The notes under the pieces: generated by a model
Databases searched by the model: none
What the model saw: the letters and a program-made list of their open reading frames with translations, nothing else
Told to the model about the DNA's origin: nothing
Translations under genes and position numbers: made by a program
Shown: piece after piece, positions 1-64,000 of the stretch
How the letters are laid out: every line of letters begins with the position of its first letter
How positions within the stretch are numbered: the first letter of the stretch is position 1
IMG/VR virus record: IMGVR_UViG_3300025030_000004
Coordinates: 64,001-128,000 of that record
Source of the DNA: a virus
DNA: 64,000 nucleotides
Reading direction: 5' to 3' (one strand)

Positions 1-1
1 T

Positions 2-1555
2 GTTATATTAAATACCCAAATTATTATATTATCAGAGTGTGTAGACAAACTAAGAGAAATCAACCATGCTAAAAGCCTATCTCAGAGCTTTGAAGTAATT
101 AATGAAGAAGATGGAGGAAATTCTCTCAGAGCGAAATACTATAGCAAGAAATTTAATCCAAATGATTATTCAATTAATGGTGCAGAAATTAATAAGATTT
201 CATCAGGAGAATGTCAAAACTTTATAGCATTAGCAGGAAGAAAGATTCTTGAGAGATATGATTTTATTGATAAAGTGAATACTCAAGAGACAAAAGTTCC
301 TGAAGATTTAAGAACGGGGATAATGTGTGTAGGGACAAACACATATAGAGGTATCCAACAAGAAGCTTTTCTTAGTACGGACAGGGAATATCAACAGTTA
401 GTTTTAGTCTTAATTGGCCCTACTAGAGCAGGCAAGAGTATATTGATTTCCAACCTTGCCAGAAATTCTATGGAGAATAATGAGTGTTGTATAATTTTTG
501 ACTTCATAGAAAATTGTGAGTTATCAATGGAGATTGCTAGTGTATTGCCTAAAGACAAAGTTAAGGTTATTGAATGTGGGGATATAAGCAAATTGCAAGG
601 GCTTGGTTACAATGAAGTTGGTATTAGTAAAGACACTTTTATTCAATATGACAATGCTAAAAAACAAACTACTCAATTACTCACATTGATTAATTCTGTT
701 AATGCAGATGAAAAAACTCTAGCACCAAGGATGGAAAGATATCTTACAGCTTCATCATTAATCACATTTATTCAAGGTGGAAATATCAAGGACGTTTTTG
801 ATATTTTAGTCAACCATCAAATAAGAGCCAAATTCATGCAGAAAATTCCATCAAATCAGAAAGAAAATTTATCAGAGTACATTTCTGCACTTGATGAATT
901 AGATGAGGTAGACAAAAAGGAAGGATTTGTAATTGGGACTAAGCATTCATATATTAGTGGCATCTTAGATCGATTGCAAAAACTTAAAGCAAACACTTAC
1001 ATGGAATTAATGCTAAAAAAAGGAACGAAAGATAATATTAATTTGATTGACGAAATTCAGAAACCACAATTAATATGTCTAAGAATGCCCGAATCAATGT
1101 TTAATACAGATGCAGAAAGAGACGTTTATTGTACCTATTGGATGACGAAATTATGGTTAGCATTACAATTAAGAGCAGAAAAATTTAGAGACAAAGGAGA
1201 TAGAATTAAAGTTAACTTATTCATAGATGAACTTTATCAAGTAAATCATACTGAGGAATTCTTAACTGAGAAATTAAGTAGACTAGCAAAATTCAGACTG
1301 AAACCCATTATATCTTGCCATTATCTTAATCAAATAAAAGGAATTAGAGATGAATTAAGAAGTGCAAATGCAAGCTATATGCTTTTGTCTGGTTGTGATA
1401 AACAGAACTATAATGAATTAAAAGAAGAATTACAACCTTATGAAATGGAAGATTTATTAAAACTACCACGATACCATAGTTTGAATTTGATTAAATGTAA
1501 AGATGGATATGCAAAGTTTATTACGAAACTACCATCTCCTATAAAGGGAGTGTGA
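2..1555 (+). CDS. P-loop ATPase, VirB4/TraG/HerA-like (5' truncated by window edge)
   Basis: Frame is open from position 2 into ORF 275..1555; Walker A LIGPTRAGKS, IIFDF strand, Walker B LFIDELYQ. Confidence 0.7.
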   Translation, partial: VILNTQIIILSECVDKLREINHAKSLSQSFEVINEEDGGNSLRAKYYSKKFNPNDYSINGAEINKISSGECQNFIALAGRKILERYDFIDKVNTQETKVPEDLRTGIMCVGTNTYRGIQQEAFLSTDREYQQLVLVLIGPTRAGKSILISNLARNSMENNECCIIFDFIENCELSMEIASVLPKDKVKVIECGDISKLQGLGYNEVGISKDTFIQYDNAKKQTTQLLTLINSVNADEKTLAPRMERYLTASSLITFIQGGNIKDVFDILVNHQIRAKFMQKIPSNQKENLSEYISALDELDEVDKKEGFVIGTKHSYISGILDRLQKLKANTYMELMLKKGTKDNINLIDEIQKPQLICLRMPESMFNTDAERDVYCTYWMTKLWLALQLRAEKFRDKGDRIKVNLFIDELYQVNHTEEFLTEKLSRLAKFRLKPIISCHYLNQIKGIRDELRSANASYMLLSGCDKQNYNELKEELQPYEMEDLLKLPRYHSLNLIKCKDGYAKFITKLPSPIKGV

Positions 1556-2088
1556 TTATGGATTCTTTTATTAAGGATAATAAGTTTTTGATTGTTGCGT
1601 TGGTGTTATTGGTTTATCTGACAAGTAAGAAGTATATCAGTAATTCACATGACACTTGGATTATGCCTGTAGAAGGAGTTATTACACAGGAATTTAATGT
1701 AGATGGCATAGGTCATGAACATCATGGGATTGATATTGGGTGTGAAACGACAAACATCCATGCTTCCCAAAAAGGAACTGTTTCATTTTCAGGATGGAAT
1801 GATATTTATGGTAATTGCATTATGATTTCACATGAAGAAGGAATAGCTTCACTGTATGGTCACAATAGTGAGAATTTGGTTAAAGTTGGAGATAAGATTA
1901 AGCAGGGAAGCGTGATTGCTGTAAGTGGGAATACGGGTAGAAGTTTTGGAATTCACTGTCATATGGAAATTAGAGTGAATAATATTTGTGTTAATCCTAT
2001 GGATTATTTGACAGGGGAGGTTGAGGATACGATAGGTATAAAAGAACCAGATTTTGATGCTAATTCCTATTTGCCACAAAATATCTGA
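1552..2088 (+). CDS. M23 family metallopeptidase with N-terminal membrane anchor
   Basis: HHGIDIG, YGH and HCHMEI motifs; hydrophobic N-terminus. Confidence 0.9.
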   Translation: MIMDSFIKDNKFLIVALVLLVYLTSKKYISNSHDTWIMPVEGVITQEFNVDGIGHEHHGIDIGCETTNIHASQKGTVSFSGWNDIYGNCIMISHEEGIASLYGHNSENLVKVGDKIKQGSVIAVSGNTGRSFGIHCHMEIRVNNICVNPMDYLTGEVEDTIGIKEPDFDANSYLPQNI

Positions 2089-2177
2089 TTATTTTCGTGA
2101 TTTATTTAAAATAAATGTATGTAATATTTGGAATTAGGTTAAAATCATGTTAATATATTAAGAAAGGATGATTTCCT

Positions 2178-3563
2178 TTGAAAATGAGACTGGTAAGAAA
2201 CAGAGAAGACATGAAGGAGGATAATGATATGGGAGTACAAAAGGAATTGAATGAACAGAAAGAACTTACTGAGGAAGAAATGGCAATACTTAAAATGAGA
2301 AACTTAGAATTTACTTCATTGAGTAATATCACAGCAAAAAAGAACAATGAAACCAATCAAACAGATGAAGAATTTAATGAGAAACAAAAGTTAAAAGAAT
2401 CAAATAGATTAAAAAAGGAAGTAAAGAAAAGATTAGAGGCATTAAACAACGCTGAAGAATGGAAATTTGAGAATGTAATAGAAGTGTTCCGCAACAATGA
2501 ATTAGTAAAATACCAAACCGTCGCCAATATTGAAGTCTTGGCTACCCTTTTTGACAGAGGTGTTTTGGAATATAATGGAAATTTACAAAGAGGATATAGA
2601 AAAAACAGTAAGAATGAGTTAATAGCCGTAAGGTCTCAAAAACAAATAAATTTGATCTATGAAAGTATTTGTAAAAATAAAATGCATGGTGGTTTTATTA
2701 CTGTAAATTGGAACCCAGAAAAAGGCGATATTAATTATGATGAGAATGAACAAACGATTTCAGGTTCAATTGATCAGAAATTAGATATCCTTGACGGGCA
2801 ACATAGATTAGCTGCATTTTCGAAAATTTTAAAGGCTTATCGACGTGACCCAAACTCAGTTCCTAATCCATCTGATTATCAAATTGGACTTGTGATTGAA
2901 CTACTAGATGATGATTCTGCAAAATCGCTTTTTAGCGAATATTGTCTAAAAGGTTTAAAAATTAATAAATCAAGAGGAGAATTTTTAAACGTAGAAGATA
3001 ATACAAACAAGCTATGCAGAGAAATCATGAAAAAGTCTGATCTTAAAGTAGAGGTCATTTCAACCTCTATTAAAGCCAATTCTGAAAATATAATTACCTT
3101 TGGTGTCCTTTCTAAGAATATAAAGGACAATTTCGCTCCTCAGACCAAACTTGAAATTGAAGAACTCAGTAATTATTTAACAATGTTTGTTGATTCTTTA
3201 ATTCAGACTTTTCCTAAATTCATGGCAAGTAAAAACCTTGAAGAAAGAGCAGATTTGAGGACTCATAACCTTGCAATGGAAGCCCTTAGTTGGAATGGTT
3301 ATTTTAAATTAAGTACCAAATTGCAAGGTAAGAGTCAAGATAAAATATTAAGTATTCTTAATAAATTCAATGATAAAGTAGAATATAATGGTTGGAGTGG
3401 AAATTTCTTAGATAAGGAGAATCCAATCTTTAGAAAAATTATGAGGGAAGGATTTAAAATTATCAATACTTCATCTTCAGCAACTTGGATCAATAAGGTT
3501 TTTGTTGAGTACGTGTTGGAAGGTAAGAGTTTGAATGAAATTGGCAGAGAAGAAGTAAAATAA
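2178..3563 (+). CDS. DGQHR-domain (DndB/ParB-like fold) protein
   Basis: ILDGQHRL motif and upstream LQRG; RBS aaagga before TTG. Confidence 0.75.
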   Translation: MKMRLVRNREDMKEDNDMGVQKELNEQKELTEEEMAILKMRNLEFTSLSNITAKKNNETNQTDEEFNEKQKLKESNRLKKEVKKRLEALNNAEEWKFENVIEVFRNNELVKYQTVANIEVLATLFDRGVLEYNGNLQRGYRKNSKNELIAVRSQKQINLIYESICKNKMHGGFITVNWNPEKGDINYDENEQTISGSIDQKLDILDGQHRLAAFSKILKAYRRDPNSVPNPSDYQIGLVIELLDDDSAKSLFSEYCLKGLKINKSRGEFLNVEDNTNKLCREIMKKSDLKVEVISTSIKANSENIITFGVLSKNIKDNFAPQTKLEIEELSNYLTMFVDSLIQTFPKFMASKNLEERADLRTHNLAMEALSWNGYFKLSTKLQGKSQDKILSILNKFNDKVEYNGWSGNFLDKENPIFRKIMREGFKIINTSSSATWINKVFVEYVLEGKSLNEIGREEVK

Positions 3564-3576
3564 AATGGTAAAAAAA

Positions 3577-3610
3577 TAGGCATATCTACAATTAAGTAGA
3601 TATGCCTATA
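3577..3610. terminator. Bidirectional intrinsic terminator between convergent genes
   Basis: ataggcatatctac-aattaa-gtagatatgcctat perfect stem flanked by A/T runs. Confidence 0.85.
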
Positions 3611-3625
3611 ATATTATTTATAACT

Positions 3626-5128
3626 TTATAAATATATCCAAACTAATTTTGTTCCATTTTGTAATGCACCTGCTGATTTTTGCTTGTTTGTACAACATGA
3701 ATATATATTACCTACTTTGATGCTATATTTAACTCCAGCTTCTATTGCAGAGTCAAACACTTCTTCTGTAGTTATACATTTAACTTTTTTTGATCTTTCC
3801 TGATTTCTTTTAATAAACCCTACTAATCTTTTTTCTTTTTCTAATTGTGGATCATATTCGCACCAACCTAATTCAGTTCCTTGTTTTAAATATTTTCTAA
3901 TAGATTTTCTTCCTAATTTTAATATTTTTGCAATGTTTGTAACATTTTTTGTACCCTTATTCCATTCATCACATGCTAACTTAACCATGCTTTTAATTCC
4001 TGCTTCATAGCACTTCAACCAATTTATATCTTCTTCCTTAAAATTTAATAGTATAGGTAATTCACTGCTCATTATGTTATTTTTTATCCATTCCATTGTA
4101 GAATATCTACAATCAATAATAATATAATGATCTATTTTATGTTCTTTAGCTAACTGTTCTTTTTTTCTATCATTTTCTTGTGTTTCTGTTAATCTGCTCC
4201 ATTTTCTACTATTTTCTTCATAATGTTGAATTCCATGACATTCACAAATTCCATTTATATCATCTAGATAAAAATCATATCTATAATCTTTACACCATTT
4301 AAAAGTCTTTTTTGTTAATTCTGTTTGAAATATTTTATTTAATTGTTCAAATAAATTATATGTAAATTTCTGGGAGAAACTTATACCATCACTGCAACGA
4401 GAGCATCCGAACCCTTGATGGAGAAAATGAGAAATGCTTATTGGTTTTTCAAATTTACAATTAGGACATTTCATTAAAATTTTTTTATTTGAACCTGCTG
4501 ACACAGACAACGCATCTTCTTTGTTTACTAAAAATTTTACTAAATGAGGATGAGTCATTGAAATTGTATTACATTGATTGCAAGTAATACTTCCTTTATT
4601 GCCATGTGTAAAACTATTGATATTCTTTTGTTCAGATTTATGTTTAGGGTGATCTAAACATTTGAACCAATATCCTTTTTGATTTAAAGTATTAGAACTA
4701 TAACTTACATCTTGAGGTCTAATTACATTACCATATTCATCAACATTTAACTCATAATCCCATCTGGATATTATATAATCTGCTACTTCTTTTGATAAGT
4801 TTTCGTAGCACCAATCATAGAAAGATATACTGTTTTTTAATCTCGTTTTTATCATTTTTATTGTACCAAATAATTTTATAGCACATTTAAGACAATAATA
4901 TTTTCCATCATTATGTATAGACCTTTTATAATCTTTCCACCTAACATTTTTTATCTCTTCTCCACACAAATCACATTTAATATTAATCAATGACACAGAT
5001 CCTTTAGATAAATCTTCTACTTTTACTTCAAAATTATCTCCTAATTTTGTATAAATGTATTCTTTTTCTTCATACCATGCTTTGTTTCTTCCATTCCACT
5101 TAACAATTGCAGTTTTACTAATCAACAT
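3626..5128 (-). CDS. Free-standing homing-endonuclease-like protein (Zn-ribbons, PD-(D/E)XK-type nuclease, C-terminal NUMOD1-like HTH)
   Basis: Multiple CxxC; YRYDFY..ECHGIQHY..END..K nuclease motif; KKVKCITTEEVFDSAIEA. Confidence 0.7.
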   Translation of the reverse strand: MLISKTAIVKWNGRNKAWYEEKEYIYTKLGDNFEVKVEDLSKGSVSLINIKCDLCGEEIKNVRWKDYKRSIHNDGKYYCLKCAIKLFGTIKMIKTRLKNSISFYDWCYENLSKEVADYIISRWDYELNVDEYGNVIRPQDVSYSSNTLNQKGYWFKCLDHPKHKSEQKNINSFTHGNKGSITCNQCNTISMTHPHLVKFLVNKEDALSVSAGSNKKILMKCPNCKFEKPISISHFLHQGFGCSRCSDGISFSQKFTYNLFEQLNKIFQTELTKKTFKWCKDYRYDFYLDDINGICECHGIQHYEENSRKWSRLTETQENDRKKEQLAKEHKIDHYIIIDCRYSTMEWIKNNIMSSELPILLNFKEEDINWLKCYEAGIKSMVKLACDEWNKGTKNVTNIAKILKLGRKSIRKYLKQGTELGWCEYDPQLEKEKRLVGFIKRNQERSKKVKCITTEEVFDSAIEAGVKYSIKVGNIYSCCTNKQKSAGALQNGTKLVWIYL

Positions 5129-5159
5129 AAATCTATCCCCTTCCTTAATAGGTCATAAA

Positions 5160-5233
5160 AATAGGGAAAGACACTCAAACTCTAAGGAAAGTCCAAGTGT
5201 CTTAATTACACTCAATCAGGTATCGATCCCTAA
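5160..5233 (-). ncRNA. Leader element L1 (palindromic-loop / anti-RBS family)
   Basis: Sense: closing stem tagggat/ttcccta plus U-run; TAATTA-loop hairpin; loop ttcctta complementary to taaggaa beside the RBS (plus 5141-5147). Confidence 0.6.
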
Positions 5234-5323
5234 AAGAGCAACCATAAAATTGTAAAAACAAAACAAAACAAAAAAAACACCTATCTCTAGATGCTTCAAA
5301 TGTGTCCGTAACGGACATAATTA

Positions 5324-7183
5324 TTAATTATCTTTTCTAACAATAATCTTAGGATAACTTCTAGCAGGACAATCAATATTATATTTCTCTTTAATGTCTT
5401 TATTAGCAGTTATCTTAACCAAACCATAACTATCCAATATTTCTTGAATACTACGTTTCCATTGAGTTTCAGAAGTATTATTAACCTTTAAATCCTTCTC
5501 TAAGACATATCCTTGTGCTTCTATGCCACTCATTATGTATGTAGCTAATATATTGCTATTATCATCAGATTTCTCAGTAGTACCTTGCTCATTTTCATAA
5601 ACATATTGAGGGAATACTCTATTAGTAAACTCCATTCCGAATGTCCTTAATAAATATTCCCTAGATAATCCCTTTAAAGATATATTATGTTCCTTTAATA
5701 CAATAGCAATTTTATTACTTTCTTCCAATGAATTAACACCATATGAGTCAATACTATAGAAGTTAGTCAATTTTTTATGCTTGTATTTAGCAGCAATATG
5801 TTTTGCTTTCTTGAGTGTATCTTCTGGTAATTTTTCATGAGGTATTTTATTCAATAAACTTAACAAAGTAAATAAAGTAACACTCTGAGATACTTTGGTT
5901 TTATCCTTTGAGTCAAATACATCCATTAAATTATTTAAAGATATAAAGAATAAAGGGTTTCCATCCACACTAAAATCTTCTTTTTTAACATTCATTTTTG
6001 CAAGATTGTTCAATGCAATAAGATTGGATTTTCTAGTTCTAATTAAAGAATATAATTGTGGATATATTTCCTTAAATTCAGCCGATAATAATAATTCAAT
6101 ATTCGTATCAAGTATTTCTATTTGTTCCTTTTGCCATTTAGTTTGTTGGAGTTCGATATTATACACTTTCTTAATAAACTCAATAGCTTTAATTCTTTTA
6201 CATTTAGCAAGTTTCTCTACTAATGATATTATTGTATATTTAGCTCCACACCCAAAACATTTATATATTTGTGTACCACTATTAGTTTCATAGATATGGG
6301 CAGAAGGAGTATCGTCTTGATGGTCTGGTAATATGCAATTTACTGTTCCATAAATATTTGTAAAATCACATAAATCAATTTTATTCATAAAATCATATAC
6401 TTCTTGTTTATTTATGCATATTATTTCCTCATCATTATCAATATTTAAAAGTGATTTCATCAAAACTATATCAAGAGATTTTATAGCTTCAATATTAGAA
6501 AAATACCCTGTAACCGTTGGGAGAGTAGCAACGTGAGCTTTCTCCATACTGATAGAAGAAGAGTTTAGTGTATTAGTATTGAGAAAGCTCAGAGTGTCCT
6601 TAGAAGTACCATTAACCTTAACTTTAATAAGAGAAGAAATTAGAGTATTTAAAACATCTTCAAATCTTACCATAATATCACCAACATTAATTCTATTTTC
6701 ATAATCACATTCAATTAAACCCTTACCTCCAAAGAATAGTCTTGTAGGATCAAATGTCACGCTGTCACTATTAGGAAATAATTCAATTAATAACTTTTGA
6801 AAATTATTTCTTATTTCAACATCAATGATTATTTCTTCGCTACAAAATACTAATCTAAATTTCTCCTTATATTCTGTATAAGAGAAAGTCTTATACCCAA
6901 ACACAGGTTTAATACCTAATTCTTTACATCTTTTTAATTCATTATTTATAGTTGTTCCTTCGTCAAAATCTAATGCAAATATCTGTTGACTTACCCAATC
7001 TTTACTTTTTGTTCCATTAAGTAATGCAGGTTTAAATGTTGCTCCATTACACAATAAATTTGCCAATTCTTCAATTTTAATTTCTGTTTGAGACATTCTT
7101 TTCTGAATTCCACCTGATTCTGCTCCACTTGGTTTCTTTGTAAATGTCTTTTTGTCTAACATACATTTAATCATTTTTACCAT
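5324..7183 (-). CDS. Primase-like replication initiator (AEP-like N-terminus plus CHC2 zinc finger)
   Basis: WVSQQIFALDFD, KFRLVF, DPTRLFFG; CILPDHQDDTPSAHIY..YKCFGC zinc finger. Confidence 0.65.
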   Translation of the reverse strand: MVKMIKCMLDKKTFTKKPSGAESGGIQKRMSQTEIKIEELANLLCNGATFKPALLNGTKSKDWVSQQIFALDFDEGTTINNELKRCKELGIKPVFGYKTFSYTEYKEKFRLVFCSEEIIIDVEIRNNFQKLLIELFPNSDSVTFDPTRLFFGGKGLIECDYENRINVGDIMVRFEDVLNTLISSLIKVKVNGTSKDTLSFLNTNTLNSSSISMEKAHVATLPTVTGYFSNIEAIKSLDIVLMKSLLNIDNDEEIICINKQEVYDFMNKIDLCDFTNIYGTVNCILPDHQDDTPSAHIYETNSGTQIYKCFGCGAKYTIISLVEKLAKCKRIKAIEFIKKVYNIELQQTKWQKEQIEILDTNIELLLSAEFKEIYPQLYSLIRTRKSNLIALNNLAKMNVKKEDFSVDGNPLFFISLNNLMDVFDSKDKTKVSQSVTLFTLLSLLNKIPHEKLPEDTLKKAKHIAAKYKHKKLTNFYSIDSYGVNSLEESNKIAIVLKEHNISLKGLSREYLLRTFGMEFTNRVFPQYVYENEQGTTEKSDDNSNILATYIMSGIEAQGYVLEKDLKVNNTSETQWKRSIQEILDSYGLVKITANKDIKEKYNIDCPARSYPKIIVRKDN

Positions 7184-7215
7184 CTCTCTTTCTTTGTTAC
7201 TCTCTAAAAAGGTAA

Positions 7216-7277
7216 ACTAGCAAGATAGGGGAGAGTACCCTTTGATGATGATTCATGAGGTCATCACTCTTGCTAGT
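7216..7277 (-). ncRNA. Leader element L2 upstream of Rep
   Basis: Stem actagcaaga/tcttgctagt; TCATGA loop (7253-7258); sense loop tactctc complementary to gagagta (plus 7198-7204). Confidence 0.65.
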
Positions 7278-7304
7278 CATATTTGTGTAATATTTCAACA
7301 CAAA

Positions 7305-7333
7305 AAATCTCATTCTTAATAAAGAATGAGATT
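7305..7333 (-). terminator. Intrinsic terminator
   Basis: aatctcattctt-aata-aagaatgagatt stem, U-run on minus strand. Confidence 0.7.
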
Positions 7334-7352
7334 ACTTCTATTGAAATTTAAC

Positions 7353-7590
7353 TTATGCTATTTTATATACTCCTTTAAAATTAACTAATTTATTAATGAC
7401 AGATGTTGATACTTTATACTCCTCTGCCAATTCTTTTTGCATATATTTTCCCGTGCTGAACCTCCGCACGAGCTAAAGCTCGGCAGGTTCTTATGTACTA
7501 GTATATTTTCCCTAATTTCTAATACTTGTTCAGAATTGAATTTTATTTTTGCATCAGATAACTTTTTCCGATATTCTGCTTCAATTCCTA
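7353..7590 (-). pseudogene. Remnant C-terminal HTH of a GIY-YIG-type endonuclease, interrupted by a mini IS end
   Basis: EYRKKLSDAKIKFNSEQVLEIRE / STGKYMQKELAEEYKVS..VNFKGVYK parallels the C-terminus of 31134..31739 (KKFDTNQIAEIRNKYNTG..VVNFKGTYK); frame broken by the insert. Confidence 0.7.
7457..7492 (-). mobile_element. Solo IS200/IS605(tnpB)-type end hairpin
   Basis: aagaacctgccgagCTTTAGctcgtgcggaggTTCA. Confidence 0.6.
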
Positions 7591-7652
7591 TTGAAATATT
7601 ATTTATTATTTACATATCATGAAAGCAAAGTTTCACTCTAAAAGGTTTGTGA

Positions 7653-7979
7653 TTACTTCTTTAATGCATCGTTCTGTACTCCGACCAATTCTTCAACTAT
7701 TTTAACTGCATTTTCGATAATTTCCTGAGTAGGCACAATCCCAGTATCTTTTTTATATTTAGCTACAAAAGTTGTTATGAAATAGCTTAACTTTTCATTG
7801 CCTTGAATTCCCCAAGTCTTATAGTTATCTTCAATATAACTAAATAAATCAACCGATATATCAATATATTTTTTAGAGATTAGATTTTTATTAACCAATA
7901 CTCCGATTAAAATTACTAAAACTATTGCATATAATGTTAATGCAGGGGTGGAGAGGAGAACACTTACTAATAATTCCAT
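7653..7979 (-). CDS. Holin-like protein (LL-H-like)
   Basis: N-terminal TM segment, GIQGNEKL motif, lysis-cassette position. Confidence 0.55.
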   Translation of the reverse strand: MELLVSVLLSTPALTLYAIVLVILIGVLVNKNLISKKYIDISVDLFSYIEDNYKTWGIQGNEKLSYFITTFVAKYKKDTGIVPTQEIIENAVKIVEELVGVQNDALKK

Positions 7980-8012
7980 TTAATTTTCCTTCTTTCATCA
8001 AAATACGTAGCC

Positions 8013-8046
8013 GGATACCCCTAGCTTTAGCTATGGGGTTATTGAC
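8013..8046 (+). mobile_element. Solo IS200/IS605-type end hairpin
   Basis: ggatacccctagCTTTAGctatggggttaTTGAC. Confidence 0.6.
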
Positions 8047-8050
8047 TTTA

Positions 8051-8395
8051 CTAGTATCCTTTCGGTATTTCATTAGTTTGACTAAAATTAGTATCCAGCT
8101 CTGTATTTTGAACAGAATTATCTTCCGCGCTCATAATTTGCGTAAATATATTCTCATTTTCTTGAGTTTGACTTTGAGCATTATAAGAATCCTTTTTAAA
8201 GTAACTCAAACCTTTCCTGAGCACAAGTAAACTACCTACCGCATATGCCAATTCATTAATTAAGGCACTTTCTACAGATTTAAATACCCACATATATAAA
8301 ATTGTGAACACAATAACCAATAATAAAAACGAAAGCAATAACTTTTCCACATCTTTTATATCAAGCCCGTCTTGATCAGACCAAAATCCCTTCAT
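8051..8395 (-). CDS. Two-TM membrane protein (holin-like)
   Basis: Two hydrophobic helices; RBS ggagg; lysis cassette. Confidence 0.55.
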   Translation of the reverse strand: MKGFWSDQDGLDIKDVEKLLLSFLLLVIVFTILYMWVFKSVESALINELAYAVGSLLVLRKGLSYFKKDSYNAQSQTQENENIFTQIMSAEDNSVQNTELDTNFSQTNEIPKGY

Positions 8396-8414
8396 ATTAT
8401 TTACCTCCTCTCGC

Positions 8415-8825
8415 TTAAAAAATAGGAATAGTAACGGTTACACCTTTCATTGCAAAATATCCTAGAATTAATACCCCAATAATTGAACCGCTAATTTTTA
8501 ATATATTAATAATAATATCCTTTTTATTTGTCGATTTGGTTTTAGTAAGCTCAGTTGAATTATTAGAGGTATTGATTACAATTTGTGACATTGTTTGCAT
8601 CATTGAATTAGCTGTTTGCAAATAATTGTTTTCAAAACGTACCAATGTGCCTTTTACATCTTTCATTGAATCTTCCAGATTATTAAGTTTTTCTTCAAAA
8701 CTTGCACTTTTAATTTGCAAATCTATAATTTTTTTATCGTGATCATCAATTTTCTTACCATGATCATCAAGAATTATTTTTACTTCATCTTCAATTCCCA
8801 CTTCTTCCAACACCTCATCTTTCAA
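8415..8825 (-). CDS. XhlA/BhlA-like coiled-coil membrane lysis protein
   Basis: Coiled coil plus C-terminal TM; RBS agggagg favours TTG at 8825 over the 8903 start. Confidence 0.55.
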   Translation of the reverse strand: MKDEVLEEVGIEDEVKIILDDHGKKIDDHDKKIIDLQIKSASFEEKLNNLEDSMKDVKGTLVRFENNYLQTANSMMQTMSQIVINTSNNSTELTKTKSTNKKDIIINILKISGSIIGVLILGYFAMKGVTVTIPIF

Positions 8826-8852
8826 AGATAGCTGCCCTCCCTTTAAAATAAT

Positions 8853-8881
8853 TTGCAAATAATCTGAATCTATGGTATAAT
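8853..8881 (+). promoter_or_regulatory. Antisense sigmaA promoter in the lysis cassette
   Basis: TTGCAA-17 nt-TATAAT with TG extension. Confidence 0.65.
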
Positions 8882-8887
8882 TAATTG

Positions 8888-8960
8888 CCAATACTATAGA
8901 CATGTTCTATAGCCAAAGGCAACAAGGGAAGCAGGGCAATGCAACCCTTGTTATTTTTGA
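8888..8960 (+). ncRNA. Candidate antisense small RNA
   Basis: Follows the promoter; hairpin ctatag-acatgtt-ctatag, then aacaaggg...cccttgtt plus T-run. Confidence 0.45.
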
Positions 8961-8974
8961 CTTTGAACTATCAA

Positions 8975-10471
8975 TTACTTCACCTTACCTATATGCTTGA
9001 GCACAGAAATCAAAGTATCGTATCGATCTACCCCAGTTAAATGTAAGGTAATATTAGAGTTGAATTTTTGTCCTCCTATTTGAATCACTTCTTCATATGT
9101 TTCCAATATATCTTGTGTCATTTCACTTGCATCAATTGCTTTAATTTTAGTAAAGTCAGACAAATACATGGCTGCTCTAGCATCGGGTTCATATAGACTA
9201 AATATTATTTTCCCTTGTTTTTTAGGAACAATTTCCTTTTTAATCAACTCATATATTTGAATGATTTCCTGTCCGTAATTATTCCCCGGAACAGCCCATC
9301 TCCCATTTAAATCCTCCCAATTTGTGGCAACCCCTCTTGCAACTAAATCAAATCTAGGATCAACTTTTGCTAAATTAGATGGTAATGATTGTTTCGAAGC
9401 GTAAGCAAATAAATGTTCTAAATGTGCTAAAACACCTTCATCCTGAGAATTAAAGAATGTTCCACTTGCACCATTTCCTATTGCCCCAATTCCTGCATAA
9501 TTATTTTGATTTGATTTGACATCTCCACCGTAACGCAAATATGAAGTTTCTTTAATCATTTGAGCTACTGCGTAACCCCATTTGATTCCAAGTAATTCAC
9601 CATATTTTTTATAGAATGGAATAATGTTTGGCGCGTTAGGATTTACTTTTTTAATAAATTGATTACATTGTTCAATTGTTACAGTTTCAGTACCTAGAAT
9701 TGGAGTTTTTGGAGTAGATGGGGGCGGAACGCTTCCACCAATCACACCTAAATCAAAAATCTTACCATCTTTAACACATTCTAGAGTTACACTTTTACCT
9801 TTGAGATTTTCATTTGAGTAATTAATGCTTTTTTGTTTTCCAGTGAGGACAATTAATTGGACGTTATTTACTTTGATTCTAAATAATTCATTTTCATAGT
9901 TAGTTGAGAGAGGTGGAGTGGGGGATGGGGGAGAGGGTTGTTGTATTTGTTCGTTCCTTCGTTTGATTTCATTATTAATAGCAACAATTAATTGTTGCCA
10001 AGTTTTACCCATTCTTTGTAAATATCCATAGGGATCTGTGTGATTAACTCCTGCGTATAAAGACCTCAATCCATTATGCGACCACACATTGTCATCAACA
10101 TTCCAACCATGACGAATACAAACATCAGCAACGAGCCAAACGGTTTTATTCCAAACAATATTAAATTGATTTTTATCATTTGTTTCTGCCATCTCTATTC
10201 CTAACCATTCTCGATTCCCCTGCCAACTGCCTGTATGCCATGCTATTTCGTTTTCGGGAACGAATTGATAAATTTCATTTCCAATCCAATCTGCAATAAA
10301 ATGAACTGAAGATTGCCTATCTGCGCTGTTCCAATAATTATAATGATTAAGAGAAGTCGCTCCAATGTTGGCTGTGGAATGAATTGTAATTCCCTTTAAT
10401 TTAACAAATGGTTCTTTAGACCTATTTTTAGATATAAATTGTTGTTTAATATACATTGCATTCATCTCCAA
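8975..10471 (-). CDS. Endolysin: Amidase_2, glucosaminidase and C-terminal cell-wall-binding region
   Basis: ITIHSTA..SVHF..AWH..GIEM..HTDP; AQMIKET..NNYAGIGA..RWA; Pro-rich linkers; GVDRYDT. Confidence 0.9.
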   Translation of the reverse strand: MEMNAMYIKQQFISKNRSKEPFVKLKGITIHSTANIGATSLNHYNYWNSADRQSSVHFIADWIGNEIYQFVPENEIAWHTGSWQGNREWLGIEMAETNDKNQFNIVWNKTVWLVADVCIRHGWNVDDNVWSHNGLRSLYAGVNHTDPYGYLQRMGKTWQQLIVAINNEIKRRNEQIQQPSPPSPTPPLSTNYENELFRIKVNNVQLIVLTGKQKSINYSNENLKGKSVTLECVKDGKIFDLGVIGGSVPPPSTPKTPILGTETVTIEQCNQFIKKVNPNAPNIIPFYKKYGELLGIKWGYAVAQMIKETSYLRYGGDVKSNQNNYAGIGAIGNGASGTFFNSQDEGVLAHLEHLFAYASKQSLPSNLAKVDPRFDLVARGVATNWEDLNGRWAVPGNNYGQEIIQIYELIKKEIVPKKQGKIIFSLYEPDARAAMYLSDFTKIKAIDASEMTQDILETYEEVIQIGGQKFNSNITLHLTGVDRYDTLISVLKHIGKVK

Positions 10472-10573
10472 AAATTATTTATATTTTATGATTTTTAAGC
10501 AAAAGAAAAACACTAGATGATTTTTCCCTAGTGTCTATTTCTTGCGAAATAATTTTAAATTATTATATATTGT

Positions 10574-11563
10574 TTATTGCACAAAACATTTTTTATATGT
10601 ATGATTAACGTGATCATCTGTAACTTGACAATAAATTTGAGTGGTTTTTGGATCGCTATGCCCAAGAATATTTTGGACTGTACTTAAATCACAATTATTA
10701 TTTAGTAAAAGTGTTGCAGTTGTGCTCCGCATGACATGTGGGTGGAACTCTTTGTTTATTCCACAATTGTTTAATATTGTTTTAAATTCTCTTTGAATAC
10801 CACGTTTTGATAATCTTCTATATGGTTTTCTCTCTGTAATAAATAGAGCAGGGTCATTGTCCGTCCTAGAATTTATGTATTTTTTCATTTGAAATATTGC
10901 TTTATATCCAAAATACACATCTCTCTGTTTATCGCCTTTGCCAATTACTCTAATTTTCATATTTTGCCAATCAATATCCGTAAAACGATTAATATTATAA
11001 ATTTCTGATAACCGACACCCCGTAGCATAGAAAACTTCTATCATTGTTTTTTGGCGTGGTGTTTTACAAGACTCTCTGATCTGTTCTAATTCTTCTATTG
11101 TCAAGGCTTTAGGTAATCTCTTTTCTTTCTTTGGATTTTTTATTTTGCTAGTAGGGTCTGACAGAATTATTTCCTCATTCTTTAACCAACTTAAAAAACT
11201 TTTTAAAACAGATATTCGCCTAGACAATGAACTAGTTTTTAATTTATCCCACTTACTTAAATACATTCTAATATCATTAGTACTAATATCTTCGACTCTT
11301 TTCTGGACATGTTTTGCAAATATTGACAATTCTAATTTATAACTTTTTAATGTTAACTCACTTAACCCCTCTAATTTCTTACCTGATAAAAATAACTTAA
11401 TTTTTTCTTGTAAGTCCATACATTCATTCCTATATGGGGATATTATAGAGATATTATATTTGGTTAATATAGTATTTAGATTATGTAATTGGGACTCTGT
11501 ATTTATTAATGGAAAGTTCTCCATTATTTCTTGTTGTAATAGTTCATTGTAAATGTTTGGCAT
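10574..11563 (-). CDS. Tyrosine recombinase (XerC/D-like) next to the tail-fibre cassette
   Basis: ATGCRLSE, GKGDKQR, HPHVMRST, LGH..TTQIY; RBS aaagga favours ATG at 11563. Confidence 0.9.
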   Translation of the reverse strand: MPNIYNELLQQEIMENFPLINTESQLHNLNTILTKYNISIISPYRNECMDLQEKIKLFLSGKKLEGLSELTLKSYKLELSIFAKHVQKRVEDISTNDIRMYLSKWDKLKTSSLSRRISVLKSFLSWLKNEEIILSDPTSKIKNPKKEKRLPKALTIEELEQIRESCKTPRQKTMIEVFYATGCRLSEIYNINRFTDIDWQNMKIRVIGKGDKQRDVYFGYKAIFQMKKYINSRTDNDPALFITERKPYRRLSKRGIQREFKTILNNCGINKEFHPHVMRSTTATLLLNNNCDLSTVQNILGHSDPKTTQIYCQVTDDHVNHTYKKCFVQ

Positions 11564-11587
11564 AGCACTGTCTCCTTTCTCATAAAA

Positions 11588-11616
11588 AGTATACCATACT
11601 ATGCCATCAATTACAA
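11588..11616 (-). promoter_or_regulatory. sigmaA promoter of the recombinase
   Basis: TTGTAA-17 nt-TATACT with TG extension on minus strand. Confidence 0.6.
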
Positions 11617-11656
11617 ACAAACTAAAAATAATTAATTATCACTTAGTGAACTACAT

Positions 11657-11674
11657 GCGTCTATTATGCAACAA
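11657..11674 (+). repeat. Putative recombination site B (inverted relative to site A)
   Basis: gcgtctattatgcaacaa, 12/18 identical to the minus-strand site at 13140-13157. Confidence 0.45.
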
Positions 11675-11801
11675 TTGGATTTCCGTTATCATCAAGTCCG
11701 AGCGCCAACAAGTCCTCGTGAACCGCTGCCTGATACTTCGTTGGAATTTGAACAAAAGTTCTTCTCCCGCTTATGATTAACGCAACATATAAATCTACCA
11801 C
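11664..11801 (-). CDS. Small CD1375/XkdX-like tail-associated protein (45 aa, not in ORF track)
   Basis: RBS aggaggg plus GTG; MVDLYVALIISGRRTFVQIPTKYQAAVHEDLLALGLDDNGNPIVA. Confidence 0.7.
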   Translation of the reverse strand: MVDLYVALIISGRRTFVQIPTKYQAAVHEDLLALGLDDNGNPIVA

Positions 11802-11835
11802 ACTAATCCCTCCTGTTAATTTTTTAATTAGCCAA

Positions 11836-11937
11836 TTAAGCATTCAGCATCGCTTGCACTTCGGCACGATACTTCTCTGGTATTTGCTCGATTGTACGCC
11901 TGTTTTCCATGACTAACCGATAATACATTTCTACCAT
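11836..11937 (-). CDS. Small CD1375/XkdX-like protein (33 aa, not in ORF track)
   Basis: MVEMYYRLVMENRRTIEQIPEKYRAEVQAMLNA; paralog of the neighbouring small ORF. Confidence 0.7.
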   Translation of the reverse strand: MVEMYYRLVMENRRTIEQIPEKYRAEVQAMLNA

Positions 11938-11938
11938 T

Positions 11939-12211
11939 TTATACCGTCCCTTTCGCAAGCATATCTTCATACATTGTGGCGAGTACATCCATCATGATAA
12001 GATTATCCTGTTTTAATGATTCGACTTGTTCCTCTAATGTTAGTGTTGGTGTAAATGGAATAGGCTCTGGAGTGATGAAGGCTCCGTTTTCTTGCATGAT
12101 TTGTCCTACTTCTCCGAAATTGGATTGGATTTCATTTTCTTGAAAAATATAATGTTCAAGTACCTGTTTAGTTTCTGTCACTTCATTGTTAATAACTTTA
12201 ATAACTCTCAT
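11939..12211 (-). CDS. Tail-fibre assembly chaperone-like protein
   Basis: TLEEQVESLKQDNLIMMDVLATMYE C-terminus; follows tail fibre; RBS ggagg. Confidence 0.6.
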   Translation of the reverse strand: MRVIKVINNEVTETKQVLEHYIFQENEIQSNFGEVGQIMQENGAFITPEPIPFTPTLTLEEQVESLKQDNLIMMDVLATMYEDMLAKGTV

Positions 12212-12221
12212 GTCAACCCTC

Positions 12222-13310
12222 CTAGTAGAATTCGATTAGTTGCCATTTAACGTTTAGGTTGCTAGTAGTACCGATTACAAAAGTTAAGGTCGTTCCATTG
12301 GTAATTGTTGCCCTAAGTAATACTTCTGGGAAAGACCCGGCGGTACCTGGTATTGCAGACACAAATAACAAAGATTTTAATGGGTCAACGTTACTAACAG
12401 TTACAGTTCCCGTCAACGCTAATAAGTAGCTACCAGTTTGTAAACTTTTTACATTATAAAATTCAACAACTGTCCAATTAACTGTATGCGTATCTGATGA
12501 CGTACCAGTTTTCCTTGTAATTGTTAGGGTTGTCGAATCTGTTATTACAGCAGCATAACTTGAATCGGCCGCATCTGGAGTCGTGTTACTGGTGAAGCTA
12601 TAATTTATCATTACAACCGCTTTTGTTAAGTCTACGGCTGCAAGAGTTACCACCTGTGTCGCGGTTGCCGCGAACGCAACTGATCCCCTCTGAATGCTTT
12701 TAATGTTACTATACGTTCCTGTTACTGGATTTTTAGGATCTGTCGTGTATGCAGTTTTACCTAAAACGATGTCTGCAGCGGTTGCCGTCCCTGTTAAGGC
12801 TAAAGTACCAGTAATATCACCTGCATCCGTACTCGCTGTTTTACCAGAGAGAAGGTCGGATGCTGTGGCATTTCCACTTGCCCCTTCACCCTGTAATATA
12901 AAATTTGTACCATCGTACCTCAGCGTATAAATCCCTGCGGCTTTTAGATTCGTCGCATCAGTTCCATTTGCTTTTTTAATGCCCTTTGCGCCTTTGCCAT
13001 TCCAATTTAATGTGCTTGCCCCTGTGCTATCTAAGTTGAATTTAACACTTACTGCCATTCCTGTCGTGAGTGCTGCTATCGTTGGCGTTGCTATTGCGTA
13101 AGTGTTAGCTGCGCCAGTGGTTACCCCAGCGTAGGGTACTTGTAGCGTATAATCCGCCTTTTCTACATTAAAGTTTGTTACTATTTCTTGTAAAGCACCT
13201 TCAACATCTGTGGCAGTAATTATATTTCCTGCATCTTGAATACTTACTTTATTGGCATCAGTACCGACAACTTCCCAAACAGTACCGTTCCAATACTTTT
13301 GTTTTGCCAT
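12222..13310 (-). CDS. Tail fibre / receptor-binding protein
   Basis: Thr/Ala/Gly-rich; YDGTNFILQG, GNATASDLLSGKTA, IKSIQRG motifs. Confidence 0.75.
   Translation of the reverse strand: MAKQKYWNGTVWEVVGTDANKVSIQDAGNIITATDVEGALQEIVTNFNVEKADYTLQVPYAGVTTGAANTYAIATPTIAALTTGMAVSVKFNLDSTGASTLNWNGKGAKGIKKANGTDATNLKAAGIYTLRYDGTNFILQGEGASGNATASDLLSGKTASTDAGDITGTLALTGTATAADIVLGKTAYTTDPKNPVTGTYSNIKSIQRGSVAFAATATQVVTLAAVDLTKAVVMINYSFTSNTTPDAADSSYAAVITDSTTLTITRKTGTSSDTHTVNWTVVEFYNVKSLQTGSYLLALTGTVTVSNVDPLKSLLFVSAIPGTAGSFPEVLLRATITNGTTLTFVIGTTSNLNVKWQLIEFY
13140..13157 (-). repeat. Putative recombination site A inside the tail-fibre gene
   Basis: gcggattatacgctacaa (codons ADYTLQ) at the point where GC content visibly rises. 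Confidence 0.45.
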
Positions 13311-14104
13311 TAGCTCGCCTCCCTAAATAAATCTATGGGAATTTTATATTTAAGAGATTCTGGTATCTCTTTTAATAAATAAAAGTAATATCCACCTGCT
13401 TGATTTAGTTGTTTTTTAAGACATTTACCAATAGTTGAACGATTTACTTTTAAATCACTAGCACAAATTACTTGGTTATTCCAGATACCTATGAATCCAC
13501 CATCTAAATCAAAAACAGCAAACTCCTTTAAAATTGTTCGCTGAATCATCGATTGTAACTTTTCGTCTGTAAATTCATCTTTAAATATTAATACTTTTCT
13601 TTTAACTGAGTTTTTCCCTTTAATCCCTAACAATACATTATTTACTGACGATATACATACCCCAATTTCTTCCGCAAACTTAGTCTGAGAAAAAGCACTC
13701 TTAATGAAATTGCATTCTAAATCAAACACCAGAAACTCTCTGCCTCCATGCATCATGGATAATCCATCTGCATTATCATTGGTTGTTTTATTGAATTGAC
13801 CACCTACAGTCATGTTATATCCATTAACACCATAGCAATTATAATAATCAATCCAATATAATTCTTTCTCATCGAGTTCTTCTTGATTTTCTGCTATATC
13901 AATTATTGCCCATTCAAATGCATCTTCACCATATTTACTAATTGCAAGATGGAAAGCATATTTACTTTCATTATTAGCTTGACTTATATGCTCTTTCTTT
14001 CTTCTATTTAATCCTCTAATTGTTTGCCCTATGTACCGTTTATCATTAACCGTATTTGTTGCACAATAAATAATTCCATATACATTACTTTTATTTACAT
14101 TCAA
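13310..14104 (-). CDS. GIY-YIG homing endonuclease
   Basis: GIIYCATN..RYIGQT..R..EH..E..WI..GYN. Confidence 0.85.
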   Translation of the reverse strand: MNVNKSNVYGIIYCATNTVNDKRYIGQTIRGLNRRKKEHISQANNESKYAFHLAISKYGEDAFEWAIIDIAENQEELDEKELYWIDYYNCYGVNGYNMTVGGQFNKTTNDNADGLSMMHGGREFLVFDLECNFIKSAFSQTKFAEEIGVCISSVNNVLLGIKGKNSVKRKVLIFKDEFTDEKLQSMIQRTILKEFAVFDLDGGFIGIWNNQVICASDLKVNRSTIGKCLKKQLNQAGGYYFYLLKEIPESLKYKIPIDLFREAS

Positions 14105-14190
14105 TACACATCACATCCCTTCAAAAATAAATTCAAAAAGAGTACATGAAAGTACTCTTTTATCCTAAAATTAATTTTAAATTGTTATTT

Positions 14191-17100
14191 TTAGTTTAGA
14201 TCAATCCAAATGTCGTTTGTAATTGGATTACTTGGAGCGACAGTCCCAACCGTAAAATCATGACCATTAATTTTTTCTGCATTGTCAACTATTCCATTTA
14301 GGTTCAGGTCATAAACTGATTTTGTCATATCTCCTGCCCCTAAGGCAGTTACAGTATTTTGCACAAAAGCAGTAGTGGCTAATTGTGTTGTATTTGTTCC
14401 CGTGGTTGCTGTTGGGGCGGTTGGAATACCAGTAAATACAGGAGAGCCTAAATCCGCTTTAAATGAATCATATGAATAAAGTCTTAACCTCCCTCCTTTA
14501 TACTCATATATGGGGTGATCGCCGATCAATCTCATTGTGGCATATGTGTCACCCATAAAACCTAAGAAAATATATACTTTCCCATTTTCTGAAGATGGTA
14601 GTGTCTGAGTTATCCATGCGGTAGAACCAGCTATCCCTGCCCCATCCAATACGAAATTACCATTGGCATTCATAGTGCCTACTAAATAAACTGGTCTATA
14701 TGCAGTAGCCCAGCCACTCGGATTATTAATCGTATAGTGAAAATTACTGTAATAATATTCGCTCCATAGATAGCCCCCTCCACCGTTGGCATTAGCGAGT
14801 AGATCTGTTGAAGTTCCGTGATATAGTATCGTGCCACCTAACTTAAATTCAGCAGATGATACAGTCTTGGTTGTAGCCGTAGTCCCTTCTAGTGTTAACG
14901 GATAGAACTTACCATCAATGCCCTCCATTACAAACTGATATCCATACATCGTTGTTCCAGCAGTAATGTTATTCTGCCAACGCATTTCATAGTCGGACGT
15001 TGAATCATAATCAGAACCCTCTGTCATGAAAGAGCCGCCATTAAGTGTTTCGGAATAAATTAACAAAAGTATAGAATTTGGTTGATAATGTGTGGTCAAT
15101 TTAGAATTTGAATACCTATAAATAGTTTTAGCACCTAATCCATTAATATCTAATGTAGTTGTTGTTGCTCCTGCAATTGGTACTTTATATAGAATAGCTA
15201 ATCCATCATAGTATGAAGTTATGACTGCTTCAGTAGCAAGCCAAGTTCCAGCTACAGTCCCAGTACCATTTATAAAATATGGCGTTACACCTACAGTTAT
15301 ATCTGCTCCAGTATGAGTATGAATAGAAGATGCTTTTCCGTCCAAAGTTGTTTGAAGATTATCAACATTTGAAATGACATGGTTATGGGAGTCATCTACT
15401 ACGGTTGCAGTTAAAGTGCCACTACCCAAATCGGTTAATGTTACACTACCAGTTAAATCCCCTCCAAGAGTAATTGTAGGATCTGGTTTGTTTGTTGCGT
15501 TATTAAAATCTAAGTAGTATGAACCCTCCTGATCATCTAGTTCGTCAGCGTTTAAGTTTGTTACTTTAGATGTTGATGTTATAGTTAGTGTATCGGTATA
15601 TGTATTTGACCAGTAATAAGAAGGATCTCCTAGAGTGTATAAACTATCTGTGTAAGGATATATATTTCCATAAACAGAAGAACCGCCTTTTGATATAAAT
15701 GTTTCTTTTAATCCCTCAGAACCATAATTTAATACTCCTATTTGTGCTATTCTAAATCCAGTTGCAGTTACCCAATCACTAAAAGTTAATCTTACTTTAT
15801 TAAATCCAGTTCCGTTGTTATGACTAAATGTTATGAAATATTCTCCTCTACCATTTCCTGTAACGGTAGCCTTATTTGTCCAATCTACTTCTCCGTTATT
15901 TGGGTTCATTACATCAACTGTAATGTTTCTTGATCTCCAAGCAGAAGCACCAAACGCAATGTATATAGTATTAGTCCATGTAAAAGTTTTGTGTAAAACT
16001 AATTCTATTGAAATTGAAGTGACACCTGTTGGATTGATTGCCCAATATGAAGGAGAACCATCAAACACATTGTTTAAATCAGTACTTTGTAATACACCAT
16101 CATAATATACTGATGCGCTACCGCCTCTTTTTAACAAAAATGCAATATCATTGTTTATGAATGGAATAATAGCTTTTCCATTTTCTGGGTGCGTGTCAAT
16201 ATATATTTGAGAATCAGTATATCCGCTACCAAAATACTCTGGATCAATATTTGTTACAGGAATAATAATATTTGATGAACCATCAAATGAAGTGGCAGTT
16301 CCAGTAGCACCACCACTCATAGCTATAGTTCTAGCGGTCGTTAATTTTGAAGCACTTAAAACATTTTTAGCTGAATCAGCAATATTGTCTGCTGATCCTA
16401 AACCAACTTGAGATTTAGTAACTGAGTGAGGATTTGATGAATTACTAGTATGAGAAGTTAATGTTGTTAGATTATCGGATATTTGTTTTTGTAATTTGCC
16501 TAAAGCACCAAGAATTGTATCAGTAGTAGTTATAATAGCATTTGTGGCTGTAGATAATCCTGTTAAAACCGTTGATAAAACTGTTGAAGCAAAATCTGAT
16601 ATTTTAGATGAAGTTGTTGTTCCTGTTAGATTACCAATATTTATATTTGACTCAACTACATCTAAAGTGGGATTTCCTGCAACTCCAGCAGGATTTGTTA
16701 TGCTTAATTTAGTAGAACCTACAGCTATATTTCTTTTTGTAAAAGTATCTGTTCCTGTTTCTACTACTAAACCTGTTGTAGTGTCTAACCCTGCAAGAGC
16801 AGTAAGGGTAGCATCACTTGTTTGTTTCCCGTTTAATTGAGTTTGAATAGCAGAAGTAACTCCACTAACATACCCTAATTCTGTTGAAGTTACTGCACTT
16901 GTAGCAACCTTACCGCTAGAATCTGAAACCAACGCTTTACTAATAGTTAAATTAGAAGAAGTTATTGAAGTTGCTCCACCTGTAATTGTATTTTGTTTGG
17001 ATGTATCAGAAGGATGAACGTGATCTGCCCTTGGAATATTACTAGAAGTCCCTACTGAAACATTTCCATCCATTTTCATATTAGTTGTGGATGTTTCAAA

Positions 17101-20100
17101 ATTTTGATTAAAAGCAGTTAGTTTTGTAATTGTAGGTTCAGCTCCAATAGAAGCAGGAGATATAGGGTCAGAACCTCCTATAGCATGTGTAGACGCATGA
17201 ATATAATCTATCACATTCATCACACTAATATAATCAACTAACACTTTATCATTTTCTTCAACTCCACCATCTAAAGTTATACTAGTGGTAGAAGTTTCAG
17301 TAAATGAAGTATTTGGTTGTCTAGTACCATTAATATACACTTGTACTCTATTAGTACCAATATTATATATACCCTGTGTAAGAGTAAATAAAGTTTGTCC
17401 TGCCGAAGCAGTAAACTCTTCAGAATGTTGAATCACAACATAATCACTACCAGTTATACCAGATAATAAATTTTGTTTTGTTATTTTTTTATATGCCAAA
17501 TTAGTAGAATCATAAATTAATATCTCATCAGTATTCACAGAAGATAATAATTCGGTTAAATTATAAAAATCATCATCAAGTGGTCTACTTACGAGAGATG
17601 TATAATTTTTTTCTGCTAAATTTGCAAGATTATGATTATGTGTAGTTGCAGATTTACTGTCTAATGCTGTCTGTAAACTATCAACATTACTAATTACATG
17701 ATTATGTGAATCATCTACAACTGCTACAGTAAGTGTTCCTGAACCTAAATCTGTAAGTGTAACACTACCTGTTGCATCTCCTGTAAGAGTAATAACTGGA
17801 TCTGGTTTGTTGGTAACATTAGTCCAATCTTGATAATATGAACCATGTTGTCCATCAAGTAAATCAGAGTCCAAACCTGATGTGGTACCGTCAACTGTTA
17901 ATAACTTTGTCAAAATTCCACTGGCAGAATCATTAATCCCGAAAGAGATATTTGAATACCATATAGTAGAACCTGCCACGTCTCTGTTGTTTAGAAATAA
18001 TAATTTTACGTATGCCGTAGCGGGGGTAAAATTATTATAATTGTCTGCATTAATCCCACCACTAACAACTCCACTAATAGTGTCGGTATAATTTGTCCAT
18101 ACTGAAGGAACAACAGAATTGACTGCGCCAATATAAATATAGGAAGATCCTGAACTACCATTACTAATCGGTGTACCTACAGGCTTAGTTACTCCACTCC
18201 AAGGCACTTTAAGAGTTATTGAATTAGTATCATAGTTAACTGCCCCATCACTCCATGTATCATACCCAGAGTAATTTCTGCTATAGGTTTCAGGTGGGTA
18301 TAAATAACCCCCTGCATTACTATAATCCCAAGTTATAAATGAGCGATTATGGGTACTTGATCCTTGAGCATTTTGCCAATTGGCAGCACTTGTTAAATAT
18401 AATACTGTGTCACCAGGTTTCAATTCTTGCGCTAACATAGTTAAAGTATTTGGGAAATACATGTAATGATAAGCGGATATAGGGTTTTTGTCCACGTCAG
18501 AACATGATATTCCTGTGTAATATTTAGCTCCAACACTGGGGTATGTTTTGGCGTAAACGCTTAGACTGTAAGACAACATTGGGTTTACGGGTATGAACTC
18601 ATCAGAATATCTTGTCGCATTGTAGGTACTATCCTTAAAAGAACCACCAGCCCCATATGCATCAGACTTGTCTAAAATAAAAGCGCTAAAATTAGTATTA
18701 TTGCCAAGTAAGGCCGTTCCGTTGGTTACTAAATTTTGCCCCCTCGATGCTACATAATCATAGATATCTGTTAATTGTTTCCCATCCAATAAATCGGAAT
18801 CTAACCCACTACCACTACCATCGACAGTTTTTATCTTAGTTAAAACATCGCTTGCGGTATAGGATGAAGAATCCAACTTGCCATTAATTGCCGTTTGTGT
18901 TGCTGTGCTGATTGGTTTATCAAGATCTGTTGTATTATCTACATTAGACAATCCAACCGCTGTTTTATCAAGCGCTTGCCAAGTTTTGTCTCCCCTCCAA
19001 TATTGAGAGGTTGTTCCTGCTGTAATTGTTGACTCTTTAGTAGAATCAGCAATCGTTACATTAGCCGTACCATCAAATGAAACTCCATTGATTGTTCTTG
19101 CTGTCGTTAATTTAGTAGCACTCAAGACACTTTTAGTAGAATCAGAAGTATTATCCGCTAAACTCAATCCTACTTGCGATTTAGTTACGCTATGGGGATT
19201 TGAACTATTAGAAGTATGATTAGTTAAAGTTGTTAGATTATCACTAATTTGTTTTTGCAATTTACCTAAAGCTGTCAAAACCGTATCGGTTGCTGTAATC
19301 ACAGCATTAGTGGTTGTCACCAATCCTGTTAAAATAGTTGCTCTAACTGTAGTGGCGAAATCTGAAATTGTAGAAGCTAACTGAGTGCCAGTGTGATTTG
19401 CTCTATCTCTATCAGTTGTGTGATAATGCCCAGAAACATCTCCGCTTAACGCACTTTGTTTGGCATTCCAAGTTGATTTCTCTGTATCGGTTACAAAACG
19501 ATTTGAGGCATCTTGGCTAATAATGGAGGGAGGATGATTGGCAGGGTGAATATACACAGTATCAGTAAATAAAGCCCCTACAGGTACGTTGGTCAAAACT
19601 TGACTATCGTCCACCTTCCCATCAAGTGCTGTTTGTAACCCATCTACATTTGATATAATGTGATTGTGAGAGTCATCATTTATAGATACATTACCGCTAA
19701 CATCTATTGTAATATCAGTGCCAGATTTAATACCTCCTAATACAATAGCCGTAGCAACAGGCAAGGAATAATTGTTAGCATTATCTTCAATTCCACTTAA
19801 TTTTGTTTGTTCGGCAGTTGTATATGAAGCAGTAGTATTGTCTAGGATTGTTTGATTTAAATGGGAATGTTTTTTAGCTACAGAATCATCAATATTGGCA
19901 GGAGTCGAAGTTGGTTTTCCTGTAATGTCAGACCAAGCAACTGATATCCCACTATTGCCATAAAAATCTTGAGTGGTATCTACGAATGCTTGAGAAAAAT
20001 CACCATTTGGTAGTTCAATATTTACGACTTCCCCGACAGTAGGGGATAGTCCTGCACGAACTTTTATATTAGAATATGTCTCGTCATTTAATACAATATC

Positions 20101-20235
20101 AACAGTACCATCAACATTTAATGTTTGTATAACTGCTTTTTTCTTTTTATTAAATTCAGCTTTATTTAATGCTGAATCAATCATTATAGACATTACATTA
20201 AACAAATCTTTAGCTTGTTTTATTTTATCTGACAA
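14191..20235 (-). CDS. Giant modular tail fibre/tail protein (2014 aa)
   Basis: Thr/Ser-rich with internal repeats ([55 protein letters not shown]). Confidence 0.8.
15335..17830 (-). repeat. Second duplicated block in tail fibre (about 15335-15500 and 17655-17830; partial copy near 19615-19685)
   Basis: [45 protein letters not shown]. Confidence 0.85.
16325..19370 (-). repeat. Duplicated ~90-codon block in tail fibre (about 16325-16605 and 19090-19370)
   Basis: [52 protein letters not shown] occurs twice. Confidence 0.85.
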
Positions 20236-20253
20236 TCATTTTCACCTCCTAAC

Positions 20254-21381
20254 TCAATTAATATCCCTAACTTTCCATAATCCTAAAGTCATTTTAGAAT
20301 CAAATGATAAATTATAAGATATTGATTGTATTAAATAATTACCAGAAACACCATTATTAACGTCAGTTACTTGAATTACATCATTCAAATTAGTAGAAAA
20401 GTTGGGGATCAAATTAAGCGAAACTTTTTCCTGTGCTTTAATGGCTTTGAGTAACTCATAATCACTTCTTGCTTGACACAATTCATTACTATAAAGTTCA
20501 TCTAGTTCAAAAATCTTTGGTCTTTCTCTAATCTCGTCTATACTAAATTTACTCCCTGTAGAATCTTGAGAAGTAGCCTTATATTGGAGTCCTGTAGTTT
20601 CATCATAAGCACCATAGACAACTATACTATTGCGAATATCATTCCATTTAACTTCTCTACTCGATTGAAGATATAATGCTGAAATTGTTGAATATTCGTA
20701 ACTAGTTGGCGAAGAATCGATATCTTCAATAGTTATTACCTTTTTAAATCTTAATGTGCCATTATTATCATAGAAAACTTGATAATTCCCCGCCATAGTG
20801 CATAGTTCTATGAGTATGCTGGATATTGTATCGTTTATATTTTTAGTCAAAGTATAAGGTGTAAGAGTAGTGCATTCATCTACTATGTAATTTGTTTCCC
20901 CAATAATATCTACGATTATAGATTTTACAGCTATGTCTATTTGAGTACCAACGGGTATAATATATTGATTTTTTAAAGTTCCTGATATTGTACCATCAAT
21001 CAACACATATTTATCAAGAAGTTCAAACGTTACTTCCTTCTGAGATGGGGCAGATAATAAAGAAGGATTACCTAATACGTATACTCCTTGGTTATATAAT
21101 AATTTTTGGTTATTACTATATTTATAACCACATTTTAATCTGACTTTATTATTTATCTGCATCTTATTACTTTCAAAGGGTAAATACTGTTTATTCAAAT
21201 TAGATAATGTTAAATTTACACTTCTTTTATTGTTATTGCTATCATCAAAATTGACACTACCATTTATAACGTCAATATTTACATTATCTATTACGTTTTC
21301 ATCTTGTGTTAACCAGTCAATTTCGTAGATAAAGTTTTTAATATTTGAATTAATAATATCTTGTTCAGACTGCGGAATCAT
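20254..21381 (-). CDS. Baseplate hub / tail protein
   Basis: Position between distal tail genes and fibre; FYDNNGTLRF, IRNSIVVYG. Confidence 0.55.
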   Translation of the reverse strand: MIPQSEQDIINSNIKNFIYEIDWLTQDENVIDNVNIDVINGSVNFDDSNNNKRSVNLTLSNLNKQYLPFESNKMQINNKVRLKCGYKYSNNQKLLYNQGVYVLGNPSLLSAPSQKEVTFELLDKYVLIDGTISGTLKNQYIIPVGTQIDIAVKSIIVDIIGETNYIVDECTTLTPYTLTKNINDTISSILIELCTMAGNYQVFYDNNGTLRFKKVITIEDIDSSPTSYEYSTISALYLQSSREVKWNDIRNSIVVYGAYDETTGLQYKATSQDSTGSKFSIDEIRERPKIFELDELYSNELCQARSDYELLKAIKAQEKVSLNLIPNFSTNLNDVIQVTDVNNGVSGNYLIQSISYNLSFDSKMTLGLWKVRDIN

Positions 21382-21396
21382 TTAATTCACCACCAA

Positions 21397-22161
21397 TCAA
21401 TCCACATACTTGTTAATTTCATTCCAATCGAAGCTGTATGAAGAAATATCTTCAACTAACTGTGTGTATATATTTCTTTTTGAACTATGGGTATCAACTA
21501 ACCACACATCCCCATTAGGATTTCTTAGAGTCTTCTGTTTTTGATTATTAATAAAACTTTCAAAATTATCCCTATAATTTTTACTTGTATTTAATGAAGT
21601 ATCCATTAACATCGTAGTGATAGATCCGCTTTGATATTTTTGATTACCGTAAGACACAATTGGGTATTGATTAAAGGTATCATAGGAATACCTTTGAATG
21701 TTAGTGTTAATATCTGATACTTCAAGATTTAAAAATAAGGGATATATATCTGTATCGTCAGAAATCCACCAATAATCTAATTCACAAGTTATAGTTGTTG
21801 TAAAGGCGTTGCCCTCTATATCCCCTGACATTGGACTAACTTCGTACTCATAAATTACTTGTGATTTCCCTGTATAATCTAAATAATTTAAATCTTGTGT
21901 TGAAGTATTTATTACAGTTGCCAAATCTTTTTTGTTTAAAGTCGTAATGTCTCTGCGTCTAATTTTCCAACCTGTGATTGAGAGTCCTCCAAGTGAAATA
22001 TTTCCACCTTCGAGATTATTCATGAATTTAGCAAGTAATAAAGTATTTATATCCCAGTTTGATTTTGCAGAAGATAAATCAATTGTAGTGACATTTTTTG
22101 ATACCAATATTTCATCGGCAATACAGTTTTTAAGTTGAATTAAATTCAGGTTGCTTATCAT
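21397..22161 (-). CDS. Tail/baseplate structural protein
   Basis: Synteny; YEYEVSP FN3-like strand, YQSGSIT. Confidence 0.5.
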   Translation of the reverse strand: MISNLNLIQLKNCIADEILVSKNVTTIDLSSAKSNWDINTLLLAKFMNNLEGGNISLGGLSITGWKIRRRDITTLNKKDLATVINTSTQDLNYLDYTGKSQVIYEYEVSPMSGDIEGNAFTTTITCELDYWWISDDTDIYPLFLNLEVSDINTNIQRYSYDTFNQYPIVSYGNQKYQSGSITTMLMDTSLNTSKNYRDNFESFINNQKQKTLRNPNGDVWLVDTHSSKRNIYTQLVEDISSYSFDWNEINKYVD

Positions 22162-23420
22162 ACTATAACCTCCGCATGGAGACTTAATATATTACCAATT
22201 TGTTGTAAATACAAATAATAACTAGATCCATTTACTGAAACGTTATCTATTTCTATACCATTTTCAAACAAGTGAAATGCACCATTATAATATCTAAGTA
22301 AAATTATATCACTATTACTATTTGACATTTTTAATATTTCACTTGTATCATTTGAACTATTGCTTCCAGTATCAATCCATAATTTATCTGTAGTTGGAGC
22401 TACAATATCTAATATGGGAGTTAATACTCTTGGCACAATGGTTTGATCATCTATCCATAAGTAATTTGTAGCAGGAGTAATATTACCTGCTGATATATTT
22501 AATGACAATTCTGTTGTTTGAGCAGAATTATCAAGCCATATAATAGATGTGTCAGTTAATGGTACATTATAGGACGTGATAGAAGTAGTTTGATTGATTG
22601 TGTATACATTATTATTAACACTTTCTAACCAAAGTTTTAATGTGAAATCATTTTCTATATTAAAATCACTATCAAACCAGACTCTACCATTTGTAGTATC
22701 AATCTTTTCACCATTGATGTATGAAGTATTTTCTGAATTACCGATGATTTGAACAACATTCCATTGTAAATTGATAGCTCCTTGGTCTGATATGTTTGAT
22801 GATTGAAGATCAAGTACGGATTCGGGAACGGTATATTGGATGTTGAATTTTATTTTATTCGTACTTGCCAAAATATCATCCTGTGACTTCACTTGGCACT
22901 CTATATAATAAAAATTATTATTAAAACCAGAAAATTGATATTCTATAATAGAATTAAACGTTTCTGATGTAGTTGTGATAATGGCATTGTTACTGTCATA
23001 CATTATCATTTGCCATGATTTAATTGCTACTGATTCTAATTGGCTATATTGTGCCGTAAAAAGATATTGTGAATTGTAAATAATGTCGTTTTCTATTACG
23101 TTTGTAAAAGAAATTGAGGGAGTGGAAGAACATTTAAAAAGTATCCAATTCGAAGTAGCTGATGCGTCAACTTGATTAAATGTTTGGATCTGATATTTAT
23201 AAATAGTTCCATCAATTAATGTGTTACCAGAAATAACATGAAAAGTATTAAAAGATACTACTACATTTGTATCATAAACTAAAACATTAGTCGTATTGTT
23301 ATATATTTGAATTCTATATTTATATTGTCTATCTCCTGAGTTAATCCAACTTATTGTTATTGGAAAAGTAGCATCTAAACTAATATTATTAGGAGAGATA
23401 CCACTGGGCTTCATAATCAT
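22158..23420 (-). CDS. Tail/baseplate protein with FN3-like domains
   Basis: Beta-rich; immediately after the tape measure block. Confidence 0.5.
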   Translation of the reverse strand: MIMKPSGISPNNISLDATFPITISWINSGDRQYKYRIQIYNNTTNVLVYDTNVVVSFNTFHVISGNTLIDGTIYKYQIQTFNQVDASATSNWILFKCSSTPSISFTNVIENDIIYNSQYLFTAQYSQLESVAIKSWQMIMYDSNNAIITTTSETFNSIIEYQFSGFNNNFYYIECQVKSQDDILASTNKIKFNIQYTVPESVLDLQSSNISDQGAINLQWNVVQIIGNSENTSYINGEKIDTTNGRVWFDSDFNIENDFTLKLWLESVNNNVYTINQTTSITSYNVPLTDTSIIWLDNSAQTTELSLNISAGNITPATNYLWIDDQTIVPRVLTPILDIVAPTTDKLWIDTGSNSSNDTSEILKMSNSNSDIILLRYYNGAFHLFENGIEIDNVSVNGSSYYLYLQQIGNILSLHAEVIV

Positions 23421-24568
23421 TTATATCCCTCCTTAGACAAAATTAAATTCTTATTTAAAAGATAACTTTCTAAAATATTTTCAATCTTATCAAAATCACA
23501 ATACCATATTTCTAAAAAATTATATTTGTTTAATAAAGTATATTCTTTTTTGCGTCTATCATGTTCAACTTGTTTTTCAAAATCTTTTTTTGACTTATGA
23601 AGACCTTTTTTATATTTCTCGTGTTGAACCCCTTGATACTCAATTAATAGACTATGTTCTGGTAAATAAAAATCATAAGAAAGTAATCCACTACCCAATC
23701 CTAATAACCCTTTAAATTCTTTTTGCGGTTCATAACAAATACTATTATTAACCAACCATTCTTTAATTCTCTTTTCGCCTTTTGACTTATTGCATTCTGG
23801 ACAACCACGACCAGAACTTCTGCTTTTTATTGTGGAATCCCATTCGTGTTCACATTCAAAACATTTCCACCAAACTTTTCGTCTATCATATTTAACTACA
23901 TTAAATGGAGTTAAATCTCCGTTTAAACTTGGATGCCATTCTTTTGCTAATTCTGGATTCTTTGTTGCCAAACAATTAGATATCCCAATTTGTCTACTAT
24001 CACATGCTCCACAACCCATTCCTTCTATGATTCTATTCCAAGTAGCTTTAAAAGTCTCTCCACATTTAGGTTTTAAACACCTCCATTCTAATTTTTTCAT
24101 AGAAGTTTCATATTTATCACTAATTAACTCAAATGGTTTACTATTCAATTCACACCAGAGTTTGATATTTTGAATTGAAAAATCATTTGATGGATATGCT
24201 ATTGGAAAACTTCCATGTTTTCGATTGTCACTCAACATTGTCCAACTCATTGAAAATAAATACCCAAGTTTATCTTTTAAAACTAACCTTGAACAACTAT
24301 TTGTATATACATTTGACAATAATTCTAAATTTATATTATTTACTATTAGATAAAGATTAATGTTTTGTATTGTATATGGATTCGAACAATGAATATATGA
24401 AGGTGGATATCCTTGATTTAAACTATCTAAACTCACTTTATAATAATACCCTATTTTATCTGATATGGTTATTGGTGTTCTTATATTATTATATTTAGTA
24501 TCAATTAAATTATATCCTAAGTCTTCAATAATCTCTTTAACTTCTTCATATTTATATTTTTTACCCAT
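23417..24568 (-). CDS. Zn-ribbon plus PD-(D/E)XK (Vsr-like) homing-endonuclease-like protein
   Basis: NCLATKNPELAKEWHP..VWWKC..GCPEC..SKGE..LSYDFYLP..IEYQGVQH; RBS aaggagg gives start MGKKY at 24568. Confidence 0.75.
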   Translation of the reverse strand: MGKKYKYEEVKEIIEDLGYNLIDTKYNNIRTPITISDKIGYYYKVSLDSLNQGYPPSYIHCSNPYTIQNINLYLIVNNINLELLSNVYTNSCSRLVLKDKLGYLFSMSWTMLSDNRKHGSFPIAYPSNDFSIQNIKLWCELNSKPFELISDKYETSMKKLEWRCLKPKCGETFKATWNRIIEGMGCGACDSRQIGISNCLATKNPELAKEWHPSLNGDLTPFNVVKYDRRKVWWKCFECEHEWDSTIKSRSSGRGCPECNKSKGEKRIKEWLVNNSICYEPQKEFKGLLGLGSGLLSYDFYLPEHSLLIEYQGVQHEKYKKGLHKSKKDFEKQVEHDRRKKEYTLLNKYNFLEIWYCDFDKIENILESYLLNKNLILSKEGYK

Positions 24569-24615
24569 TTTATCCTCCTTTATAATATCCTCATAAAAAA
24601 TAAACAAAACAAAAA

Positions 24616-24671
24616 GCAGGGAAGAGGAGGATTCTCTTATCGGTGAGTTAATTACTCTCACCTATCCCTAC
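24616..24671 (-). ncRNA. Leader element L3
   Basis: Stem gtaggga/ttccctgc plus U-run; ggtgag-TAATTA loop-ctcacc; sense segment atcctcct complementary to the RBS aggaggat (24572-24579) and to gaggat (24587-24592). Confidence 0.65.
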
Positions 24672-24706
24672 AAAATTTTAAAAATTATTTAATTAATTAT
24701 TATTTT

Positions 24707-27700
24707 TTACTTATATTGATGAACCAAAGTAGGTAATAAATCTATGAACGAACCAGCATCTTGTGTTTCGACTTTAGCGATATTGATATTATATGTATTA
24801 ATTGGAGAAGTCGGACTATTATTAATTCTACTGAAATCTGGCACTTTAAGAAGAGAAATATTGCTTAAAATATTCTGCATATAATTTAATGGATTTGCAC
24901 CTAGCGCCATAAGATTTTTAGTTATACTTGTTGGAATAATTCCATCACCTTGGTTTAATACACGAAGTTCTGCTCCTTTTTCTCCAACTAAACTCAAACC
25001 TCCTGATGCGCTTTCCGTACCATTAGCATATCTAGGTGTTGTTCCTGCTGCTATTGCATTTCCATTTGAATCGTATTCAGTCCAACCATTTGGGCCATTG
25101 TTATAGACTATTGTGTTTCCACCAGATGAACTATTAGAACTGCTACCGGAATTTAAACTATCTGGTAAATTTGTGCTACCAGCATTTATAGCTGCTAACT
25201 GAGCATTTAGTGTAATTAATTTTTCAGCTAAAATTTTTACCGCGTTATCAACATTAGAGCCAAATTGTTCTAGCATTTTAGTTGACATATCATCAATATT
25301 TTTCCATTGCTCGTCAAAGATTTCTTTTTGCTTTTCGAAGGATTCTTCGCGTTTGTCTATTAATGATTGTTGATAGTCAATTTCAGCTTGAAGTATAGCT
25401 TTTTTATGTTTTAGATCATTATCTTCTTCCCATTCTGCATAATCTTCTTGGAGATTTTTTAGATTTTCATTTGCTTCTGCAACTTTTTGAGGGTTGGCTT
25501 GCCAAGTCCAAGTGTCACCAACGAGGATTCTTGTGTCTTTTTCCTTGGAAAGGTTGTTTAGATTTTGTTTTGCTTTCTCAATGTCGAGGAGACGTTTGGC
25601 TCTTTCTTCTTGTTCATTTTCGATATCTGCTTTCTCTTCTAGTGCATCTATCTCTTCTTGGATTCCTTTGATTTTAAGTTCTTTGCGAGTGATGTAGGAT
25701 TTTAGGGATTTTTCTTCTATGTCAAGTTCTGATTGGGCTAGTTTTTTTGTTGCTTCGATTACTTCTGTGGAGAGGGTTTTGGAAAGGTCGGAGAGAGATG
25801 TTTTGAGTTCGTTTTGACTTTGGGTGAGATCTTGGATTGCTGTGGAGTTATCAGACCAAGCTTTTTTGAGCTTAGAAAGGGAATCAAAGGTGAGTTTCAT
25901 TTGGTCTTGAGTTTCTTTAGATGAGGAATTGAATTTGGAAAGGTAGGTTAGTGTTTGTTCACCATTTTGATCAAACCAGAGGGAAGTGTCGGAAAAGCCG
26001 CTGGATTGAGAGGTTCTTGCAAATTCAGATTCTAATTTTTGTTTGGCAAGACCTAGTTGTTGGATCTGGGTGGATTGGTTCGATAGCAAAGATGTCGTTA
26101 ATTCAAGTTCTTTTTGATAATTTTTTTGAGATTTTGCTTGAGAGAGGTCTGTTTCTATTGATTTTGATTTTGTGGCTGTTAGATTAGATTCGACTTGAAT
26201 CAATCTAATCGTGGCATCGGTGAGAGATTCGTAGGATGGATCGTTTTTGGATGAAGATTTGGATGAGGAACCTGATGTATTTCCTGAAACCCCACCATTT
26301 AAATTTGGGATATCAGGAGTGTCTATACTAGTCCCACCTAAACTATTTAATTGCTCTAATAATTTACTAATTTTATTGCTTTTTTGTTGATCATAAAAAG
26401 ACTCAATTTGATTTTTAATTTCGTCATAAGCTTTAGCGTTATCAGGAGTTGGATTAAGTTTATAACGAGCATAAATTAGTTTTTTTTCGATCCATAATCC
26501 ATTTTCTTGAAGTTTACCAAGAATACCATAAGCTTGCACTGCACTATCTATTTGTTTAATTTGAGTTATTATATTTCTTCTTAGATTATCTGTTTGTTGA
26601 GAAACTAATTTTGACGAATTTTCATATGCAATTTTTTCAGCATTTTGTTTTTCTTGTAAAGCTTGAATAACTATATTTGAAGCATCTTGACTAAAACCTG
26701 CTGCTTTAAGTCTATTCAATGCTTCTTGACCTATAATGTTTCCCAATTCTTGTTCTGAATTAATAATAGAAGCATTTATATCTATTTTTTTACTATCCGT
26801 ATCAGCTAATTCAGAAGAACTCTTTTCTAACTCATTCCTAGTATCTATTAATTGTTTAGTCCTTTTAATATCTTCTTCATATTGAGAAGCTAATGCTTTA
26901 TGAGTTTCTGCTTCCTTTTGAATAGATTTAATTCGCTCTTCTTCAATTTCATTTAATTCTTCGTAATCACTTTTCATATTTCCCAACATTGGTAATAAAA
27001 TATCATATGCAGAAACCAATGTTAATACGGCAACAGCAATAAAACCAAAAGGATTTGATAAAAACGCAACTTTTAAAGCATTCATACTTAAAGTCAATCC
27101 ATTTGTGGCAACTCCAGTAGAAATCATACCTGCTCTAAATCCTTGAGCAGCAATAATTGACGTTCTAAACCAATTAGTAAGATTTGTACCATTAAATATT
27201 AATATTGCAGTTGTAACGGCAATTATTATAGTTCTTAAATTACCAAAGGTATCAATAAGATATGATAATGAATTAAGTCCACCTTTAATAAAATCAGTAC
27301 TGATAGAGGACTGCCAAAAAGTCTCCCAACTAACTCTCAATCTATCCAAGGAGGCTGCACTCGATTCTTGATAGATTGCAAATTTTTCTTCTGCTGTTCC
27401 AGCAGCATTCAATGCATTTTCATAATTTTTTAAAGAATCTTGATAATTATTTAATAAAGTTATTCCCCTATTTCTTTGAAAAGTTCCGAACATAGTGGTA
27501 GCTATATATGCTTTCTCATTTTTGGAAAGACTGCCAAATTTCTCTCCGACAGTATCCATTATTATTGCGAAATCCAAGAGTTGACCTTGAGAATCCGTTG
27601 CTTTAATACCAACGTCTGAGAGAGCTTTTACTACATCATTTATTTTCGTCTCATCTTCTGAATTAAATCCAGTCTTTTTTATACTTTCATATCGGCTGAT

Positions 27701-29086
27701 AACACTATTTAAAGATCGCCCAATAGTCGAGGCAGACTCCCGTGTGATACTGGAAATTGTTGCCAGCCATGAAGCGCTTTTTTCGAGGGAAATATTGCTA
27801 TTCTCACTTGCCGATGCCACCCGTTGTAGAGCTTCTCCAATTTCATTGGCCCCAGAGGCGGTGGTATCACCAAGTAAAGCGAACACATCAATAATTTTTG
27901 TAACACTTTCTCCAGTAGCATTAGCTGTGGCAGTAATGATTTTATTACTATCTTTTAAAGAGATTGAACTTATTTTGGCATATTGTACAATTGCTTTCAT
28001 TCGATCTTCTACTTGATTATTATCTAGTCCTTGTCTAAATAAATCAGCAGCAGTAGACGTTAGTTCTCTTGTAGTAACCGACATTTCTTTTGCTAATTTA
28101 TTATAAGATACAGCTAAAGATTCTACTTCTTCTTGTGTTTGACCAGTTACAATTCTTACCTGATTTAAATTATTTTCAAGTTCATAAATATATTTAAAAC
28201 CACTAGAAATTTGTCGAATCGTCCCGAAAATCGCCGTTCCAATAATACTCCACTGAAGCATTTTGACAGCCGAAGAACCAAAGGACTGTGCAGAATCATG
28301 TGTATGACGGGCAAGGTTAGCCATTGCTGGATTTAAACTTACCACTCGACGTTCTAATTCAGTCATAGAATTAATATTTCTATTGGAATTTGTAAATAAT
28401 TGAGCGAGTGCAGAATTACTAGCAGTTATCCTGTTTGTATCTAAATTTCTAAAATTGTTAAAAGTATTGCCAATTGCTTCAGAAGTTCCGACTGTTGAAA
28501 CCCTGCTAACTCTATCAAGTTGTGTATAGTATTCTCTAAGAGCCGAATTCGATGCATTTATCCTATTTGGTGTCAACAAAAGACTATTATTTATAGCGTC
28601 AGATGTCCGTACTGTTGATACTCTACTAATTCTATCCATATTGGCATAATATTCTCTAAGAGCAGAATTACTAGCAGTTATCCTGTTTGGGTCTACAACT
28701 CCTATACCCAAAGATTGATTAAAATTATTAAACATCTGTTTATTATAAGCATTCTTTAATGCTTGTGTTTCCATTAAACTAGCATTATATAATTTATTAT
28801 TCTCTGTTAATTTTAACTGTGACACAACCATTTTGTCAGTTTCAGCGTTTAATTTTTGAACAATTTTGACTTGATTACCATAAGAGTCAGTTGCTCCAAG
28901 TATATGTTTTTGTAACTGTTGCATTCCGTTTTCGAGAATTTTAATATCTTTGACAGAAGTAGCAGTATCTAATTTCAATTGTAATGGAGCTAATTGCTTT
29001 GATAATGATTGTATTTGCTGATTAATTGCTTGCCCACTTTGAATGGCGTTCAATTTTGCCTGTATAATAATTGAAAGATTATCCAA
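24707..29086 (-). CDS. Tail tape measure protein
   Basis: 1459 aa; TP901-like core (ASENSNISLEKSASWLATISSITRESASTIGRSL), coiled coils, VGEKGAEL. Confidence 0.9.
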   Translation of the reverse strand: MDNLSIIIQAKLNAIQSGQAINQQIQSLSKQLAPLQLKLDTATSVKDIKILENGMQQLQKHILGATDSYGNQVKIVQKLNAETDKMVVSQLKLTENNKLYNASLMETQALKNAYNKQMFNNFNQSLGIGVVDPNRITASNSALREYYANMDRISRVSTVRTSDAINNSLLLTPNRINASNSALREYYTQLDRVSRVSTVGTSEAIGNTFNNFRNLDTNRITASNSALAQLFTNSNRNINSMTELERRVVSLNPAMANLARHTHDSAQSFGSSAVKMLQWSIIGTAIFGTIRQISSGFKYIYELENNLNQVRIVTGQTQEEVESLAVSYNKLAKEMSVTTRELTSTAADLFRQGLDNNQVEDRMKAIVQYAKISSISLKDSNKIITATANATGESVTKIIDVFALLGDTTASGANEIGEALQRVASASENSNISLEKSASWLATISSITRESASTIGRSLNSVISRYESIKKTGFNSEDETKINDVVKALSDVGIKATDSQGQLLDFAIIMDTVGEKFGSLSKNEKAYIATTMFGTFQRNRGITLLNNYQDSLKNYENALNAAGTAEEKFAIYQESSAASLDRLRVSWETFWQSSISTDFIKGGLNSLSYLIDTFGNLRTIIIAVTTAILIFNGTNLTNWFRTSIIAAQGFRAGMISTGVATNGLTLSMNALKVAFLSNPFGFIAVAVLTLVSAYDILLPMLGNMKSDYEELNEIEEERIKSIQKEAETHKALASQYEEDIKRTKQLIDTRNELEKSSSELADTDSKKIDINASIINSEQELGNIIGQEALNRLKAAGFSQDASNIVIQALQEKQNAEKIAYENSSKLVSQQTDNLRRNIITQIKQIDSAVQAYGILGKLQENGLWIEKKLIYARYKLNPTPDNAKAYDEIKNQIESFYDQQKSNKISKLLEQLNSLGGTSIDTPDIPNLNGGVSGNTSGSSSKSSSKNDPSYESLTDATIRLIQVESNLTATKSKSIETDLSQAKSQKNYQKELELTTSLLSNQSTQIQQLGLAKQKLESEFARTSQSSGFSDTSLWFDQNGEQTLTYLSKFNSSSKETQDQMKLTFDSLSKLKKAWSDNSTAIQDLTQSQNELKTSLSDLSKTLSTEVIEATKKLAQSELDIEEKSLKSYITRKELKIKGIQEEIDALEEKADIENEQEERAKRLLDIEKAKQNLNNLSKEKDTRILVGDTWTWQANPQKVAEANENLKNLQEDYAEWEEDNDLKHKKAILQAEIDYQQSLIDKREESFEKQKEIFDEQWKNIDDMSTKMLEQFGSNVDNAVKILAEKLITLNAQLAAINAGSTNLPDSLNSGSSSNSSSGGNTIVYNNGPNGWTEYDSNGNAIAAGTTPRYANGTESASGGLSLVGEKGAELRVLNQGDGIIPTSITKNLMALGANPLNYMQNILSNISLLKVPDFSRINNSPTSPINTYNINIAKVETQDAGSFIDLLPTLVHQYK

Positions 29087-29184
29087 AGAATGTTACCTCC
29101 TTCTCTTCGTGTTTCAATTAAAAAGAGAAGGGATAACCCTCTCTTAAAATGACAAATATATGTATTTATTTTCAATTTAATAAC

Positions 29185-29214
29185 TTGCATATTAATAAAC
29201 AATTAGACTATAAT
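29185..29214 (+). promoter_or_regulatory. sigmaA promoter of moron gene
   Basis: TTGCAT-18 nt-TATAAT, then RBS gaggtg. Confidence 0.6.
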
Positions 29215-29233
29215 GTAAATGAGGTGATGAAAT

Positions 29234-29791
29234 ATGAACGCTCTATCAATAGTATTTATTATTATTTTAGCAACTATTGTTAGTCTAATTTTAGTTATGA
29301 TTCTTAGCAGTAAAGATAATAAAAGTCAAATGGAAGAATATTACCAAAATTTAAAGGAAAGAAATGTAATATGCGAATATGGAATTATTCATATTACAGG
29401 TCATCCATATTTAAAAACTAATGATTTAATAAAATTCCAAATAAAAACAAACCGTACGTTTTATTTCTTTAAAGAAAACATAGATACTGGTGATGAAATA
29501 CCATTATCACAAATTATTAGATATGAAATTAAAACAGAAACAGAAATTCATAAAGATGTGACTTTAACTAGATTATTAACTTTGGGCATATTCGCCTTCG
29601 GGGTAAAGAAAACAACAAAAATAGAAGATCAATTCTTTATACTATCATATAAACAAAATGAAATTGAAATAACTTGTATATTTAAACAAAGTTATAAACA
29701 TCAAAATCTTCATGAAATTGTTAGTACATTGAATAGAATGAGAATTGAAAGTAACAAATCTATTAATAATCAAGTAAAAGAGTGTACTTAA
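29234..29791 (+). CDS. Moron: membrane-anchored hypothetical protein
   Basis: Opposite strand, own promoter and terminator, N-terminal TM, TLTRLLTLGIFAFGVKK motif. Confidence 0.75.
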   Translation: MNALSIVFIIILATIVSLILVMILSSKDNKSQMEEYYQNLKERNVICEYGIIHITGHPYLKTNDLIKFQIKTNRTFYFFKENIDTGDEIPLSQIIRYEIKTETEIHKDVTLTRLLTLGIFAFGVKKTTKIEDQFFILSYKQNEIEITCIFKQSYKHQNLHEIVSTLNRMRIESNKSINNQVKECT

Positions 29792-29806
29792 TTTGTACAC
29801 TCTTTT
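29778..29806. terminator. Bidirectional terminator
   Basis: aaagagtgtac-ttaattt-gtacactcttt. Confidence 0.75.
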
Positions 29807-29819
29807 CTAATGTATTTGT

Positions 29820-30296
29820 TTAAATTATATATCCATAATTACTTAATAATTCTCTCATTCTTTTCTTTATATAATCAGTGTCATTTAACCAATCTCTTGT
29901 TACACCAACGGGACGCACACCCTCATAATTAAACAACGGAGAATTATTACCATATTCAATATAATAAGGGATTGCAGCACTAACATCTTCTCCATAGACA
30001 CTTTCATGTTGTCCCCACTCACCGTTATTAGAAGGATGGGGCAATATTAAATCACTTGCAAAATATATCTCAACTTGATATCCGCTTCCAACTTTTTTTG
30101 CTTTAGAATACTGGATGGAGTTAATATACTCCATAGTTCTTGCATATTGAGTTGGAGTATAACTTCTGCCATACCAAAGTTTTTCAACATTTTCGCGGAG
30201 AATACTTTTAACTTCTTCGCCTATTTTATTAAGATTAATTGGTATATTTAATTCAATATATTTTAATAATGAATTCAAATCTTTGAATTCTGCCAT
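29820..30296 (-). CDS. Phage tail-region protein
   Basis: YARTMEY motif; position upstream of tape measure. Confidence 0.5.
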   Translation of the reverse strand: MAEFKDLNSLLKYIELNIPINLNKIGEEVKSILRENVEKLWYGRSYTPTQYARTMEYINSIQYSKAKKVGSGYQVEIYFASDLILPHPSNNGEWGQHESVYGEDVSAAIPYYIEYGNNSPLFNYEGVRPVGVTRDWLNDTDYIKKRMRELLSNYGYII

Positions 30297-30865
30297 TATT
30301 TTAACCCATTATTAAATCTTATTGTTTCTGCAACAAATTTTAAATTATCAGGATTAATTTTATTAATCATCTTTGGTAAATCCTTAAGGAGTTTAGTTAG
30401 TTCTTTATTATTAGGAAATTTATCAATAAGTTTATTTAAATTTTTACTTATAATTGTGCTGATTCCATTATCAACGATCATGATCTGATTAATTTCTTTT
30501 TCAATTATTTCATCAATAAAATTTAATTCATCTAAAGGAATATTATTCAAAACATATTTTAAGATACCTTTTTCAGAAATAAAATCATAAACTTCAAACA
30601 TATTCATATCACTATCATTTAAATTTGTATAATTTATAAAAATGTTATAATCTCTAGCAATTTTGAGTAACGAAAAATCTATTTTTATTAGATCATTAGG
30701 AACTTCAGTTTCGTCAGAAACCATTGTAGCAATTTTAATGATATTAGCTATCATTTTCTTTTTAAACCCAAATGGGAAATATGATTTAACCTCTATAATA
30801 TTAGGATATTCTGTGTTAAAATTATTTATTAGTTCGACCACATTAATTATTTTTTGTTCTGCCAT
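30296..30865 (-). CDS. Putative tail assembly chaperone
   Basis: Synteny; RBS gaagga. Confidence 0.45.
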   Translation of the reverse strand: MAEQKIINVVELINNFNTEYPNIIEVKSYFPFGFKKKMIANIIKIATMVSDETEVPNDLIKIDFSLLKIARDYNIFINYTNLNDSDMNMFEVYDFISEKGILKYVLNNIPLDELNFIDEIIEKEINQIMIVDNGISTIISKNLNKLIDKFPNNKELTKLLKDLPKMINKINPDNLKFVAETIRFNNGLK

Positions 30866-30900
30866 TATTATTTCCTTCTTTCATTTCGTTATTCCTTGAT

Positions 30901-30984
30901 TTATTTTTTACCAGAAGATTCAAACTCTCCAACTGGCTTCTCTTTCCCACAAATCTTACAAACTTTAGTCTTGATTTCTTCCAT
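30901..30984 (-). pseudogene. Truncated Zn-finger/HNH endonuclease N-terminus (27 aa)
   Basis: MEEIKTKVCKICGKEKPVGEFESSGKK*; KxCxxCxxEK...F start typical of HNH-type nucleases. Confidence 0.55.
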
Positions 30985-31036
30985 CCACAACCATCTCGCT
31001 TTCTATTATTTATTTACTCGCCTTAAAATATTAAAA

Positions 31037-31100
31037 ACTAGCAAGAAGATGTGCGAGTTACATCTAATAACAGATGATCAGTCTGCTGTCTCTTGCTAGT
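31037..31100 (-). ncRNA. Leader element L4
   Basis: Stem actagcaaga/tcttgctagt (same as L2); TGATCA loop (31075-31080); agatgt-aactcgc-acatct with loop complementary to gcgagt (31016-31021) and gcgag (30995-30999). Confidence 0.7.
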
Positions 31101-31133
31101 AAAATTTGTATTTAAATAATATATTATTATATA

Positions 31134-31739
31134 TTATTTATATGTTCCCTTGAAATTCACAACGTTCCAAATGGTTACTTGTGAAACCAAATATTTTTCT
31201 GATAATTGTGTTAGAGTAACTATCCCTGTATTGTATTTATTCCTAATTTCTGCTATTTGATTGGTGTCGAATTTTTTCTTTGCTATACTAATATTTTCTT
31301 TGTGTTCTATACTATGTAGTTTGCCTTTCTGTGCATTGCTCATATTTACTCTAACATTTTCTGATCGAGGTCCAGTCATTTTAAGCCTAGTTTCATCAGA
31401 TAAATGTATTCCAGATGTGGTTCCTCCACCAAAACAGATATTATAATAATTATTATCGTTAACCGCATTATGTAAATTAATTAATTCTATTTCTAGATCA
31501 TTTAACTCTTCCTTTGAATAAGCTATTGCAATTATTTCTCTATAAAAGTTTTCTTTCCCGTATTTATTTACTGCTCGTTTTAATAATTTCCCACTGCCAA
31601 TATATTTCTTCCATCGTTCCCTAAACATTTTTTGTCCAATGTATTTCTTTCCATTAATCATATTTGTTGTAATATAAATAAAACCATATGGATCTAAAAT
31701 TTTTACCTCATCAACTTTTTTTACCCTAACATTTTCCAT
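31134..31739 (-). CDS. GIY-YIG endonuclease with NUMOD3 and HTH
   Basis: GFIYITTN..KYIGQK..YIGSG..YYNI; HLSDETRLKM, HSIEHKENIS. Confidence 0.85.
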   Translation of the reverse strand: MENVRVKKVDEVKILDPYGFIYITTNMINGKKYIGQKMFRERWKKYIGSGKLLKRAVNKYGKENFYREIIAIAYSKEELNDLEIELINLHNAVNDNNYYNICFGGGTTSGIHLSDETRLKMTGPRSENVRVNMSNAQKGKLHSIEHKENISIAKKKFDTNQIAEIRNKYNTGIVTLTQLSEKYLVSQVTIWNVVNFKGTYK

Positions 31740-31789
31740 TATAAAATCATCTCTCTTTCTTATTAGCTCTCATTTTTGGGCATATAAAA

Positions 31790-31853
31790 TACTAGTAGGA
31801 TAGGGGAGAGCACCCTTTAATGATGGGTAATTAATCCATCACTCCTACTAGTA
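31790..31853 (-). ncRNA. Leader element L5
   Basis: Stem tactagtagga/tcctactagta; tgatgg-TAATTA loop-ccatca; sense segment gctctc complementary to gagagc (31766-31771). Confidence 0.7.
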
Positions 31854-31995
31854 AAACTTTCAATATTAAATTGGATATAAAACTGTGGATGCGACAGGGT
31901 GTGTTTTGCCACCCACCTATAATTCAAACAAAAGAACCCACCTAAAATAGTGGATTCTTTCCCTTAAATATGCTATAATTTACTTGCACATAATT

Positions 31996-32709
31996 CTAAT
32001 TGGCTTGCTTGAGTAGCAAGTCTTTCTTTTTGCTCTTTTCTAATCTCTTAAATATATACCCCAAACCTCTAGGTGTAACCAACGTCACTGGAATATCCAC
32101 AATTTTTCCTTCAATAATTTTAGTCTTAATTACCACAACAAAATATCCATTCTCGACAAATTGTTGATAAGGCATATTATGCTTTTCTTTACCTGACATT
32201 AAAATACCTTCAGACCTTAGAAACCGAAACAACTTATTTCTACCATTCAACTTTAAGGCTTTTGAAACCATTAACATAGACATACAATTCTCTGCATTAA
32301 TAACTTGTTCATAAAGTTCTAATTTCGGTTTACTTTCTTCTAATTGTCTTTTAACTAATTCAAGTTCATTTTTGCGAATACCTTCAAGTAAGTCCCAAAC
32401 CCAATCCATAAATACATCTGCTTTTGGTTGTCTACTCCAACGACATATTTCATACACACCTTTGGCATTATATAGATATACATCTTGTTTACCACCAAAG
32501 GGTAGGTCAACTTGGGCTATCCTTGAAAACTTATCAATTCTGTCAAAGTTTCTTTCGTGAATTTTCCGTATTGCATTTGATGGATTGATATATTCTAAGG
32601 CTCTACCAATTTGCTCTCTCGTTGTAAAAATTTCATCATTTGAATTCTTCCAAAAATCACATTCAATACCTTGGAAATTTTCTGACTTGAACAATACTAA
32701 ATCACTCAT
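31996..32709 (-). CDS. Antirepressor (BRO-like N-terminus plus KilAC/ANT)
   Basis: TREQIGRALEY..GVYEICRWSRQPKADVF; GRNKLFRFLR..NMPYQ..VTPRG; RBS ggtgag gives ATG at 32709. Confidence 0.85.
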   Translation of the reverse strand: MSDLVLFKSENFQGIECDFWKNSNDEIFTTREQIGRALEYINPSNAIRKIHERNFDRIDKFSRIAQVDLPFGGKQDVYLYNAKGVYEICRWSRQPKADVFMDWVWDLLEGIRKNELELVKRQLEESKPKLELYEQVINAENCMSMLMVSKALKLNGRNKLFRFLRSEGILMSGKEKHNMPYQQFVENGYFVVVIKTKIIEGKIVDIPVTLVTPRGLGYIFKRLEKSKKKDLLLKQAN

Positions 32710-33184
32710 CTGTCTCACCATCCTCACAACCAAGGATTTCTGCGAGACAATCATCACACAAACTTAAATCAAGTTTTTCTCCGTCAAATCTGCTTAAATA
32801 ACCACCATGACCACTAACACTCCATATTTGTTCCATCGCATTCGTATTAATTACCTTCTGGCATTTACAACATCTGATTTTCTTTTCATCCAAACAAAAA
32901 TCAATACGCCCATCTTTTAACAAGATACTGAAAACAGAATCGAATATTGAATCACTTTTCATATAAAGTATTTTTTCAATATCTGCTTTAGTAATATGAA
33001 GCTCTTGTGGAATATCTTTTTCTGTATCATAAAACATAATAGTATTATCATTTCCATTCATATCAAATGAAAACTTTCGATAAGTGTTTTCTGACCATAT
33101 TGGTGAAATTCCAACCGAAACTCGTTTATAAATATAATCCTCTAATAAACTTCCCATCTCTTGATAATTGATTTCTTGATACAT
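32702..33184 (-). CDS. Hypothetical protein with C-terminal Zn finger
   Basis: CCKC...SRFDGEKLDLSLCDDC. Confidence 0.6.
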   Translation of the reverse strand: MYQEINYQEMGSLLEDYIYKRVSVGISPIWSENTYRKFSFDMNGNDNTIMFYDTEKDIPQELHITKADIEKILYMKSDSIFDSVFSILLKDGRIDFCLDEKKIRCCKCQKVINTNAMEQIWSVSGHGGYLSRFDGEKLDLSLCDDCLAEILGCEDGETDE

Positions 33185-33208
33185 AAAAACATCCCCTTAC
33201 TAATTTTG

Positions 33209-33267
33209 TTAAGGTAATTTCCTTTACCTTACAATATTAGTATAGAAGATGTTGTAGTGATACGCAA
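33209..33267 (-). promoter_or_regulatory. sigmaA promoter plus downstream palindromic operator
   Basis: TTGCGT-17-TATACT (minus strand), then taaggtaa-aggaaa-ttacctta. Confidence 0.55.
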
Positions 33268-33314
33268 AGGTACTATAGACCAATGAGAAGTCAAATAAAG
33301 CCATATCATAGCAT

Positions 33315-33563
33315 TTAGCTATCATTATCTTGATCTTGCTCAATGATATACAATATCTCTTTGTATTCCTTTTTATTAACAAGATTCTCTAATTCTATCT
33401 TACAAAAATCTGATAGGGTTCTTTTATGATATTTTGCTAATATCTCTAATTTCTTTTTTAATTCAGCCCCAACTATGACACCTATTTGATCACTTCTCTT
33501 TTTACCTGTAGTTTGATTTACTTTATTAAACCTTGGCATACCATCATTCCCTTCTCCAACCAT
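33315..33563 (-). CDS. Small ribbon-helix-helix-type regulator
   Basis: QIGVIVGAELKKKLEILAKYHKRTLSDFCKIEL. Confidence 0.6.
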   Translation of the reverse strand: MVGEGNDGMPRFNKVNQTTGKKRSDQIGVIVGAELKKKLEILAKYHKRTLSDFCKIELENLVNKKEYKEILYIIEQDQDNDS

Positions 33564-33634
33564 TATACCAGAAAATCATATGCAAGATACATATGTATTG
33601 AGATAGAAGAGAAGTCTTAACCTTTGTATTAATT

Positions 33635-33766
33635 ATATTACACTACTTACTCACATATGTCAAATTAATTATTTTTAGTTTGTGTAAGATAAAGAGAACT
33701 GTATTGCATCTGACACTCACAATTAATTATATTCAGTTTGACTTTGAATTGAGCCTGTTATATAAT
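33635..33766. promoter_or_regulatory. Divergent sigmaA promoters
   Basis: Minus TTGACA(33663-58)-17-TAATAT; plus TTGACT(33738)-17-TATAAT(33761). Confidence 0.6.
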
Positions 33767-33943
33767 GGTATTATCAAAATAGGGAAGGAGTGTGTGATGG
33801 AATGAATATGATAAGAGATGAGACTTAAATAGGTCGCATGAAGGTGGTGTCGAGGTAGACATTACCTTAAAGAAGTGTAAAAATTTTAACACCCTTAGTA
33901 AATAAAATATAATAAATAAACGAAAGAAGGAAATTAAACTTAT

Positions 33944-34741
33944 ATGTTAAATGAACTACAAGTCTTCAATAATGAATTATTTGGTCAAGTAAGAATAATA
34001 TCCCTTGAAGAAAAAGAATATTTTGTTGCCAAGGATATCGCAAACGCACTAGGTTACAGTAATCCAAGGGATGCTATTATTAGGCATTGTAAGGGTGTCG
34101 TGAAACACGACAGCTTTAAAGAGGGTGGAAATACGATATCTCTAATATTAGAGGGTGATGTTTATAGATTGATAGCAAGATCAAAACTTCCAAAAGCAAT
34201 CGAATTCGAATCATGGATATTTGATGAAGTTCTTCCAACAATCCGCAAACATGGTGCTTACATGTCGGAAGAAGTAATTGAGAAAACCCTTACCGATCCC
34301 GATTTTATTATCCAATTGGCAAATCAACTTAAAGACGAAAAACAAAAACGAATGATTGTTGAACAGCAACTTAAAGAAGCACAACCAAAACTAGATAAAT
34401 ATGGAGTGTTTCTTGATACTGAAGGTACATACACATTTGAACAAACCTCTAAGATGATTAGTACAAGAAGCGAAGAGGAGGGAAGTAGAATCAAAGTCAA
34501 TAAGAAATCATTAACCAGTATTCTTAGAGATTATGGAATTCTTAGTAAAAATAAGACTAATGGAAGATATAGAAATCTGCCAAATGTAGGATACGAGAAC
34601 TATTTTAATATTTGTCATGAAATTGTTGATAATAGAGACGATATTGATTCCGAGCAAACAAGAGTAAAGACGGTTGGGATTGATTATATTTATGATTTGC
34701 TGTTGGAGAGTAAGGAAAAGGGATTAGTTGTTTTTGGTTGA
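33944..34741 (+). CDS. BRO-N / KilAC antirepressor
   Basis: FVAKDIANALGYSNPRDAI..EGDVYRLIARSKLPKA..WIFDEVLPTIRKHGAY..DPDFII. Confidence 0.9.
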   Translation: MLNELQVFNNELFGQVRIISLEEKEYFVAKDIANALGYSNPRDAIIRHCKGVVKHDSFKEGGNTISLILEGDVYRLIARSKLPKAIEFESWIFDEVLPTIRKHGAYMSEEVIEKTLTDPDFIIQLANQLKDEKQKRMIVEQQLKEAQPKLDKYGVFLDTEGTYTFEQTSKMISTRSEEEGSRIKVNKKSLTSILRDYGILSKNKTNGRYRNLPNVGYENYFNICHEIVDNRDDIDSEQTRVKTVGIDYIYDLLLESKEKGLVVFG

Positions 34742-34790
34742 TTAGCTGTAATGAGTGAGAAATAATAAATTATAGGTCAATAATATTTTT

Positions 34791-34822
34791 AGAGACTTCA
34801 GTGGTTTGAAGTCTCTTTTTTT
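34791..34822. terminator. Bidirectional terminator
   Basis: agagacttca-gtggtt-tgaagtctct plus T-run. Confidence 0.8.
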
Positions 34823-34844
34823 AAAATAGAATGAGATTTCTATG

Positions 34845-35906
34845 TTATTCTTCTACAATATCTTCTTCCAACTTTTGTTGCTTTTCTTTTTCTTTATCTA
34901 TCTTTAATTGTTTTAGCTCATTAATTTTATCTCTAAGCTCAGATTTAGATTTAGGTTTAACATAAATAAGCGTGGTATCTGTAGATTTATGTCCGGCATG
35001 CTGTTTTGCCAACTCAATATCATTAGACAATTGCATGATATTATTTATAGAAGTCTTTCTGAAACAATGCATATGAAAATCTTCAATGCCAACTAATTTA
35101 CCAATTTTCTTTGCCCTATCTTGTAAAGTGCCATAAGTCATTGGATGAAGTTCCCCATTAAATTTAGTCATAAATAAAGAATCAACTTCAAGATTATCTA
35201 ATTCTTTTCTCATTTCTAACCATTGTACTATATAATCTTTACATTTCTGATCGAATACTACTTCAACTCGCTTCCCACGTTTCTCTCTAATATCAGTAAA
35301 CATCATATTATCTAAATCCATAGATGATAATGTAAGTTTAGAAATAGCTCCAACACGGTTAGCACTATCAATAGCAAGATGAAATAATATTCTATCTTGT
35401 ATATCGTACTTGGGATTTTCGTCAAGTTCCTTTGAAATTTTCTCTATTTGTTCCTCTGTTAAAAAATAATCCTTAGTAATGCGTTCATCACTCGCACCTT
35501 TCATTCGCTCAATTTTATCTTTAAATGGATGATATTCTATGAGCTTCCGCTTAACTGACCACCCATAAAAAGAAGATACAGCAGAAACTTTTGTATTAAT
35601 TACTTTTTTATTATTTTGTAATGTGTCTTGGCAAAATACCATAAATCCTTCCATAATATCAATTGCATTTTCAAAGAATTCTTTGTCATATAAATTAACG
35701 TTATTCCACTCTTCGGCGAGATACACTAGGAATTGTTGCATAAAATTTTGATAAGTTTTATATGTAGTTTCTTCTACTTCTTTATTTTTAAGTATGCTTG
35801 ATTTAAGGTATTTATTATAAAGAGCAATATTCTCAGGATTTATAAGTTTGATCTTGTCTTCAGTAAAGTATTTTATACGAACTACTTTTGCCATTTTTGG
35901 AATCAC
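34845..35906 (-). CDS. Tyrosine recombinase embedded in the late operon
   Basis: SANRVGA, REKRGK, HMHCFRKT, AGHKSTDTTLIY. Confidence 0.85.
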   Translation of the reverse strand: MIPKMAKVVRIKYFTEDKIKLINPENIALYNKYLKSSILKNKEVEETTYKTYQNFMQQFLVYLAEEWNNVNLYDKEFFENAIDIMEGFMVFCQDTLQNNKKVINTKVSAVSSFYGWSVKRKLIEYHPFKDKIERMKGASDERITKDYFLTEEQIEKISKELDENPKYDIQDRILFHLAIDSANRVGAISKLTLSSMDLDNMMFTDIREKRGKRVEVVFDQKCKDYIVQWLEMRKELDNLEVDSLFMTKFNGELHPMTYGTLQDRAKKIGKLVGIEDFHMHCFRKTSINNIMQLSNDIELAKQHAGHKSTDTTLIYVKPKSKSELRDKINELKQLKIDKEKEKQQKLEEDIVEE

Positions 35907-35920
35907 ATCCTTTATATTAA

Positions 35921-36388
35921 TTAATTATTGCTTTTAACACTATTTTTCGCTTTCTTGCGTTCTTTCCTCAACCTTTCTAGTTCTGAGTATTCTAACCATC
36001 CTCCATCTTGGATACTTCTCCCAACCCATCTATAATCAATATCTGGATATCTGTAATGGAATAGTTTCTTTTTAAGTTTTGCTGTTGCATCTGCTTGACC
36101 CTTGACATCCCAAACAATTACTGAGTCATCTTTATATGTAAGAACATAATCAGCAATATAATTGATTGCTAATATATTTTTATCATTGTATTTAAATTTT
36201 GGTTGTAATTCGTATTTTACTTGTCTTTTATAGCCTATAATAGTACCGTCTTCTAAACCGACTTCAATTACTTCTTTAAAAAATTTTAGCTCAAGTTCAG
36301 AATCATACTGAACCCCTTTATATGTACGCTTGAGTTTTCCTGTTTCAGATAAGTCTACATGAAACTTCGAATATTTTTTCTTTGCTAT
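35921..36388 (-). CDS. DUF1064-like PD-(D/E)XK nuclease with ATA start (missed by ORF track)
   Basis: 155-aa open frame: GVQYDSELE..RQVKYELQPKF..YIADYV..DVKG..KLKKKLF; RBS ggagtg upstream of ATA. Confidence 0.75.
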   Translation of the reverse strand: MAKKKYSKFHVDLSETGKLKRTYKGVQYDSELELKFFKEVIEVGLEDGTIIGYKRQVKYELQPKFKYNDKNILAINYIADYVLTYKDDSVIVWDVKGQADATAKLKKKLFHYRYPDIDYRWVGRSIQDGGWLEYSELERLRKERKKAKNSVKSNN

Positions 36389-36628
36389 TTCTATTCACTC
36401 CATATCACAAATAAGGTACGTCAAATTAATGACGCACCTTATTGTTAAATTATTATTTATTTGAATAGACGTTTATGTCTATAATTTTCATTTGAAAGCT
36501 AACTTTTATTGGATTTAAGAGGGCGGGGAGAGGTAAGAAGATGAAGATATAAATTAGAAAAAATAAGGAGAAGACAAGATGGATTTTTATGTCCATTCCA
36601 TCTTCTCCTTTAATTGTTTGTGGATTAA

Positions 36629-36874
36629 TTATTTCTTTTCTAATTTAATTTCTTCAACCTTAATATCTTCCTTCAACAATTCATCCCAACTACCATCAAT
36701 TGGAATAAATAATTGAATTAATACATCATACTTAATCTCTATCTTCTTTTCTCCATCATCGATATAAAATTTTTTGCCATCCAAACCAATTGTATAAATT
36801 GCATCCATTTTAATTTCAAATGGAGGAGAAGCAGGATGGAGGTATTGAATTTTTACATCTTTTAATTTATCCAC
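36629..36874 (-). CDS. Hypothetical protein
   Basis: ORF with RBS gaggt. Confidence 0.55.
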   Translation of the reverse strand: MDKLKDVKIQYLHPASPPFEIKMDAIYTIGLDGKKFYIDDGEKKIEIKYDVLIQLFIPIDGSWDELLKEDIKVEEIKLEKK

Positions 36875-36909
36875 TCATATTACCTCAATCTATAATTATT
36901 TTATATTAA

Positions 36910-37704
36910 TTAGATACTTTCACCAAGAACTGTAGTTTCAAAGAATACCTTGTCATTTCCTACAGTTACAGGGAATAAATCATACTCAAATGGAACTTCT
37001 GTTGCTTTATCACTAGCAAATGTCCACTCAAAACTTGGTTTAACTTTAGCTTTTTTAATATCAAATTTAACTGGATATGTAAGTCCATCAGATTCATCTA
37101 CAGCCAAAGCATCTCCTGTAATACGGACATATCCGGGGAAATTATTTGCTGTGATAGTCATCTTTTTTGCTAATGCGGTTGAAGTATAATCATAAACACA
37201 AAGGAATTTAGTTCCAATAGCACCAGTTGTGGCGTTAAGAGTAACTGTAGCAGTGGCAATCGTATATTGATCTGGAGTTGTACCTGGAGTACCAACAGTT
37301 TGCTCAGTAGAAATATCTCTATTGTTCAATAATTTATAGATTTTTAGGCTTCCGGTTATAGGTGTAGATGAAAGAGTCATAGTTCCGGCAACTGTGATAG
37401 TAATTACTTCTCTTTTTGGAATTTGAGTTGCTCCTGTGGTCAACGCTTTGCCTGTCATACTAGCCAAAGCAGAAGTATCAAGCAATGGTAAAGTTGCTTT
37501 AAATGTTGCATCTTTAGTGTGATCCATACTCAAGAGTTTATAATTTCCCTGACCACCTCGGATATCAAGTCTTTCAGCACTTGTAGAAACGGCAGAATCT
37601 TTAGCATAATCGACAAAAAATTTAACTGCTCCACCAACACCCGTAGAACTATAATCTTGTACTGTAAAATTTAAAACTTCTTTAAAAGCAAAAGAATTTG
37701 ACAT
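36910..37704 (-). CDS. Major tail (tube) protein
   Basis: DIRGGQGN, YVRITGDAL..KFDIKKAKVK; strong RBS; synteny. Confidence 0.7.
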   Translation of the reverse strand: MSNSFAFKEVLNFTVQDYSSTGVGGAVKFFVDYAKDSAVSTSAERLDIRGGQGNYKLLSMDHTKDATFKATLPLLDTSALASMTGKALTTGATQIPKREVITITVAGTMTLSSTPITGSLKIYKLLNNRDISTEQTVGTPGTTPDQYTIATATVTLNATTGAIGTKFLCVYDYTSTALAKKMTITANNFPGYVRITGDALAVDESDGLTYPVKFDIKKAKVKPSFEWTFASDKATEVPFEYDLFPVTVGNDKVFFETTVLGESI

Positions 37705-37716
37705 TTAATTACCTCC

Positions 37717-38463
37717 TTAAATTAATTTTATTTTACTAAACCAGTTTTCTAGTTTAATATCCTCTTGTTTTGCTCCATGTAGCAAACTTTGTATGTTAAT
37801 CTCAAACTTATCAATCATATTAAGTCTTTTAAACTGATCTAATGTTTGATAAACAGTTAAATTTCCGATATTTAATGGATTAATGCTATTATGTTTTGCG
37901 CTTACAGACGATAGAATATCAGAATAATCATATATCTGAACATCGTTTTTACTCTTATTATATTTTTCTCTCATCTCTTTTAATTTTTTTGCCATCTGTT
38001 CAGCAACAGAATTTGCAAATTTCTCAGGTTCTTCTGTTTGTATTCCATTTTGTTTTCTTAAGATGAATTTTATGTATTCGTAATTATCTTGGTAAATAAA
38101 TTTCTCATTTATTAAATCACCGACAAAGAAACATAATAATTGTTCAGAAAATATTATTTCTTGCTTAAAGAAAGTTGATAGTGCCTCTAGTATTAACTGC
38201 CTAGCTTGCAAATCATGATAACTTGCAGAAATTAAATATTCAAATGTAGATATTTCTTTATCTTTAAAAGAATCTTCTATCATTTGACTTATATGTTCTT
38301 TTTCTAAGCAGAGAATACTTAAATACTGGTTGTATTTACTGAATTTTATTTTTTTTATCTCTTTATTTGTAAGACAATATAACTTACCTACATTTGGTAT
38401 TTCAATATAATTGTCTAAAAATAATTCTATGTTTAAATCTAACTCACTGAGATTTTCAAGCAT
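37717..38463 (-). CDS. Tail-region structural/assembly protein
   Basis: Synteny; LTVYQTLDQFKRL..LLHGA. Confidence 0.5.
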   Translation of the reverse strand: MLENLSELDLNIELFLDNYIEIPNVGKLYCLTNKEIKKIKFSKYNQYLSILCLEKEHISQMIEDSFKDKEISTFEYLISASYHDLQARQLILEALSTFFKQEIIFSEQLLCFFVGDLINEKFIYQDNYEYIKFILRKQNGIQTEEPEKFANSVAEQMAKKLKEMREKYNKSKNDVQIYDYSDILSSVSAKHNSINPLNIGNLTVYQTLDQFKRLNMIDKFEINIQSLLHGAKQEDIKLENWFSKIKLI

Positions 38464-38471
38464 ATAATCAC

Positions 38472-38948
38472 CTACTGGAACTCAGTTGTTTTATAAGCAA
38501 GATATACGCCACTATAATTTTCATTAACTATAAATTCATCCATATCGTAGAATGGTAGTTTACCTAGACCGATTCCTCTTGTGGAATTAAATGATTCATC
38601 AATATAATTTAAAAGCATATCATAACGCAACGATCCATAGGAAGTAGTAAGTAATGAATTATGTGTTATAATGTAAAAATAAATAGAACCATTTTTAAAA
38701 GTCGTTCCGTCAGGTTTATACCCAAATTTCATTGTTATGAATGTTTTTGCTTCTGTTTGAACCGTGGGGACAAAGCGGTATGGAAAAATATGTGAATAGA
38801 TCAAAGATGTTGGAACAAAATCAGTTGGAATCTGCACATCTAAGAAGTTCGATTCATTATTTATAAGGCATTTAATTATTCTTTCGTCCTCAATTAATTT
38901 CATTAAAATAGTTAATTTGTTAGTGCCAAGTTCTGCGAATCTATTCAT
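38472..38948 (-). CDS. Putative tail terminator / neck protein
   Basis: IFPYRFVP..LRYD; synteny. Confidence 0.5.
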   Translation of the reverse strand: MNRFAELGTNKLTILMKLIEDERIIKCLINNESNFLDVQIPTDFVPTSLIYSHIFPYRFVPTVQTEAKTFITMKFGYKPDGTTFKNGSIYFYIITHNSLLTTSYGSLRYDMLLNYIDESFNSTRGIGLGKLPFYDMDEFIVNENYSGVYLAYKTTEFQ

Positions 38949-38985
38949 TTAATAAATATACACCACCTCTAAACAAATTTTATTT

Positions 38986-40005
38986 TTATAAAGCAATAGA
39001 CATCACATCCTCTAAGGACTTCAAATACTCTTCAAGAATCTCCTCAATATTATCAAAATCCCAATACCATATTTCAAGAAAGTTATATCCGTTTAGTAAG
39101 ACATATTCTTTCTTACGTCTGTCGTGTTCAACCTGTCTTTCAAAATCTTTTACTGATTTATGAAAACCTTTAATATACTTTTCATGTTGTTCACCTTGAT
39201 ATTCAATAAGTAGGTTATATTTTTGTAAATAAAAATCGTAAGATAATAAACCTCCACCAAGCCCTGTAAGACTATCAAACGTTTTTTGAGATATGTAAGA
39301 AATACTTTTTAAATCAAAAACTCTTTTACATTCTTTTTCTCCTTTGCTTTTAGAACATTCAGGGCAACCACGACCTAATCCATGTCTGTTTGAGATATCT
39401 GCCTTCCACTCATGATCACATTCTCTACACTTCCACCAAACATTTTTATTACTACCACTTGTAACATCATAAGATGTTAAATCACCATTCTTTGTTGGAT
39501 GCCACTCTTTGGTTAATTCAGGATTTTTAGTTGCTAAACAGTTAGATATACCTACTCTTTCTCCTGCACAATAAGGACAATTATGACCACGATGAATGTG
39601 ATTCCAATTCATAGTAAACGTTTCTTGACATTCCTCTTTTGAACATTTAAATATTAAATCCTTATGTGCATCTATATATTTTTCACTAATTATTTCAAAA
39701 TATTTATTATTTAATTTAAGCCATAATTTAATATTTTGAATAGAGTATGGATTATTTTTATTAACAATATCTGGTTTATGATTTCTAATTAAATTAGTAA
39801 AAATAGTATAATAGTAATAACCATGATTGTCTTTTATAATTAGCTTATCCTTATTGCCATTATAAGTTTCACTTATTAATATATAACCTAAATCTTTAAT
39901 TACTTGTTTGATATAATTATAAGAATGTTTTACATAAAATATTTTACTCTCCTCCTCATTTCTATATTTAGACATAGAAAAAAGAAGGATAGCGGTGTGT
40001 CTCAC
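38986..40005 (-). CDS. Zn-ribbon plus PD-(D/E)XK endonuclease-like protein, paralog of 23417..24568 (true start probably near 39940)
   Basis: Near-identical C-terminal half (NCLATKNPEL.KEWHP..LLSYDFYL..IEYQGEQH..QVEHDRRKKEY). Confidence 0.75.
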   Translation of the reverse strand: MRHTAILLFSMSKYRNEEESKIFYVKHSYNYIKQVIKDLGYILISETYNGNKDKLIIKDNHGYYYYTIFTNLIRNHKPDIVNKNNPYSIQNIKLWLKLNNKYFEIISEKYIDAHKDLIFKCSKEECQETFTMNWNHIHRGHNCPYCAGERVGISNCLATKNPELTKEWHPTKNGDLTSYDVTSGSNKNVWWKCRECDHEWKADISNRHGLGRGCPECSKSKGEKECKRVFDLKSISYISQKTFDSLTGLGGGLLSYDFYLQKYNLLIEYQGEQHEKYIKGFHKSVKDFERQVEHDRRKKEYVLLNGYNFLEIWYWDFDNIEEILEEYLKSLEDVMSIAL

Positions 40006-40022
40006 GACATGACATATCCTCC
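39984..40022 (-). ncRNA. Reduced leader element L6
   Basis: Stem ggaggata/tatccttc plus U-run; tgtc...TCGTGA-gaca hairpin; no clear guide arm. Confidence 0.45.
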
Positions 40023-40043
40023 AAAATTATCGATTATATTTAA

Positions 40044-41246
40044 TTAAAAAATACTCTTAATCTGTACATTATGCTCGTCAAATACACTCGAATCATCACT
40101 CTTACTAGCTCTAATAACCACGAATTTATTGACATAGCTTGAATTATTCGCCGCTTTCAAAATAATATTACTGCCATCCTGACTTACAACACTTACATAC
40201 TCATTACTAGAACCGTCTTGATTGAATACGCTCCATAAAACACTCTTAGTTAAATCCACAATTCCATTATTCAGCACACTCGCCGTAAGTGTAATAGAAT
40301 TGTTTAATTTTACAGTTGTCGCTCCACTGATAGAAACAGTATAATTATCAACAACTGAGACTTCTTCAACAGTAATTGAGATAGAATCGCTAACGCTAGA
40401 ATCAGATGCTAATGAAACTGTAATGGTTGAATTGCCAATTGCTACAGGAGTTATCAACCCATTATTAACTGTTGCAACCAACTCATTACTAGACGCATAC
40501 GTTAACCGTAGATTACTTGAGAGAACTACATCATCTTTTAACGTATGTACATTTAATTGTACTGGTGTAACTATATTGGTTGACAAACTTTCACCATTCA
40601 ATATTTCAACACTAAATACGGGAAATATTTGCTCAACCTCACTGTATGACATTTTAAATATAATTAATCCAACGCTTGAAATATCATCGCCAACTCCAGA
40701 AATTGAATAATGCTGCAATCCAATTTTAAATACATCCCCAGACTTTATTTGCCGAGTTACTGAGGTATTTGGCACAGTCAATGGCACTTCATTTGATGCT
40801 GTAGAAATGTATTTATTTGAATCCACTCCAATTGTAATATCGCCAATAATACAAGGAATCTCATTTAAAACTGAGCTTTCATCGTAGAATTTTAAAATAT
40901 TATCAGCTCTTTCAACCGTACAATCATTTACCCCTACACTCAAATTATCTGTTTGAGTGCATAACCATTTACACTCTTGGAACTCAAAGACATCTCCAAT
41001 ACTGGGTTTTTGAGTTAATTCTTTAAAAATAACTTGACGATATTTATCTCTATCGCGATATAAGTTAGTTTCTAGAATTTTTGATGTAACTCTTGCTACT
41101 ATATCTATACCATTCCATTTAACAGTTAAAATATTAGGGGCATTGTCAAACTGCTCATTAACTACTGCTTGAAAATCATCTAAATATATTTGCTGTGCAG
41201 ATGATGGAGCAATAGGTAAATATGCAGAATAATACTTAAGCACCAT
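40044..41246 (-). CDS. Head-tail joining protein with Ig-like (Big2) domains
   Basis: YASSNELVATVNNGLITPVAIGNSTITV. Confidence 0.65.
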   Translation of the reverse strand: MVLKYYSAYLPIAPSSAQQIYLDDFQAVVNEQFDNAPNILTVKWNGIDIVARVTSKILETNLYRDRDKYRQVIFKELTQKPSIGDVFEFQECKWLCTQTDNLSVGVNDCTVERADNILKFYDESSVLNEIPCIIGDITIGVDSNKYISTASNEVPLTVPNTSVTRQIKSGDVFKIGLQHYSISGVGDDISSVGLIIFKMSYSEVEQIFPVFSVEILNGESLSTNIVTPVQLNVHTLKDDVVLSSNLRLTYASSNELVATVNNGLITPVAIGNSTITVSLASDSSVSDSISITVEEVSVVDNYTVSISGATTVKLNNSITLTASVLNNGIVDLTKSVLWSVFNQDGSSNEYVSVVSQDGSNIILKAANNSSYVNKFVVIRASKSDDSSVFDEHNVQIKSIF

Positions 41247-41275
41247 TGCCCATCATCTCCTTTTTTAATGTTGTA

Positions 41276-41737
41276 TTAAACATAATTACCACTATTCCAA
41301 GATGTCCAGTCGGTATTCTTTAAGCTATATTTTGTGATATTTTGATTTACTCTTTCGATTAGTATATTTTGAACATTTATTTTTTCTTTTAAATTATTTG
41401 CGTTGGAATACATTTTAAAATCTGCATCTGAGAGGAAATTGTTAAGTTGTGTTACATCAAGTATTTTAGTTGTCATCCATTGAATAACGGTTAAATCACT
41501 TAAAATAACTTTTTCTGACAATGTTAAAACGGATGCAAACACATTATTTATTAAGTCTACATCTTCTAAATTTTGTTTACATTCATACAAAAAATTTGGT
41601 ATACTTTTTACAACATACCCCGCCATTAAAGTTTTGAAATCTGGTATAGAAATACTATATAATTGATCAAGCTTATAATCTTTAAAAGAAATTAATGCTA
41701 AATCTATTATTTCGTCAAATGAAGTGCCAATTTCCAC
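41276..41737 (-). CDS. Head-tail adaptor-like protein
   Basis: GTSFDEI..DFKMYSNANNL; synteny. Confidence 0.55.
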   Translation of the reverse strand: MEIGTSFDEIIDLALISFKDYKLDQLYSISIPDFKTLMAGYVVKSIPNFLYECKQNLEDVDLINNVFASVLTLSEKVILSDLTVIQWMTTKILDVTQLNNFLSDADFKMYSNANNLKEKINVQNILIERVNQNITKYSLKNTDWTSWNSGNYV

Positions 41738-41744
41738 TCACCAC

Positions 41745-42434
41745 CTAACTTACTTGGACTTGTTTGTAATCTTCTGCCATATCTACAATATTTTTACCAT
41801 ACAATTTACTCAAAGCATTTACTTTATTTAAATCGATATCTTCTTCATTTGCTATTTTACGCGCAAGAATAGAGGCAACTTGTTCTTTTTGCATTTCAGT
41901 AGAATTTTTAAATAATTCATCCATATCTTGACGATTATAATCTAAAAGATTATCAATAATTTCCTTAGAAAGAAGTTTTTGATAAGCGTCTGTTAATCCA
42001 TGGTTTGAAACCACATTATCGTTGCAAATGTACAATAGACCCTTTTCCGCAAAACCAAATTGATAATGGAGAATTTCGGCTAAATCAGAATAGACTATAT
42101 TCTTCATTTCACCAAACTTTTCAAATCTGTATGGTTTTCCATTTCCATATGAGCCAGCAACTAGAATTAAAACACCATCAAAAAGAGAGACTACTTTAAT
42201 TCGCGTGTTAGGATGTACTTCTACGTACTCTTCAATAGGCAGAGGTTTGGTTGGGAAAGAAGGGGAGCTTACTTTTACTTCAGGTTGTTTTTGTTGTGAA
42301 GCAATAAATGATTTCATTAAAGATTTAAGTTCACTAAGTTCAAATTCCAGTTCCTCGTAAGATTTTTGTTTTGATTGTTCCTGTTCTAGTTGAGTAGTTT
42401 TTTGCACTTCTTGTTTTTTAGGTCTACCTGCCAT
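41745..42434 (-). CDS. Head-region protein (SPbeta YonA-like position)
   Basis: YRFEKFGE motif; follows capsid. Confidence 0.5.
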   Translation of the reverse strand: MAGRPKKQEVQKTTQLEQEQSKQKSYEELEFELSELKSLMKSFIASQQKQPEVKVSSPSFPTKPLPIEEYVEVHPNTRIKVVSLFDGVLILVAGSYGNGKPYRFEKFGEMKNIVYSDLAEILHYQFGFAEKGLLYICNDNVVSNHGLTDAYQKLLSKEIIDNLLDYNRQDMDELFKNSTEMQKEQVASILARKIANEEDIDLNKVNALSKLYGKNIVDMAEDYKQVQVS

Positions 42435-42465
42435 ATTTTATTTTTCCTTTCATTCTTGTGTAGGT

Positions 42466-42503
42466 AAAGGAGATATAGTAGTAAAACTAACCGTATCTCC
42501 TTT
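42466..42503 (-). terminator. Hairpin/terminator after the major capsid gene
   Basis: aaaggagatatagt...accgtatctccttt. Confidence 0.55.
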
Positions 42504-42526
42504 AAAATTATTATATTTGCTTATTA

Positions 42527-43627
42527 CTAGGACAGAGTGATCAAACCTGCAATTGAATTAGTAGCTACCGCAGCTTTCCAATTCTTTTTCAAAGTTGTGG
42601 TTTGAGTTAGGTTTGCATTAGCATAGGTGTCAGAGCTTACTGCGGTTGTGGAACCTTCGATTGCCAATTTTACAAGTTTTTGACTGGAAGGGGATAAAAC
42701 GTAGACACGAGTGTCATCCAAGAACAAAGAGAAGGGGGTTTTCCAGTCAGCAATTTGAGGTAAAACAAGTGCATCATAACCAGCAAAGTTCCTCACGTAT
42801 CCAAGTTTTACGTATTCTGAATCAAGAGTATAGCGATAATTACTGTCGGCAGGAAGCACATTTTGCAAAGCAAGCTGGGTACCCAAAATTACCGCCTTGG
42901 CACCTTGATTAAAAGCCGTCACTTTTTGGCACAAATTAACTAAAGCACTTTGAGTATATCCAGCAACTTTTAAGCCTGTGGCACCAGTGGAAAGATTTCC
43001 CATAGCAGTATTGAATGCATTATAGCAGTCATAAGTAGCTTCGGTCTCGATGGAACGTACTGCTTTTGTAACAAACTGAGCCAAGTTTTCCTCACCAGAA
43101 AGAACACGATAAAGAGAAACTTGAACAGTAACATCATGTTCTTCGGGGATGAGAGTTACTTGACCGTCAAATTGTTTATGCACTTCTGAAGTGCGCTTTC
43201 CACGTCCACCCTTAGAAACTACAAATAAATCGCGAGGTTTTACCCTAAAACTAAAAGAATCGCCATATCCACCTGTAACAATATCCGTATAAATACCAAT
43301 GCTATCAATTAAAGTATCTGGCAAGATGGTATCCACCAAAGAGTTTATTACTGCAAAAGTTGCCCATTTAAGATTCGGATTGGAAACCCAAACTTCCATA
43401 GGGAATGCAGAAAAATCGGTTACTTGAGCATGACGAGCAATTTCATTCAAAAGAGCCTTGTGTATTTTGGTACTTTTCTCGTCAAAAGAAATGGTGGTAT
43501 CAAATTGAAGATGTTTTTCAGTTAATTTATTTTCAACCCTATATTGGTTGTAATAATCGATAAATGCTTCATAAATTTCAGTTTTTCCTTGTGCAAAGTT
43601 AAGCACACTAGATGGTAATTTAATCAT
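42527..43627 (-). CDS. Major capsid protein
   Basis: 366 aa, strong RBS aggagga, downstream of scaffold/decoration genes; AVILGTQLAL, GYVRNFAG. Confidence 0.75.
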   Translation of the reverse strand: MIKLPSSVLNFAQGKTEIYEAFIDYYNQYRVENKLTEKHLQFDTTISFDEKSTKIHKALLNEIARHAQVTDFSAFPMEVWVSNPNLKWATFAVINSLVDTILPDTLIDSIGIYTDIVTGGYGDSFSFRVKPRDLFVVSKGGRGKRTSEVHKQFDGQVTLIPEEHDVTVQVSLYRVLSGEENLAQFVTKAVRSIETEATYDCYNAFNTAMGNLSTGATGLKVAGYTQSALVNLCQKVTAFNQGAKAVILGTQLALQNVLPADSNYRYTLDSEYVKLGYVRNFAGYDALVLPQIADWKTPFSLFLDDTRVYVLSPSSQKLVKLAIEGSTTAVSSDTYANANLTQTTTLKKNWKAAVATNSIAGLITLS

Positions 43628-43661
43628 AATGTTTAAATCCTCCTTATATTATATTTATTTA

Positions 43662-44204
43662 TTAGGAATTAGCAGAAGCCGCCCATGCCAGTGTATATGC
43701 TCCATTAGTAGCAACAACAAAGGTATTAGTACTCTTAGTACCAGTTAGACCATCAGCAGTAACAGTTAAAATATCGCCATCAATGGGTTTAAAAGCACTA
43801 AATACATCACCTTGAAGATTAGTGAAATTTCTTACGTCATGGTCGATACCTTTGAATTTATTACTTCCAGAAATAGTTACAACTACTTCAGGCTCGTAAG
43901 CCATCCAAAGATTAGAACTATTGTCTACAACTTCAAATTCATATGCAGTTACGCGCTGATTGCCAATAGAACCATCAGCAATAGAAATATAAGTAGTGTT
44001 GAGTAATCTAAGAGAAAACTTCAGTGCTCCAGTGGCAGGTTGAGTAGCCAACCATACTTCACCTTCACCTGTGGCTGAAGATTTTGAAGCCAAATAAAAG
44101 ATATTACCATTGTCAATATCGGCACTTGCCGATTTAGCAAACCTATTAAGAGAATCGAGTTGAGTTGCTTGAGCAACGTTTTGGATTAATACGGCGTGAG
44201 ACAT
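43662..44204 (-). CDS. Head decoration protein (YonC-like position)
   Basis: DIDNG, RNFTN..FSAFKP..GDI; precedes capsid. Confidence 0.6.
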   Translation of the reverse strand: MSHAVLIQNVAQATQLDSLNRFAKSASADIDNGNIFYLASKSSATGEGEVWLATQPATGALKFSLRLLNTTYISIADGSIGNQRVTAYEFEVVDNSSNLWMAYEPEVVVTISGSNKFKGIDHDVRNFTNLQGDVFSAFKPIDGDILTVTADGLTGTKSTNTFVVATNGAYTLAWAASANS

Positions 44205-44232
44205 TATTCATTACCTCCATTTTTTTATTTAT

Positions 44233-44559
44233 TTAAAATACTATAAAATTGATTATGTCCCCGGTAGTTAAGATATAGTCCGTCGAATTTGTTGCCACAA
44301 CAAGATTAGTTGTAGACGCAGATAAGGCTGCTTTATTTGTTACATCTTTGCCTGCGCGCAAAATATTGACCACAAAACCTGTCACAGTTTTCCCAACTGG
44401 AATACTAACAGTGGTAGCGGTTTGATCAGCAGACACCGCAGTATAAGTGCCAGTAATTATTGCATTTTGCAAATTCTGAATTGCATCACCTAAAGTTGCT
44501 TTATTAGCACTTATACACATATTATTTAATTGTTTTTTTTGAGCATCAGTAATAGCCAT
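44233..44559 (-). CDS. Small virion structural protein
   Basis: LNNM..A....LGD; Thr/Ala-rich. Confidence 0.5.
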   Translation of the reverse strand: MAITDAQKKQLNNMCISANKATLGDAIQNLQNAIITGTYTAVSADQTATTVSIPVGKTVTGFVVNILRAGKDVTNKAALSASTTNLVVATNSTDYILTTGDIINFIVF

Positions 44560-44585
44560 AATTTAATTCACCTACTTTCTAAAAG

Positions 44586-46085
44586 TTAACTACCAATCTT
44601 ATTCCAAATACTTCCTGATTGGTTCTTTTCTTCAACAAATGGTAATCCAATTCTTACAAATCCAACATCATTTGATTTACCTTTAGAAAAACTAAATGCT
44701 TCTGCTTTTACTTTATTGACCCAAATATTAAGATTATCAGCAGAGAAAGTTTTTGCTTCTTCGCGTAATTCTTCCATTTTTTCTTTTGGCATAGATTCCA
44801 TAACTTCTGAAAGTGTATATTCAATCGTAGCCATCATTTGGTTTGCCTCAATATCAGCTTTGAATTTTTTAAGATCCTCATTTTCAGCCATATAAACTGC
44901 CATTTTTTCTTCCATATGAGATTTCATTTCATCCATTTGTTTTTGCATTTCATCCATTTTGGATTTCATTTTACTCATATGGGATTTCATTTCTTCTTCT
45001 GACATCATCATGGGCATATCTTTATCTTCTGGCATTTTGTCTTCTTGCATCATCATTGGCTTGTCGTCTTTTTTCATATCATCTTCGGAATGTTCTTCCT
45101 TAGACATTTTTTCCTTGCCTTCTTCTGTAAGTTCTTGATTTTGCTCTGCTTGTTTTTCATTGAGTTCTGCCTGTGCAGTTGCAGATGTATTTTCATCAGA
45201 TGTCATATTTTCTTGTTCTATTTCAGGTTTTTTCATTTCTTTTTCAATCACTATATCTTCCTCCTTTTTCATTTCTTCTACTTGTGGATTTATAATATTT
45301 TCTGCCCATTCCAAAGACTCGAGTCCGCCCAATAAATATTGAGCAGTTTCGGTTTTTGTTTTGGCTGAAAATTTTATTATATTATGCAGTAAATCTAAAC
45401 TTGCAAATTCATTATTTATTAATTGATTTGCAATTGAAATATTTACAGCAGTAATCCCTTTAGGATTGATTTCTTTAAGAGAAATTCCTTTTTCGGCATT
45501 TTGTTTGACGATGGGCGGGATTTCATAATTAAGGAGAATAGAATCAAAATTCATAAGTTTTTTAACTTCCTCTACTACAGCAGAAAAAGATAAAACCTCA
45601 ACTCTAGCATTGGGAATTGCAGGAGTCGTTCCAATTAAAGTAATCCCACTAAATGAAAATAATTCAATAGAATCGTTTTCTCCAGATTCTAAGACGACTA
45701 TTTCCATACTTAAGTTTTTAATTTGATCTCTATCTAAAACAAAAGCAACGTCTTTTGCGTATCTGCACCATATAATTCCATCTGCACAGAGCCATCTTTT
45801 TCCTTCTTCATCTGTTTCATAAAAAATATCACTATCAGATAAAATTACTCCAACTGCAATTTCATCAAATTCATGACCCATTAAATCTTTATTATAGCGA
45901 TCATATTTTGCTACAATTGGTTTTCCTACTAAAGTTGGTCTTGCTTTTTCAATGCATTCCCATGAAATTGGCTTCTGGTGCTGATTATCACCTTCTGATA
46001 CTATCCATAGACGAACTTTCATAAGTTCGCTATTTGATACTTCCATTAAATCAAACTTGCTTATTGCAAATGATAGCTTATTCAT
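44586..46085 (-). CDS. Prohead protease-scaffold fusion (YonD-like)
   Basis: GKPIVAKY..GHE..G.IW.RY..LSMEI..FSGITLIG..PA; acidic, Met-rich coiled-coil C-terminus. Confidence 0.7.
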   Translation of the reverse strand: MNKLSFAISKFDLMEVSNSELMKVRLWIVSEGDNQHQKPISWECIEKARPTLVGKPIVAKYDRYNKDLMGHEFDEIAVGVILSDSDIFYETDEEGKRWLCADGIIWCRYAKDVAFVLDRDQIKNLSMEIVVLESGENDSIELFSFSGITLIGTTPAIPNARVEVLSFSAVVEEVKKLMNFDSILLNYEIPPIVKQNAEKGISLKEINPKGITAVNISIANQLINNEFASLDLLHNIIKFSAKTKTETAQYLLGGLESLEWAENIINPQVEEMKKEEDIVIEKEMKKPEIEQENMTSDENTSATAQAELNEKQAEQNQELTEEGKEKMSKEEHSEDDMKKDDKPMMMQEDKMPEDKDMPMMMSEEEMKSHMSKMKSKMDEMQKQMDEMKSHMEEKMAVYMAENEDLKKFKADIEANQMMATIEYTLSEVMESMPKEKMEELREEAKTFSADNLNIWVNKVKAEAFSFSKGKSNDVGFVRIGLPFVEEKNQSGSIWNKIGS

Positions 46086-46114
46086 TTTTCACCTCCCTTC
46101 TAAAATAAAAGTGA

Positions 46115-46306
46115 TTAAACCAACCACTTAATCCAAATTGGAGCAAAATTTATCATTTGTTGAAATTCTCTAGTGTTACTAAAATAATAAAAACCACTTT
46201 CATCTTGAGATAAAAGTGGAATGTTATTTTTAATTATGTAATTTTTGAGTATAGTTGATTTTGTTTTGTATGTATTAAAGAGAGAAGAGGGATTAGTGAT
46301 AAACAA
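46115..46306 (-). CDS. Small hypothetical protein
   Basis: ORF in operon. Confidence 0.55.
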   Translation of the reverse strand: MFITNPSSLFNTYKTKSTILKNYIIKNNIPLLSQDESGFYYFSNTREFQQMINFAPIWIKWLV

Positions 46307-46798
46307 TTATAAATCACCCCATAAACTAAACTTAATTTTATTAATTCTAGAGAATAATTCAATGCTAAAAGATTTATTTTCTTTTAATTCTTTTCCAAAC
46401 CAATCAGGGATAATAAAATTATTCATAGATTCTTCATTTGAAAATTCTACTTCAACTATTTTGTCTCCCGTATCAAGAAAATTATCAATCTCTGCAATTA
46501 AATTGTCATCTAATTCAACAATTGTACGCTCTTTTATAATTGGTTTTTTATTAATTACTTCAAAAATCCTATCATATCTTTCTCTGCTAATACGATGCTC
46601 TAATTCTTCCCTAGTATTATCTTTAAGTTGATATTTAACTGTATGATAATAAGTATCTTTATTATCTGAATCAGTAATTTTACGAACTCTAACGTCAGGA
46701 GAAAAATTAGCATATGTCTGAGTGATTGTAAATTTATCTTTTACTTGAGAGGAAGGAGGATCTGATTTTAGTTTCCACCGTTTTTCACGTTCAATCAC
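46307..46798 (-). CDS. CYTH-domain (triphosphate tunnel) protein
   Basis: IEREKRW (ExExK-like), ITQTY, VRVRK, REELE, IKER, VEVEF, PDWFGKE. Confidence 0.8.
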   Translation of the reverse strand: MIEREKRWKLKSDPPSSQVKDKFTITQTYANFSPDVRVRKITDSDNKDTYYHTVKYQLKDNTREELEHRISRERYDRIFEVINKKPIIKERTIVELDDNLIAEIDNFLDTGDKIVEVEFSNEESMNNFIIPDWFGKELKENKSFSIELFSRINKIKFSLWGDL

Positions 46799-46870
46799 GC
46801 AGATAATTCACCTACTTTTTCTAAATATGACATAATAAAATCATTTAGTTTATCCATAACTCCTAGTAGA

Positions 46871-48460
46871 TTATTTTTTCATTTCATTAGATGATGCATC
46901 TCTTGTAATTACTCCTGCGTCTCCTAATTCACCATCTGGTGTCCTTGGCCTTCCATTTTCAACATCTTTGCCACTCATTTGAGATGCTTTAATGATTGGA
47001 GTTAATCCATCTACAAACCCCTTTGCTTTACTCATTTTCATTTGATTTTGGAATTCGAACGGACTCATCCCCAATGAAGCACTAATTTTCTGAGGCAAGA
47101 CTATCCCATAGTCTGCCAATTTTAGAGCGTTATCTAGTCTTTCTTTTCTGCTTGAAGGCATCTCGGTTCCTTCGAATTTCACGGAAAACTTAAATTTGCG
47201 TGTCTTTCTATTTATAAAATAATTCATAAAGTCTTCAAAATATGGATACATAAAAGTAACAACTTGTTCATCAATGGATAGACTGTTACGACTTTCTTCT
47301 GCGTTAGTACGATCTGTAGTATACAACAAACGTGAGTTATTTCCACTACTTGCAACTGCTACTTTATTATATTGATCTAATATATTATTATCAGAACCTT
47401 TAAACTCAAATGATTTAACATCCTCAAAGGGAGCGATAGCAAAATTTATCTCTTTAGCCAATCCTTGTCTAACTAAAGAGGCAAATTTTCCAGCCGTTTC
47501 AGGACTTAATTGCAAAGCATCTTTTACTGAGCCGCCTTTTGTATCTTTGTTAAATCCAATTAAACCAATCAACACTTTACTTGCTTCAATAATATATTTT
47601 GACGTTTGAAGTTTTCTGACTATTGGTCTAATTACCAATTCTGAAAACAACGGCGCGAAGAATGGAACATTTGTAGCCAGTTCAGGGTTGAACTTAAAAC
47701 ACCAGAATCCGTCTGCGGGGCTAGTTTGTCTCCAATAAATATAAGAAGAATTACGATTATTAATCGAGTTATGAGGAATATATTTATTAGTATTATTTTT
47801 TAACATTCCTAAATACTGTTTTTGCATTGACTTAGGATACATTTGTATATCCACTCCGGGTTGAGACAAAAAATAAATGTAATCAAAATCCCATAAAAAC
47901 CCATAGTCCCATCTTCCTGTAATTTTACAATAATCAGCATTTAATTCCTGTAATAAATATTGATCTCCATCTTCACGAAAAACACAAAACATAGTTTCTC
48001 TACGAATAAGTTGGCGTAGAATAGATTTGAATTCTTTTTTATAATTAAATTTTTGCAAGAAATCTTCTAATATTTTTTCGTCTTTTTTATAAGCAGGGGT
48101 TGTGTAATCCTTTTTATCTGCATTTGTACAAGTATATGTTAAATCCCACGAAAGTAAATTTCCCAAAAATTGAATTTGCCGTTTATAAAGCATATCAATC
48201 ATCTCAAAATATTCAGAAAGACCTCTTAATTCTTTTTCATTTTCTTTGGGATTTAATAAAGCTTTATCAATGATATCTTGGGTTCCTGCGATAGGGTTAA
48301 GATTTATATCTCTCATACGAGCATTTACTAGATCTGGAGTATAGATGTTGTTATATATATTTGACATTTGTTTTGCAAAAGATACTACATCCCATGTTTC
48401 TTGTTCTGTAAGAGGGGATGGGGGAGAGGTATCTGTGTTTGAAGTTTTCTTTCTTGTCAT
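46871..48460 (-). CDS. Portal protein (YonE-like)
   Basis: 529 aa directly after terminase; DYCKITG, C-terminal GRP. Confidence 0.75.
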   Translation of the reverse strand: MTRKKTSNTDTSPPSPLTEQETWDVVSFAKQMSNIYNNIYTPDLVNARMRDINLNPIAGTQDIIDKALLNPKENEKELRGLSEYFEMIDMLYKRQIQFLGNLLSWDLTYTCTNADKKDYTTPAYKKDEKILEDFLQKFNYKKEFKSILRQLIRRETMFCVFREDGDQYLLQELNADYCKITGRWDYGFLWDFDYIYFLSQPGVDIQMYPKSMQKQYLGMLKNNTNKYIPHNSINNRNSSYIYWRQTSPADGFWCFKFNPELATNVPFFAPLFSELVIRPIVRKLQTSKYIIEASKVLIGLIGFNKDTKGGSVKDALQLSPETAGKFASLVRQGLAKEINFAIAPFEDVKSFEFKGSDNNILDQYNKVAVASSGNNSRLLYTTDRTNAEESRNSLSIDEQVVTFMYPYFEDFMNYFINRKTRKFKFSVKFEGTEMPSSRKERLDNALKLADYGIVLPQKISASLGMSPFEFQNQMKMSKAKGFVDGLTPIIKASQMSGKDVENGRPRTPDGELGDAGVITRDASSNEMKK

Positions 48461-48493
48461 TGTTTAAAGTTGCCTCCTTTCTTTGTTTTAGGT

Positions 48494-50233
48494 TTAGAGG
48501 AACATTGTATATTGTGAGAGAATATCAAAATCATCCCTTGTTTCGGTAATATTATCTTCAAATGTTTTAATATACCAAGCACAATATGAAACGCTAGAAT
48601 ATCTGTCTTTATTGATTTTTCTAACCACTCTCTTAACCTTAAGTCTCCCATTATTAATATGTTCCAGTTGTAAGTTGACAATTTCCTCAATTAAAAAATC
48701 AGTTTGGACAAAGGGTACTATATTTGTCAAATAATCATTTTTATCATTCAAATCGTAGTCTATGTCTTTTTTTTTCTCAAGCAAACGTAACTTACCACTG
48801 TCAACAATATCAATAAAATTAACAATTACTTCTGTATTATTTGATTGCGCTTTTAGATCATATAAGCAATTTTCAAAAACTTCTTCATCAGGATTCGCAT
48901 CAGTGTTTATTGTATTCCAACATCCTAATACTTCGCCATCAGCAGGATTAACTTGTGATTTCATTAATTCATCAATTATCCCCGATCCGAGACCATTACC
49001 GTCTGCAACGACCATTTTTGCATTATATTGTTTCTTTATTAATTTTACTTTAATAGCTTGAGCACTAAAACTTAAAGCATTAGAAATATTAATAAGATTT
49101 ACTAGGTTCATACTTTTTACTTTTCCATTAGCAAGTCGTTCTACTTCAATAACTGCTACTGATGTTTGGTTATTTGAAGTATCTTGACTACGAGCTACAT
49201 CTACTCCTAAAAAATAGCTACATTTATCGTTTGGAATAAAAACAGGTGATGTTAAATTTCGTATTTTTAATAAGTTATTTACATCTACCAAACAATTTTC
49301 AACTGACCCAACCCAATGACTCATATAGTTCATTGCGAACGCTATTGGTGAAGTATTCTTTTTTTTATTCTGCATTTGTTTTTTTGTAGAACCTCTTCCA
49401 TACCAACATCCCAAATGCCAATCAGAACCTAAAACAATAACTCCTTTAAGTTCTATCATATCATCTACCATTCTTAGACTTCTTTGATATTCGTCACTAC
49501 CTCTAAAACCAGATGTCGTGAAGAAATTTATTTGTTGATTTAATTCTTCCGGATTTGTCATACCAAGTTTTCCAACTGTCATTCGACCAACTTCGACGAT
49601 AGGTTCAAGTGCATCTTCATAAACGACAGAATTCAACAGCGCACTTTCTTCAATATTCACTCTATTTCGACGTTGACCTTTACTTGTTTGAGCATTTGCA
49701 AGGATATCTATTCTGCTATTATTTACAAAAGTTATTTCTGCATCATTTTTTGAAAACTTTTTATCATAAATTTCATTATGAAACCAAGGATAATATTTCA
49801 CTATTTCAAGATATTTATCTTTTAATAATTCTGCTGCATTTTCTTTTGTTTGAGCCGTTAGTGATAAATTTATTGACGGAAAGAGAATAGAAATTACAAA
49901 CATTGCTAAAACTTCATTAAATGTTTTTCCAAATCCTCTAGGGAATACCCCATAAAAACTCATAAACCTAACAGTTGCCCTAAGAAAGGTTCTTTGGTCT
50001 GGATGTAGATTGATTCCTCCTGTTTTAGGTTTTAATAAATCTAAAAGGAGATCGGGGTAAAACCTAGCCCATGAAAGAAATTCAATATATTTATTTAAAT
50101 TTTCATTAAATGCGTCCGATTCTTTTTTCCCTTTTGAATCTACAGTACTATTAAATTCTGGATTATAATTTGTTCTACTTTCTTTTTGAGTATATTTTGC
50201 GTTATCGCTTTGAAATTTACCATATGAAGGCAT
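48494..50233 (-). CDS. Terminase large subunit (YonF-like)
   Basis: PRGFGKT, GQRR..NIEE, FFTTSG, LGVDVAR, DGNGLGSG, KDRYS; no intein or intron. Confidence 0.9.
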   Translation of the reverse strand: MPSYGKFQSDNAKYTQKESRTNYNPEFNSTVDSKGKKESDAFNENLNKYIEFLSWARFYPDLLLDLLKPKTGGINLHPDQRTFLRATVRFMSFYGVFPRGFGKTFNEVLAMFVISILFPSINLSLTAQTKENAAELLKDKYLEIVKYYPWFHNEIYDKKFSKNDAEITFVNNSRIDILANAQTSKGQRRNRVNIEESALLNSVVYEDALEPIVEVGRMTVGKLGMTNPEELNQQINFFTTSGFRGSDEYQRSLRMVDDMIELKGVIVLGSDWHLGCWYGRGSTKKQMQNKKKNTSPIAFAMNYMSHWVGSVENCLVDVNNLLKIRNLTSPVFIPNDKCSYFLGVDVARSQDTSNNQTSVAVIEVERLANGKVKSMNLVNLINISNALSFSAQAIKVKLIKKQYNAKMVVADGNGLGSGIIDELMKSQVNPADGEVLGCWNTINTDANPDEEVFENCLYDLKAQSNNTEVIVNFIDIVDSGKLRLLEKKKDIDYDLNDKNDYLTNIVPFVQTDFLIEEIVNLQLEHINNGRLKVKRVVRKINKDRYSSVSYCAWYIKTFEDNITETRDDFDILSQYTMFL

Positions 50234-50245
50234 TAATCATCACCT

Positions 50246-51322
50246 TCAAATCCCTTCATCATCTTCTATTGATATATTACATACTGTTTCCTTTTCATCA
50301 TCGGTAATAAATTTTAATATGTTTTCTCTATTCCCTTCAGTTGGGTCATTTTCGAATATCCCATAAGGATCACCATATTGTTTTATGTAATCTGCTTTTC
50401 TTTCATCATAAAATTTATATATATCCCCATATTCCACAAGAGGCATTCCTTTTAAATGCCTTTCATAATTTACATAGCACCATATATTAAAATCTAAAGC
50501 ATCATTTGGTCTAAATTTAAATCTTGGTAAAATGGGGATTATATCAACTTCTCTTTCGATAGCTTGAGATAATTCACTTATTGTATTTAATCCTTCTGTC
50601 AAATCTGCTTTACTTAATTGACTAGGATTTATTTTTGCGCTTGTTGCAGCATCTTTAGCCATACCAGCCCAATTTTTTGATTCTGCCACATCACCTTTTG
50701 CGGTAGCTATTTCTTCTTTAACTCTATATCTAATATAATTTAATAATGCTTCGGTATGCATAGCTGTCTTTTCAGAATAATTATTTTTAAGCTGATTATA
50801 TTTCTTTTCGAAATAATAATATTCTTCATTTGTATATCCATAATTCCACTTATCAATTATTTCATTAGTTACAACGAATCCATCCATATGTGAATTAGCA
50901 CCTTGTTTGTTTGCAAAATTATTAGCACTATCATAATTTAATTCTTGTTCTATCTCTGGCAACATTTTAGAATCTTTCCATCCTAGTTTACGGTATTGAG
51001 ACATGGCTGTGTTTTTCATATAGACACCCATGACCTCTCCACCTTCTTCAAGTGAAGATTTCCATAAATTATATAAAAATGGTCTATCAAATAATTGTAA
51101 TGTACTTTTAACTTTGTCTAAAACTACATTTCCTTGTTCGTCACTAATCATATCTTTAATGCATTTTTTGCAATATAAAATCCGACCCATTTTATGAATC
51201 GGATTGTAACTAACATAGTATTCAGATTCCTTTTTTAAATCTCCACAATTTTGACATGAATATTCTTTTTGAATTCTTTTTGGTTTTTTAGTTGTATTTT
51301 TAGGTCTCCCTGCCATAAACAC
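50246..51322 (-). CDS. Putative terminase small subunit (YonG-like)
   Basis: N-terminal CQNC..CKKC, FDRPF; precedes terminase large subunit. Confidence 0.55.
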   Translation of the reverse strand: MFMAGRPKNTTKKPKRIQKEYSCQNCGDLKKESEYYVSYNPIHKMGRILYCKKCIKDMISDEQGNVVLDKVKSTLQLFDRPFLYNLWKSSLEEGGEVMGVYMKNTAMSQYRKLGWKDSKMLPEIEQELNYDSANNFANKQGANSHMDGFVVTNEIIDKWNYGYTNEEYYYFEKKYNQLKNNYSEKTAMHTEALLNYIRYRVKEEIATAKGDVAESKNWAGMAKDAATSAKINPSQLSKADLTEGLNTISELSQAIEREVDIIPILPRFKFRPNDALDFNIWCYVNYERHLKGMPLVEYGDIYKFYDERKADYIKQYGDPYGIFENDPTEGNRENILKFITDDEKETVCNISIEDDEGI

Positions 51323-51439
51323 TTCTCCTTAAATTAATAAAAAGAAATTATAATTCAAATAACCTCTTCTAAATCTTTATATTTTCCACTATAATAATTA
51401 TCTAAAAACTCATAAAATTACTCTTCGGTATATGAAATA

Positions 51440-52558
51440 CTAACAATTATTTAATTGATAATATTCATCCCTATAAAACCAAATATATCCTTTAAATTGT
51501 TTATATTTATGCTTGCAACATAACATTATACTGTTGGCATTATACCCTAACTGTCTAGTTACCTCTCTTAAACTTCTAAATTCGTTTATATAATTACCGT
51601 CCATATCACATTGGACAACTTCCCTTTTGTTTTTATTATTATTTCTTAATTTTTCCCTAGTTTCAAAAGAAACCTCTAACCCTAAAGGACTTCCTGCTGT
51701 TGGGCACAAATTATATCCAATATTTCTTTCAAAACAATTTGTATTATCAATCCAATATTGTTCCCTCTCAATGAGTTTACTTTTATCGTCAACCAACTCG
51801 ATTATTTCAAACTTGAAATTATCTTGACCATATTTAATCCACGATCTTTGTAGGTATTCATTTTCATGATTTTGTTTGTTTAATTTACTTATATGTGCTT
51901 TCTTTCTATCTATTAAATCTACCGCACTACCTATATATATTTTACCATTAAATAAATTAGTTATCCTATATATTCCTGACGCATATTCCGTATATTCAAT
52001 TTTTGAAAAAGTATCATCATTTATATCAACAATCAAACATTTCTTGCATGTATTTTTATAACCACTAGGAGTATTATCTTTCCAAAAATTATTGTCATTC
52101 ATTTCAATAAGACAATCGCACTCTTTACATTTTTTAAACATAACTCCATTAATGTTTTTGTAAATACTTGAATTATGAAGATATAGGAGACTCATATTTT
52201 GAGAAATATTCATTCTAAAAGCTTTTCTTCTTATACTGTCCTCACTCCTACTTGGAAGTAATTTTAATAAATCATCAATATATGTATTTTCATAATTCAT
52301 TTTTAAAATTGATTCCTCTTCATTAGACCAAGTTTTGAATGATAATCTTTCTTTATTTTTTTTAATGCCTAAACTACTAGTAATATAAACTACGCTTTTG
52401 TATTTAGATTCTGATCCAAATTTTTCTATTAATTCATTTTTGCTTGATTCAATATAGTTTTTACAAATCCATAGAACATCTTCTAAACTCCAATTGTCTT
52501 TAAAGCGTGTTGACCTAGCATTATGCCAATTAATTACTTCTGTTTTTGTTTTACTCAT
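51440..52558 (-). CDS. GIY-YIG endonuclease with N-terminal Myb-like repeats/Zn finger and NUMOD1
   Basis: SGIYRITN..IYIGSA..HENEYLQRSWIKYG; REVVQCDMDGNYINEF..GYIW. Confidence 0.85.
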   Translation of the reverse strand: MSKTKTEVINWHNARSTRFKDNWSLEDVLWICKNYIESSKNELIEKFGSESKYKSVVYITSSLGIKKNKERLSFKTWSNEEESILKMNYENTYIDDLLKLLPSRSEDSIRRKAFRMNISQNMSLLYLHNSSIYKNINGVMFKKCKECDCLIEMNDNNFWKDNTPSGYKNTCKKCLIVDINDDTFSKIEYTEYASGIYRITNLFNGKIYIGSAVDLIDRKKAHISKLNKQNHENEYLQRSWIKYGQDNFKFEIIELVDDKSKLIEREQYWIDNTNCFERNIGYNLCPTAGSPLGLEVSFETREKLRNNNKNKREVVQCDMDGNYINEFRSLREVTRQLGYNANSIMLCCKHKYKQFKGYIWFYRDEYYQLNNC

Positions 52559-52615
52559 CTCTAATTCCTTCTTTCCGTATATTTTTTATTTCCGTACTAA
52601 TCATTAAAAATAAAT

Positions 52616-52664
52616 AGAAGAGAGGGTACGGAAATGGGTCATGACTCCCAAAAACCTCTCTTCC
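52616..52664 (-). ncRNA. Leader element L7
   Basis: Stem ggaagagagg/cctctcttct; tggg-agTCATGA-ccca; sense segment atttccgtac complementary to gtacggaaat (52588-52597, 10/10) and tacggaaa (52572-52579). Confidence 0.7.
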
Positions 52665-52787
52665 TTCTTCACAGTATTTTTGTGAATATTAAAAGACACT
52701 TACATTACGCAAGTGTCCTCTCAAAACACAAAACTTTATTATTTATAACTCAAAACCAAACCCATAAATTTTCAAATTGATTGGATA

Positions 52788-53435
52788 TTAACTATCCAAA
52801 AACTCCATCATATTATATTTAACATTTTCTTTGCCCATTTCTAAGCACTTATATGCCAGTTTTACCACTCCGTCTACAATACAATCTGTACAAGCGTCAT
52901 TAAAAATCTTATCTAAACATTCCCCGATAGAATCCTTAATCTCATCCTCTAAACATTCATTGCAACAACATAATGCATCAACTTCACTTTTCGCTTCACA
53001 GATAGGGCATTCATACTCATCTTCCAAATCATTTTCCTCACAATCTTCAATATCATTAACATCCTCGACCATCTCACACCAAGACCACGTTCCATCACCA
53101 TTTAGATACTTATCAACTTCCTCTTTGGTCATATTAGTATCTGTAAAAATAAAATAATCGACAAATTGATCAAAAGGATCGACGAATTTATAGTGGTCAT
53201 ACCCTTTTGCAGATTCACAATAAAACCTAATACCACCTTCATCAAACCACATGTTCACATAAAACTCATCATTGTCCAAATCTTCATCTTCGTCAACAAT
53301 ATCATATTCTTCATCAAGGTATTCTGAAATATAGATTGCTAGAGGTTTATTTACTACCATAAGAAAATTTCTTGATTCTTCAATATGGATATTGATAACA
53401 TTTTTAATATCTGACAAGGTTAATTTATTGCTCAT
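52788..53435 (-). CDS. Acidic Cys-rich hypothetical protein
   Basis: D/E-rich with CPIC, CCCNEC, CTDC. Confidence 0.6.
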   Translation of the reverse strand: MSNKLTLSDIKNVINIHIEESRNFLMVVNKPLAIYISEYLDEEYDIVDEDEDLDNDEFYVNMWFDEGGIRFYCESAKGYDHYKFVDPFDQFVDYFIFTDTNMTKEEVDKYLNGDGTWSWCEMVEDVNDIEDCEENDLEDEYECPICEAKSEVDALCCCNECLEDEIKDSIGECLDKIFNDACTDCIVDGVVKLAYKCLEMGKENVKYNMMEFLDS

Positions 53436-53469
53436 TAAATGTTCCTACCTTTTAATTATTTATTATTGG

Positions 53470-54069
53470 TTAGATAATCTCATCCACCAAACCATATTCC
53501 AACATTTCTTCACTAGTCATACACCACTCATAGCGACTCATTTTCTCATACTGATCTTCAGTTATTTTAGTATGAGACAGGATAAAATCCTTAATTTTTG
53601 TTTCATACTTCTCACTAAATTTAAAATAATCCTTAACCTGAGTAGCAGTGCCTTCTAAATATGTGCTTCCACTATGAATTAATGCCGTACTAAACGGATA
53701 GCACTTTACATTTACATTAGGATTATTAAATCCTGCCATTACAATAAGACTACCCATTGAGTAAGCATAAGCCATAATAGTAATAGTAGTTTTTGTTTTA
53801 AGTTTGGTTATTAAATCGCATAGAAATAGACCATTATGTACTTGACCACCATTTGTATTTAAAAGGATATTAATTTCATCTCCTGTACCATCATTATCCA
53901 TTTCCATTAAAGGTAAACAAACACATTCTATTGTTGCTTCTGAAATTGTATCATTAATAATAATTGTTCTGTTTCTGATTCCTTTGAAATACTGGTACAT
54001 AATAGGATCTGATGTTTCAGATAATTGTGATACAAGTTCATTTATATCAAGACTTCCTAGTTCTGACAT
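53470..54069 (-). CDS. clpP: ClpP-like protease
   Basis: LNTNGG, AYSMGSL (catalytic Ser), ALIHSG, LEYGLVDEII. Confidence 0.8.
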   Translation of the reverse strand: MSELGSLDINELVSQLSETSDPIMYQYFKGIRNRTIIINDTISEATIECVCLPLMEMDNDGTGDEINILLNTNGGQVHNGLFLCDLITKLKTKTTITIMAYAYSMGSLIVMAGFNNPNVNVKCYPFSTALIHSGSTYLEGTATQVKDYFKFSEKYETKIKDFILSHTKITEDQYEKMSRYEWCMTSEEMLEYGLVDEII

Positions 54070-54101
54070 AAAAATACCTCATTATTCTTTCAATTTATTT
54101 A

Positions 54102-54944
54102 TTATTTTAATTTGCAATCATAAGCAGATTTTACCCAAACATAACCTCCTGCTGTTTTACCTTTTCCATTAATGCACTGTCTAATATTTTGTTTTTTGAT
54201 TCCAGTACATTTTTCAGCATTATAAATAGAAGGGAATTCCATAACTAATTCTCCGCTTAATGTATATTGGAATATGGATATTGGTTTACCAGCATTTAAA
54301 GTACGTGGCAAATGCTCCTTAATATCAAAGCTATTAGACGAATAATTATCTAGATATAGCCAGATATACCCGTATGCTGTTTTTCTATTCTTATTAGTCC
54401 CTTCGCAACATTCTCTTATAGATTTCGTTTCAAAACCTTCAATTCTGTTTATCTGATTCATGTAATCGTAAATTATTATTATATTACCATTCATATCCAT
54501 CTTAATAACTTTCTTTGAAAACATATTTCCTTTATTATATTTTGAATCAGACATCTTCTTACGTGTTTCAAGTGAAAGCTTTCTTCCTTTTATTTTTTTA
54601 CTCATTGTAATCTTTATTTTGCCATTATATTTGTAGTTATTCAATCCACCACTTGTTGAATTATATCCATTGATAAAAGAATCGTACTTTTGTATATAGT
54701 AGATTTCTTTATTTGATAAATCGTCTTTATTACAAATTTCTAGTATTTCAAAAATAAAGTTATCTTGACCATATTTATTCCATGACCTTTGTAAATATCT
54801 ATTTGTATGGGTATTAAGAATTAATAGCCTCTTATGTTCGTAGAATCTTTTATTTAAATTACTTGATAAACCGATATAAACCTTATTATTAGCTAAGTTT
54901 TCAATCTTGTATATCCCAATATTTCCTATTGTTTTCTCTTCCAC
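54102..54944 (-). CDS. GIY-YIG endonuclease with NUMOD3/NUMOD1
   Basis: IGIYKIEN..VYIGLS..LQRSWNKYG; RBS aaagga gives GTG at 54944. Confidence 0.85.
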   Translation of the reverse strand: MEEKTIGNIGIYKIENLANNKVYIGLSSNLNKRFYEHKRLLILNTHTNRYLQRSWNKYGQDNFIFEILEICNKDDLSNKEIYYIQKYDSFINGYNSTSGGLNNYKYNGKIKITMSKKIKGRKLSLETRKKMSDSKYNKGNMFSKKVIKMDMNGNIIIIYDYMNQINRIEGFETKSIRECCEGTNKNRKTAYGYIWLYLDNYSSNSFDIKEHLPRTLNAGKPISIFQYTLSGELVMEFPSIYNAEKCTGIKKQNIRQCINGKGKTAGGYVWVKSAYDCKLK

Positions 54945-54977
54945 ATCCCCATCTCCTTTATTTTTGCAAACAAAAAA

Positions 54978-55036
54978 GATGGTAGAAAAACACTCTACCA
55001 TCAACTCCACACAGAAAAACAGTCTGAGGGAGTAAT
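54978..55036 (-). ncRNA. Tandem-hairpin leader, family 2, copy A
   Basis: actcc..cagactgtttttctg..ggagt, then gatggtagagtgtttttctaccatc plus U-run. Confidence 0.6.
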
Positions 55037-55048
55037 AATTTTATATAA

Positions 55049-56272
55049 TTATTTTAAATTACAATCATATGCAGATATAAAACCTTTATCACCTACTATT
55101 GTTACTGTTTGACTAGTTTCTCCAGAATAGCGGTGGTTAGTACAATATTCATCATGTGTGACCCATACTCCGCTAGTGATTACTTTACATTTGTCTATGG
55201 TGAGTATTTCAAATATGTGACGATGGCCTAAAAATATTAGTTTTGGTTTCTTATCTAATAATGCTAACATTTGATTTGGAGCATTCTTAACATTTCCATA
55301 ATCGCCATGATACAAAGCACAATAATGACCTTTTACATAGAATTCTGCAATTGTATTTTCTAATATGGATTTTTCAAACTTCACATTCTTCAAATTAGCA
55401 GTCCGTATTTCCATAAATTCCAATACAAAATTCTCATATCTATCTTTATTTTCTGAACGTTCTTTTATATCATTACGCGAGTGATTTCCGGTTACAAAAT
55501 GAATTACAACATATTCAAAATGGTTGCTCATTTTTTCAATAAACTTAGACATATATTCAGAAAATCTTTTTGTTTGTTCGACTATTCCGTATTGATTATT
55601 CCTTATGATGGTTTCATGAATTACACCACTCAGGGCATCGCCACTAAAACATAAATGACATTTATTAATCTTTTCTTTCTTTTTGATATCTAAAATTTGT
55701 AAAGTGTAATTTGCCAATCTTTCAAGAAAAACTTCTTCATTATATTTTTCAAATTCATTATCTACGGTTAGGCCAAAATGAGGATCTGAAATCTGAATTA
55801 CCATTTCATTTTCTTCACTATATAAATGTTCGGGTTGCTTGAAGACGATAGGGGAGAGGTCTTTGATACTCTCCTTAATTAAATCGGCCATTGTTTCTTT
55901 TCTTGCAAGTATTCTTATATCCTTATTTATAGAAGTTCTTAAATCTTGAAGTTTGATTCTTTCTTTTTTAAGATTAATTTCCTTCATATCTAAGTCGGAT
56001 ATTTTCTTATCGATAATAGGAGAGGTTAGATTATCTTTAGACATATCTAATTTTCTTAAAGTCCCATCTCGATCTTGTCTTTTTTTTACAAACTGTCTAT
56101 AGTGTTCACCAGATTTAAATTGATTTCCTTGATGTTTATTTAAATCATTCCACGAAGGATTATTTGTATTGAATATTTGTTTATATTTATCTCTATTATT
56201 CTTGAAGTCTACACCTATAGAGTATAATTGATCTCTATCCATTAATAACCTCAAATCTAAATTTATTTTCAA
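55049..56272 (-). CDS. Calcineurin-like metallophosphoesterase (YonJ-like)
   Basis: SDPHFG, GD, GNH, HGD, GHRH motifs. Confidence 0.85.
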   Translation of the reverse strand: MKINLDLRLLMDRDQLYSIGVDFKNNRDKYKQIFNTNNPSWNDLNKHQGNQFKSGEHYRQFVKKRQDRDGTLRKLDMSKDNLTSPIIDKKISDLDMKEINLKKERIKLQDLRTSINKDIRILARKETMADLIKESIKDLSPIVFKQPEHLYSEENEMVIQISDPHFGLTVDNEFEKYNEEVFLERLANYTLQILDIKKKEKINKCHLCFSGDALSGVIHETIIRNNQYGIVEQTKRFSEYMSKFIEKMSNHFEYVVIHFVTGNHSRNDIKERSENKDRYENFVLEFMEIRTANLKNVKFEKSILENTIAEFYVKGHYCALYHGDYGNVKNAPNQMLALLDKKPKLIFLGHRHIFEILTIDKCKVITSGVWVTHDEYCTNHRYSGETSQTVTIVGDKGFISAYDCNLK

Positions 56273-56329
56273 ATTAAAATAATCCCCTTATCGACCAAAC
56301 AGGGGAGTAGTAAACTTAAATATCCTTTA

Positions 56330-56515
56330 TTAAATAGGTACACTATACCAACAATCCTGACACAAAAATATTTCTTGTTCACAATAATATTTATACCAGA
56401 AACGGAATTTTCCGCATACTGGGCATTGAGTATCTGCATTTTCAATATTCAATTTTAAATTTTCCATAGCAAAATAATCCGTTACTAAAAACTTATAAGA
56501 AGTTATAAAATACAT
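56330..56515 (-). CDS. Small Zn-finger hypothetical protein
   Basis: CPVCG..CQDC; weak RBS. Confidence 0.4.
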   Translation of the reverse strand: MYFITSYKFLVTDYFAMENLKLNIENADTQCPVCGKFRFWYKYYCEQEIFLCQDCWYSVPI

Positions 56516-56559
56516 ACATAATTTATAACTCTATGTTTTATTCCTTATTCATCGTATTA

Positions 56560-57240
56560 CTACTCAAGTTGCTTAACACTCCAAAGGCTTAAATTCCCTG
56601 CTAACGAACAGGTATATAGGAACCTTGATTCAATCAACTAACTTTAAATATCTTATAATTCTCAGTATCCTCCTTTTAAAGAAGAATAGGGTGAGGTATT
56701 GATAAAATTAAAATGACCCACCGTGGTACGCGATTACAAATGAGTAAACTAAGCGTGGTGGGTTCTGTTCGGGCGAAAATACCCATCCATTGTAACAGAT
56801 ATTTTTATTAAAAATTCTTCTTTGTTAGAGTAATTAACTCAATTCTTGATAATAAGGCAGGGTGATTAAAAACTCTAGATATTTCTAATCACCACTAACG
56901 CTCCCTATTATTTATACAACTTGTTATAAGTGTAATAAATATAAGTTTTAGATTATTGAATAATAGGGGAGAGGCAAGGAGAATAATAAATTATGATAAC
57001 TTTATCCATCCTCTCCCAAGGTACTACTGGCACAACAATATGAATTAACCACAATAGCAGGGTGACGCTCAGTTCACTTCTAAACTCTATATCCGCTTTC
57101 GATATAGTTCCTGCATCTCTAATCCATTATGTAAAACACATAATGGAGCGAAGGATGCCCCTTCCTTCCTTATTGTGGTTAGGTATGATTAACGCTAGTG
57201 TCTCCTTAGACCTAGCTGAATGAATTAATCACCATCCATA
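56560..57240 (-). ncRNA. Candidate large structured ncRNA / hairpin array
   Basis: ORF-free; at least seven stems including a multi-branch domain closed by taaccacaata/tattgtggtta (57047-57181). Confidence 0.45.
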
Positions 57241-57468
57241 TTATTCATCATCCTCTTCAAATTCATCAGAAACAACATCTTCAATTTCTTCTTCTGTGAA
57301 AGAAAATTTAACATACTTCCCTGAGAAATTCTTCAATAGTTCAATCAGATTTTTAACACCTTCGTCTGGAATATTTACAACTGCTATGTTATTTTCAATT
57401 GTCAACTCACCTTCGGACGCAAGTTTATGTGTAATTTTCTTTGTTTCAGTAAGTTTAGATTTTGCCAT
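57241..57468 (-). CDS. yonK: YonK-like protein
   Basis: 75 aa, LIELLKNFSGKYVKFSFTEE, located between HU and the YonJ-like gene as in SPbeta. Confidence 0.6.
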   Translation of the reverse strand: MAKSKLTETKKITHKLASEGELTIENNIAVVNIPDEGVKNLIELLKNFSGKYVKFSFTEEEIEDVVSDEFEEDDE

Positions 57469-57513
57469 TATTTCATTTATTCCTCACTTTATTTATTATT
57501 TTATATTCAAATT

Positions 57514-57548
57514 TTGAACCTCACACGACTGAAGTCACGGGTGTTCTT
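57514..57548 (-). mobile_element. Solo IS200/IS605-type end hairpin
   Basis: aagaacacccgtgaCTTCAGtcgtgtgaggTTCAA. Confidence 0.65.
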
Positions 57549-57556
57549 GTTGACGT

Positions 57557-57838
57557 TTATAAATTACACTTATCCTTAAACCCTTTTCCAGCAGAGAATG
57601 CAGGTTTCTTAGATGCTTCTGTTGACCATTCTTTTTCAACTCCACTTAATTTAGAAACTCCACTTTTAGCAGGAATATTTTTTAATTCATAATTGCCGTG
57701 TCCGATAACCTTGATTGCTTCACCCGATGCGACAGTATCTTCAATTAATTCGAAGAAATTAGTAATTAAACGTTCAGCTTCTTTTTTAGTGATTTCCATT
57801 TTCTCTGCATAAGCGTCAATAAGTTCTTTCTTGTTCAC
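57557..57838 (-). CDS. hup: HU-family DNA-binding protein
   Basis: MNKKELIDAYAEK..TKKEA..KPAFSAGKGFKD. Confidence 0.9.
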   Translation of the reverse strand: MNKKELIDAYAEKMEITKKEAERLITNFFELIEDTVASGEAIKVIGHGNYELKNIPAKSGVSKLSGVEKEWSTEASKKPAFSAGKGFKDKCNL

Positions 57839-57873
57839 GATTGTTTTATTCCCCTTTAATTTTAAATTAATTA

Positions 57874-58872
57874 TTATTTATTCAATAGACTGAACTCACC
57901 CAGTTGATATCGTTTTGTAAATTCTTCAAATTGTTCAGGAGTATTGTCATTTCCGTACAAATTATGATATAAGTCATGGATATTCTTTGTTAAACAAACT
58001 CCTAATGGATATTTATTATGTATTAAAATAAACTGTTGCTCTATTAATTCTAATTCCTCATTTGTATAATCTAAAACTGTTAGTTTTAATTCAATATTAA
58101 TGTCTTCTAAAACCTCTAAAACAATCTTATTGAAACTATATAAGTGATGTACTGCACTAAATTTTTGTTTTGTTAAGATACATTTATAGTCACACTGTTT
58201 CATTGATTCGCGTTTCCATTCTAATATTTTTGCGCGAAGAAATTCGTAGATAGGTGTTAAACCGCCTTTCCAAAAAGGTGAATTCTCTCCACTAATCTTT
58301 TCATTCCCACATAATCTACATCCCTTATTAGAGTAAACATTAGCATAACTTACTTTAATTATACCTTGTTCTGGATGTGTCAAGCAGATACATAGTAATT
58401 TTTTATGTGCAGAAACATAATCCTCTGCCGAAAATAAAGGTTTAAATCCATGTTTAATAAATATATCTACTACAATATTGCCATCGAGAAACGCTTTTTT
58501 ATATCCATTTTTTACACGAACCTTACCTAGACTATCTTCACCATATTTTAATTGAAATGATTCTCTTGTTTTTATTTGTTTGCATTTATCGCAACAATCT
58601 TTTTCAATTATTACCCTACTTTTATTATATTTTTGATAAGTCGCAAACAATAAAGTTTTGTCTTTGTAATCTAAACAATAATCACAAAAATATAAAATAT
58701 TTACCTGCGAACTTTTTGGTAAGTCTAAAACTTTAACTAATATAGTAGTTCCTTTTTTAACACTCATTCTTCCATCTTTATCTTTATAGCGAGGAATAAT
58801 ATAGTTTAATTTTTCATAATATGAAATAGTATTACTATGAAGACTAACTCTTATATATTCTGTTACAAGCAT
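57874..58872 (-). CDS. HNH-like homing endonuclease
   Basis: GENSPFWKGG, YKCILT..VHHLYSF..GVCL..HDLYH..YG; N-terminus resembles that of 3626..5128. Confidence 0.7.
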   Translation of the reverse strand: MLVTEYIRVSLHSNTISYYEKLNYIIPRYKDKDGRMSVKKGTTILVKVLDLPKSSQVNILYFCDYCLDYKDKTLLFATYQKYNKSRVIIEKDCCDKCKQIKTRESFQLKYGEDSLGKVRVKNGYKKAFLDGNIVVDIFIKHGFKPLFSAEDYVSAHKKLLCICLTHPEQGIIKVSYANVYSNKGCRLCGNEKISGENSPFWKGGLTPIYEFLRAKILEWKRESMKQCDYKCILTKQKFSAVHHLYSFNKIVLEVLEDINIELKLTVLDYTNEELELIEQQFILIHNKYPLGVCLTKNIHDLYHNLYGNDNTPEQFEEFTKRYQLGEFSLLNK

Positions 58873-58897
58873 TCTATCCTCCTTTAATTAAATTAAA

Positions 58898-58958
58898 GAC
58901 GGAACAGAAATACAGTCTGTACCCAACTCCACACAGAAAAACAGTCTGAAGGAGTAAT
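58898..58958 (-). ncRNA. Tandem-hairpin leader, family 2, copy B
   Basis: 58924-58958 is 34/35 identical to 55002-55036; second hairpin cagactgtatttctg. Confidence 0.6.
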
Positions 58959-58979
58959 TATTATATTTGTTTTTATCAA

Positions 58980-60212
58980 TTACATCTTATCAGACAAATC
59001 TGCAATTTTACTTCTCCAAACATTTGGAAGATGTACACATCCGAACATGTCCTCATTTTTAAAAACTTCTATTGCTCTCAACAATCCATTATTCTTACCT
59101 ACATATTCAACCTTGTCTACTTGTTGATATGGATCACCTTCGATAATTATCTTAGCATCTTTACTACATCTAGAAAGAGCAAGTTTCATTAAATCAGGTG
59201 TTGTATTTTGTGCTTCAGTTATGTATAAAATCTGATTATCAGTAATTTCCATACCTCTACTATCAGCCATAGGTATTAATCTAATTTTATCCTGTGTAAT
59301 TAAATTATTTACAATTGACTTATCACCAAATTTAGTAATAAGCATGTTGCCAATGAACTGTTGCATACCCTTCTCGACAGAATTACCACTGTAATACCCC
59401 ATATCAACTGCACCACGGACTTTTGTTGGGTTATACATTATTACACATGAATCGTATTTTTGATATTGTAATGCCCACATAATATACATTAAACTGCAAA
59501 GACTCTTACCACTTCCTGGTTTGCCTGTAATGGCAGTAAATTGATTATTATGTAAACTGTCAATACACAATTCTTGAAATATATCCTTTGGTTTCAAATT
59601 ACCAAACATCATACTTTTAAAATCTTTTTTAACAATACTTTTAAACCCATTTTGTGTCCATCTATATTTATCTACGATTGAATTATTGACTTGTATGAGT
59701 AAATATTCATTTATGTTTAGGTTCCATAAATTTGATTTAGCTTCTGATTCATACCAATTAGCTAATTCATATTCTGACATATCTACAATACTATAACCCG
59801 TGTATGTATCATCATTGGAATCCAATGGTTCAAACTTCTCACAAGGGATATTAAGTGATTTACACTTAGCTCTAAATAATAGGTCATTACTAAAAGCAAC
59901 AAAAGTATTATCTTTATCATGTTGTTCTTTTAGCAATGATATAATTTTGTTATCCATAATGTCTTTATCATAGCAAGATGGAAGATTATTATAATCTGTT
60001 TCATCAATTATATATGTAATCTTATCTTTATTTGCTTCAATATTGCGAGTAGCCCTACGAGCTTGATATTTTACTTCTTCTGTATTGCCAAACTTTTTTA
60101 ATTTGTCCAGTTCGCCAAGTACAAATCCTGAAAGTTGAACATCTAAATATTTATCAAATACTTCTTTGGAATATAGGAGTAGGACGTTAGTATCTATATA
60201 TTTAGGAGCCAA
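58980..60212 (-). CDS. phoH: PIN-PhoH family protein
   Basis: IDTNVLL..ELDKLK PIN domain; GKPGSGKS, SRG, EAQN, EGDPYQQVD, WRSKIA. Confidence 0.9.
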   Translation of the reverse strand: MAPKYIDTNVLLLYSKEVFDKYLDVQLSGFVLGELDKLKKFGNTEEVKYQARRATRNIEANKDKITYIIDETDYNNLPSCYDKDIMDNKIISLLKEQHDKDNTFVAFSNDLLFRAKCKSLNIPCEKFEPLDSNDDTYTGYSIVDMSEYELANWYESEAKSNLWNLNINEYLLIQVNNSIVDKYRWTQNGFKSIVKKDFKSMMFGNLKPKDIFQELCIDSLHNNQFTAITGKPGSGKSLCSLMYIMWALQYQKYDSCVIMYNPTKVRGAVDMGYYSGNSVEKGMQQFIGNMLITKFGDKSIVNNLITQDKIRLIPMADSRGMEITDNQILYITEAQNTTPDLMKLALSRCSKDAKIIIEGDPYQQVDKVEYVGKNNGLLRAIEVFKNEDMFGCVHLPNVWRSKIADLSDKM

Positions 60213-60245
60213 TAAAGACCATCCCTTTATTATTTATTTTATTCA

Positions 60246-60500
60246 TTATAAGACACTATCACTAAACAAATATCTTTGATTGGGTCTAACTTTATCTAAA
60301 TCAACTAATTCTTGTTTATCTTTTTCTTGTAGTTTTAATAGATAATTATAAGTAGAAGGGGTTACGTAACGTTGCTTACCACGACCACTACCAAATTTAC
60401 CAGTGACTACTAATTGATCACCATAGTTACCTTGTTTATTTAGGATGATTATTTTCTTTTCGATAAGATAATCCATTTCATTTTTTGAGATTGGTTGCAA
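60246..60500 (-). CDS. Hypothetical protein
   Basis: ORF with RBS aagga. Confidence 0.55.
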   Translation of the reverse strand: MQPISKNEMDYLIEKKIIILNKQGNYGDQLVVTGKFGSGRGKQRYVTPSTYNYLLKLQEKDKQELVDLDKVRPNQRYLFSDSVL

Positions 60501-60740
60501 ATTGTTATATTGATTCTCCTTTGGAGTTTAATTTTATTGTTCGTTCACACATATAAGGTACATCGACCAATACCTTAATAGAAGGGGTGTTCCACATCTC
60601 TTAAATTTGTATATTAGCCTATGTTTCCCTTATTGGCAATTTAACTAAAAACCCTGTAAGCGTTGGTATAGCTAGGTTTATGCGAGTTATTTAAATTGCT
60701 ATTCTTAAAACCCCTTGCTACAAGCACGTTTCAGGGTTTT

Positions 60741-63380
60741 CTATTTAGTCAAGTCATCTAAATTTTTGTTTTTATGGTATGACCTTAATGCAACTTCCCT
60801 GTGTTGTTCTTTCCATATTTCTTTTGCACAAGTTGGGCAGTATTTTGATTTGTTGTTATATTTCTCAATTAAATCTCCGCATTTTTCACAATACAAATTA
60901 CATCTATCTACATTTCTTTTTAAATTTTTAACAATAATATCTCCAAAACATTCCCATAAAGTAGTTTTATAATTTGATTTTTTGAATTCATATAGATATT
61001 TAATTAAAACATCTGTTACATAATTTATATCGTTATTAACATTTAACATTTTTTCTCGTATTTCTTGATATAAAAATGTCATATTACCCATATTGTCATC
61101 GTCTTTTCTATTAATAATGAAATGTTTCTTTAAATCTAGTTCTTTGTAATTTTTCACAACTTCATCATCTATTTTTACAGTATTGTCTTTCATTAACATT
61201 TTATAGTCAAATTTACCTAAATTAGTTGCATTAAAATTTATATTTGGATTTGGAATTAATTTATTTAATTTATTTACAACACTATTATTGATTTTTTCAA
61301 CTTTATTTTTTTCTTTATCTTTTGCATAAATAAAAAAATGAGGAGTTTTTGATTTTGTGTATCCATTTATCAATTTTTTTATTTCACTAGGTCTTTTAGG
61401 TTTATATAATGTTTTAGCGTAATCAATAGTAAAGTTGTTTTCCATACAAAGTAATTTAACTACATCTAAGTTTACATTCTCACTATTCCATATTTTTGTA
61501 ATATCATTGCTTATTATTCCTATATTTCCACCAGTATAAGCTGTTTTTAATCCACTATATATACTTTGATTATTAATAATCTCTGCTCCAGCTTTACGCA
61601 TATTATAATAAAGTGGATTAATGTTTTTCATATTTCTTTCTGCTACTAAAATTATTGTCTTATCGGCACAGACTAAAGATTTGTCTCCGTCAACATCAAA
61701 CTGAAGTATTTTAGATATTAAATCATGACAGGAAGTATATAATCCATTGGTAATAAACCAATCGTCCTTATCTTTGTCTATTACATTATTTCTAATTGCG
61801 TGTTCACGGAATAGATGAGGCGAGCGTAAACAATCTAGTTTAGAATAATCTTCATACAATTTGCAATATACATCCCCCTCCTTAAGAAGTCCTTTGGGAT
61901 TCTTATCACCAAGAAATAGGAATTCGCAGAATGAATATAAATCAGGTATGATAAAAGTATATTTTCCCAATATATCTAATTTTGCTGATCTTGCTTCTTT
62001 TACCATACTTTTTTTTACTTGTTTTAATATTTCTTTGCAATATGTATCATTCAATAATTCAGGGTAAATTTCTAATGCTTGCTGTATGTAATTCTTATTT
62101 ATATTTGATTTCTTAACTCCTAAGACTTTCAACATAGTTTTTCTATCTCGTCCGATATTTACAATATGATGTTTTGTTATTTTTGATATTTCGTTTAGTT
62201 CATTATCATTCATATCAATTAATGTTTGAAGCATTTGATAATTTATCTTTGCATCGTTAAAATCATCTTCCTCTTCATTACACTTTCCAGCTTGACAATT
62301 ATATTTCTTATAATTATCCTTATAAACATCCCAACCATATTTAACTACATTACCATGATCATCTAACTGATTTTTAAAATATTTATACATTTTAAATTGA
62401 CTTTTTGTAAAAACAACTTCTATTTCTTCTTCAAGAAGATTATGCAATTGTCCATATATATCAATCACTTCGCCATACTTTTTATTATCATTATTCTTAT
62501 TTGCAATATTTATAAATTTATTATATTCAAAAGGTACTAACAGTCCTTTTATCCAAGGTAATCTCGTCATAAAACTCTTTTTGCTTAAACTAGGGAGAAT
62601 CATGCCAACTCCATCTGTATGGGTAATTGGAATCTTCATTTTTTTATTAGGAATGATTTCATAAGTCACGTCATCTATAAAATCTACTACGCCCTCAACT
62701 TCAGTCTCCATATCATCTACAACAATTGATTTATCAATATCAAATTCTTTCCATTCATCCGTGGCACTATTTGCAAGTGCTAGATAGGCTAAATATTTGT
62801 TAATATTAACCCCACCTAACTCATTAATTCTATCAATAGTTAATCCGCACATCAATGTATCTTGATGTTTTAACCATGAACTTTCTTTAATAAAAACCGT
62901 CTTTTTTGTTCTAATTTGTCCAGCACTTGCAGTCAAACAAATATACTTCTCATTTTCATAGGTGAATCCGTCTAATATAATATCTTCAATTATATCAAAG
63001 AAAAAAGTTTGGACAATTATAATGTCAGTTGTCAATGTATTCTCTTGGATTTTTATTGTCCTAGTTAATACGGAATCAAAAACAGAAATTATATTTCTCT
63101 TATTCAAGGAATTAGGGTTCAACGCCCTAACTCCTTTATGTGTTTCAAAAATTGAATATAATCCTTCTTTGTAATACTTGATTGTTCTATTAACACTTGT
63201 AATATATTCTTCTAATTCTTTAATATCGACTTCATTATTTCTAAATTTATTTTTAATTTCATATAGTTCGTTTTTATATAAATATAGTTCATTCATATTA
63301 TTATGTATTGTCATTTCTTCTTCGTTATAAAATGCCGAAGTATCTACAGAATATATATGTATTTGTTTGCTTAAACTCAA
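60741..63380 (-). CDS. yonO: YonO-like single-subunit DNA-dependent RNA polymerase
   Basis: QFDVDGD (DxDGD), TASAGQIRTKK, HTDGVGM, RLPWIKG, LRSPHLFREH, NNFTIDYAKT; RBS aaggagg gives TTG at 63380. Confidence 0.85.
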   Translation of the reverse strand: MSLSKQIHIYSVDTSAFYNEEEMTIHNNMNELYLYKNELYEIKNKFRNNEVDIKELEEYITSVNRTIKYYKEGLYSIFETHKGVRALNPNSLNKRNIISVFDSVLTRTIKIQENTLTTDIIIVQTFFFDIIEDIILDGFTYENEKYICLTASAGQIRTKKTVFIKESSWLKHQDTLMCGLTIDRINELGGVNINKYLAYLALANSATDEWKEFDIDKSIVVDDMETEVEGVVDFIDDVTYEIIPNKKMKIPITHTDGVGMILPSLSKKSFMTRLPWIKGLLVPFEYNKFINIANKNNDNKKYGEVIDIYGQLHNLLEEEIEVVFTKSQFKMYKYFKNQLDDHGNVVKYGWDVYKDNYKKYNCQAGKCNEEEDDFNDAKINYQMLQTLIDMNDNELNEISKITKHHIVNIGRDRKTMLKVLGVKKSNINKNYIQQALEIYPELLNDTYCKEILKQVKKSMVKEARSAKLDILGKYTFIIPDLYSFCEFLFLGDKNPKGLLKEGDVYCKLYEDYSKLDCLRSPHLFREHAIRNNVIDKDKDDWFITNGLYTSCHDLISKILQFDVDGDKSLVCADKTIILVAERNMKNINPLYYNMRKAGAEIINNQSIYSGLKTAYTGGNIGIISNDITKIWNSENVNLDVVKLLCMENNFTIDYAKTLYKPKRPSEIKKLINGYTKSKTPHFFIYAKDKEKNKVEKINNSVVNKLNKLIPNPNINFNATNLGKFDYKMLMKDNTVKIDDEVVKNYKELDLKKHFIINRKDDDNMGNMTFLYQEIREKMLNVNNDINYVTDVLIKYLYEFKKSNYKTTLWECFGDIIVKNLKRNVDRCNLYCEKCGDLIEKYNNKSKYCPTCAKEIWKEQHREVALRSYHKNKNLDDLTK

Positions 63381-63452
63381 TATATTTCCTCCTTTATTAA
63401 TCTTCAAAATACCACGGTATAAACTACTTTCATTTGTTTTGTTCTAAATAAG

Positions 63453-63593
63453 CTATTCTATTGTAATTAATCCGTCCTCTTGGATTGAATTTTTAAACTT
63501 TTCGTACCGATCCCCTTCAATATCATCAAAGAACTCTTGATTTTGTGGATGAACTTTTAATATTGAAATTGATAATTTAGTTATTTGTTCCAT
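63453..63593 (-). pseudogene. Truncated ParB-N-like ORF (46 aa)
   Basis: MEQITKLSISILKVHPQNQEFFDDIEGDRYEKFKNSIQEDGLITIE*, RBS aagga. Confidence 0.55.
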
Positions 63594-63616
63594 TTATTTA
63601 TATTTCTCCTTTTATT

Positions 63617-63808
63617 TTAATATTCCATACATTCAACAACACTAAGATTATGTCTTTTAGCACATGACTTGCACACATATCTATCAAATTCTATATCAAT
63701 AAATATATCTTTTGTTTTTGTTAATTCCTTGTCACAATAAAAACAGTTTTCACTTATGTAAAGATTATATTCATTTTCATTTGTTTTACATTGCTTTTTG
63801 AGTGGCAT
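63617..63808 (-). CDS. Small Zn-binding hypothetical protein
   Basis: CFYC..CKSC; RBS ggagg gives ATG at 63808. Confidence 0.55.
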   Translation of the reverse strand: MPLKKQCKTNENEYNLYISENCFYCDKELTKTKDIFIDIEFDRYVCKSCAKRHNLSVVECMEY

Positions 63809-64000
63809 ATGTAACTTCCTCCGTAGTGCCGTTAGTAGTATGAATAAATCCACCAATTGAGTTAGTATAATCTTCTAGAATAATTTCAACTTCTTCTCCA
63901 ATTTCAGCAAGCTCATATAATTGCCGTTCCAACTGAAAATTACCTATGTGATATCCATAAACACCAGTTTTATCCTTAGTGATATGTAATGTTTCAAAAC
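63786..64000 (-). CDS. Partial hypothetical protein (5' end outside window)
   Basis: Open frame FETLHITKDKTG..TQKAM* from the window edge. Confidence 0.45.
   Translation of the reverse strand, partial: FETLHITKDKTGVYGYHIGNFQLERQLYELAEIGEEVEIILEDYTNSIGGFIHTTNGTTEEVTYATQKAM

Follow-up and report, generated by a model that had tools for sequence, protein, structure and literature searches.

Four elements in our window (the whole stretch of 64,000 nucleotides of viral DNA that was analysed) represent an uncatalogued three-armed leader RNA, which uncultured groundwater phages carry in front of selfish nuclease genes and whose most likely effect is to throttle nuclease production. We think it probable that these leaders, E2 to E5, are new cis-regulatory RNAs that mask the initiation site and form part of a portable cassette for selfish genes, mostly of the homing-endonuclease type. 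A preliminary description of the window had listed seven such elements, E1 to E7, as one family. Their placement is as described, all seven being located on the minus strand, which is the sense strand, 30–60 nt 5′ of minus-strand ORFs, but only E2–E5 demonstrably belong to a single RNA family. All features given below are on this strand.

A covariance model seeded with E2 and E5 (R1) recovered E4 with an E-value of 5e-9 and E3 with 1.6e-4, and a second model, built from 10 sequences (R2), scored the four elements at 61–92 bits (E5 92, E2 80.6, E4 71.3, E3 61). E1, E6 and E7 were missed by the covariance models, even at E≤5 with filters off. About 25 homologues are present in IMG/VR and metagenome contigs, and their cargo genes are unrelated to each other (GIY-YIG, several HNH-type proteins, a primase-zinc-ribbon protein and unknowns). 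The common architecture is a three-way junction, formed by a closing stem (P1), a hairpin with a self-complementary loop (P2) and a hairpin with a 7-nt pyrimidine-rich loop (P3). E2, E3 and E5 fold into this junction (RNAfold z-scores −4.4, −2.9 and −5.0); in E4 it is an alternative to the minimum-energy structure.

The E2 junction (7216–7277), which was also part of the R2 seed, has stems of 10 bp (P1), 7 bp (P2) and 4 bp (P3), a P2 loop (7252–7260) with the palindrome UCAUGA, and the P3 loop UACUCUC (7231–7237). Downstream of it lie two boxes: box 1 (7198–7204) is a perfect 7-nt complement of the P3 loop (duplex −9.7 kcal/mol), whereas box 2 (7181–7193) consists of an SD-like AGAAAG, a 5-nt complement of the loop (7184–7188) and an AUG (7181–7183), which starts a 619-aa ORF (5324–7183) for a protein with a DnaG-type zinc ribbon (PHROG 25531). 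On its 5′ side, E2 is preceded by a canonical intrinsic terminator (7306–7333) and then a small inverted repeat (7284–7302), a pair that also stands before many homologous leaders. In E5 (31790–31853), the P2 loop (31827–31835) contains UAAUUA and the P3 loop is UGCUCUC (31806–31812); box 1 (31766–31771) is a 6-nt loop complement, and box 2 (31747–31760) includes an AUG opening a 3-codon mini-ORF, whose stop overlaps the start (31739) of a 201-aa SegE-type GIY-YIG gene (31134–31739). E4 (31037–31100), with UGAUCA in the P2 loop (31074–31082) and the P3 loop AACUCGC (31053–31059), has its box 1 at 31016–31021 and its box 2, with an AUG, at 30991–31004, ahead of a 27-aa stub ORF (30901–30984); both boxes carry a C at the site of an A in E2 and E5, and the loop correspondingly has G for U. 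E3 (24616–24671) again has UAAUUA in its P2 loop (24648–24656) and the P3 loop AAUCCUC (24627–24633), with a box 1 of 6 nt (24587–24592) and a box 2 of 8 nt (24572–24579), the latter being the canonical SD of a 383-aa DUF4379/HNH-type gene (23417–24568). The palindromic loop hexamer noted in the preliminary description is thus present in E2–E5, at positions 3–8 of a 9-nt loop, and also in E7, in an 8-nt loop.

Alignments, strand comparison and Rfam searches support a real, conserved RNA structure of the sense strand that is absent from Rfam. In the alignment fitted with the covariance model (A7), 99% of the cells in the stems are paired and compensatory changes occur in 14 of the 21 pairs, a level reached by none of 500 shuffles; in a MAFFT alignment unfitted to structure (A9), P1 and P2 are 99–100% paired. 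With R2, the sense strand scores 61–92 bits and the antisense strand 26–28 bits, and P2 is closed by a G-U pair in 17 of 19 leaders, both of which point to an RNA of the sense strand. None of 4227 Rfam models, including c4, int-alpA and RAGATH, matched at the element positions, in agreement with the novelty claimed earlier: C4 gave no match in the window at the gathering score or at E≤1, nor around E2 and E5 at E≤10, int-alpA (RF02996) likewise gave none in these two regions under the same E-value limits, and RAGATH motifs, self-cleaving ribozymes and riboswitches had no Rfam-model match at the element positions. The sole sub-threshold Rfam match, to RAGATH-18, is located away from the elements, at 56541–56587.

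The P3 loop changes together with the two downstream boxes, one of which is the initiation region, so that the guide/target covariation proposed earlier is borne out. The quoted complementarities are all exact (7 nt in E1, 7 and 5 in E2, 6 and 8 in E3, 6 and 5 in each of E4 and E5, 10 and 8 in E7), and in a permutation test with 8 guide classes only the identity, 1 of 40,320 arrangements, attains the observed score of guides against their own leaders. Of 19 leaders of types A and B, 10 have U-A as the discriminating loop/box pair and the other 9 have G-C; this applies to box 1 and box 2 alike, without exception. Five additional metagenome leaders obey the same rule, even though the search pattern had permitted mismatched combinations. 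Three more classes (E3, L044 and L084) have quite different loops, each matching its own two boxes, and in two leaders (L021 and L033) pairing is retained solely via G-U wobble. As types A and B may reflect two lineages, or one block from P3 to box 2 that was exchanged by recombination, the 10:9 split represents few independent events.

Box 2 is placed between an SD-like AAGAAAG and a conserved AUG or UUG. The 166-kb genome has only three copies of its motif, one in each of the E2, E4 and E5 leaders, and in the 18 type A/B leaders tested the motif invariably ends with AUG or UUG. In the nested folds of the E2, E4 and E5 leaders, the P3 loop, box 1, and box 2 with the start codon are unpaired, and the computed energies of loop/box duplexes are −7 to −13 kcal/mol. 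To call the pairing reprogrammable and orthogonal was nevertheless an overstatement, as the five loop classes found are all pyrimidine-rich and anti-SD-like (cores CUCUC, CUCGC, CUCCU, UCCUC and CCUUA) and cross-class duplexes are, by their energies, only modestly weaker than cognate ones.

The association with unrelated, mostly homing-endonuclease-type genes within the structural (late) module is supported, although not all gene labels of the preliminary description could be retained: GIY-YIG is correct for the E5 and E7 genes, but PD-(D/E)XK (E1, E3, E6) and Rep (E2) were not borne out, the E1, E3 and E6 genes coding for DUF4379 zinc-finger proteins, whose PHROG families carry the annotation HNH/homing endonuclease. 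The P1 sequence is nearly invariant before unrelated genes, and leaders are fused to their cargo in frame, with a stop/start overlap, or out of frame. Two leaders, L064 and L067, have P1 and P2 in common and differ in the entire block from P3 to box 2, suggesting modular exchange. A U run directly 3′ of P1, described earlier as general, is found in E3, E4 and type-B relatives, but lies 5–8 nt from the stem in L058, L060, L064, L067 and L084. A role as terminator is not supported as a general property, and canonical terminators are already present 5′ of E2, E5 and E7; owing to the branched structure, a simple terminator scanner was silent at E4 and E5. A sigma-70-type scan, which may not represent the phage's promoter type, found no promoter between the upstream terminator and the junction, the leaders scoring no higher than shuffles.

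In the cis mechanism that we favour, the transcript would fold into the three-way junction, whose P3 hairpin would display its anti-SD-like loop for pairing with either box 1, about 10–20 nt past the junction, or box 2, which in E3-type leaders is the SD itself. Pairing with box 2 would make the initiation region inaccessible to the 30S subunit, so that nuclease synthesis stays low, while box 1 would serve as an alternative docking site, so that the leader could be in a permissive or a masked state. The start codon at box 2 is either that of the cargo ORF or that of a mini-ORF of 2–10 codons, which stops at the cargo start or close to it or, in some leaders, overlaps it in another frame. Where a U run immediately follows P1, some of the transcripts probably also end at the junction. 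The cargo may further be toxic and silenced, and the RNA may act in released form, as had been supposed in the preliminary description. Against masking count that the SD of E3 is, by folding, already partly covered by a nested hairpin using a U-rich tract, that box 2 pairing amounts to only 5 bp in many members, and that in types A and B box 1 pairs more strongly and is transcribed first, so that the default state could be one with a free RBS. A purely cis model leaves the palindromic P2 loop without explanation.

An alternative that we regard as unlikely is a trans-acting, c4-like small RNA: a junction of 65–90 nt, freed by U-run termination or processing, would dimerise via a P2 kissing complex, and its two P3 loops would clamp boxes 1 and 2 of full-length leaders, resulting in concentration-dependent repression. 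Each leader indeed has two boxes, and six self-complementary sequences occur at the same place in the P2 loop, hexamers in four cases (positions 3–8 of a 9-nt loop) and tetramers, within loops of 5 nt, in the other two, with covariation of symmetric positions (C/G, G/C, A/U). As the palindrome axis is half a base off the hairpin axis, these are not just extra stem; their layout is that by which loops of retroviral dimerisation sites kiss (PMC5874298). The canonical terminators 5′ of E2, E5, E7 and many homologues would allow the leader to begin its own transcript, and the U run after P1 in E3, E4 and type-B leaders could end it. However, palindrome duplexes have nearest-neighbour energies of −0.4 to −5.9 kcal/mol, the lowest stability, nearly nil, being predicted for the commonest hexamer, UAAUUA (−0.4 kcal/mol), several members have their U run at a distance from P1, the sigma-70-type scan detected no promoter, and each genomic box-2 site has a junction in cis, leaving extra trans targets without sign. 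It is rather improbable that the junction is, more specifically, a self-dimerising anti-RBS RNA, in which P2 loops kiss and P3 loops clamp both boxes for a cooperative shut-off as leader accumulates; if true, mobile nuclease cassettes would carry a dosage sensor made of RNA alone, whose specificities of dimerisation and of target could be exchanged.

We also give little credence to the leader being a structural or insulating cassette boundary without regulatory pairing, that is, a 5′ stabiliser or partial terminator combined with a homology block for gene swaps, in which box 1 would offer ribosomes a stabilising, SD-like place to dock. Such a boundary, for which PeSLs provide a precedent (PMC4122927), would account for one leader with nearly invariant P1 before unrelated genes, for its differing fusions to the cargo, and for the modular difference between L064 and L067, but leaves unexplained why the P3 loop tracks both boxes across five classes, wobble-compatible changes included, and why box 2 adjoins the start codon. 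Action at the DNA level, with repeats and palindromes as protein operators or recombination sites, is highly improbable. Features such as palindromic hexamers and short repeats, direct or inverted, are typical of protein sites, and I-TevI acts at an operator to repress its own promoter (PMC2988022); yet the model scores are strand-asymmetric, the conserved G-U pairs would become A-C on the opposite strand, the palindromes differ in sequence while self-complementarity stays, and the symmetry axes of loop and stem do not coincide. Moreover, as the cargo proteins are unrelated, none of them can be the shared partner.

Several known systems resemble the leaders in part. The c4 antisense RNA (P1/P7; Rfam C4) and the P4 CI RNA are short structured RNAs located upstream in their target's own transcript, with loops complementary to duplicated sites, one of them over the RBS, and coordinated loop/target changes alter their specificity. 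c4 employs two distinct loops (a′, b′), each for a site of its own, and RNase P processing frees it from the operon transcript. The analogy drawn in the preliminary description therefore holds as a functional likeness, but not further: the C4 model has no match, here a single loop (P3) faces one site in duplicate, the P2 loop is self-complementary, and hosts and cargo differ.

Homing-endonuclease genes of T-even phages (I-TevI, I-TevII, I-TevIII, segB, Aeh1 mobE) are controlled by RBS-sequestering hairpins, terminators and late promoters (PMC2988022). As in our leaders, a structured leader with an anti-SD against its own RBS directly precedes a phage homing-endonuclease gene in a long late or polycistronic transcript, presumably for low nuclease synthesis. 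In the T-even phages, however, the RBS forms one side of a simple local hairpin, from which transcription starting at an internal late promoter frees it (PMC2988022), whereas the RBS of E2, E4 and E5 is unpaired in nested folds and its complement is a distant P3 loop, 40–70 nt upstream, in a pseudoknot-type arrangement. There is, in addition, a second matching site and a palindromic loop, and no internal promoter was found by the sigma-70-type scan. PeSLs of T4-like phages, which combine an early promoter with a simple terminator hairpin (PMC4122927), are likewise conserved short intergenic modules flanking variable, unrelated genes and likely points of genetic exchange. Here, we see unrelated cargo behind one leader but recognise no promoter of the type scanned for, and the three-way junction, the loop/RBS covariation and the conserved start codon have no PeSL counterpart. 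With the dimerisation initiation site of retroviruses, whose apical loops kiss (PMC5874298), the P2 hairpin shares a self-complementary hexamer with unpaired flanks in an apical loop, and sequence varies while self-complementarity is kept (six distinct palindromes at one loop position). This likeness is one of sequence, the biology being wholly different and most copies here being A/U-only and predicted to be weak.

Of the remaining elements, E6 (39984–40022), a terminator-like hairpin with a small inner hairpin, was rejected as a family member, as it has no guide and is missed by the covariance model. E1 and E7 share the design of the family yet lie outside covariance-model detection and are look-alikes. 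E1 (5160–5233) has a closing stem of the same kind as that of E3, and its anti-SD heptamer is the complement of the SD (5141–5147) of the gene at 3626–5128; the minimum-energy fold of E1 differs from the junction, being a long hairpin whose apex bears the anti-SD. E7 (52616–52664) comprises a closing stem, a hairpin with a UCAUGA loop and a 10-nt guide, which, unlike the hairpin-loop guide of E2–E5, is placed in the single-stranded junction; its targets of 10 nt (52588–52597) and 8 nt (52572–52579) precede a GIY-YIG/NUMOD1 gene (51440–52558).

The seven elements of the preliminary description (E1, 5160-5233; E2, 7216-7277; E3, 24616-24671; E4, 31037-31100; E5, 31790-31853; E6, 39984-40022; E7, 52616-52664) all lie on the minus strand, each upstream of a minus-strand ORF, and every guide/target pair quoted for them is present in the sequence. 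The proposed family of seven holds for E2-E5, since covariance models recover these four and not E1, E6 and E7. E2, E3 and E5 fold independently into a common three-way junction (z −2.9 to −5.0), formed by a closing stem (P1), a hairpin with a 9-nt loop (P2) and a 4-bp hairpin with a 7-nt loop (P3). A model built from E2 and E5 only (R1), run over the window with filters off, had E4 (E 5e-9) and E3 (E 1.6e-4) as best non-self matches; over the rest of the 166-kb genome, also with filters off, it gave nothing convincing and no further copy. A model from ten sequences (R2) scored E5, E2, E4 and E3 at 92, 81, 71 and 61 bits, respectively, and the antisense strand of these loci at 26-28 bits; E1, E6 and E7 were absent from its matches even at E≤5. 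Coordinates of parts were derived from match coordinates plus offsets.

E1 resembles E3 in its closing stem, has the same cargo family and carries an anti-SD heptamer, but its best fold differs. E7 has a closing stem, a hairpin carrying the palindrome of E2 and a 10-nt guide, single-stranded within the junction, with targets of 10 and 8 nt; searches for relatives of its protein returned only distant GIY-YIG domains and no E7 homologues. E6 is a terminator-like hairpin with no guide. Closer to E6 and E7 than to E2-E5 is a terminator-like element at 36561-36613 (minus strand), a weak model match (E 0.016) whose 10-bp purine/pyrimidine closing stem pairs an SD-like strand with an anti-SD-like one; it also has an inner hairpin and a U run, and no gene start lies behind it. 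An isolated P3-like hairpin antisense to plus-strand genes (L010 11448-11465) is probably due to chance, and a loose home-made descriptor of three-way junctions gave hundreds of uninformative matches over the genome.

The source record (166,652 bp, 30% G+C) has direct terminal repeats, and the portal (46874-48460, minus strand) and tape measure (24710-29086, minus strand) genes mark the window as a structural module. Its DNA is present only in groundwater metagenome DNA runs, from which it may derive, with no RNA run among the listed sequencing runs that contain it, and searches of GenBank phages with megablast, blastn and tblastn found no close cultured relative and no match to the leaders. 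The cargo genes behind the leaders are unrelated. E1, E3 and E6 precede DUF4379 zinc-finger proteins of PHROG families annotated as HNH/homing endonuclease, E2 a 619-aa protein with a DnaG-type zinc ribbon (PHROG 25531), E5 a SegE-type GIY-YIG protein and E7 a GIY-YIG protein with NUMOD1. Behind E4 lies a 27-aa stub (30901-30984, minus strand), left over from the N-terminal zinc ribbon of HNH-type proteins of ∼480 aa, which are intact behind three homologous leaders (L057, L062, L065); the E4 leader and both its boxes are intact despite the stub, which is followed by an unannotated 189-aa ORF (30296-30865). At 23417-23420 (minus strand), the E3 nuclease gene and the tail-module ORF that follows it (22158-23420) share nucleotides, the stop of the one overlapping the start of the other, so that the inserted gene is translationally coupled to its neighbor. 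The E6 gene lacks a clear start (39940-39980, minus strand): an in-frame AUG directly after the hairpin has no SD, and a strong SD-like run inside the frame has no standard start codon behind it.

Scanning IMG/VR for the P1 arms yielded 33 loci, 18 of which match the model; the set was enlarged by searching whole records, namely 24 related contigs, a MAG contig from GTDB and five metagenome contigs. The pattern search of metagenomes was too degenerate, with at least five true leaders among the matches listed. In GTDB genomes the single true match was on a short MAG contig, and for this reason we name no host. A P2-loop pattern reached six loci beyond those of the first scan, none of them a member, and a pattern for E3-type junctions was too unspecific, with no convincing new member among the matches listed. 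The relatives of the E3 protein include one leader-bearing homologue, through which we found the leader L044; a second leader, L084, is in the same record, and both differ from the other members in the sequences of P1, P2 and P3 alike. Two further homologues of the E3 gene (L045, L046) have a plain terminator hairpin in place of the three-way junction; the leader is therefore not obligatory for this gene family.

In a model-fitted alignment of ten members, 99% of the cells are paired and compensatory changes occur in 14 of 21 pairs; this pairing and covariation was not attained in any of 500 shuffles, and slid controls dropped to 31-62%. A MAFFT alignment of 19 leaders, not fitted to structure, still has P1 and P2 99-100% paired. 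P2 is closed by a G-U pair in 17 of these 19, which, together with the strand asymmetry of the scores, argues for a sense-strand RNA and not a DNA site. Elements of 73-80 nt with the same P1 arms and a different interior occur in ∼100-kb phages with terminal repeats (L093, G019:37700-37779; also in G020, G021, G022 and G024), and here both strands score alike.

Downstream of P1 follow a U-rich spacer, box 1, an A-rich spacer and box 2, the boxes being complementary to the P3 loop. In the commonest types, box 2 consists of AAGAAAG, a single variable base, GAG, either A or U, and UG, a motif with only three occurrences in the whole genome, those of E2, E4 and E5. At its start, six to seven bases could anneal to the 3′ terminus of 16S rRNA of the Bacillus type, and its last three are AUG or UUG in all 18 leaders of types A and B tested. 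This codon is the cargo ORF start in E2, L058, L094 and L068; in the other leaders it opens a mini-ORF of 2-10 codons, with L057 (54 codons) as the sole exception. About half of these mini-ORFs (E5, L055, L066, L061, L062) have a stop that overlaps the cargo start or lies next to it, and in E4, L057, L063, L065 and L067 the mini-ORF enters the cargo ORF out of frame for 17-154 nt; by eye, these last have no SD-like sequence directly before the cargo start.

The P3 loop, or guide, changes together with its target, as had been proposed. Type A leaders have the loop core CUCUC and GAGAG in both boxes, type B leaders CUCGC and GCGAG; across 19 leaders, ten have U-A as the discriminating pair and nine have G-C, with no exception and alike for both boxes. 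At another position of box 1 the pair is A-U in 13, G-C in three and G-U in one, with two unpaired. Two leaders (L021, L033) keep the loop/box pairing only through wobble, which DNA-protein recognition would not predict. Three wholly different loops each match both of their own boxes: UCCUC in E3 (boxes GAGGAU and a canonical SD), CUCCU in L044 (both boxes 7 nt) and CCUUA in L084 (box 1 5 nt, box 2 4 nt). Under permutation of guides among leaders, the observed score was reached by the identity alone (1/40,320 for eight classes, and 1/120 for the five classes with model support).

Types A and B may represent separate lineages, and the block from P3 to box 2 may be exchanged as a unit, which fits two leaders that have P1 and P2 in common and differ in this entire block (L064, L067); the 10:9 split therefore stands for few events, and the separate loop classes of E3, L044 and L084 are the stronger evidence for pairing. 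The variable base of box 2 in types A and B would bulge in the pairing with 16S rRNA and so could set loop specificity at no cost to ribosome binding. The further claim of a reprogrammable and orthogonal system goes beyond the data: all loops are pyrimidine-rich, anti-SD-like variants, and cross-class duplexes are only slightly weaker than cognate ones.

The P2 loop is palindromic. Nine distinct loops of 9-10 nt have a self-complementary hexamer (UCAUGA, UAAUUA or UGAUCA) at positions 3-8, or 4-9 in the single 10-nt loop; in L084 the hexamer is UGUACA, and in variants where P2 has 9 bp, the loop is 5 nt long and includes GGCC or AGCU. Shuffling a loop's own letters yields a palindrome in 2-27% of trials, jointly ∼1e-5 for six different palindromes. 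Symmetric positions covary, and the axis of the palindrome does not coincide with that of the hairpin. A loop layout of this kind lets retroviral dimerisation sites kiss (PMC5874298). The loop is conserved, and kissing is our leading idea for its role. It would add a possible layer of RNA-RNA dimerisation, a feature that, to our knowledge, no bacterial or phage leader has so far been reported to have.

The best-supported model is a cis-acting leader whose P3 loop would either dock on box 1 or hide the initiation site at box 2, the latter restraining translation of the selfish cargo. In nested folds computed for E2, E4 and E5, nothing pairs with the loop or with either box, and loop/box duplexes have energies of −7 to −13 kcal/mol, which we judge adequate; the stronger partner is box 1 in types A and B and box 2 in E3. 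Since the cargo is unrelated, there is no common partner encoded by it. Masking of the ribosome-binding site has a precedent in homing endonucleases of T-even phages (PMC2988022). Our leader would work in a similar way to their leader hairpins and to c4, but departs from defining features of each. A released, dimerising small RNA like c4 would account for the palindromic layout shared with kissing retroviral sites (PMC5874298), but we think it unlikely, as the commonest hexamer, UAAUUA, consists entirely of A and U and has a predicted self-duplex of −0.4 kcal/mol. Slightly less likely than the small RNA is a cassette boundary of the PeSL kind (PMC4122927). A site acting at the DNA level is highly improbable given the G-U pair closing P2, the strand asymmetry and the wobble-only variants.

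In E3, E4 and type B, P1 is immediately followed by a U run; in several others this run is 5-8 nt off, and at E3 a strong terminator would be costly, the nuclease gene overlapping the start of the next tail gene; we therefore treat termination as a possible accessory role of the junction and not as a defining one. E3 and E4 start ∼35 nt after the stop of the preceding gene. A canonical terminator lies a short way upstream of E2, E5 and E7, as of many homologues, and is often followed by a small inverted repeat. This repeat, with arms of 5-6 bp spaced 7-9 nt apart, may serve as a promoter/operator or form another RNA hairpin of the cassette. At E2 the two span 7284-7333 (minus strand; repeat 7284-7302), and the combination recurs at ten other loci (L054, L060, L064, L067, L068, L084, L094, L343, L355, L357). 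A sigma-70 promoter scan of the leaders gave nothing above shuffles, with a consensus that may not be this phage's.

A homing endonuclease has to be made in an amount just sufficient for it to spread while leaving the carrier phage unharmed. We know of restraint on free-standing ones only in a few T4-type cases, to which the cis-acting leader would add a second, structurally different way. It would be a compact RNA module moved between unrelated genes and retuned by one loop and two short sites together, with one retuning position apparently neutral for ribosome binding. Should the pairing prove functional, the leaders would supply a naturally occurring collection of small, matched parts for translation control, as well as a case in which two-site (docking/masking) logic can be tested.

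Novelty with respect to Rfam was borne out: no family, int-alpA included, matched the elements at gathering or permissive thresholds, and the leader family could be added there. Readings of the junction as hammerhead, twister-sister or pistol were rejected, their conserved cores being missing by eye and no model matching. Elsewhere in the window, 56541-56587 (minus strand) matches RAGATH-18 below threshold (33.7 bits, where the gathering score is 44.9; window E 0.014); here the conserved internal-loop bases are kept and the middle is shortened.

Follow-up and report, generated by a model that had tools for sequence, protein, structure and literature searches.

The 64,000-nucleotide stretch of DNA analyzed here (the window; positions 64,001 to 128,000 of IMG/VR record IMGVR_UViG_3300025030_000004) belongs to a 166.7-kb groundwater phage which carries, on the minus strand, three-way-junction RNA leaders located 5' of GIY-YIG, DUF4379, and primase-like genes. 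The junction is closed by the stem P1 and bears two hairpins, namely, P2, which holds a palindromic hexamer within its loop, and P3, with a loop complementary to two sites farther downstream, of which one is at the ribosome-binding site (RBS). The P3 loop matches the Shine-Dalgarno sequence (SD), which is located 25 to 45 nt downstream of the junction. All seven hexamers of the original prediction were found on the minus strand at their positions, and the corresponding leaders are as follows.

5162-5232, minus strand: L1 leader (a doubtful case), 5' of the DUF4379 gene at 3626-5128; TAATTA at 5203-5208.
7216-7277, minus strand: L2 leader, a three-way junction 5' of the primase-like (CHC2 zinc finger) gene at 5324-7174; P2 hairpin at 7245-7267, loop CC-UCAUGA-A, hexamer TCATGA at 7253-7258; P3 loop UACUCUC, with targets at 7198-7204 and 7184-7188, the latter adjoining the start codon.
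24616-24671, minus strand: L3 leader, 5' of the DUF4379 nuclease-type gene at 23417-24568; P2 at 24642-24662, loop AG-UAAUUA-A, hexamer TAATTA at 24649-24654; P3 loop AAUCCUC, with targets at 24587-24592 and 24572-24578, the latter being the SD.
31037-31100, minus strand: L4 leader, preceding a short open reading frame stub; P2 at 31069-31087, loop C-UGAUCA, hexamer TGATCA at 31075-31080; P3 loop AACUCGC, with targets at 31016-31021 and 30995-30999.
31791-31852, minus strand: L5 leader, 5' of the SegE/GIY-YIG gene at 31134-31739; P2 at 31820-31842, loop AU-UAAUUA-C, hexamer TAATTA at 31828-31833; P3 loop UGCUCUC, with targets at 31766-31771 and 31751-31755.
39984-40022, minus strand: L6 leader (not a palindromic-loop case), 5' of the DUF4379 gene at 38986-39933; TCGTGA at 40002-40007.
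52616-52667, minus strand: L7 leader, a two-helix variant 5' of the GIY-YIG/NUMOD1 gene at 51440-52558; P2 at 52635-52650, loop AG-UCAUGA, hexamer TCATGA at 52639-52644; P3 is replaced by the single-stranded joint AUUUCCGUAC.

The P1 and P2 stems were found to covary, with 98.8% of cells paired and seven pairs changed on both sides, and G-U stem pairs occur in the sense orientation only (P2 of L4 and P1 of L3 and L6). A UGAUGA within P2 of L2 and L5 was considered as a C box-like element and dismissed, as it forms part of the covarying stem. In most members, P1 is followed by a U/A-rich box (UUUUAUAU-like), which was considered as a putative equivalent of the late promoter embedded in T-even endonuclease leaders, where it yields a shorter, translatable transcript. 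The window also harbors a plain hairpin of the RBS-sequestering kind, located 5' of the GIY-YIG gene at 54102-55010.

The claim that each hexamer occupies a hairpin loop was borne out for L2, L3, L4, L5, and L7, is doubtful for L1, and is not supported for L6. In L2, L3, L5, and L7, a hairpin is predicted whose apical loop contains the hexamer, with a mean predicted unpaired probability of 0.84 to 0.98 for the latter, and that of L4 lies in the 7-nt loop of a 6-bp hairpin, its predicted accessibility being reduced to 0.63 by a competing hairpin which overlaps the 3' arm of P2. For L1, whose hexamer also falls outside the range originally given for the series (7253-52644; the other six lie inside), the hairpin-loop reading (P2 at 5193-5215) yields -3.2 kcal/mol versus -24.3 kcal/mol for the best fold (approximately 21 kcal/mol worse), in which TAATTA forms a single-stranded joint and which includes a 16-bp hairpin with an anti-SD-like CCUU loop. 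The L6 leader consists of a closing stem and a hairpin with a GUGA tetraloop, without P3. Its fold UGUC[GUGA]GACA (39998-40009), at -11.8 kcal/mol, is preferred to the 9-nt-loop reading (-9.4 kcal/mol), such that TCGTGA covers two stem letters, which are predicted to be paired, and the tetraloop. The argument that UCGUGA, being self-complementary through G-U pairs solely as sense-strand RNA, reveals selection on RNA pairing consequently fails, particularly as the closest relatives of L6 (L202 and L203) possess nonpalindromic loops.

To assess palindromy beyond the window, leaders were gathered from IMG/VR and metagenomes by criteria blind to the P2 loop. The search was performed as a descriptor scan, for which a two-site criterion was adopted because a looser descriptor returned too many false matches; members added by eye, being biased, were excluded from the statistics. 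Controls on reversed or antisense sequence did not provide a clean null, since true elements go on folding when reversed and two of the loci have the opposite orientation. Among blind-selected leaders with loops of at least 6 nt, a Watson-Crick palindromic hexamer was present in 23 of 30 P2 loops, compared to 4.7% of control hairpins from the same DNA (n = 34,581), and 12.6% of shuffles of the same P2 loops (Fisher P ≈ 4e-25, uncorrected for shared ancestry); among P3 loops, it was present in 2 of 39. The enrichment of homologous loops in self-complementary hexamers, on which the original prediction turned, was thus confirmed. Nine different P2 hexamers were identified, every one of the form U-NNNN-A, whose columns 2/5 and 3/4 covary with a score of 0.425 versus 0.138 in shuffles, none of 500 shuffles scoring as high. 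Across 26 blind-selected sequences, the 2/5 pair was AU in 12, CG in 4, GC in 2, and UA in 2, and the 3/4 pair was AU in 19, GC in 3, and CG in 1.

Close relatives which share their P1 and P2 stems may carry different palindromes, as is the case for L198 (UUAUAA) and L214 (UAAUUA) and for L2 (UCAUGA) and L5 (UAAUUA), and relatives with GUG/CAC stems carry UCGCGA, UUGCAA, or UCAUGA. A few members retain a 4-nt palindrome only (UGCA, GUAC, or GGCC), within loops of 5 to 7 nt; a GACG tetraloop is found at P2 in relatives L190 and L191, and the GACG loop of Moloney murine leukemia virus (MoMuLV) is known to kiss (PMC7357161). Exact-pattern scans of IMG/VR with the conserved 3' parts (L2/L5 type) returned close relatives and the unrelated GC-rich L001 and L101 only, and the nearest cultured phages gave short matches to GIY-YIG genes only. 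Public runs containing this DNA were groundwater metagenome runs which may be its source, with no RNA runs listed. The view that self-complementarity of the P2 loop is under selection while the loop sequence changes is supported by the pair counts given above.

The loop is asymmetric with respect to strand, its consensus being U-N1-N2-N2'-N1'-A, preceded by one to three unpaired letters, frequently AG, and followed by zero or one letter. In 18 of 19 loops, more letters stand 5' of the hexamer than 3' of it; the usual layout is 2+6+1, and the letters preceding the core are AG, AA, or AAG in most relatives, with CC (L2), AU (L5), and C (L4) also seen. This asymmetry argues for a function at the level of RNA and not DNA. 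In agreement with the original prediction on this point, a single DNA operator is an unlikely role for the palindrome, given that one genome combines three hexamers with at least six different flanking stems. The broader proposal of a DNA-level palindrome, recognized by a dimeric DNA-binding protein, recombinase, or nuclease at the boundary of a nuclease cassette, would account for both strands reading alike, for the location of leaders at such boundaries, and for the T....A common to all hexamers, yet it appears very improbable, as the purine-rich 5' flank is present on the sense strand only, and the stem G-U pairs and the covarying match between the P3 loop and the RBS indicate RNA. Elsewhere in the window, the hexamers show neither depletion nor enrichment, TCATGA and TGATCA each having 14 occurrences in 46 kb versus an estimated 16 or so expected. 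Scarcely more probable is a mutational by-product, whereby copying by fold-back or template switching at inverted repeats in the DNA would carry the hairpin palindrome on into the loop without selection. P2 is indeed an inverted repeat at which compensated double changes could arise in one step, and L006 (GUG-UCGCGA-CAC) and L204 (G-UUCGAA-A) are centered on the stem axis; for nearly every member, however, the hexamer axis is shifted 0.5 to 1 letter 3' of the stem axis (2+6+1, 2+6+0, or 1+6+0), the loop flanks are left uncorrected, and palindromic loops are as rare as stated above among the other hairpins and the P3 loops.

A further alternative at the RNA level is that the hexamer represents a monomer motif or protein site, in which U and A close the loop, the central four letters form a structural or recognition element, and self-complementarity is incidental. 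The fixed U start and A end of every hexamer do resemble a structural feature, UAAUUA is too weak for pairing alone, and members with small loops could hardly pair all of their letters in trans. We nevertheless regard this explanation as unlikely: no reason is known why a four-letter loop within a monomer should be palindromic, loops of two letters are unstable when closed by A-U pairs, nine different cores would be unreadable by one protein, and the 2/5 and 3/4 covariation is a base-pairing signature. Pairing in cis, of the P2 loop with a second hexamer copy or with the start-codon region of the same message, is largely refuted and merits almost no credence, since a second copy (-120/+150 nt) is not general, being present in just 6 of 23 leaders, and all six copies are TAATTA with AT-rich flanks at scattered distances. 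The points in its favor are that UCAU of the L2 and L7 loops could pair with a start-codon AUGA and that AUUAAU is seen again close to the start in L004 and L087.

It is between leader copies that pairing is most readily envisaged, because a palindrome in a single strand gains its symmetry only upon forming a duplex. With roughly even confidence, we propose that self-complementarity of the P2 loop is maintained for an RNA-level role and that the likeliest purpose is pairing between two leader copies bearing the same hexamer; that leader dimers form, and what their effect is, we infer. Two such leaders would form either a kissing loop-loop complex or an extended duplex, in the manner of the HIV-1 dimerization initiation site (DIS). 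The dimer would offer two identical P3 anti-RBS loops to two identical sites on the message (the upstream site and the RBS), and translation of the nuclease gene would be shut off harder as leader RNA builds up, with the hexamer types corresponding to classes of leader which do or do not pair mutually. In its full form, in which kissing homodimers provide a bivalent anti-RBS for cooperative, dosage-sensing shut-off and the hexamer acts as an address code sorting the cassettes, this model is speculative and rather doubtful. The suggestion in the original prediction that dimerization senses transcript concentration or copy number is likewise conjectural.

The energetics temper the proposal. Nearest-neighbor duplex energies are -0.4 kcal/mol for UAAUUA (the commonest hexamer), -5.0 for UCAUGA, and -7.9 for both UCGCGA and the GUGCAC of HIV, and a core stability comparable to known GC-rich cases is reached by UCGCGA only. 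Because the UAAUUA duplex is so weak, pairing in many members would depend on Mg2+, low temperature, a protein, or isomerization to the extended duplex; in computed terms, two P2 hairpins as an extended duplex are 5 to 12 kcal/mol better than two monomers. The restriction of the palindromes to U....A is unexplained by dimerization alone.

Functional homodimers of RNA are seldom encountered in nature. The leaders provide dozens of natural variants with nine cores on one defined fold, a set which could allow direct tests of mRNA-mRNA pairing as gene-dosage control in bacteria and could furnish orthogonal RNA-RNA pairing modules; they are also relevant to the question of how selfish nuclease genes stay harmless to their phage. 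Were the address code true, it would represent the RNA counterpart of plasmid incompatibility groups, sorting cassettes according to whether or not they cross-regulate one another. No described case of leader-leader loop pairing was found in phage or bacterial mRNA leaders, and no account of such leaders was found in the literature, the unnamed entries of a catalogue of 10,006 csRNAs (PMC10690425) being beyond the scope of the search. At the gathering threshold, no Rfam family, including RF01695, matched the window, and at E values of up to 10, L2, L4, and L5 yielded only chance matches at the level of snoRNAs and miRNAs, with no RF01695; the covariance model of the int-alpA RNA motif (RF02996) likewise gave no match in the window or in L2, L4, and L5.

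Retroviruses, one plant RNA virus, and mRNAs of flies are the known sources of palindromic kissing loops (PMC7357161). In common with the loops of HIV-1 DIS, MoMuLV (GACG), the oskar 3' untranslated region, and umbravirus genomes (PMC7357161, PMC10484742), the phage leaders present an apical self-complementary six-letter core, usually in a 9-letter loop with two unpaired letters before the core, often purines (AG or AA), and one after, and the core changes through compensated double substitutions. The HIV-1 DIS loop has the same 2+6+1 layout and requires its flanking purines (PMC7357161), whereas the flanks of the phage leaders can include pyrimidines (CC in L2 and AU in L5) and their cores are AU-rich and always U....A, unlike GUGCAC or GCGCGC. 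The phage structures are, furthermore, mRNA leaders of a DNA phage and not part of an RNA virus genome or a localized mRNA, their dimer is predicted, and the palindromic loop and the anti-RBS loop are carried by separate arms of a three-way junction.

Structured RNA directly 5' of free-standing endonuclease genes is also a feature of the T-even homing endonuclease hairpins (I-TevI, I-TevII, I-TevIII, segB, and Aeh1 mobE), in which, as here, complementarity to the ribosome-binding region presumably restrains translation (PMC2988022). In the phage leaders, the SD is not enclosed in the stem of a single hairpin but is located beyond the fold, the P3 loop matches two sites, and a separate arm bears the self-complementary loop. 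The C4 antisense RNA of P1 and P7 (RF01695; PMC5320573) is similarly a three-helix RNA encoded on the same strand 5' of its target, whose loops pair with the RBS and an upstream site and whose specificity shifts by compensated substitutions. C4 RNA is cut out by RNase P and employs two different loops for two different sites, whereas the phage leaders combine one targeting loop for two identical sites with a self-complementary loop.

The leaders retain a self-complementary hexamer in the P2 hairpin loop while its letters change, and this palindromic-loop regularity is real and strong, being confirmed in five of the seven window copies (L2, L3, L4, L5 and L7) and widely in relatives; the original prediction, which had extended it to all seven, is doubtful on modeled folds for L1 and failed for L6. 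The virus record (166,652 bp, the window being its bases 64001 to 128000) carries direct terminal repeats, and the window has a GC content of approximately 30%, with nearly every gene on the minus strand; among sequencing runs, this DNA turned up in groundwater metagenomes only, and no close cultured phage was found for it. Read as minus-strand RNA, L2, L3, L4 and L5 are predicted to form three-way junctions composed of a closing stem, P1 (6 to 11 bp), the hairpin P2 (6 to 8 bp), whose loop of 7 to 9 letters contains the hexamer, and a short hairpin, P3, with a 7-letter loop (UACUCUC, UGCUCUC, AACUCGC or AAUCCUC). Two downstream sites are complementary to the P3 loop, the second lying at or adjoining the ribosome-binding site (RBS). 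In the leader at L066:571-600, the P3 loop is CCCAAC and both of its matching sites read AGUUGGG, a covarying target which is not SD-like in sequence. Across the 11 sequences of the subfamily with P1 starting ACTAG, 98.8% of stem cells were paired and seven pairs were changed on both sides, while G-U pairs in stems occurred in the sense orientation only. Most leaders bear a U/A-rich box (UUUUAUAU, UUUAUAUA or UUUUUG...) directly after P1, which, with a 10-bp P1, could confer terminator activity, or could alternatively act as a T4-late-like promoter yielding a junction-less transcript.

Leaders and associated features (leaders read from the minus strand)
L1: precedes a gene for a DUF4379 zinc-finger protein, nuclease type
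L2: precedes a gene for a CHC2 zinc-finger, primase-like protein; clean apical loop CC-UCAUGA-A
L3: precedes a gene for a DUF4379 zinc-finger protein, nuclease type; clean apical loop AG-UAAUUA-A
L4: precedes a short ORF stub; loop C-UGAUCA
L5: precedes a GIY-YIG endonuclease gene; clean apical loop AU-UAAUUA-C
L6 (39984-40022): precedes a gene for a DUF4379 zinc-finger protein, nuclease type
L7: precedes a GIY-YIG endonuclease gene; P1 and P2 present, single-stranded joint in place of P3; clean apical loop AG-UCAUGA
7198-7215, 24593-24615, 31022-31036, 31772-31790 and, in relatives, loci L092, L123, L125, L198, L214 and L215: post-P1 U/A-rich box
31930-31961, minus strand: canonical intrinsic terminator after an antirepressor (Bro-N/KilAC) gene, approximately 78 nt upstream of L5, which may consequently need read-through or its own promoter
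23468-23767 and 39031-39330: 300-nt direct repeat (73% identity), reflecting the paralogy of the DUF4379 nuclease-type genes that follow L3 and L6
54984-55057 and 58906-58979, minus strand: simple hairpin pairing ACUCC with the RBS GGAG (ACUCCCUCAGA...UCUGUGUGGAGU), a T4-type arrangement, one copy preceding the GIY-YIG gene at 54102-55010
Upstream of the GIY-YIG gene at 13310-14104: only a terminator-like hairpin

The hexamers of L2 to L7 lie where they had been placed, whereas that of L1, although present, falls outside the range originally given. Predicted unpaired probabilities were 0.84 to 0.98 for L2, L3, L5 and L7, and 0.63 for L4, whose 6-bp hairpin is predicted to compete with an adjoining one. 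For L1, the TAATTA-in-loop reading reached -3.2 kcal/mol versus -24.3 for the best predicted fold, in which TAATTA occupies a joint beside a hairpin of 16 bp whose CCUU loop is anti-SD-like. L6 was rejected as a palindromic-loop case: the GUGA tetraloop hairpin UGUC[GUGA]GACA is favored (predicted -11.8 versus -9.4 for the 9-letter-loop reading), P3 is absent, and leaders of the closest L6-gene relatives (L202 and L203) share the same two-helix build with the non-palindromic loops AUAGACA and AUAAAAA. These three represent a separate leader type, in which the closing stem is followed by a GGAGG...CCUCC-type or short hairpin and then, upstream of the RBS, by a further conserved hairpin (UUCUAUGU.UAAAUAUAGAA).

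Enrichment was assessed in the upstream DNA of IMG/VR genes whose products are related to those encoded behind L5, L2, L3, L7 and L6, and of L5-type endonuclease genes from metagenomes. A descriptor scan blind to P2 loop sequence (requiring a P1 of 6 bp or more, a pair of hairpins, and two sites complementary to the P3 loop no more than 75 nt downstream) returned 39 unique candidates, about eight of which were judged chance hits. Homolog loops were enriched for self-complementary hexamers, as had been anticipated: a Watson-Crick palindrome occurred in 23 of the 30 candidates with P2 loops of at least six letters (18/25 unique stem-plus-loop combinations), versus 4.7% of 34,581 other hairpins of the same DNA (6.5 to 7.1% for 9-letter loops), 12.6% after letter shuffling within each loop, and 2 of 39 P3 loops (Fisher P ~4e-25, uncorrected for shared ancestry). 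Members added by eye were excluded from the statistics (L012, UUGCAA; L006, UCGCGA; L186, UGUACA; L192 and L205, UUCGAA; L213, UCAUGA; L092, GUAAUUAC). Nine hexamers were found overall (UAAUUA, UUAUAA, UCAUGA, UGAUCA, UAGCUA, UGUACA, UUCGAA, UUGCAA and UCGCGA), all conforming to U....A.

When 26 blind-selected sequences were aligned on the hexamer, pair 1/6 was U-A in 20, pair 2/5 was AU (12), CG (4), GC (2) or UA (2), and pair 3/4 was AU (19), GC (3), CG (1) or GU (1). The covariation score was 0.425 versus 0.138 for shuffles (reached by 0/500 of them), and shifting the partner by one column lowered pairing from 83% to 34 to 52%. The close relatives L198 (UUAUAA) and L214 (UAAUUA) have identical P1 and P2 stems and differ by the compensated change only, while one GUG/CAC stem, again among close relatives, carries UCGCGA, UUGCAA or UCAUGA. 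The leader of a 78%-identical L2-gene relative (L084:503-557) belongs to another subtype (P1 AAGCAGG, P3 loop GAGCCUUA) and still has UCAUGA; no junction leader was seen at L083, an 80%-identical relative of the same primase-like gene.

The original argument for RNA over a DNA operator, based on G-U pairing within UCGUGA, fails because the L6 hairpin had been misread; the RNA level is nevertheless favored, as the palindrome is the same on both strands and its setting is not. The unpaired stretch is longer on the 5' side in 18 of 19 loops (2+6+1, 2+6+0, 1+6+0 or 3+6+1), with mostly AG, AA or AAG preceding the hexamer on the sense strand. This longer flank displaces the hexamer axis 0.5 to 1 letter from the stem axis, which makes fold-back (template-switch) copying a less likely source of the palindromes. 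A single dimeric DNA-binding protein was rejected as reader, since one genome contains three of the hexamers together with six or more distinct P2 stems. The hexamers are not depleted in the rest of the window, and a second copy in cis does not regularly occur.

Dimerisation, as originally suggested, is the best available reading of these sequences, and the putative self-pairing between two leader copies has about an even chance of being correct. Pairing between copies is the simplest account, as a lone palindrome is symmetric only as a duplex and positions 2/5 and 3/4 cannot pair within the six letters of one RNA. It is also favored by the 9-letter loops (two letters, palindrome, one letter), which match the HIV-1 DIS, and by the predicted extended duplex of two P2 hairpins, 5 to 12 kcal/mol better than two monomers. 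Furthermore, two DUF4379-gene leaders carry at the P2 position GCU[GACG]AGC (about L190:370-382) and GAUC[GACG]GAUC (about L191:348-362), GACG being the MoMuLV tetraloop that forms two-base-pair kissing dimers (PMC7357161). Against self-pairing count the predicted duplex energy of UAAUUA, the commonest core (only -0.4 kcal/mol), the restriction to U....A, and some small P2 loops with 4-letter palindromes only. It is our own, rather unlikely, addition that a leader dimer would present two P3 loops to two identical target sites, which would account for both odd features together.

Literature searches, with 10,006 catalogued but unnamed viral RNA candidates outside the comparison, returned no description of such leaders, and the regularity is apparently undescribed. 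The leaders resemble DIS-type kissing loops in layout and covariation, but differ in core stability, and the flanking purines that the HIV-1 DIS loop requires (PMC7357161) are not strictly kept, with AG, AA or AAG before the core in most relatives but CC in L2, AU in L5 and C in L4; the leader dimer is a candidate only. T-even endonuclease leader hairpins (PMC2988022) are alike in position and presumed purpose, although the SD of our leaders is not in a stem. The C4 antisense RNA of P1/P7 (PMC5320573), whose Rfam model did not match these leaders, is likewise a three-helix RNA, with loops that pair both at the RBS and at a site upstream. The Rfam model of the int-alpA RNA motif gave no match either. 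The leaders work like all three systems, but are members of none.
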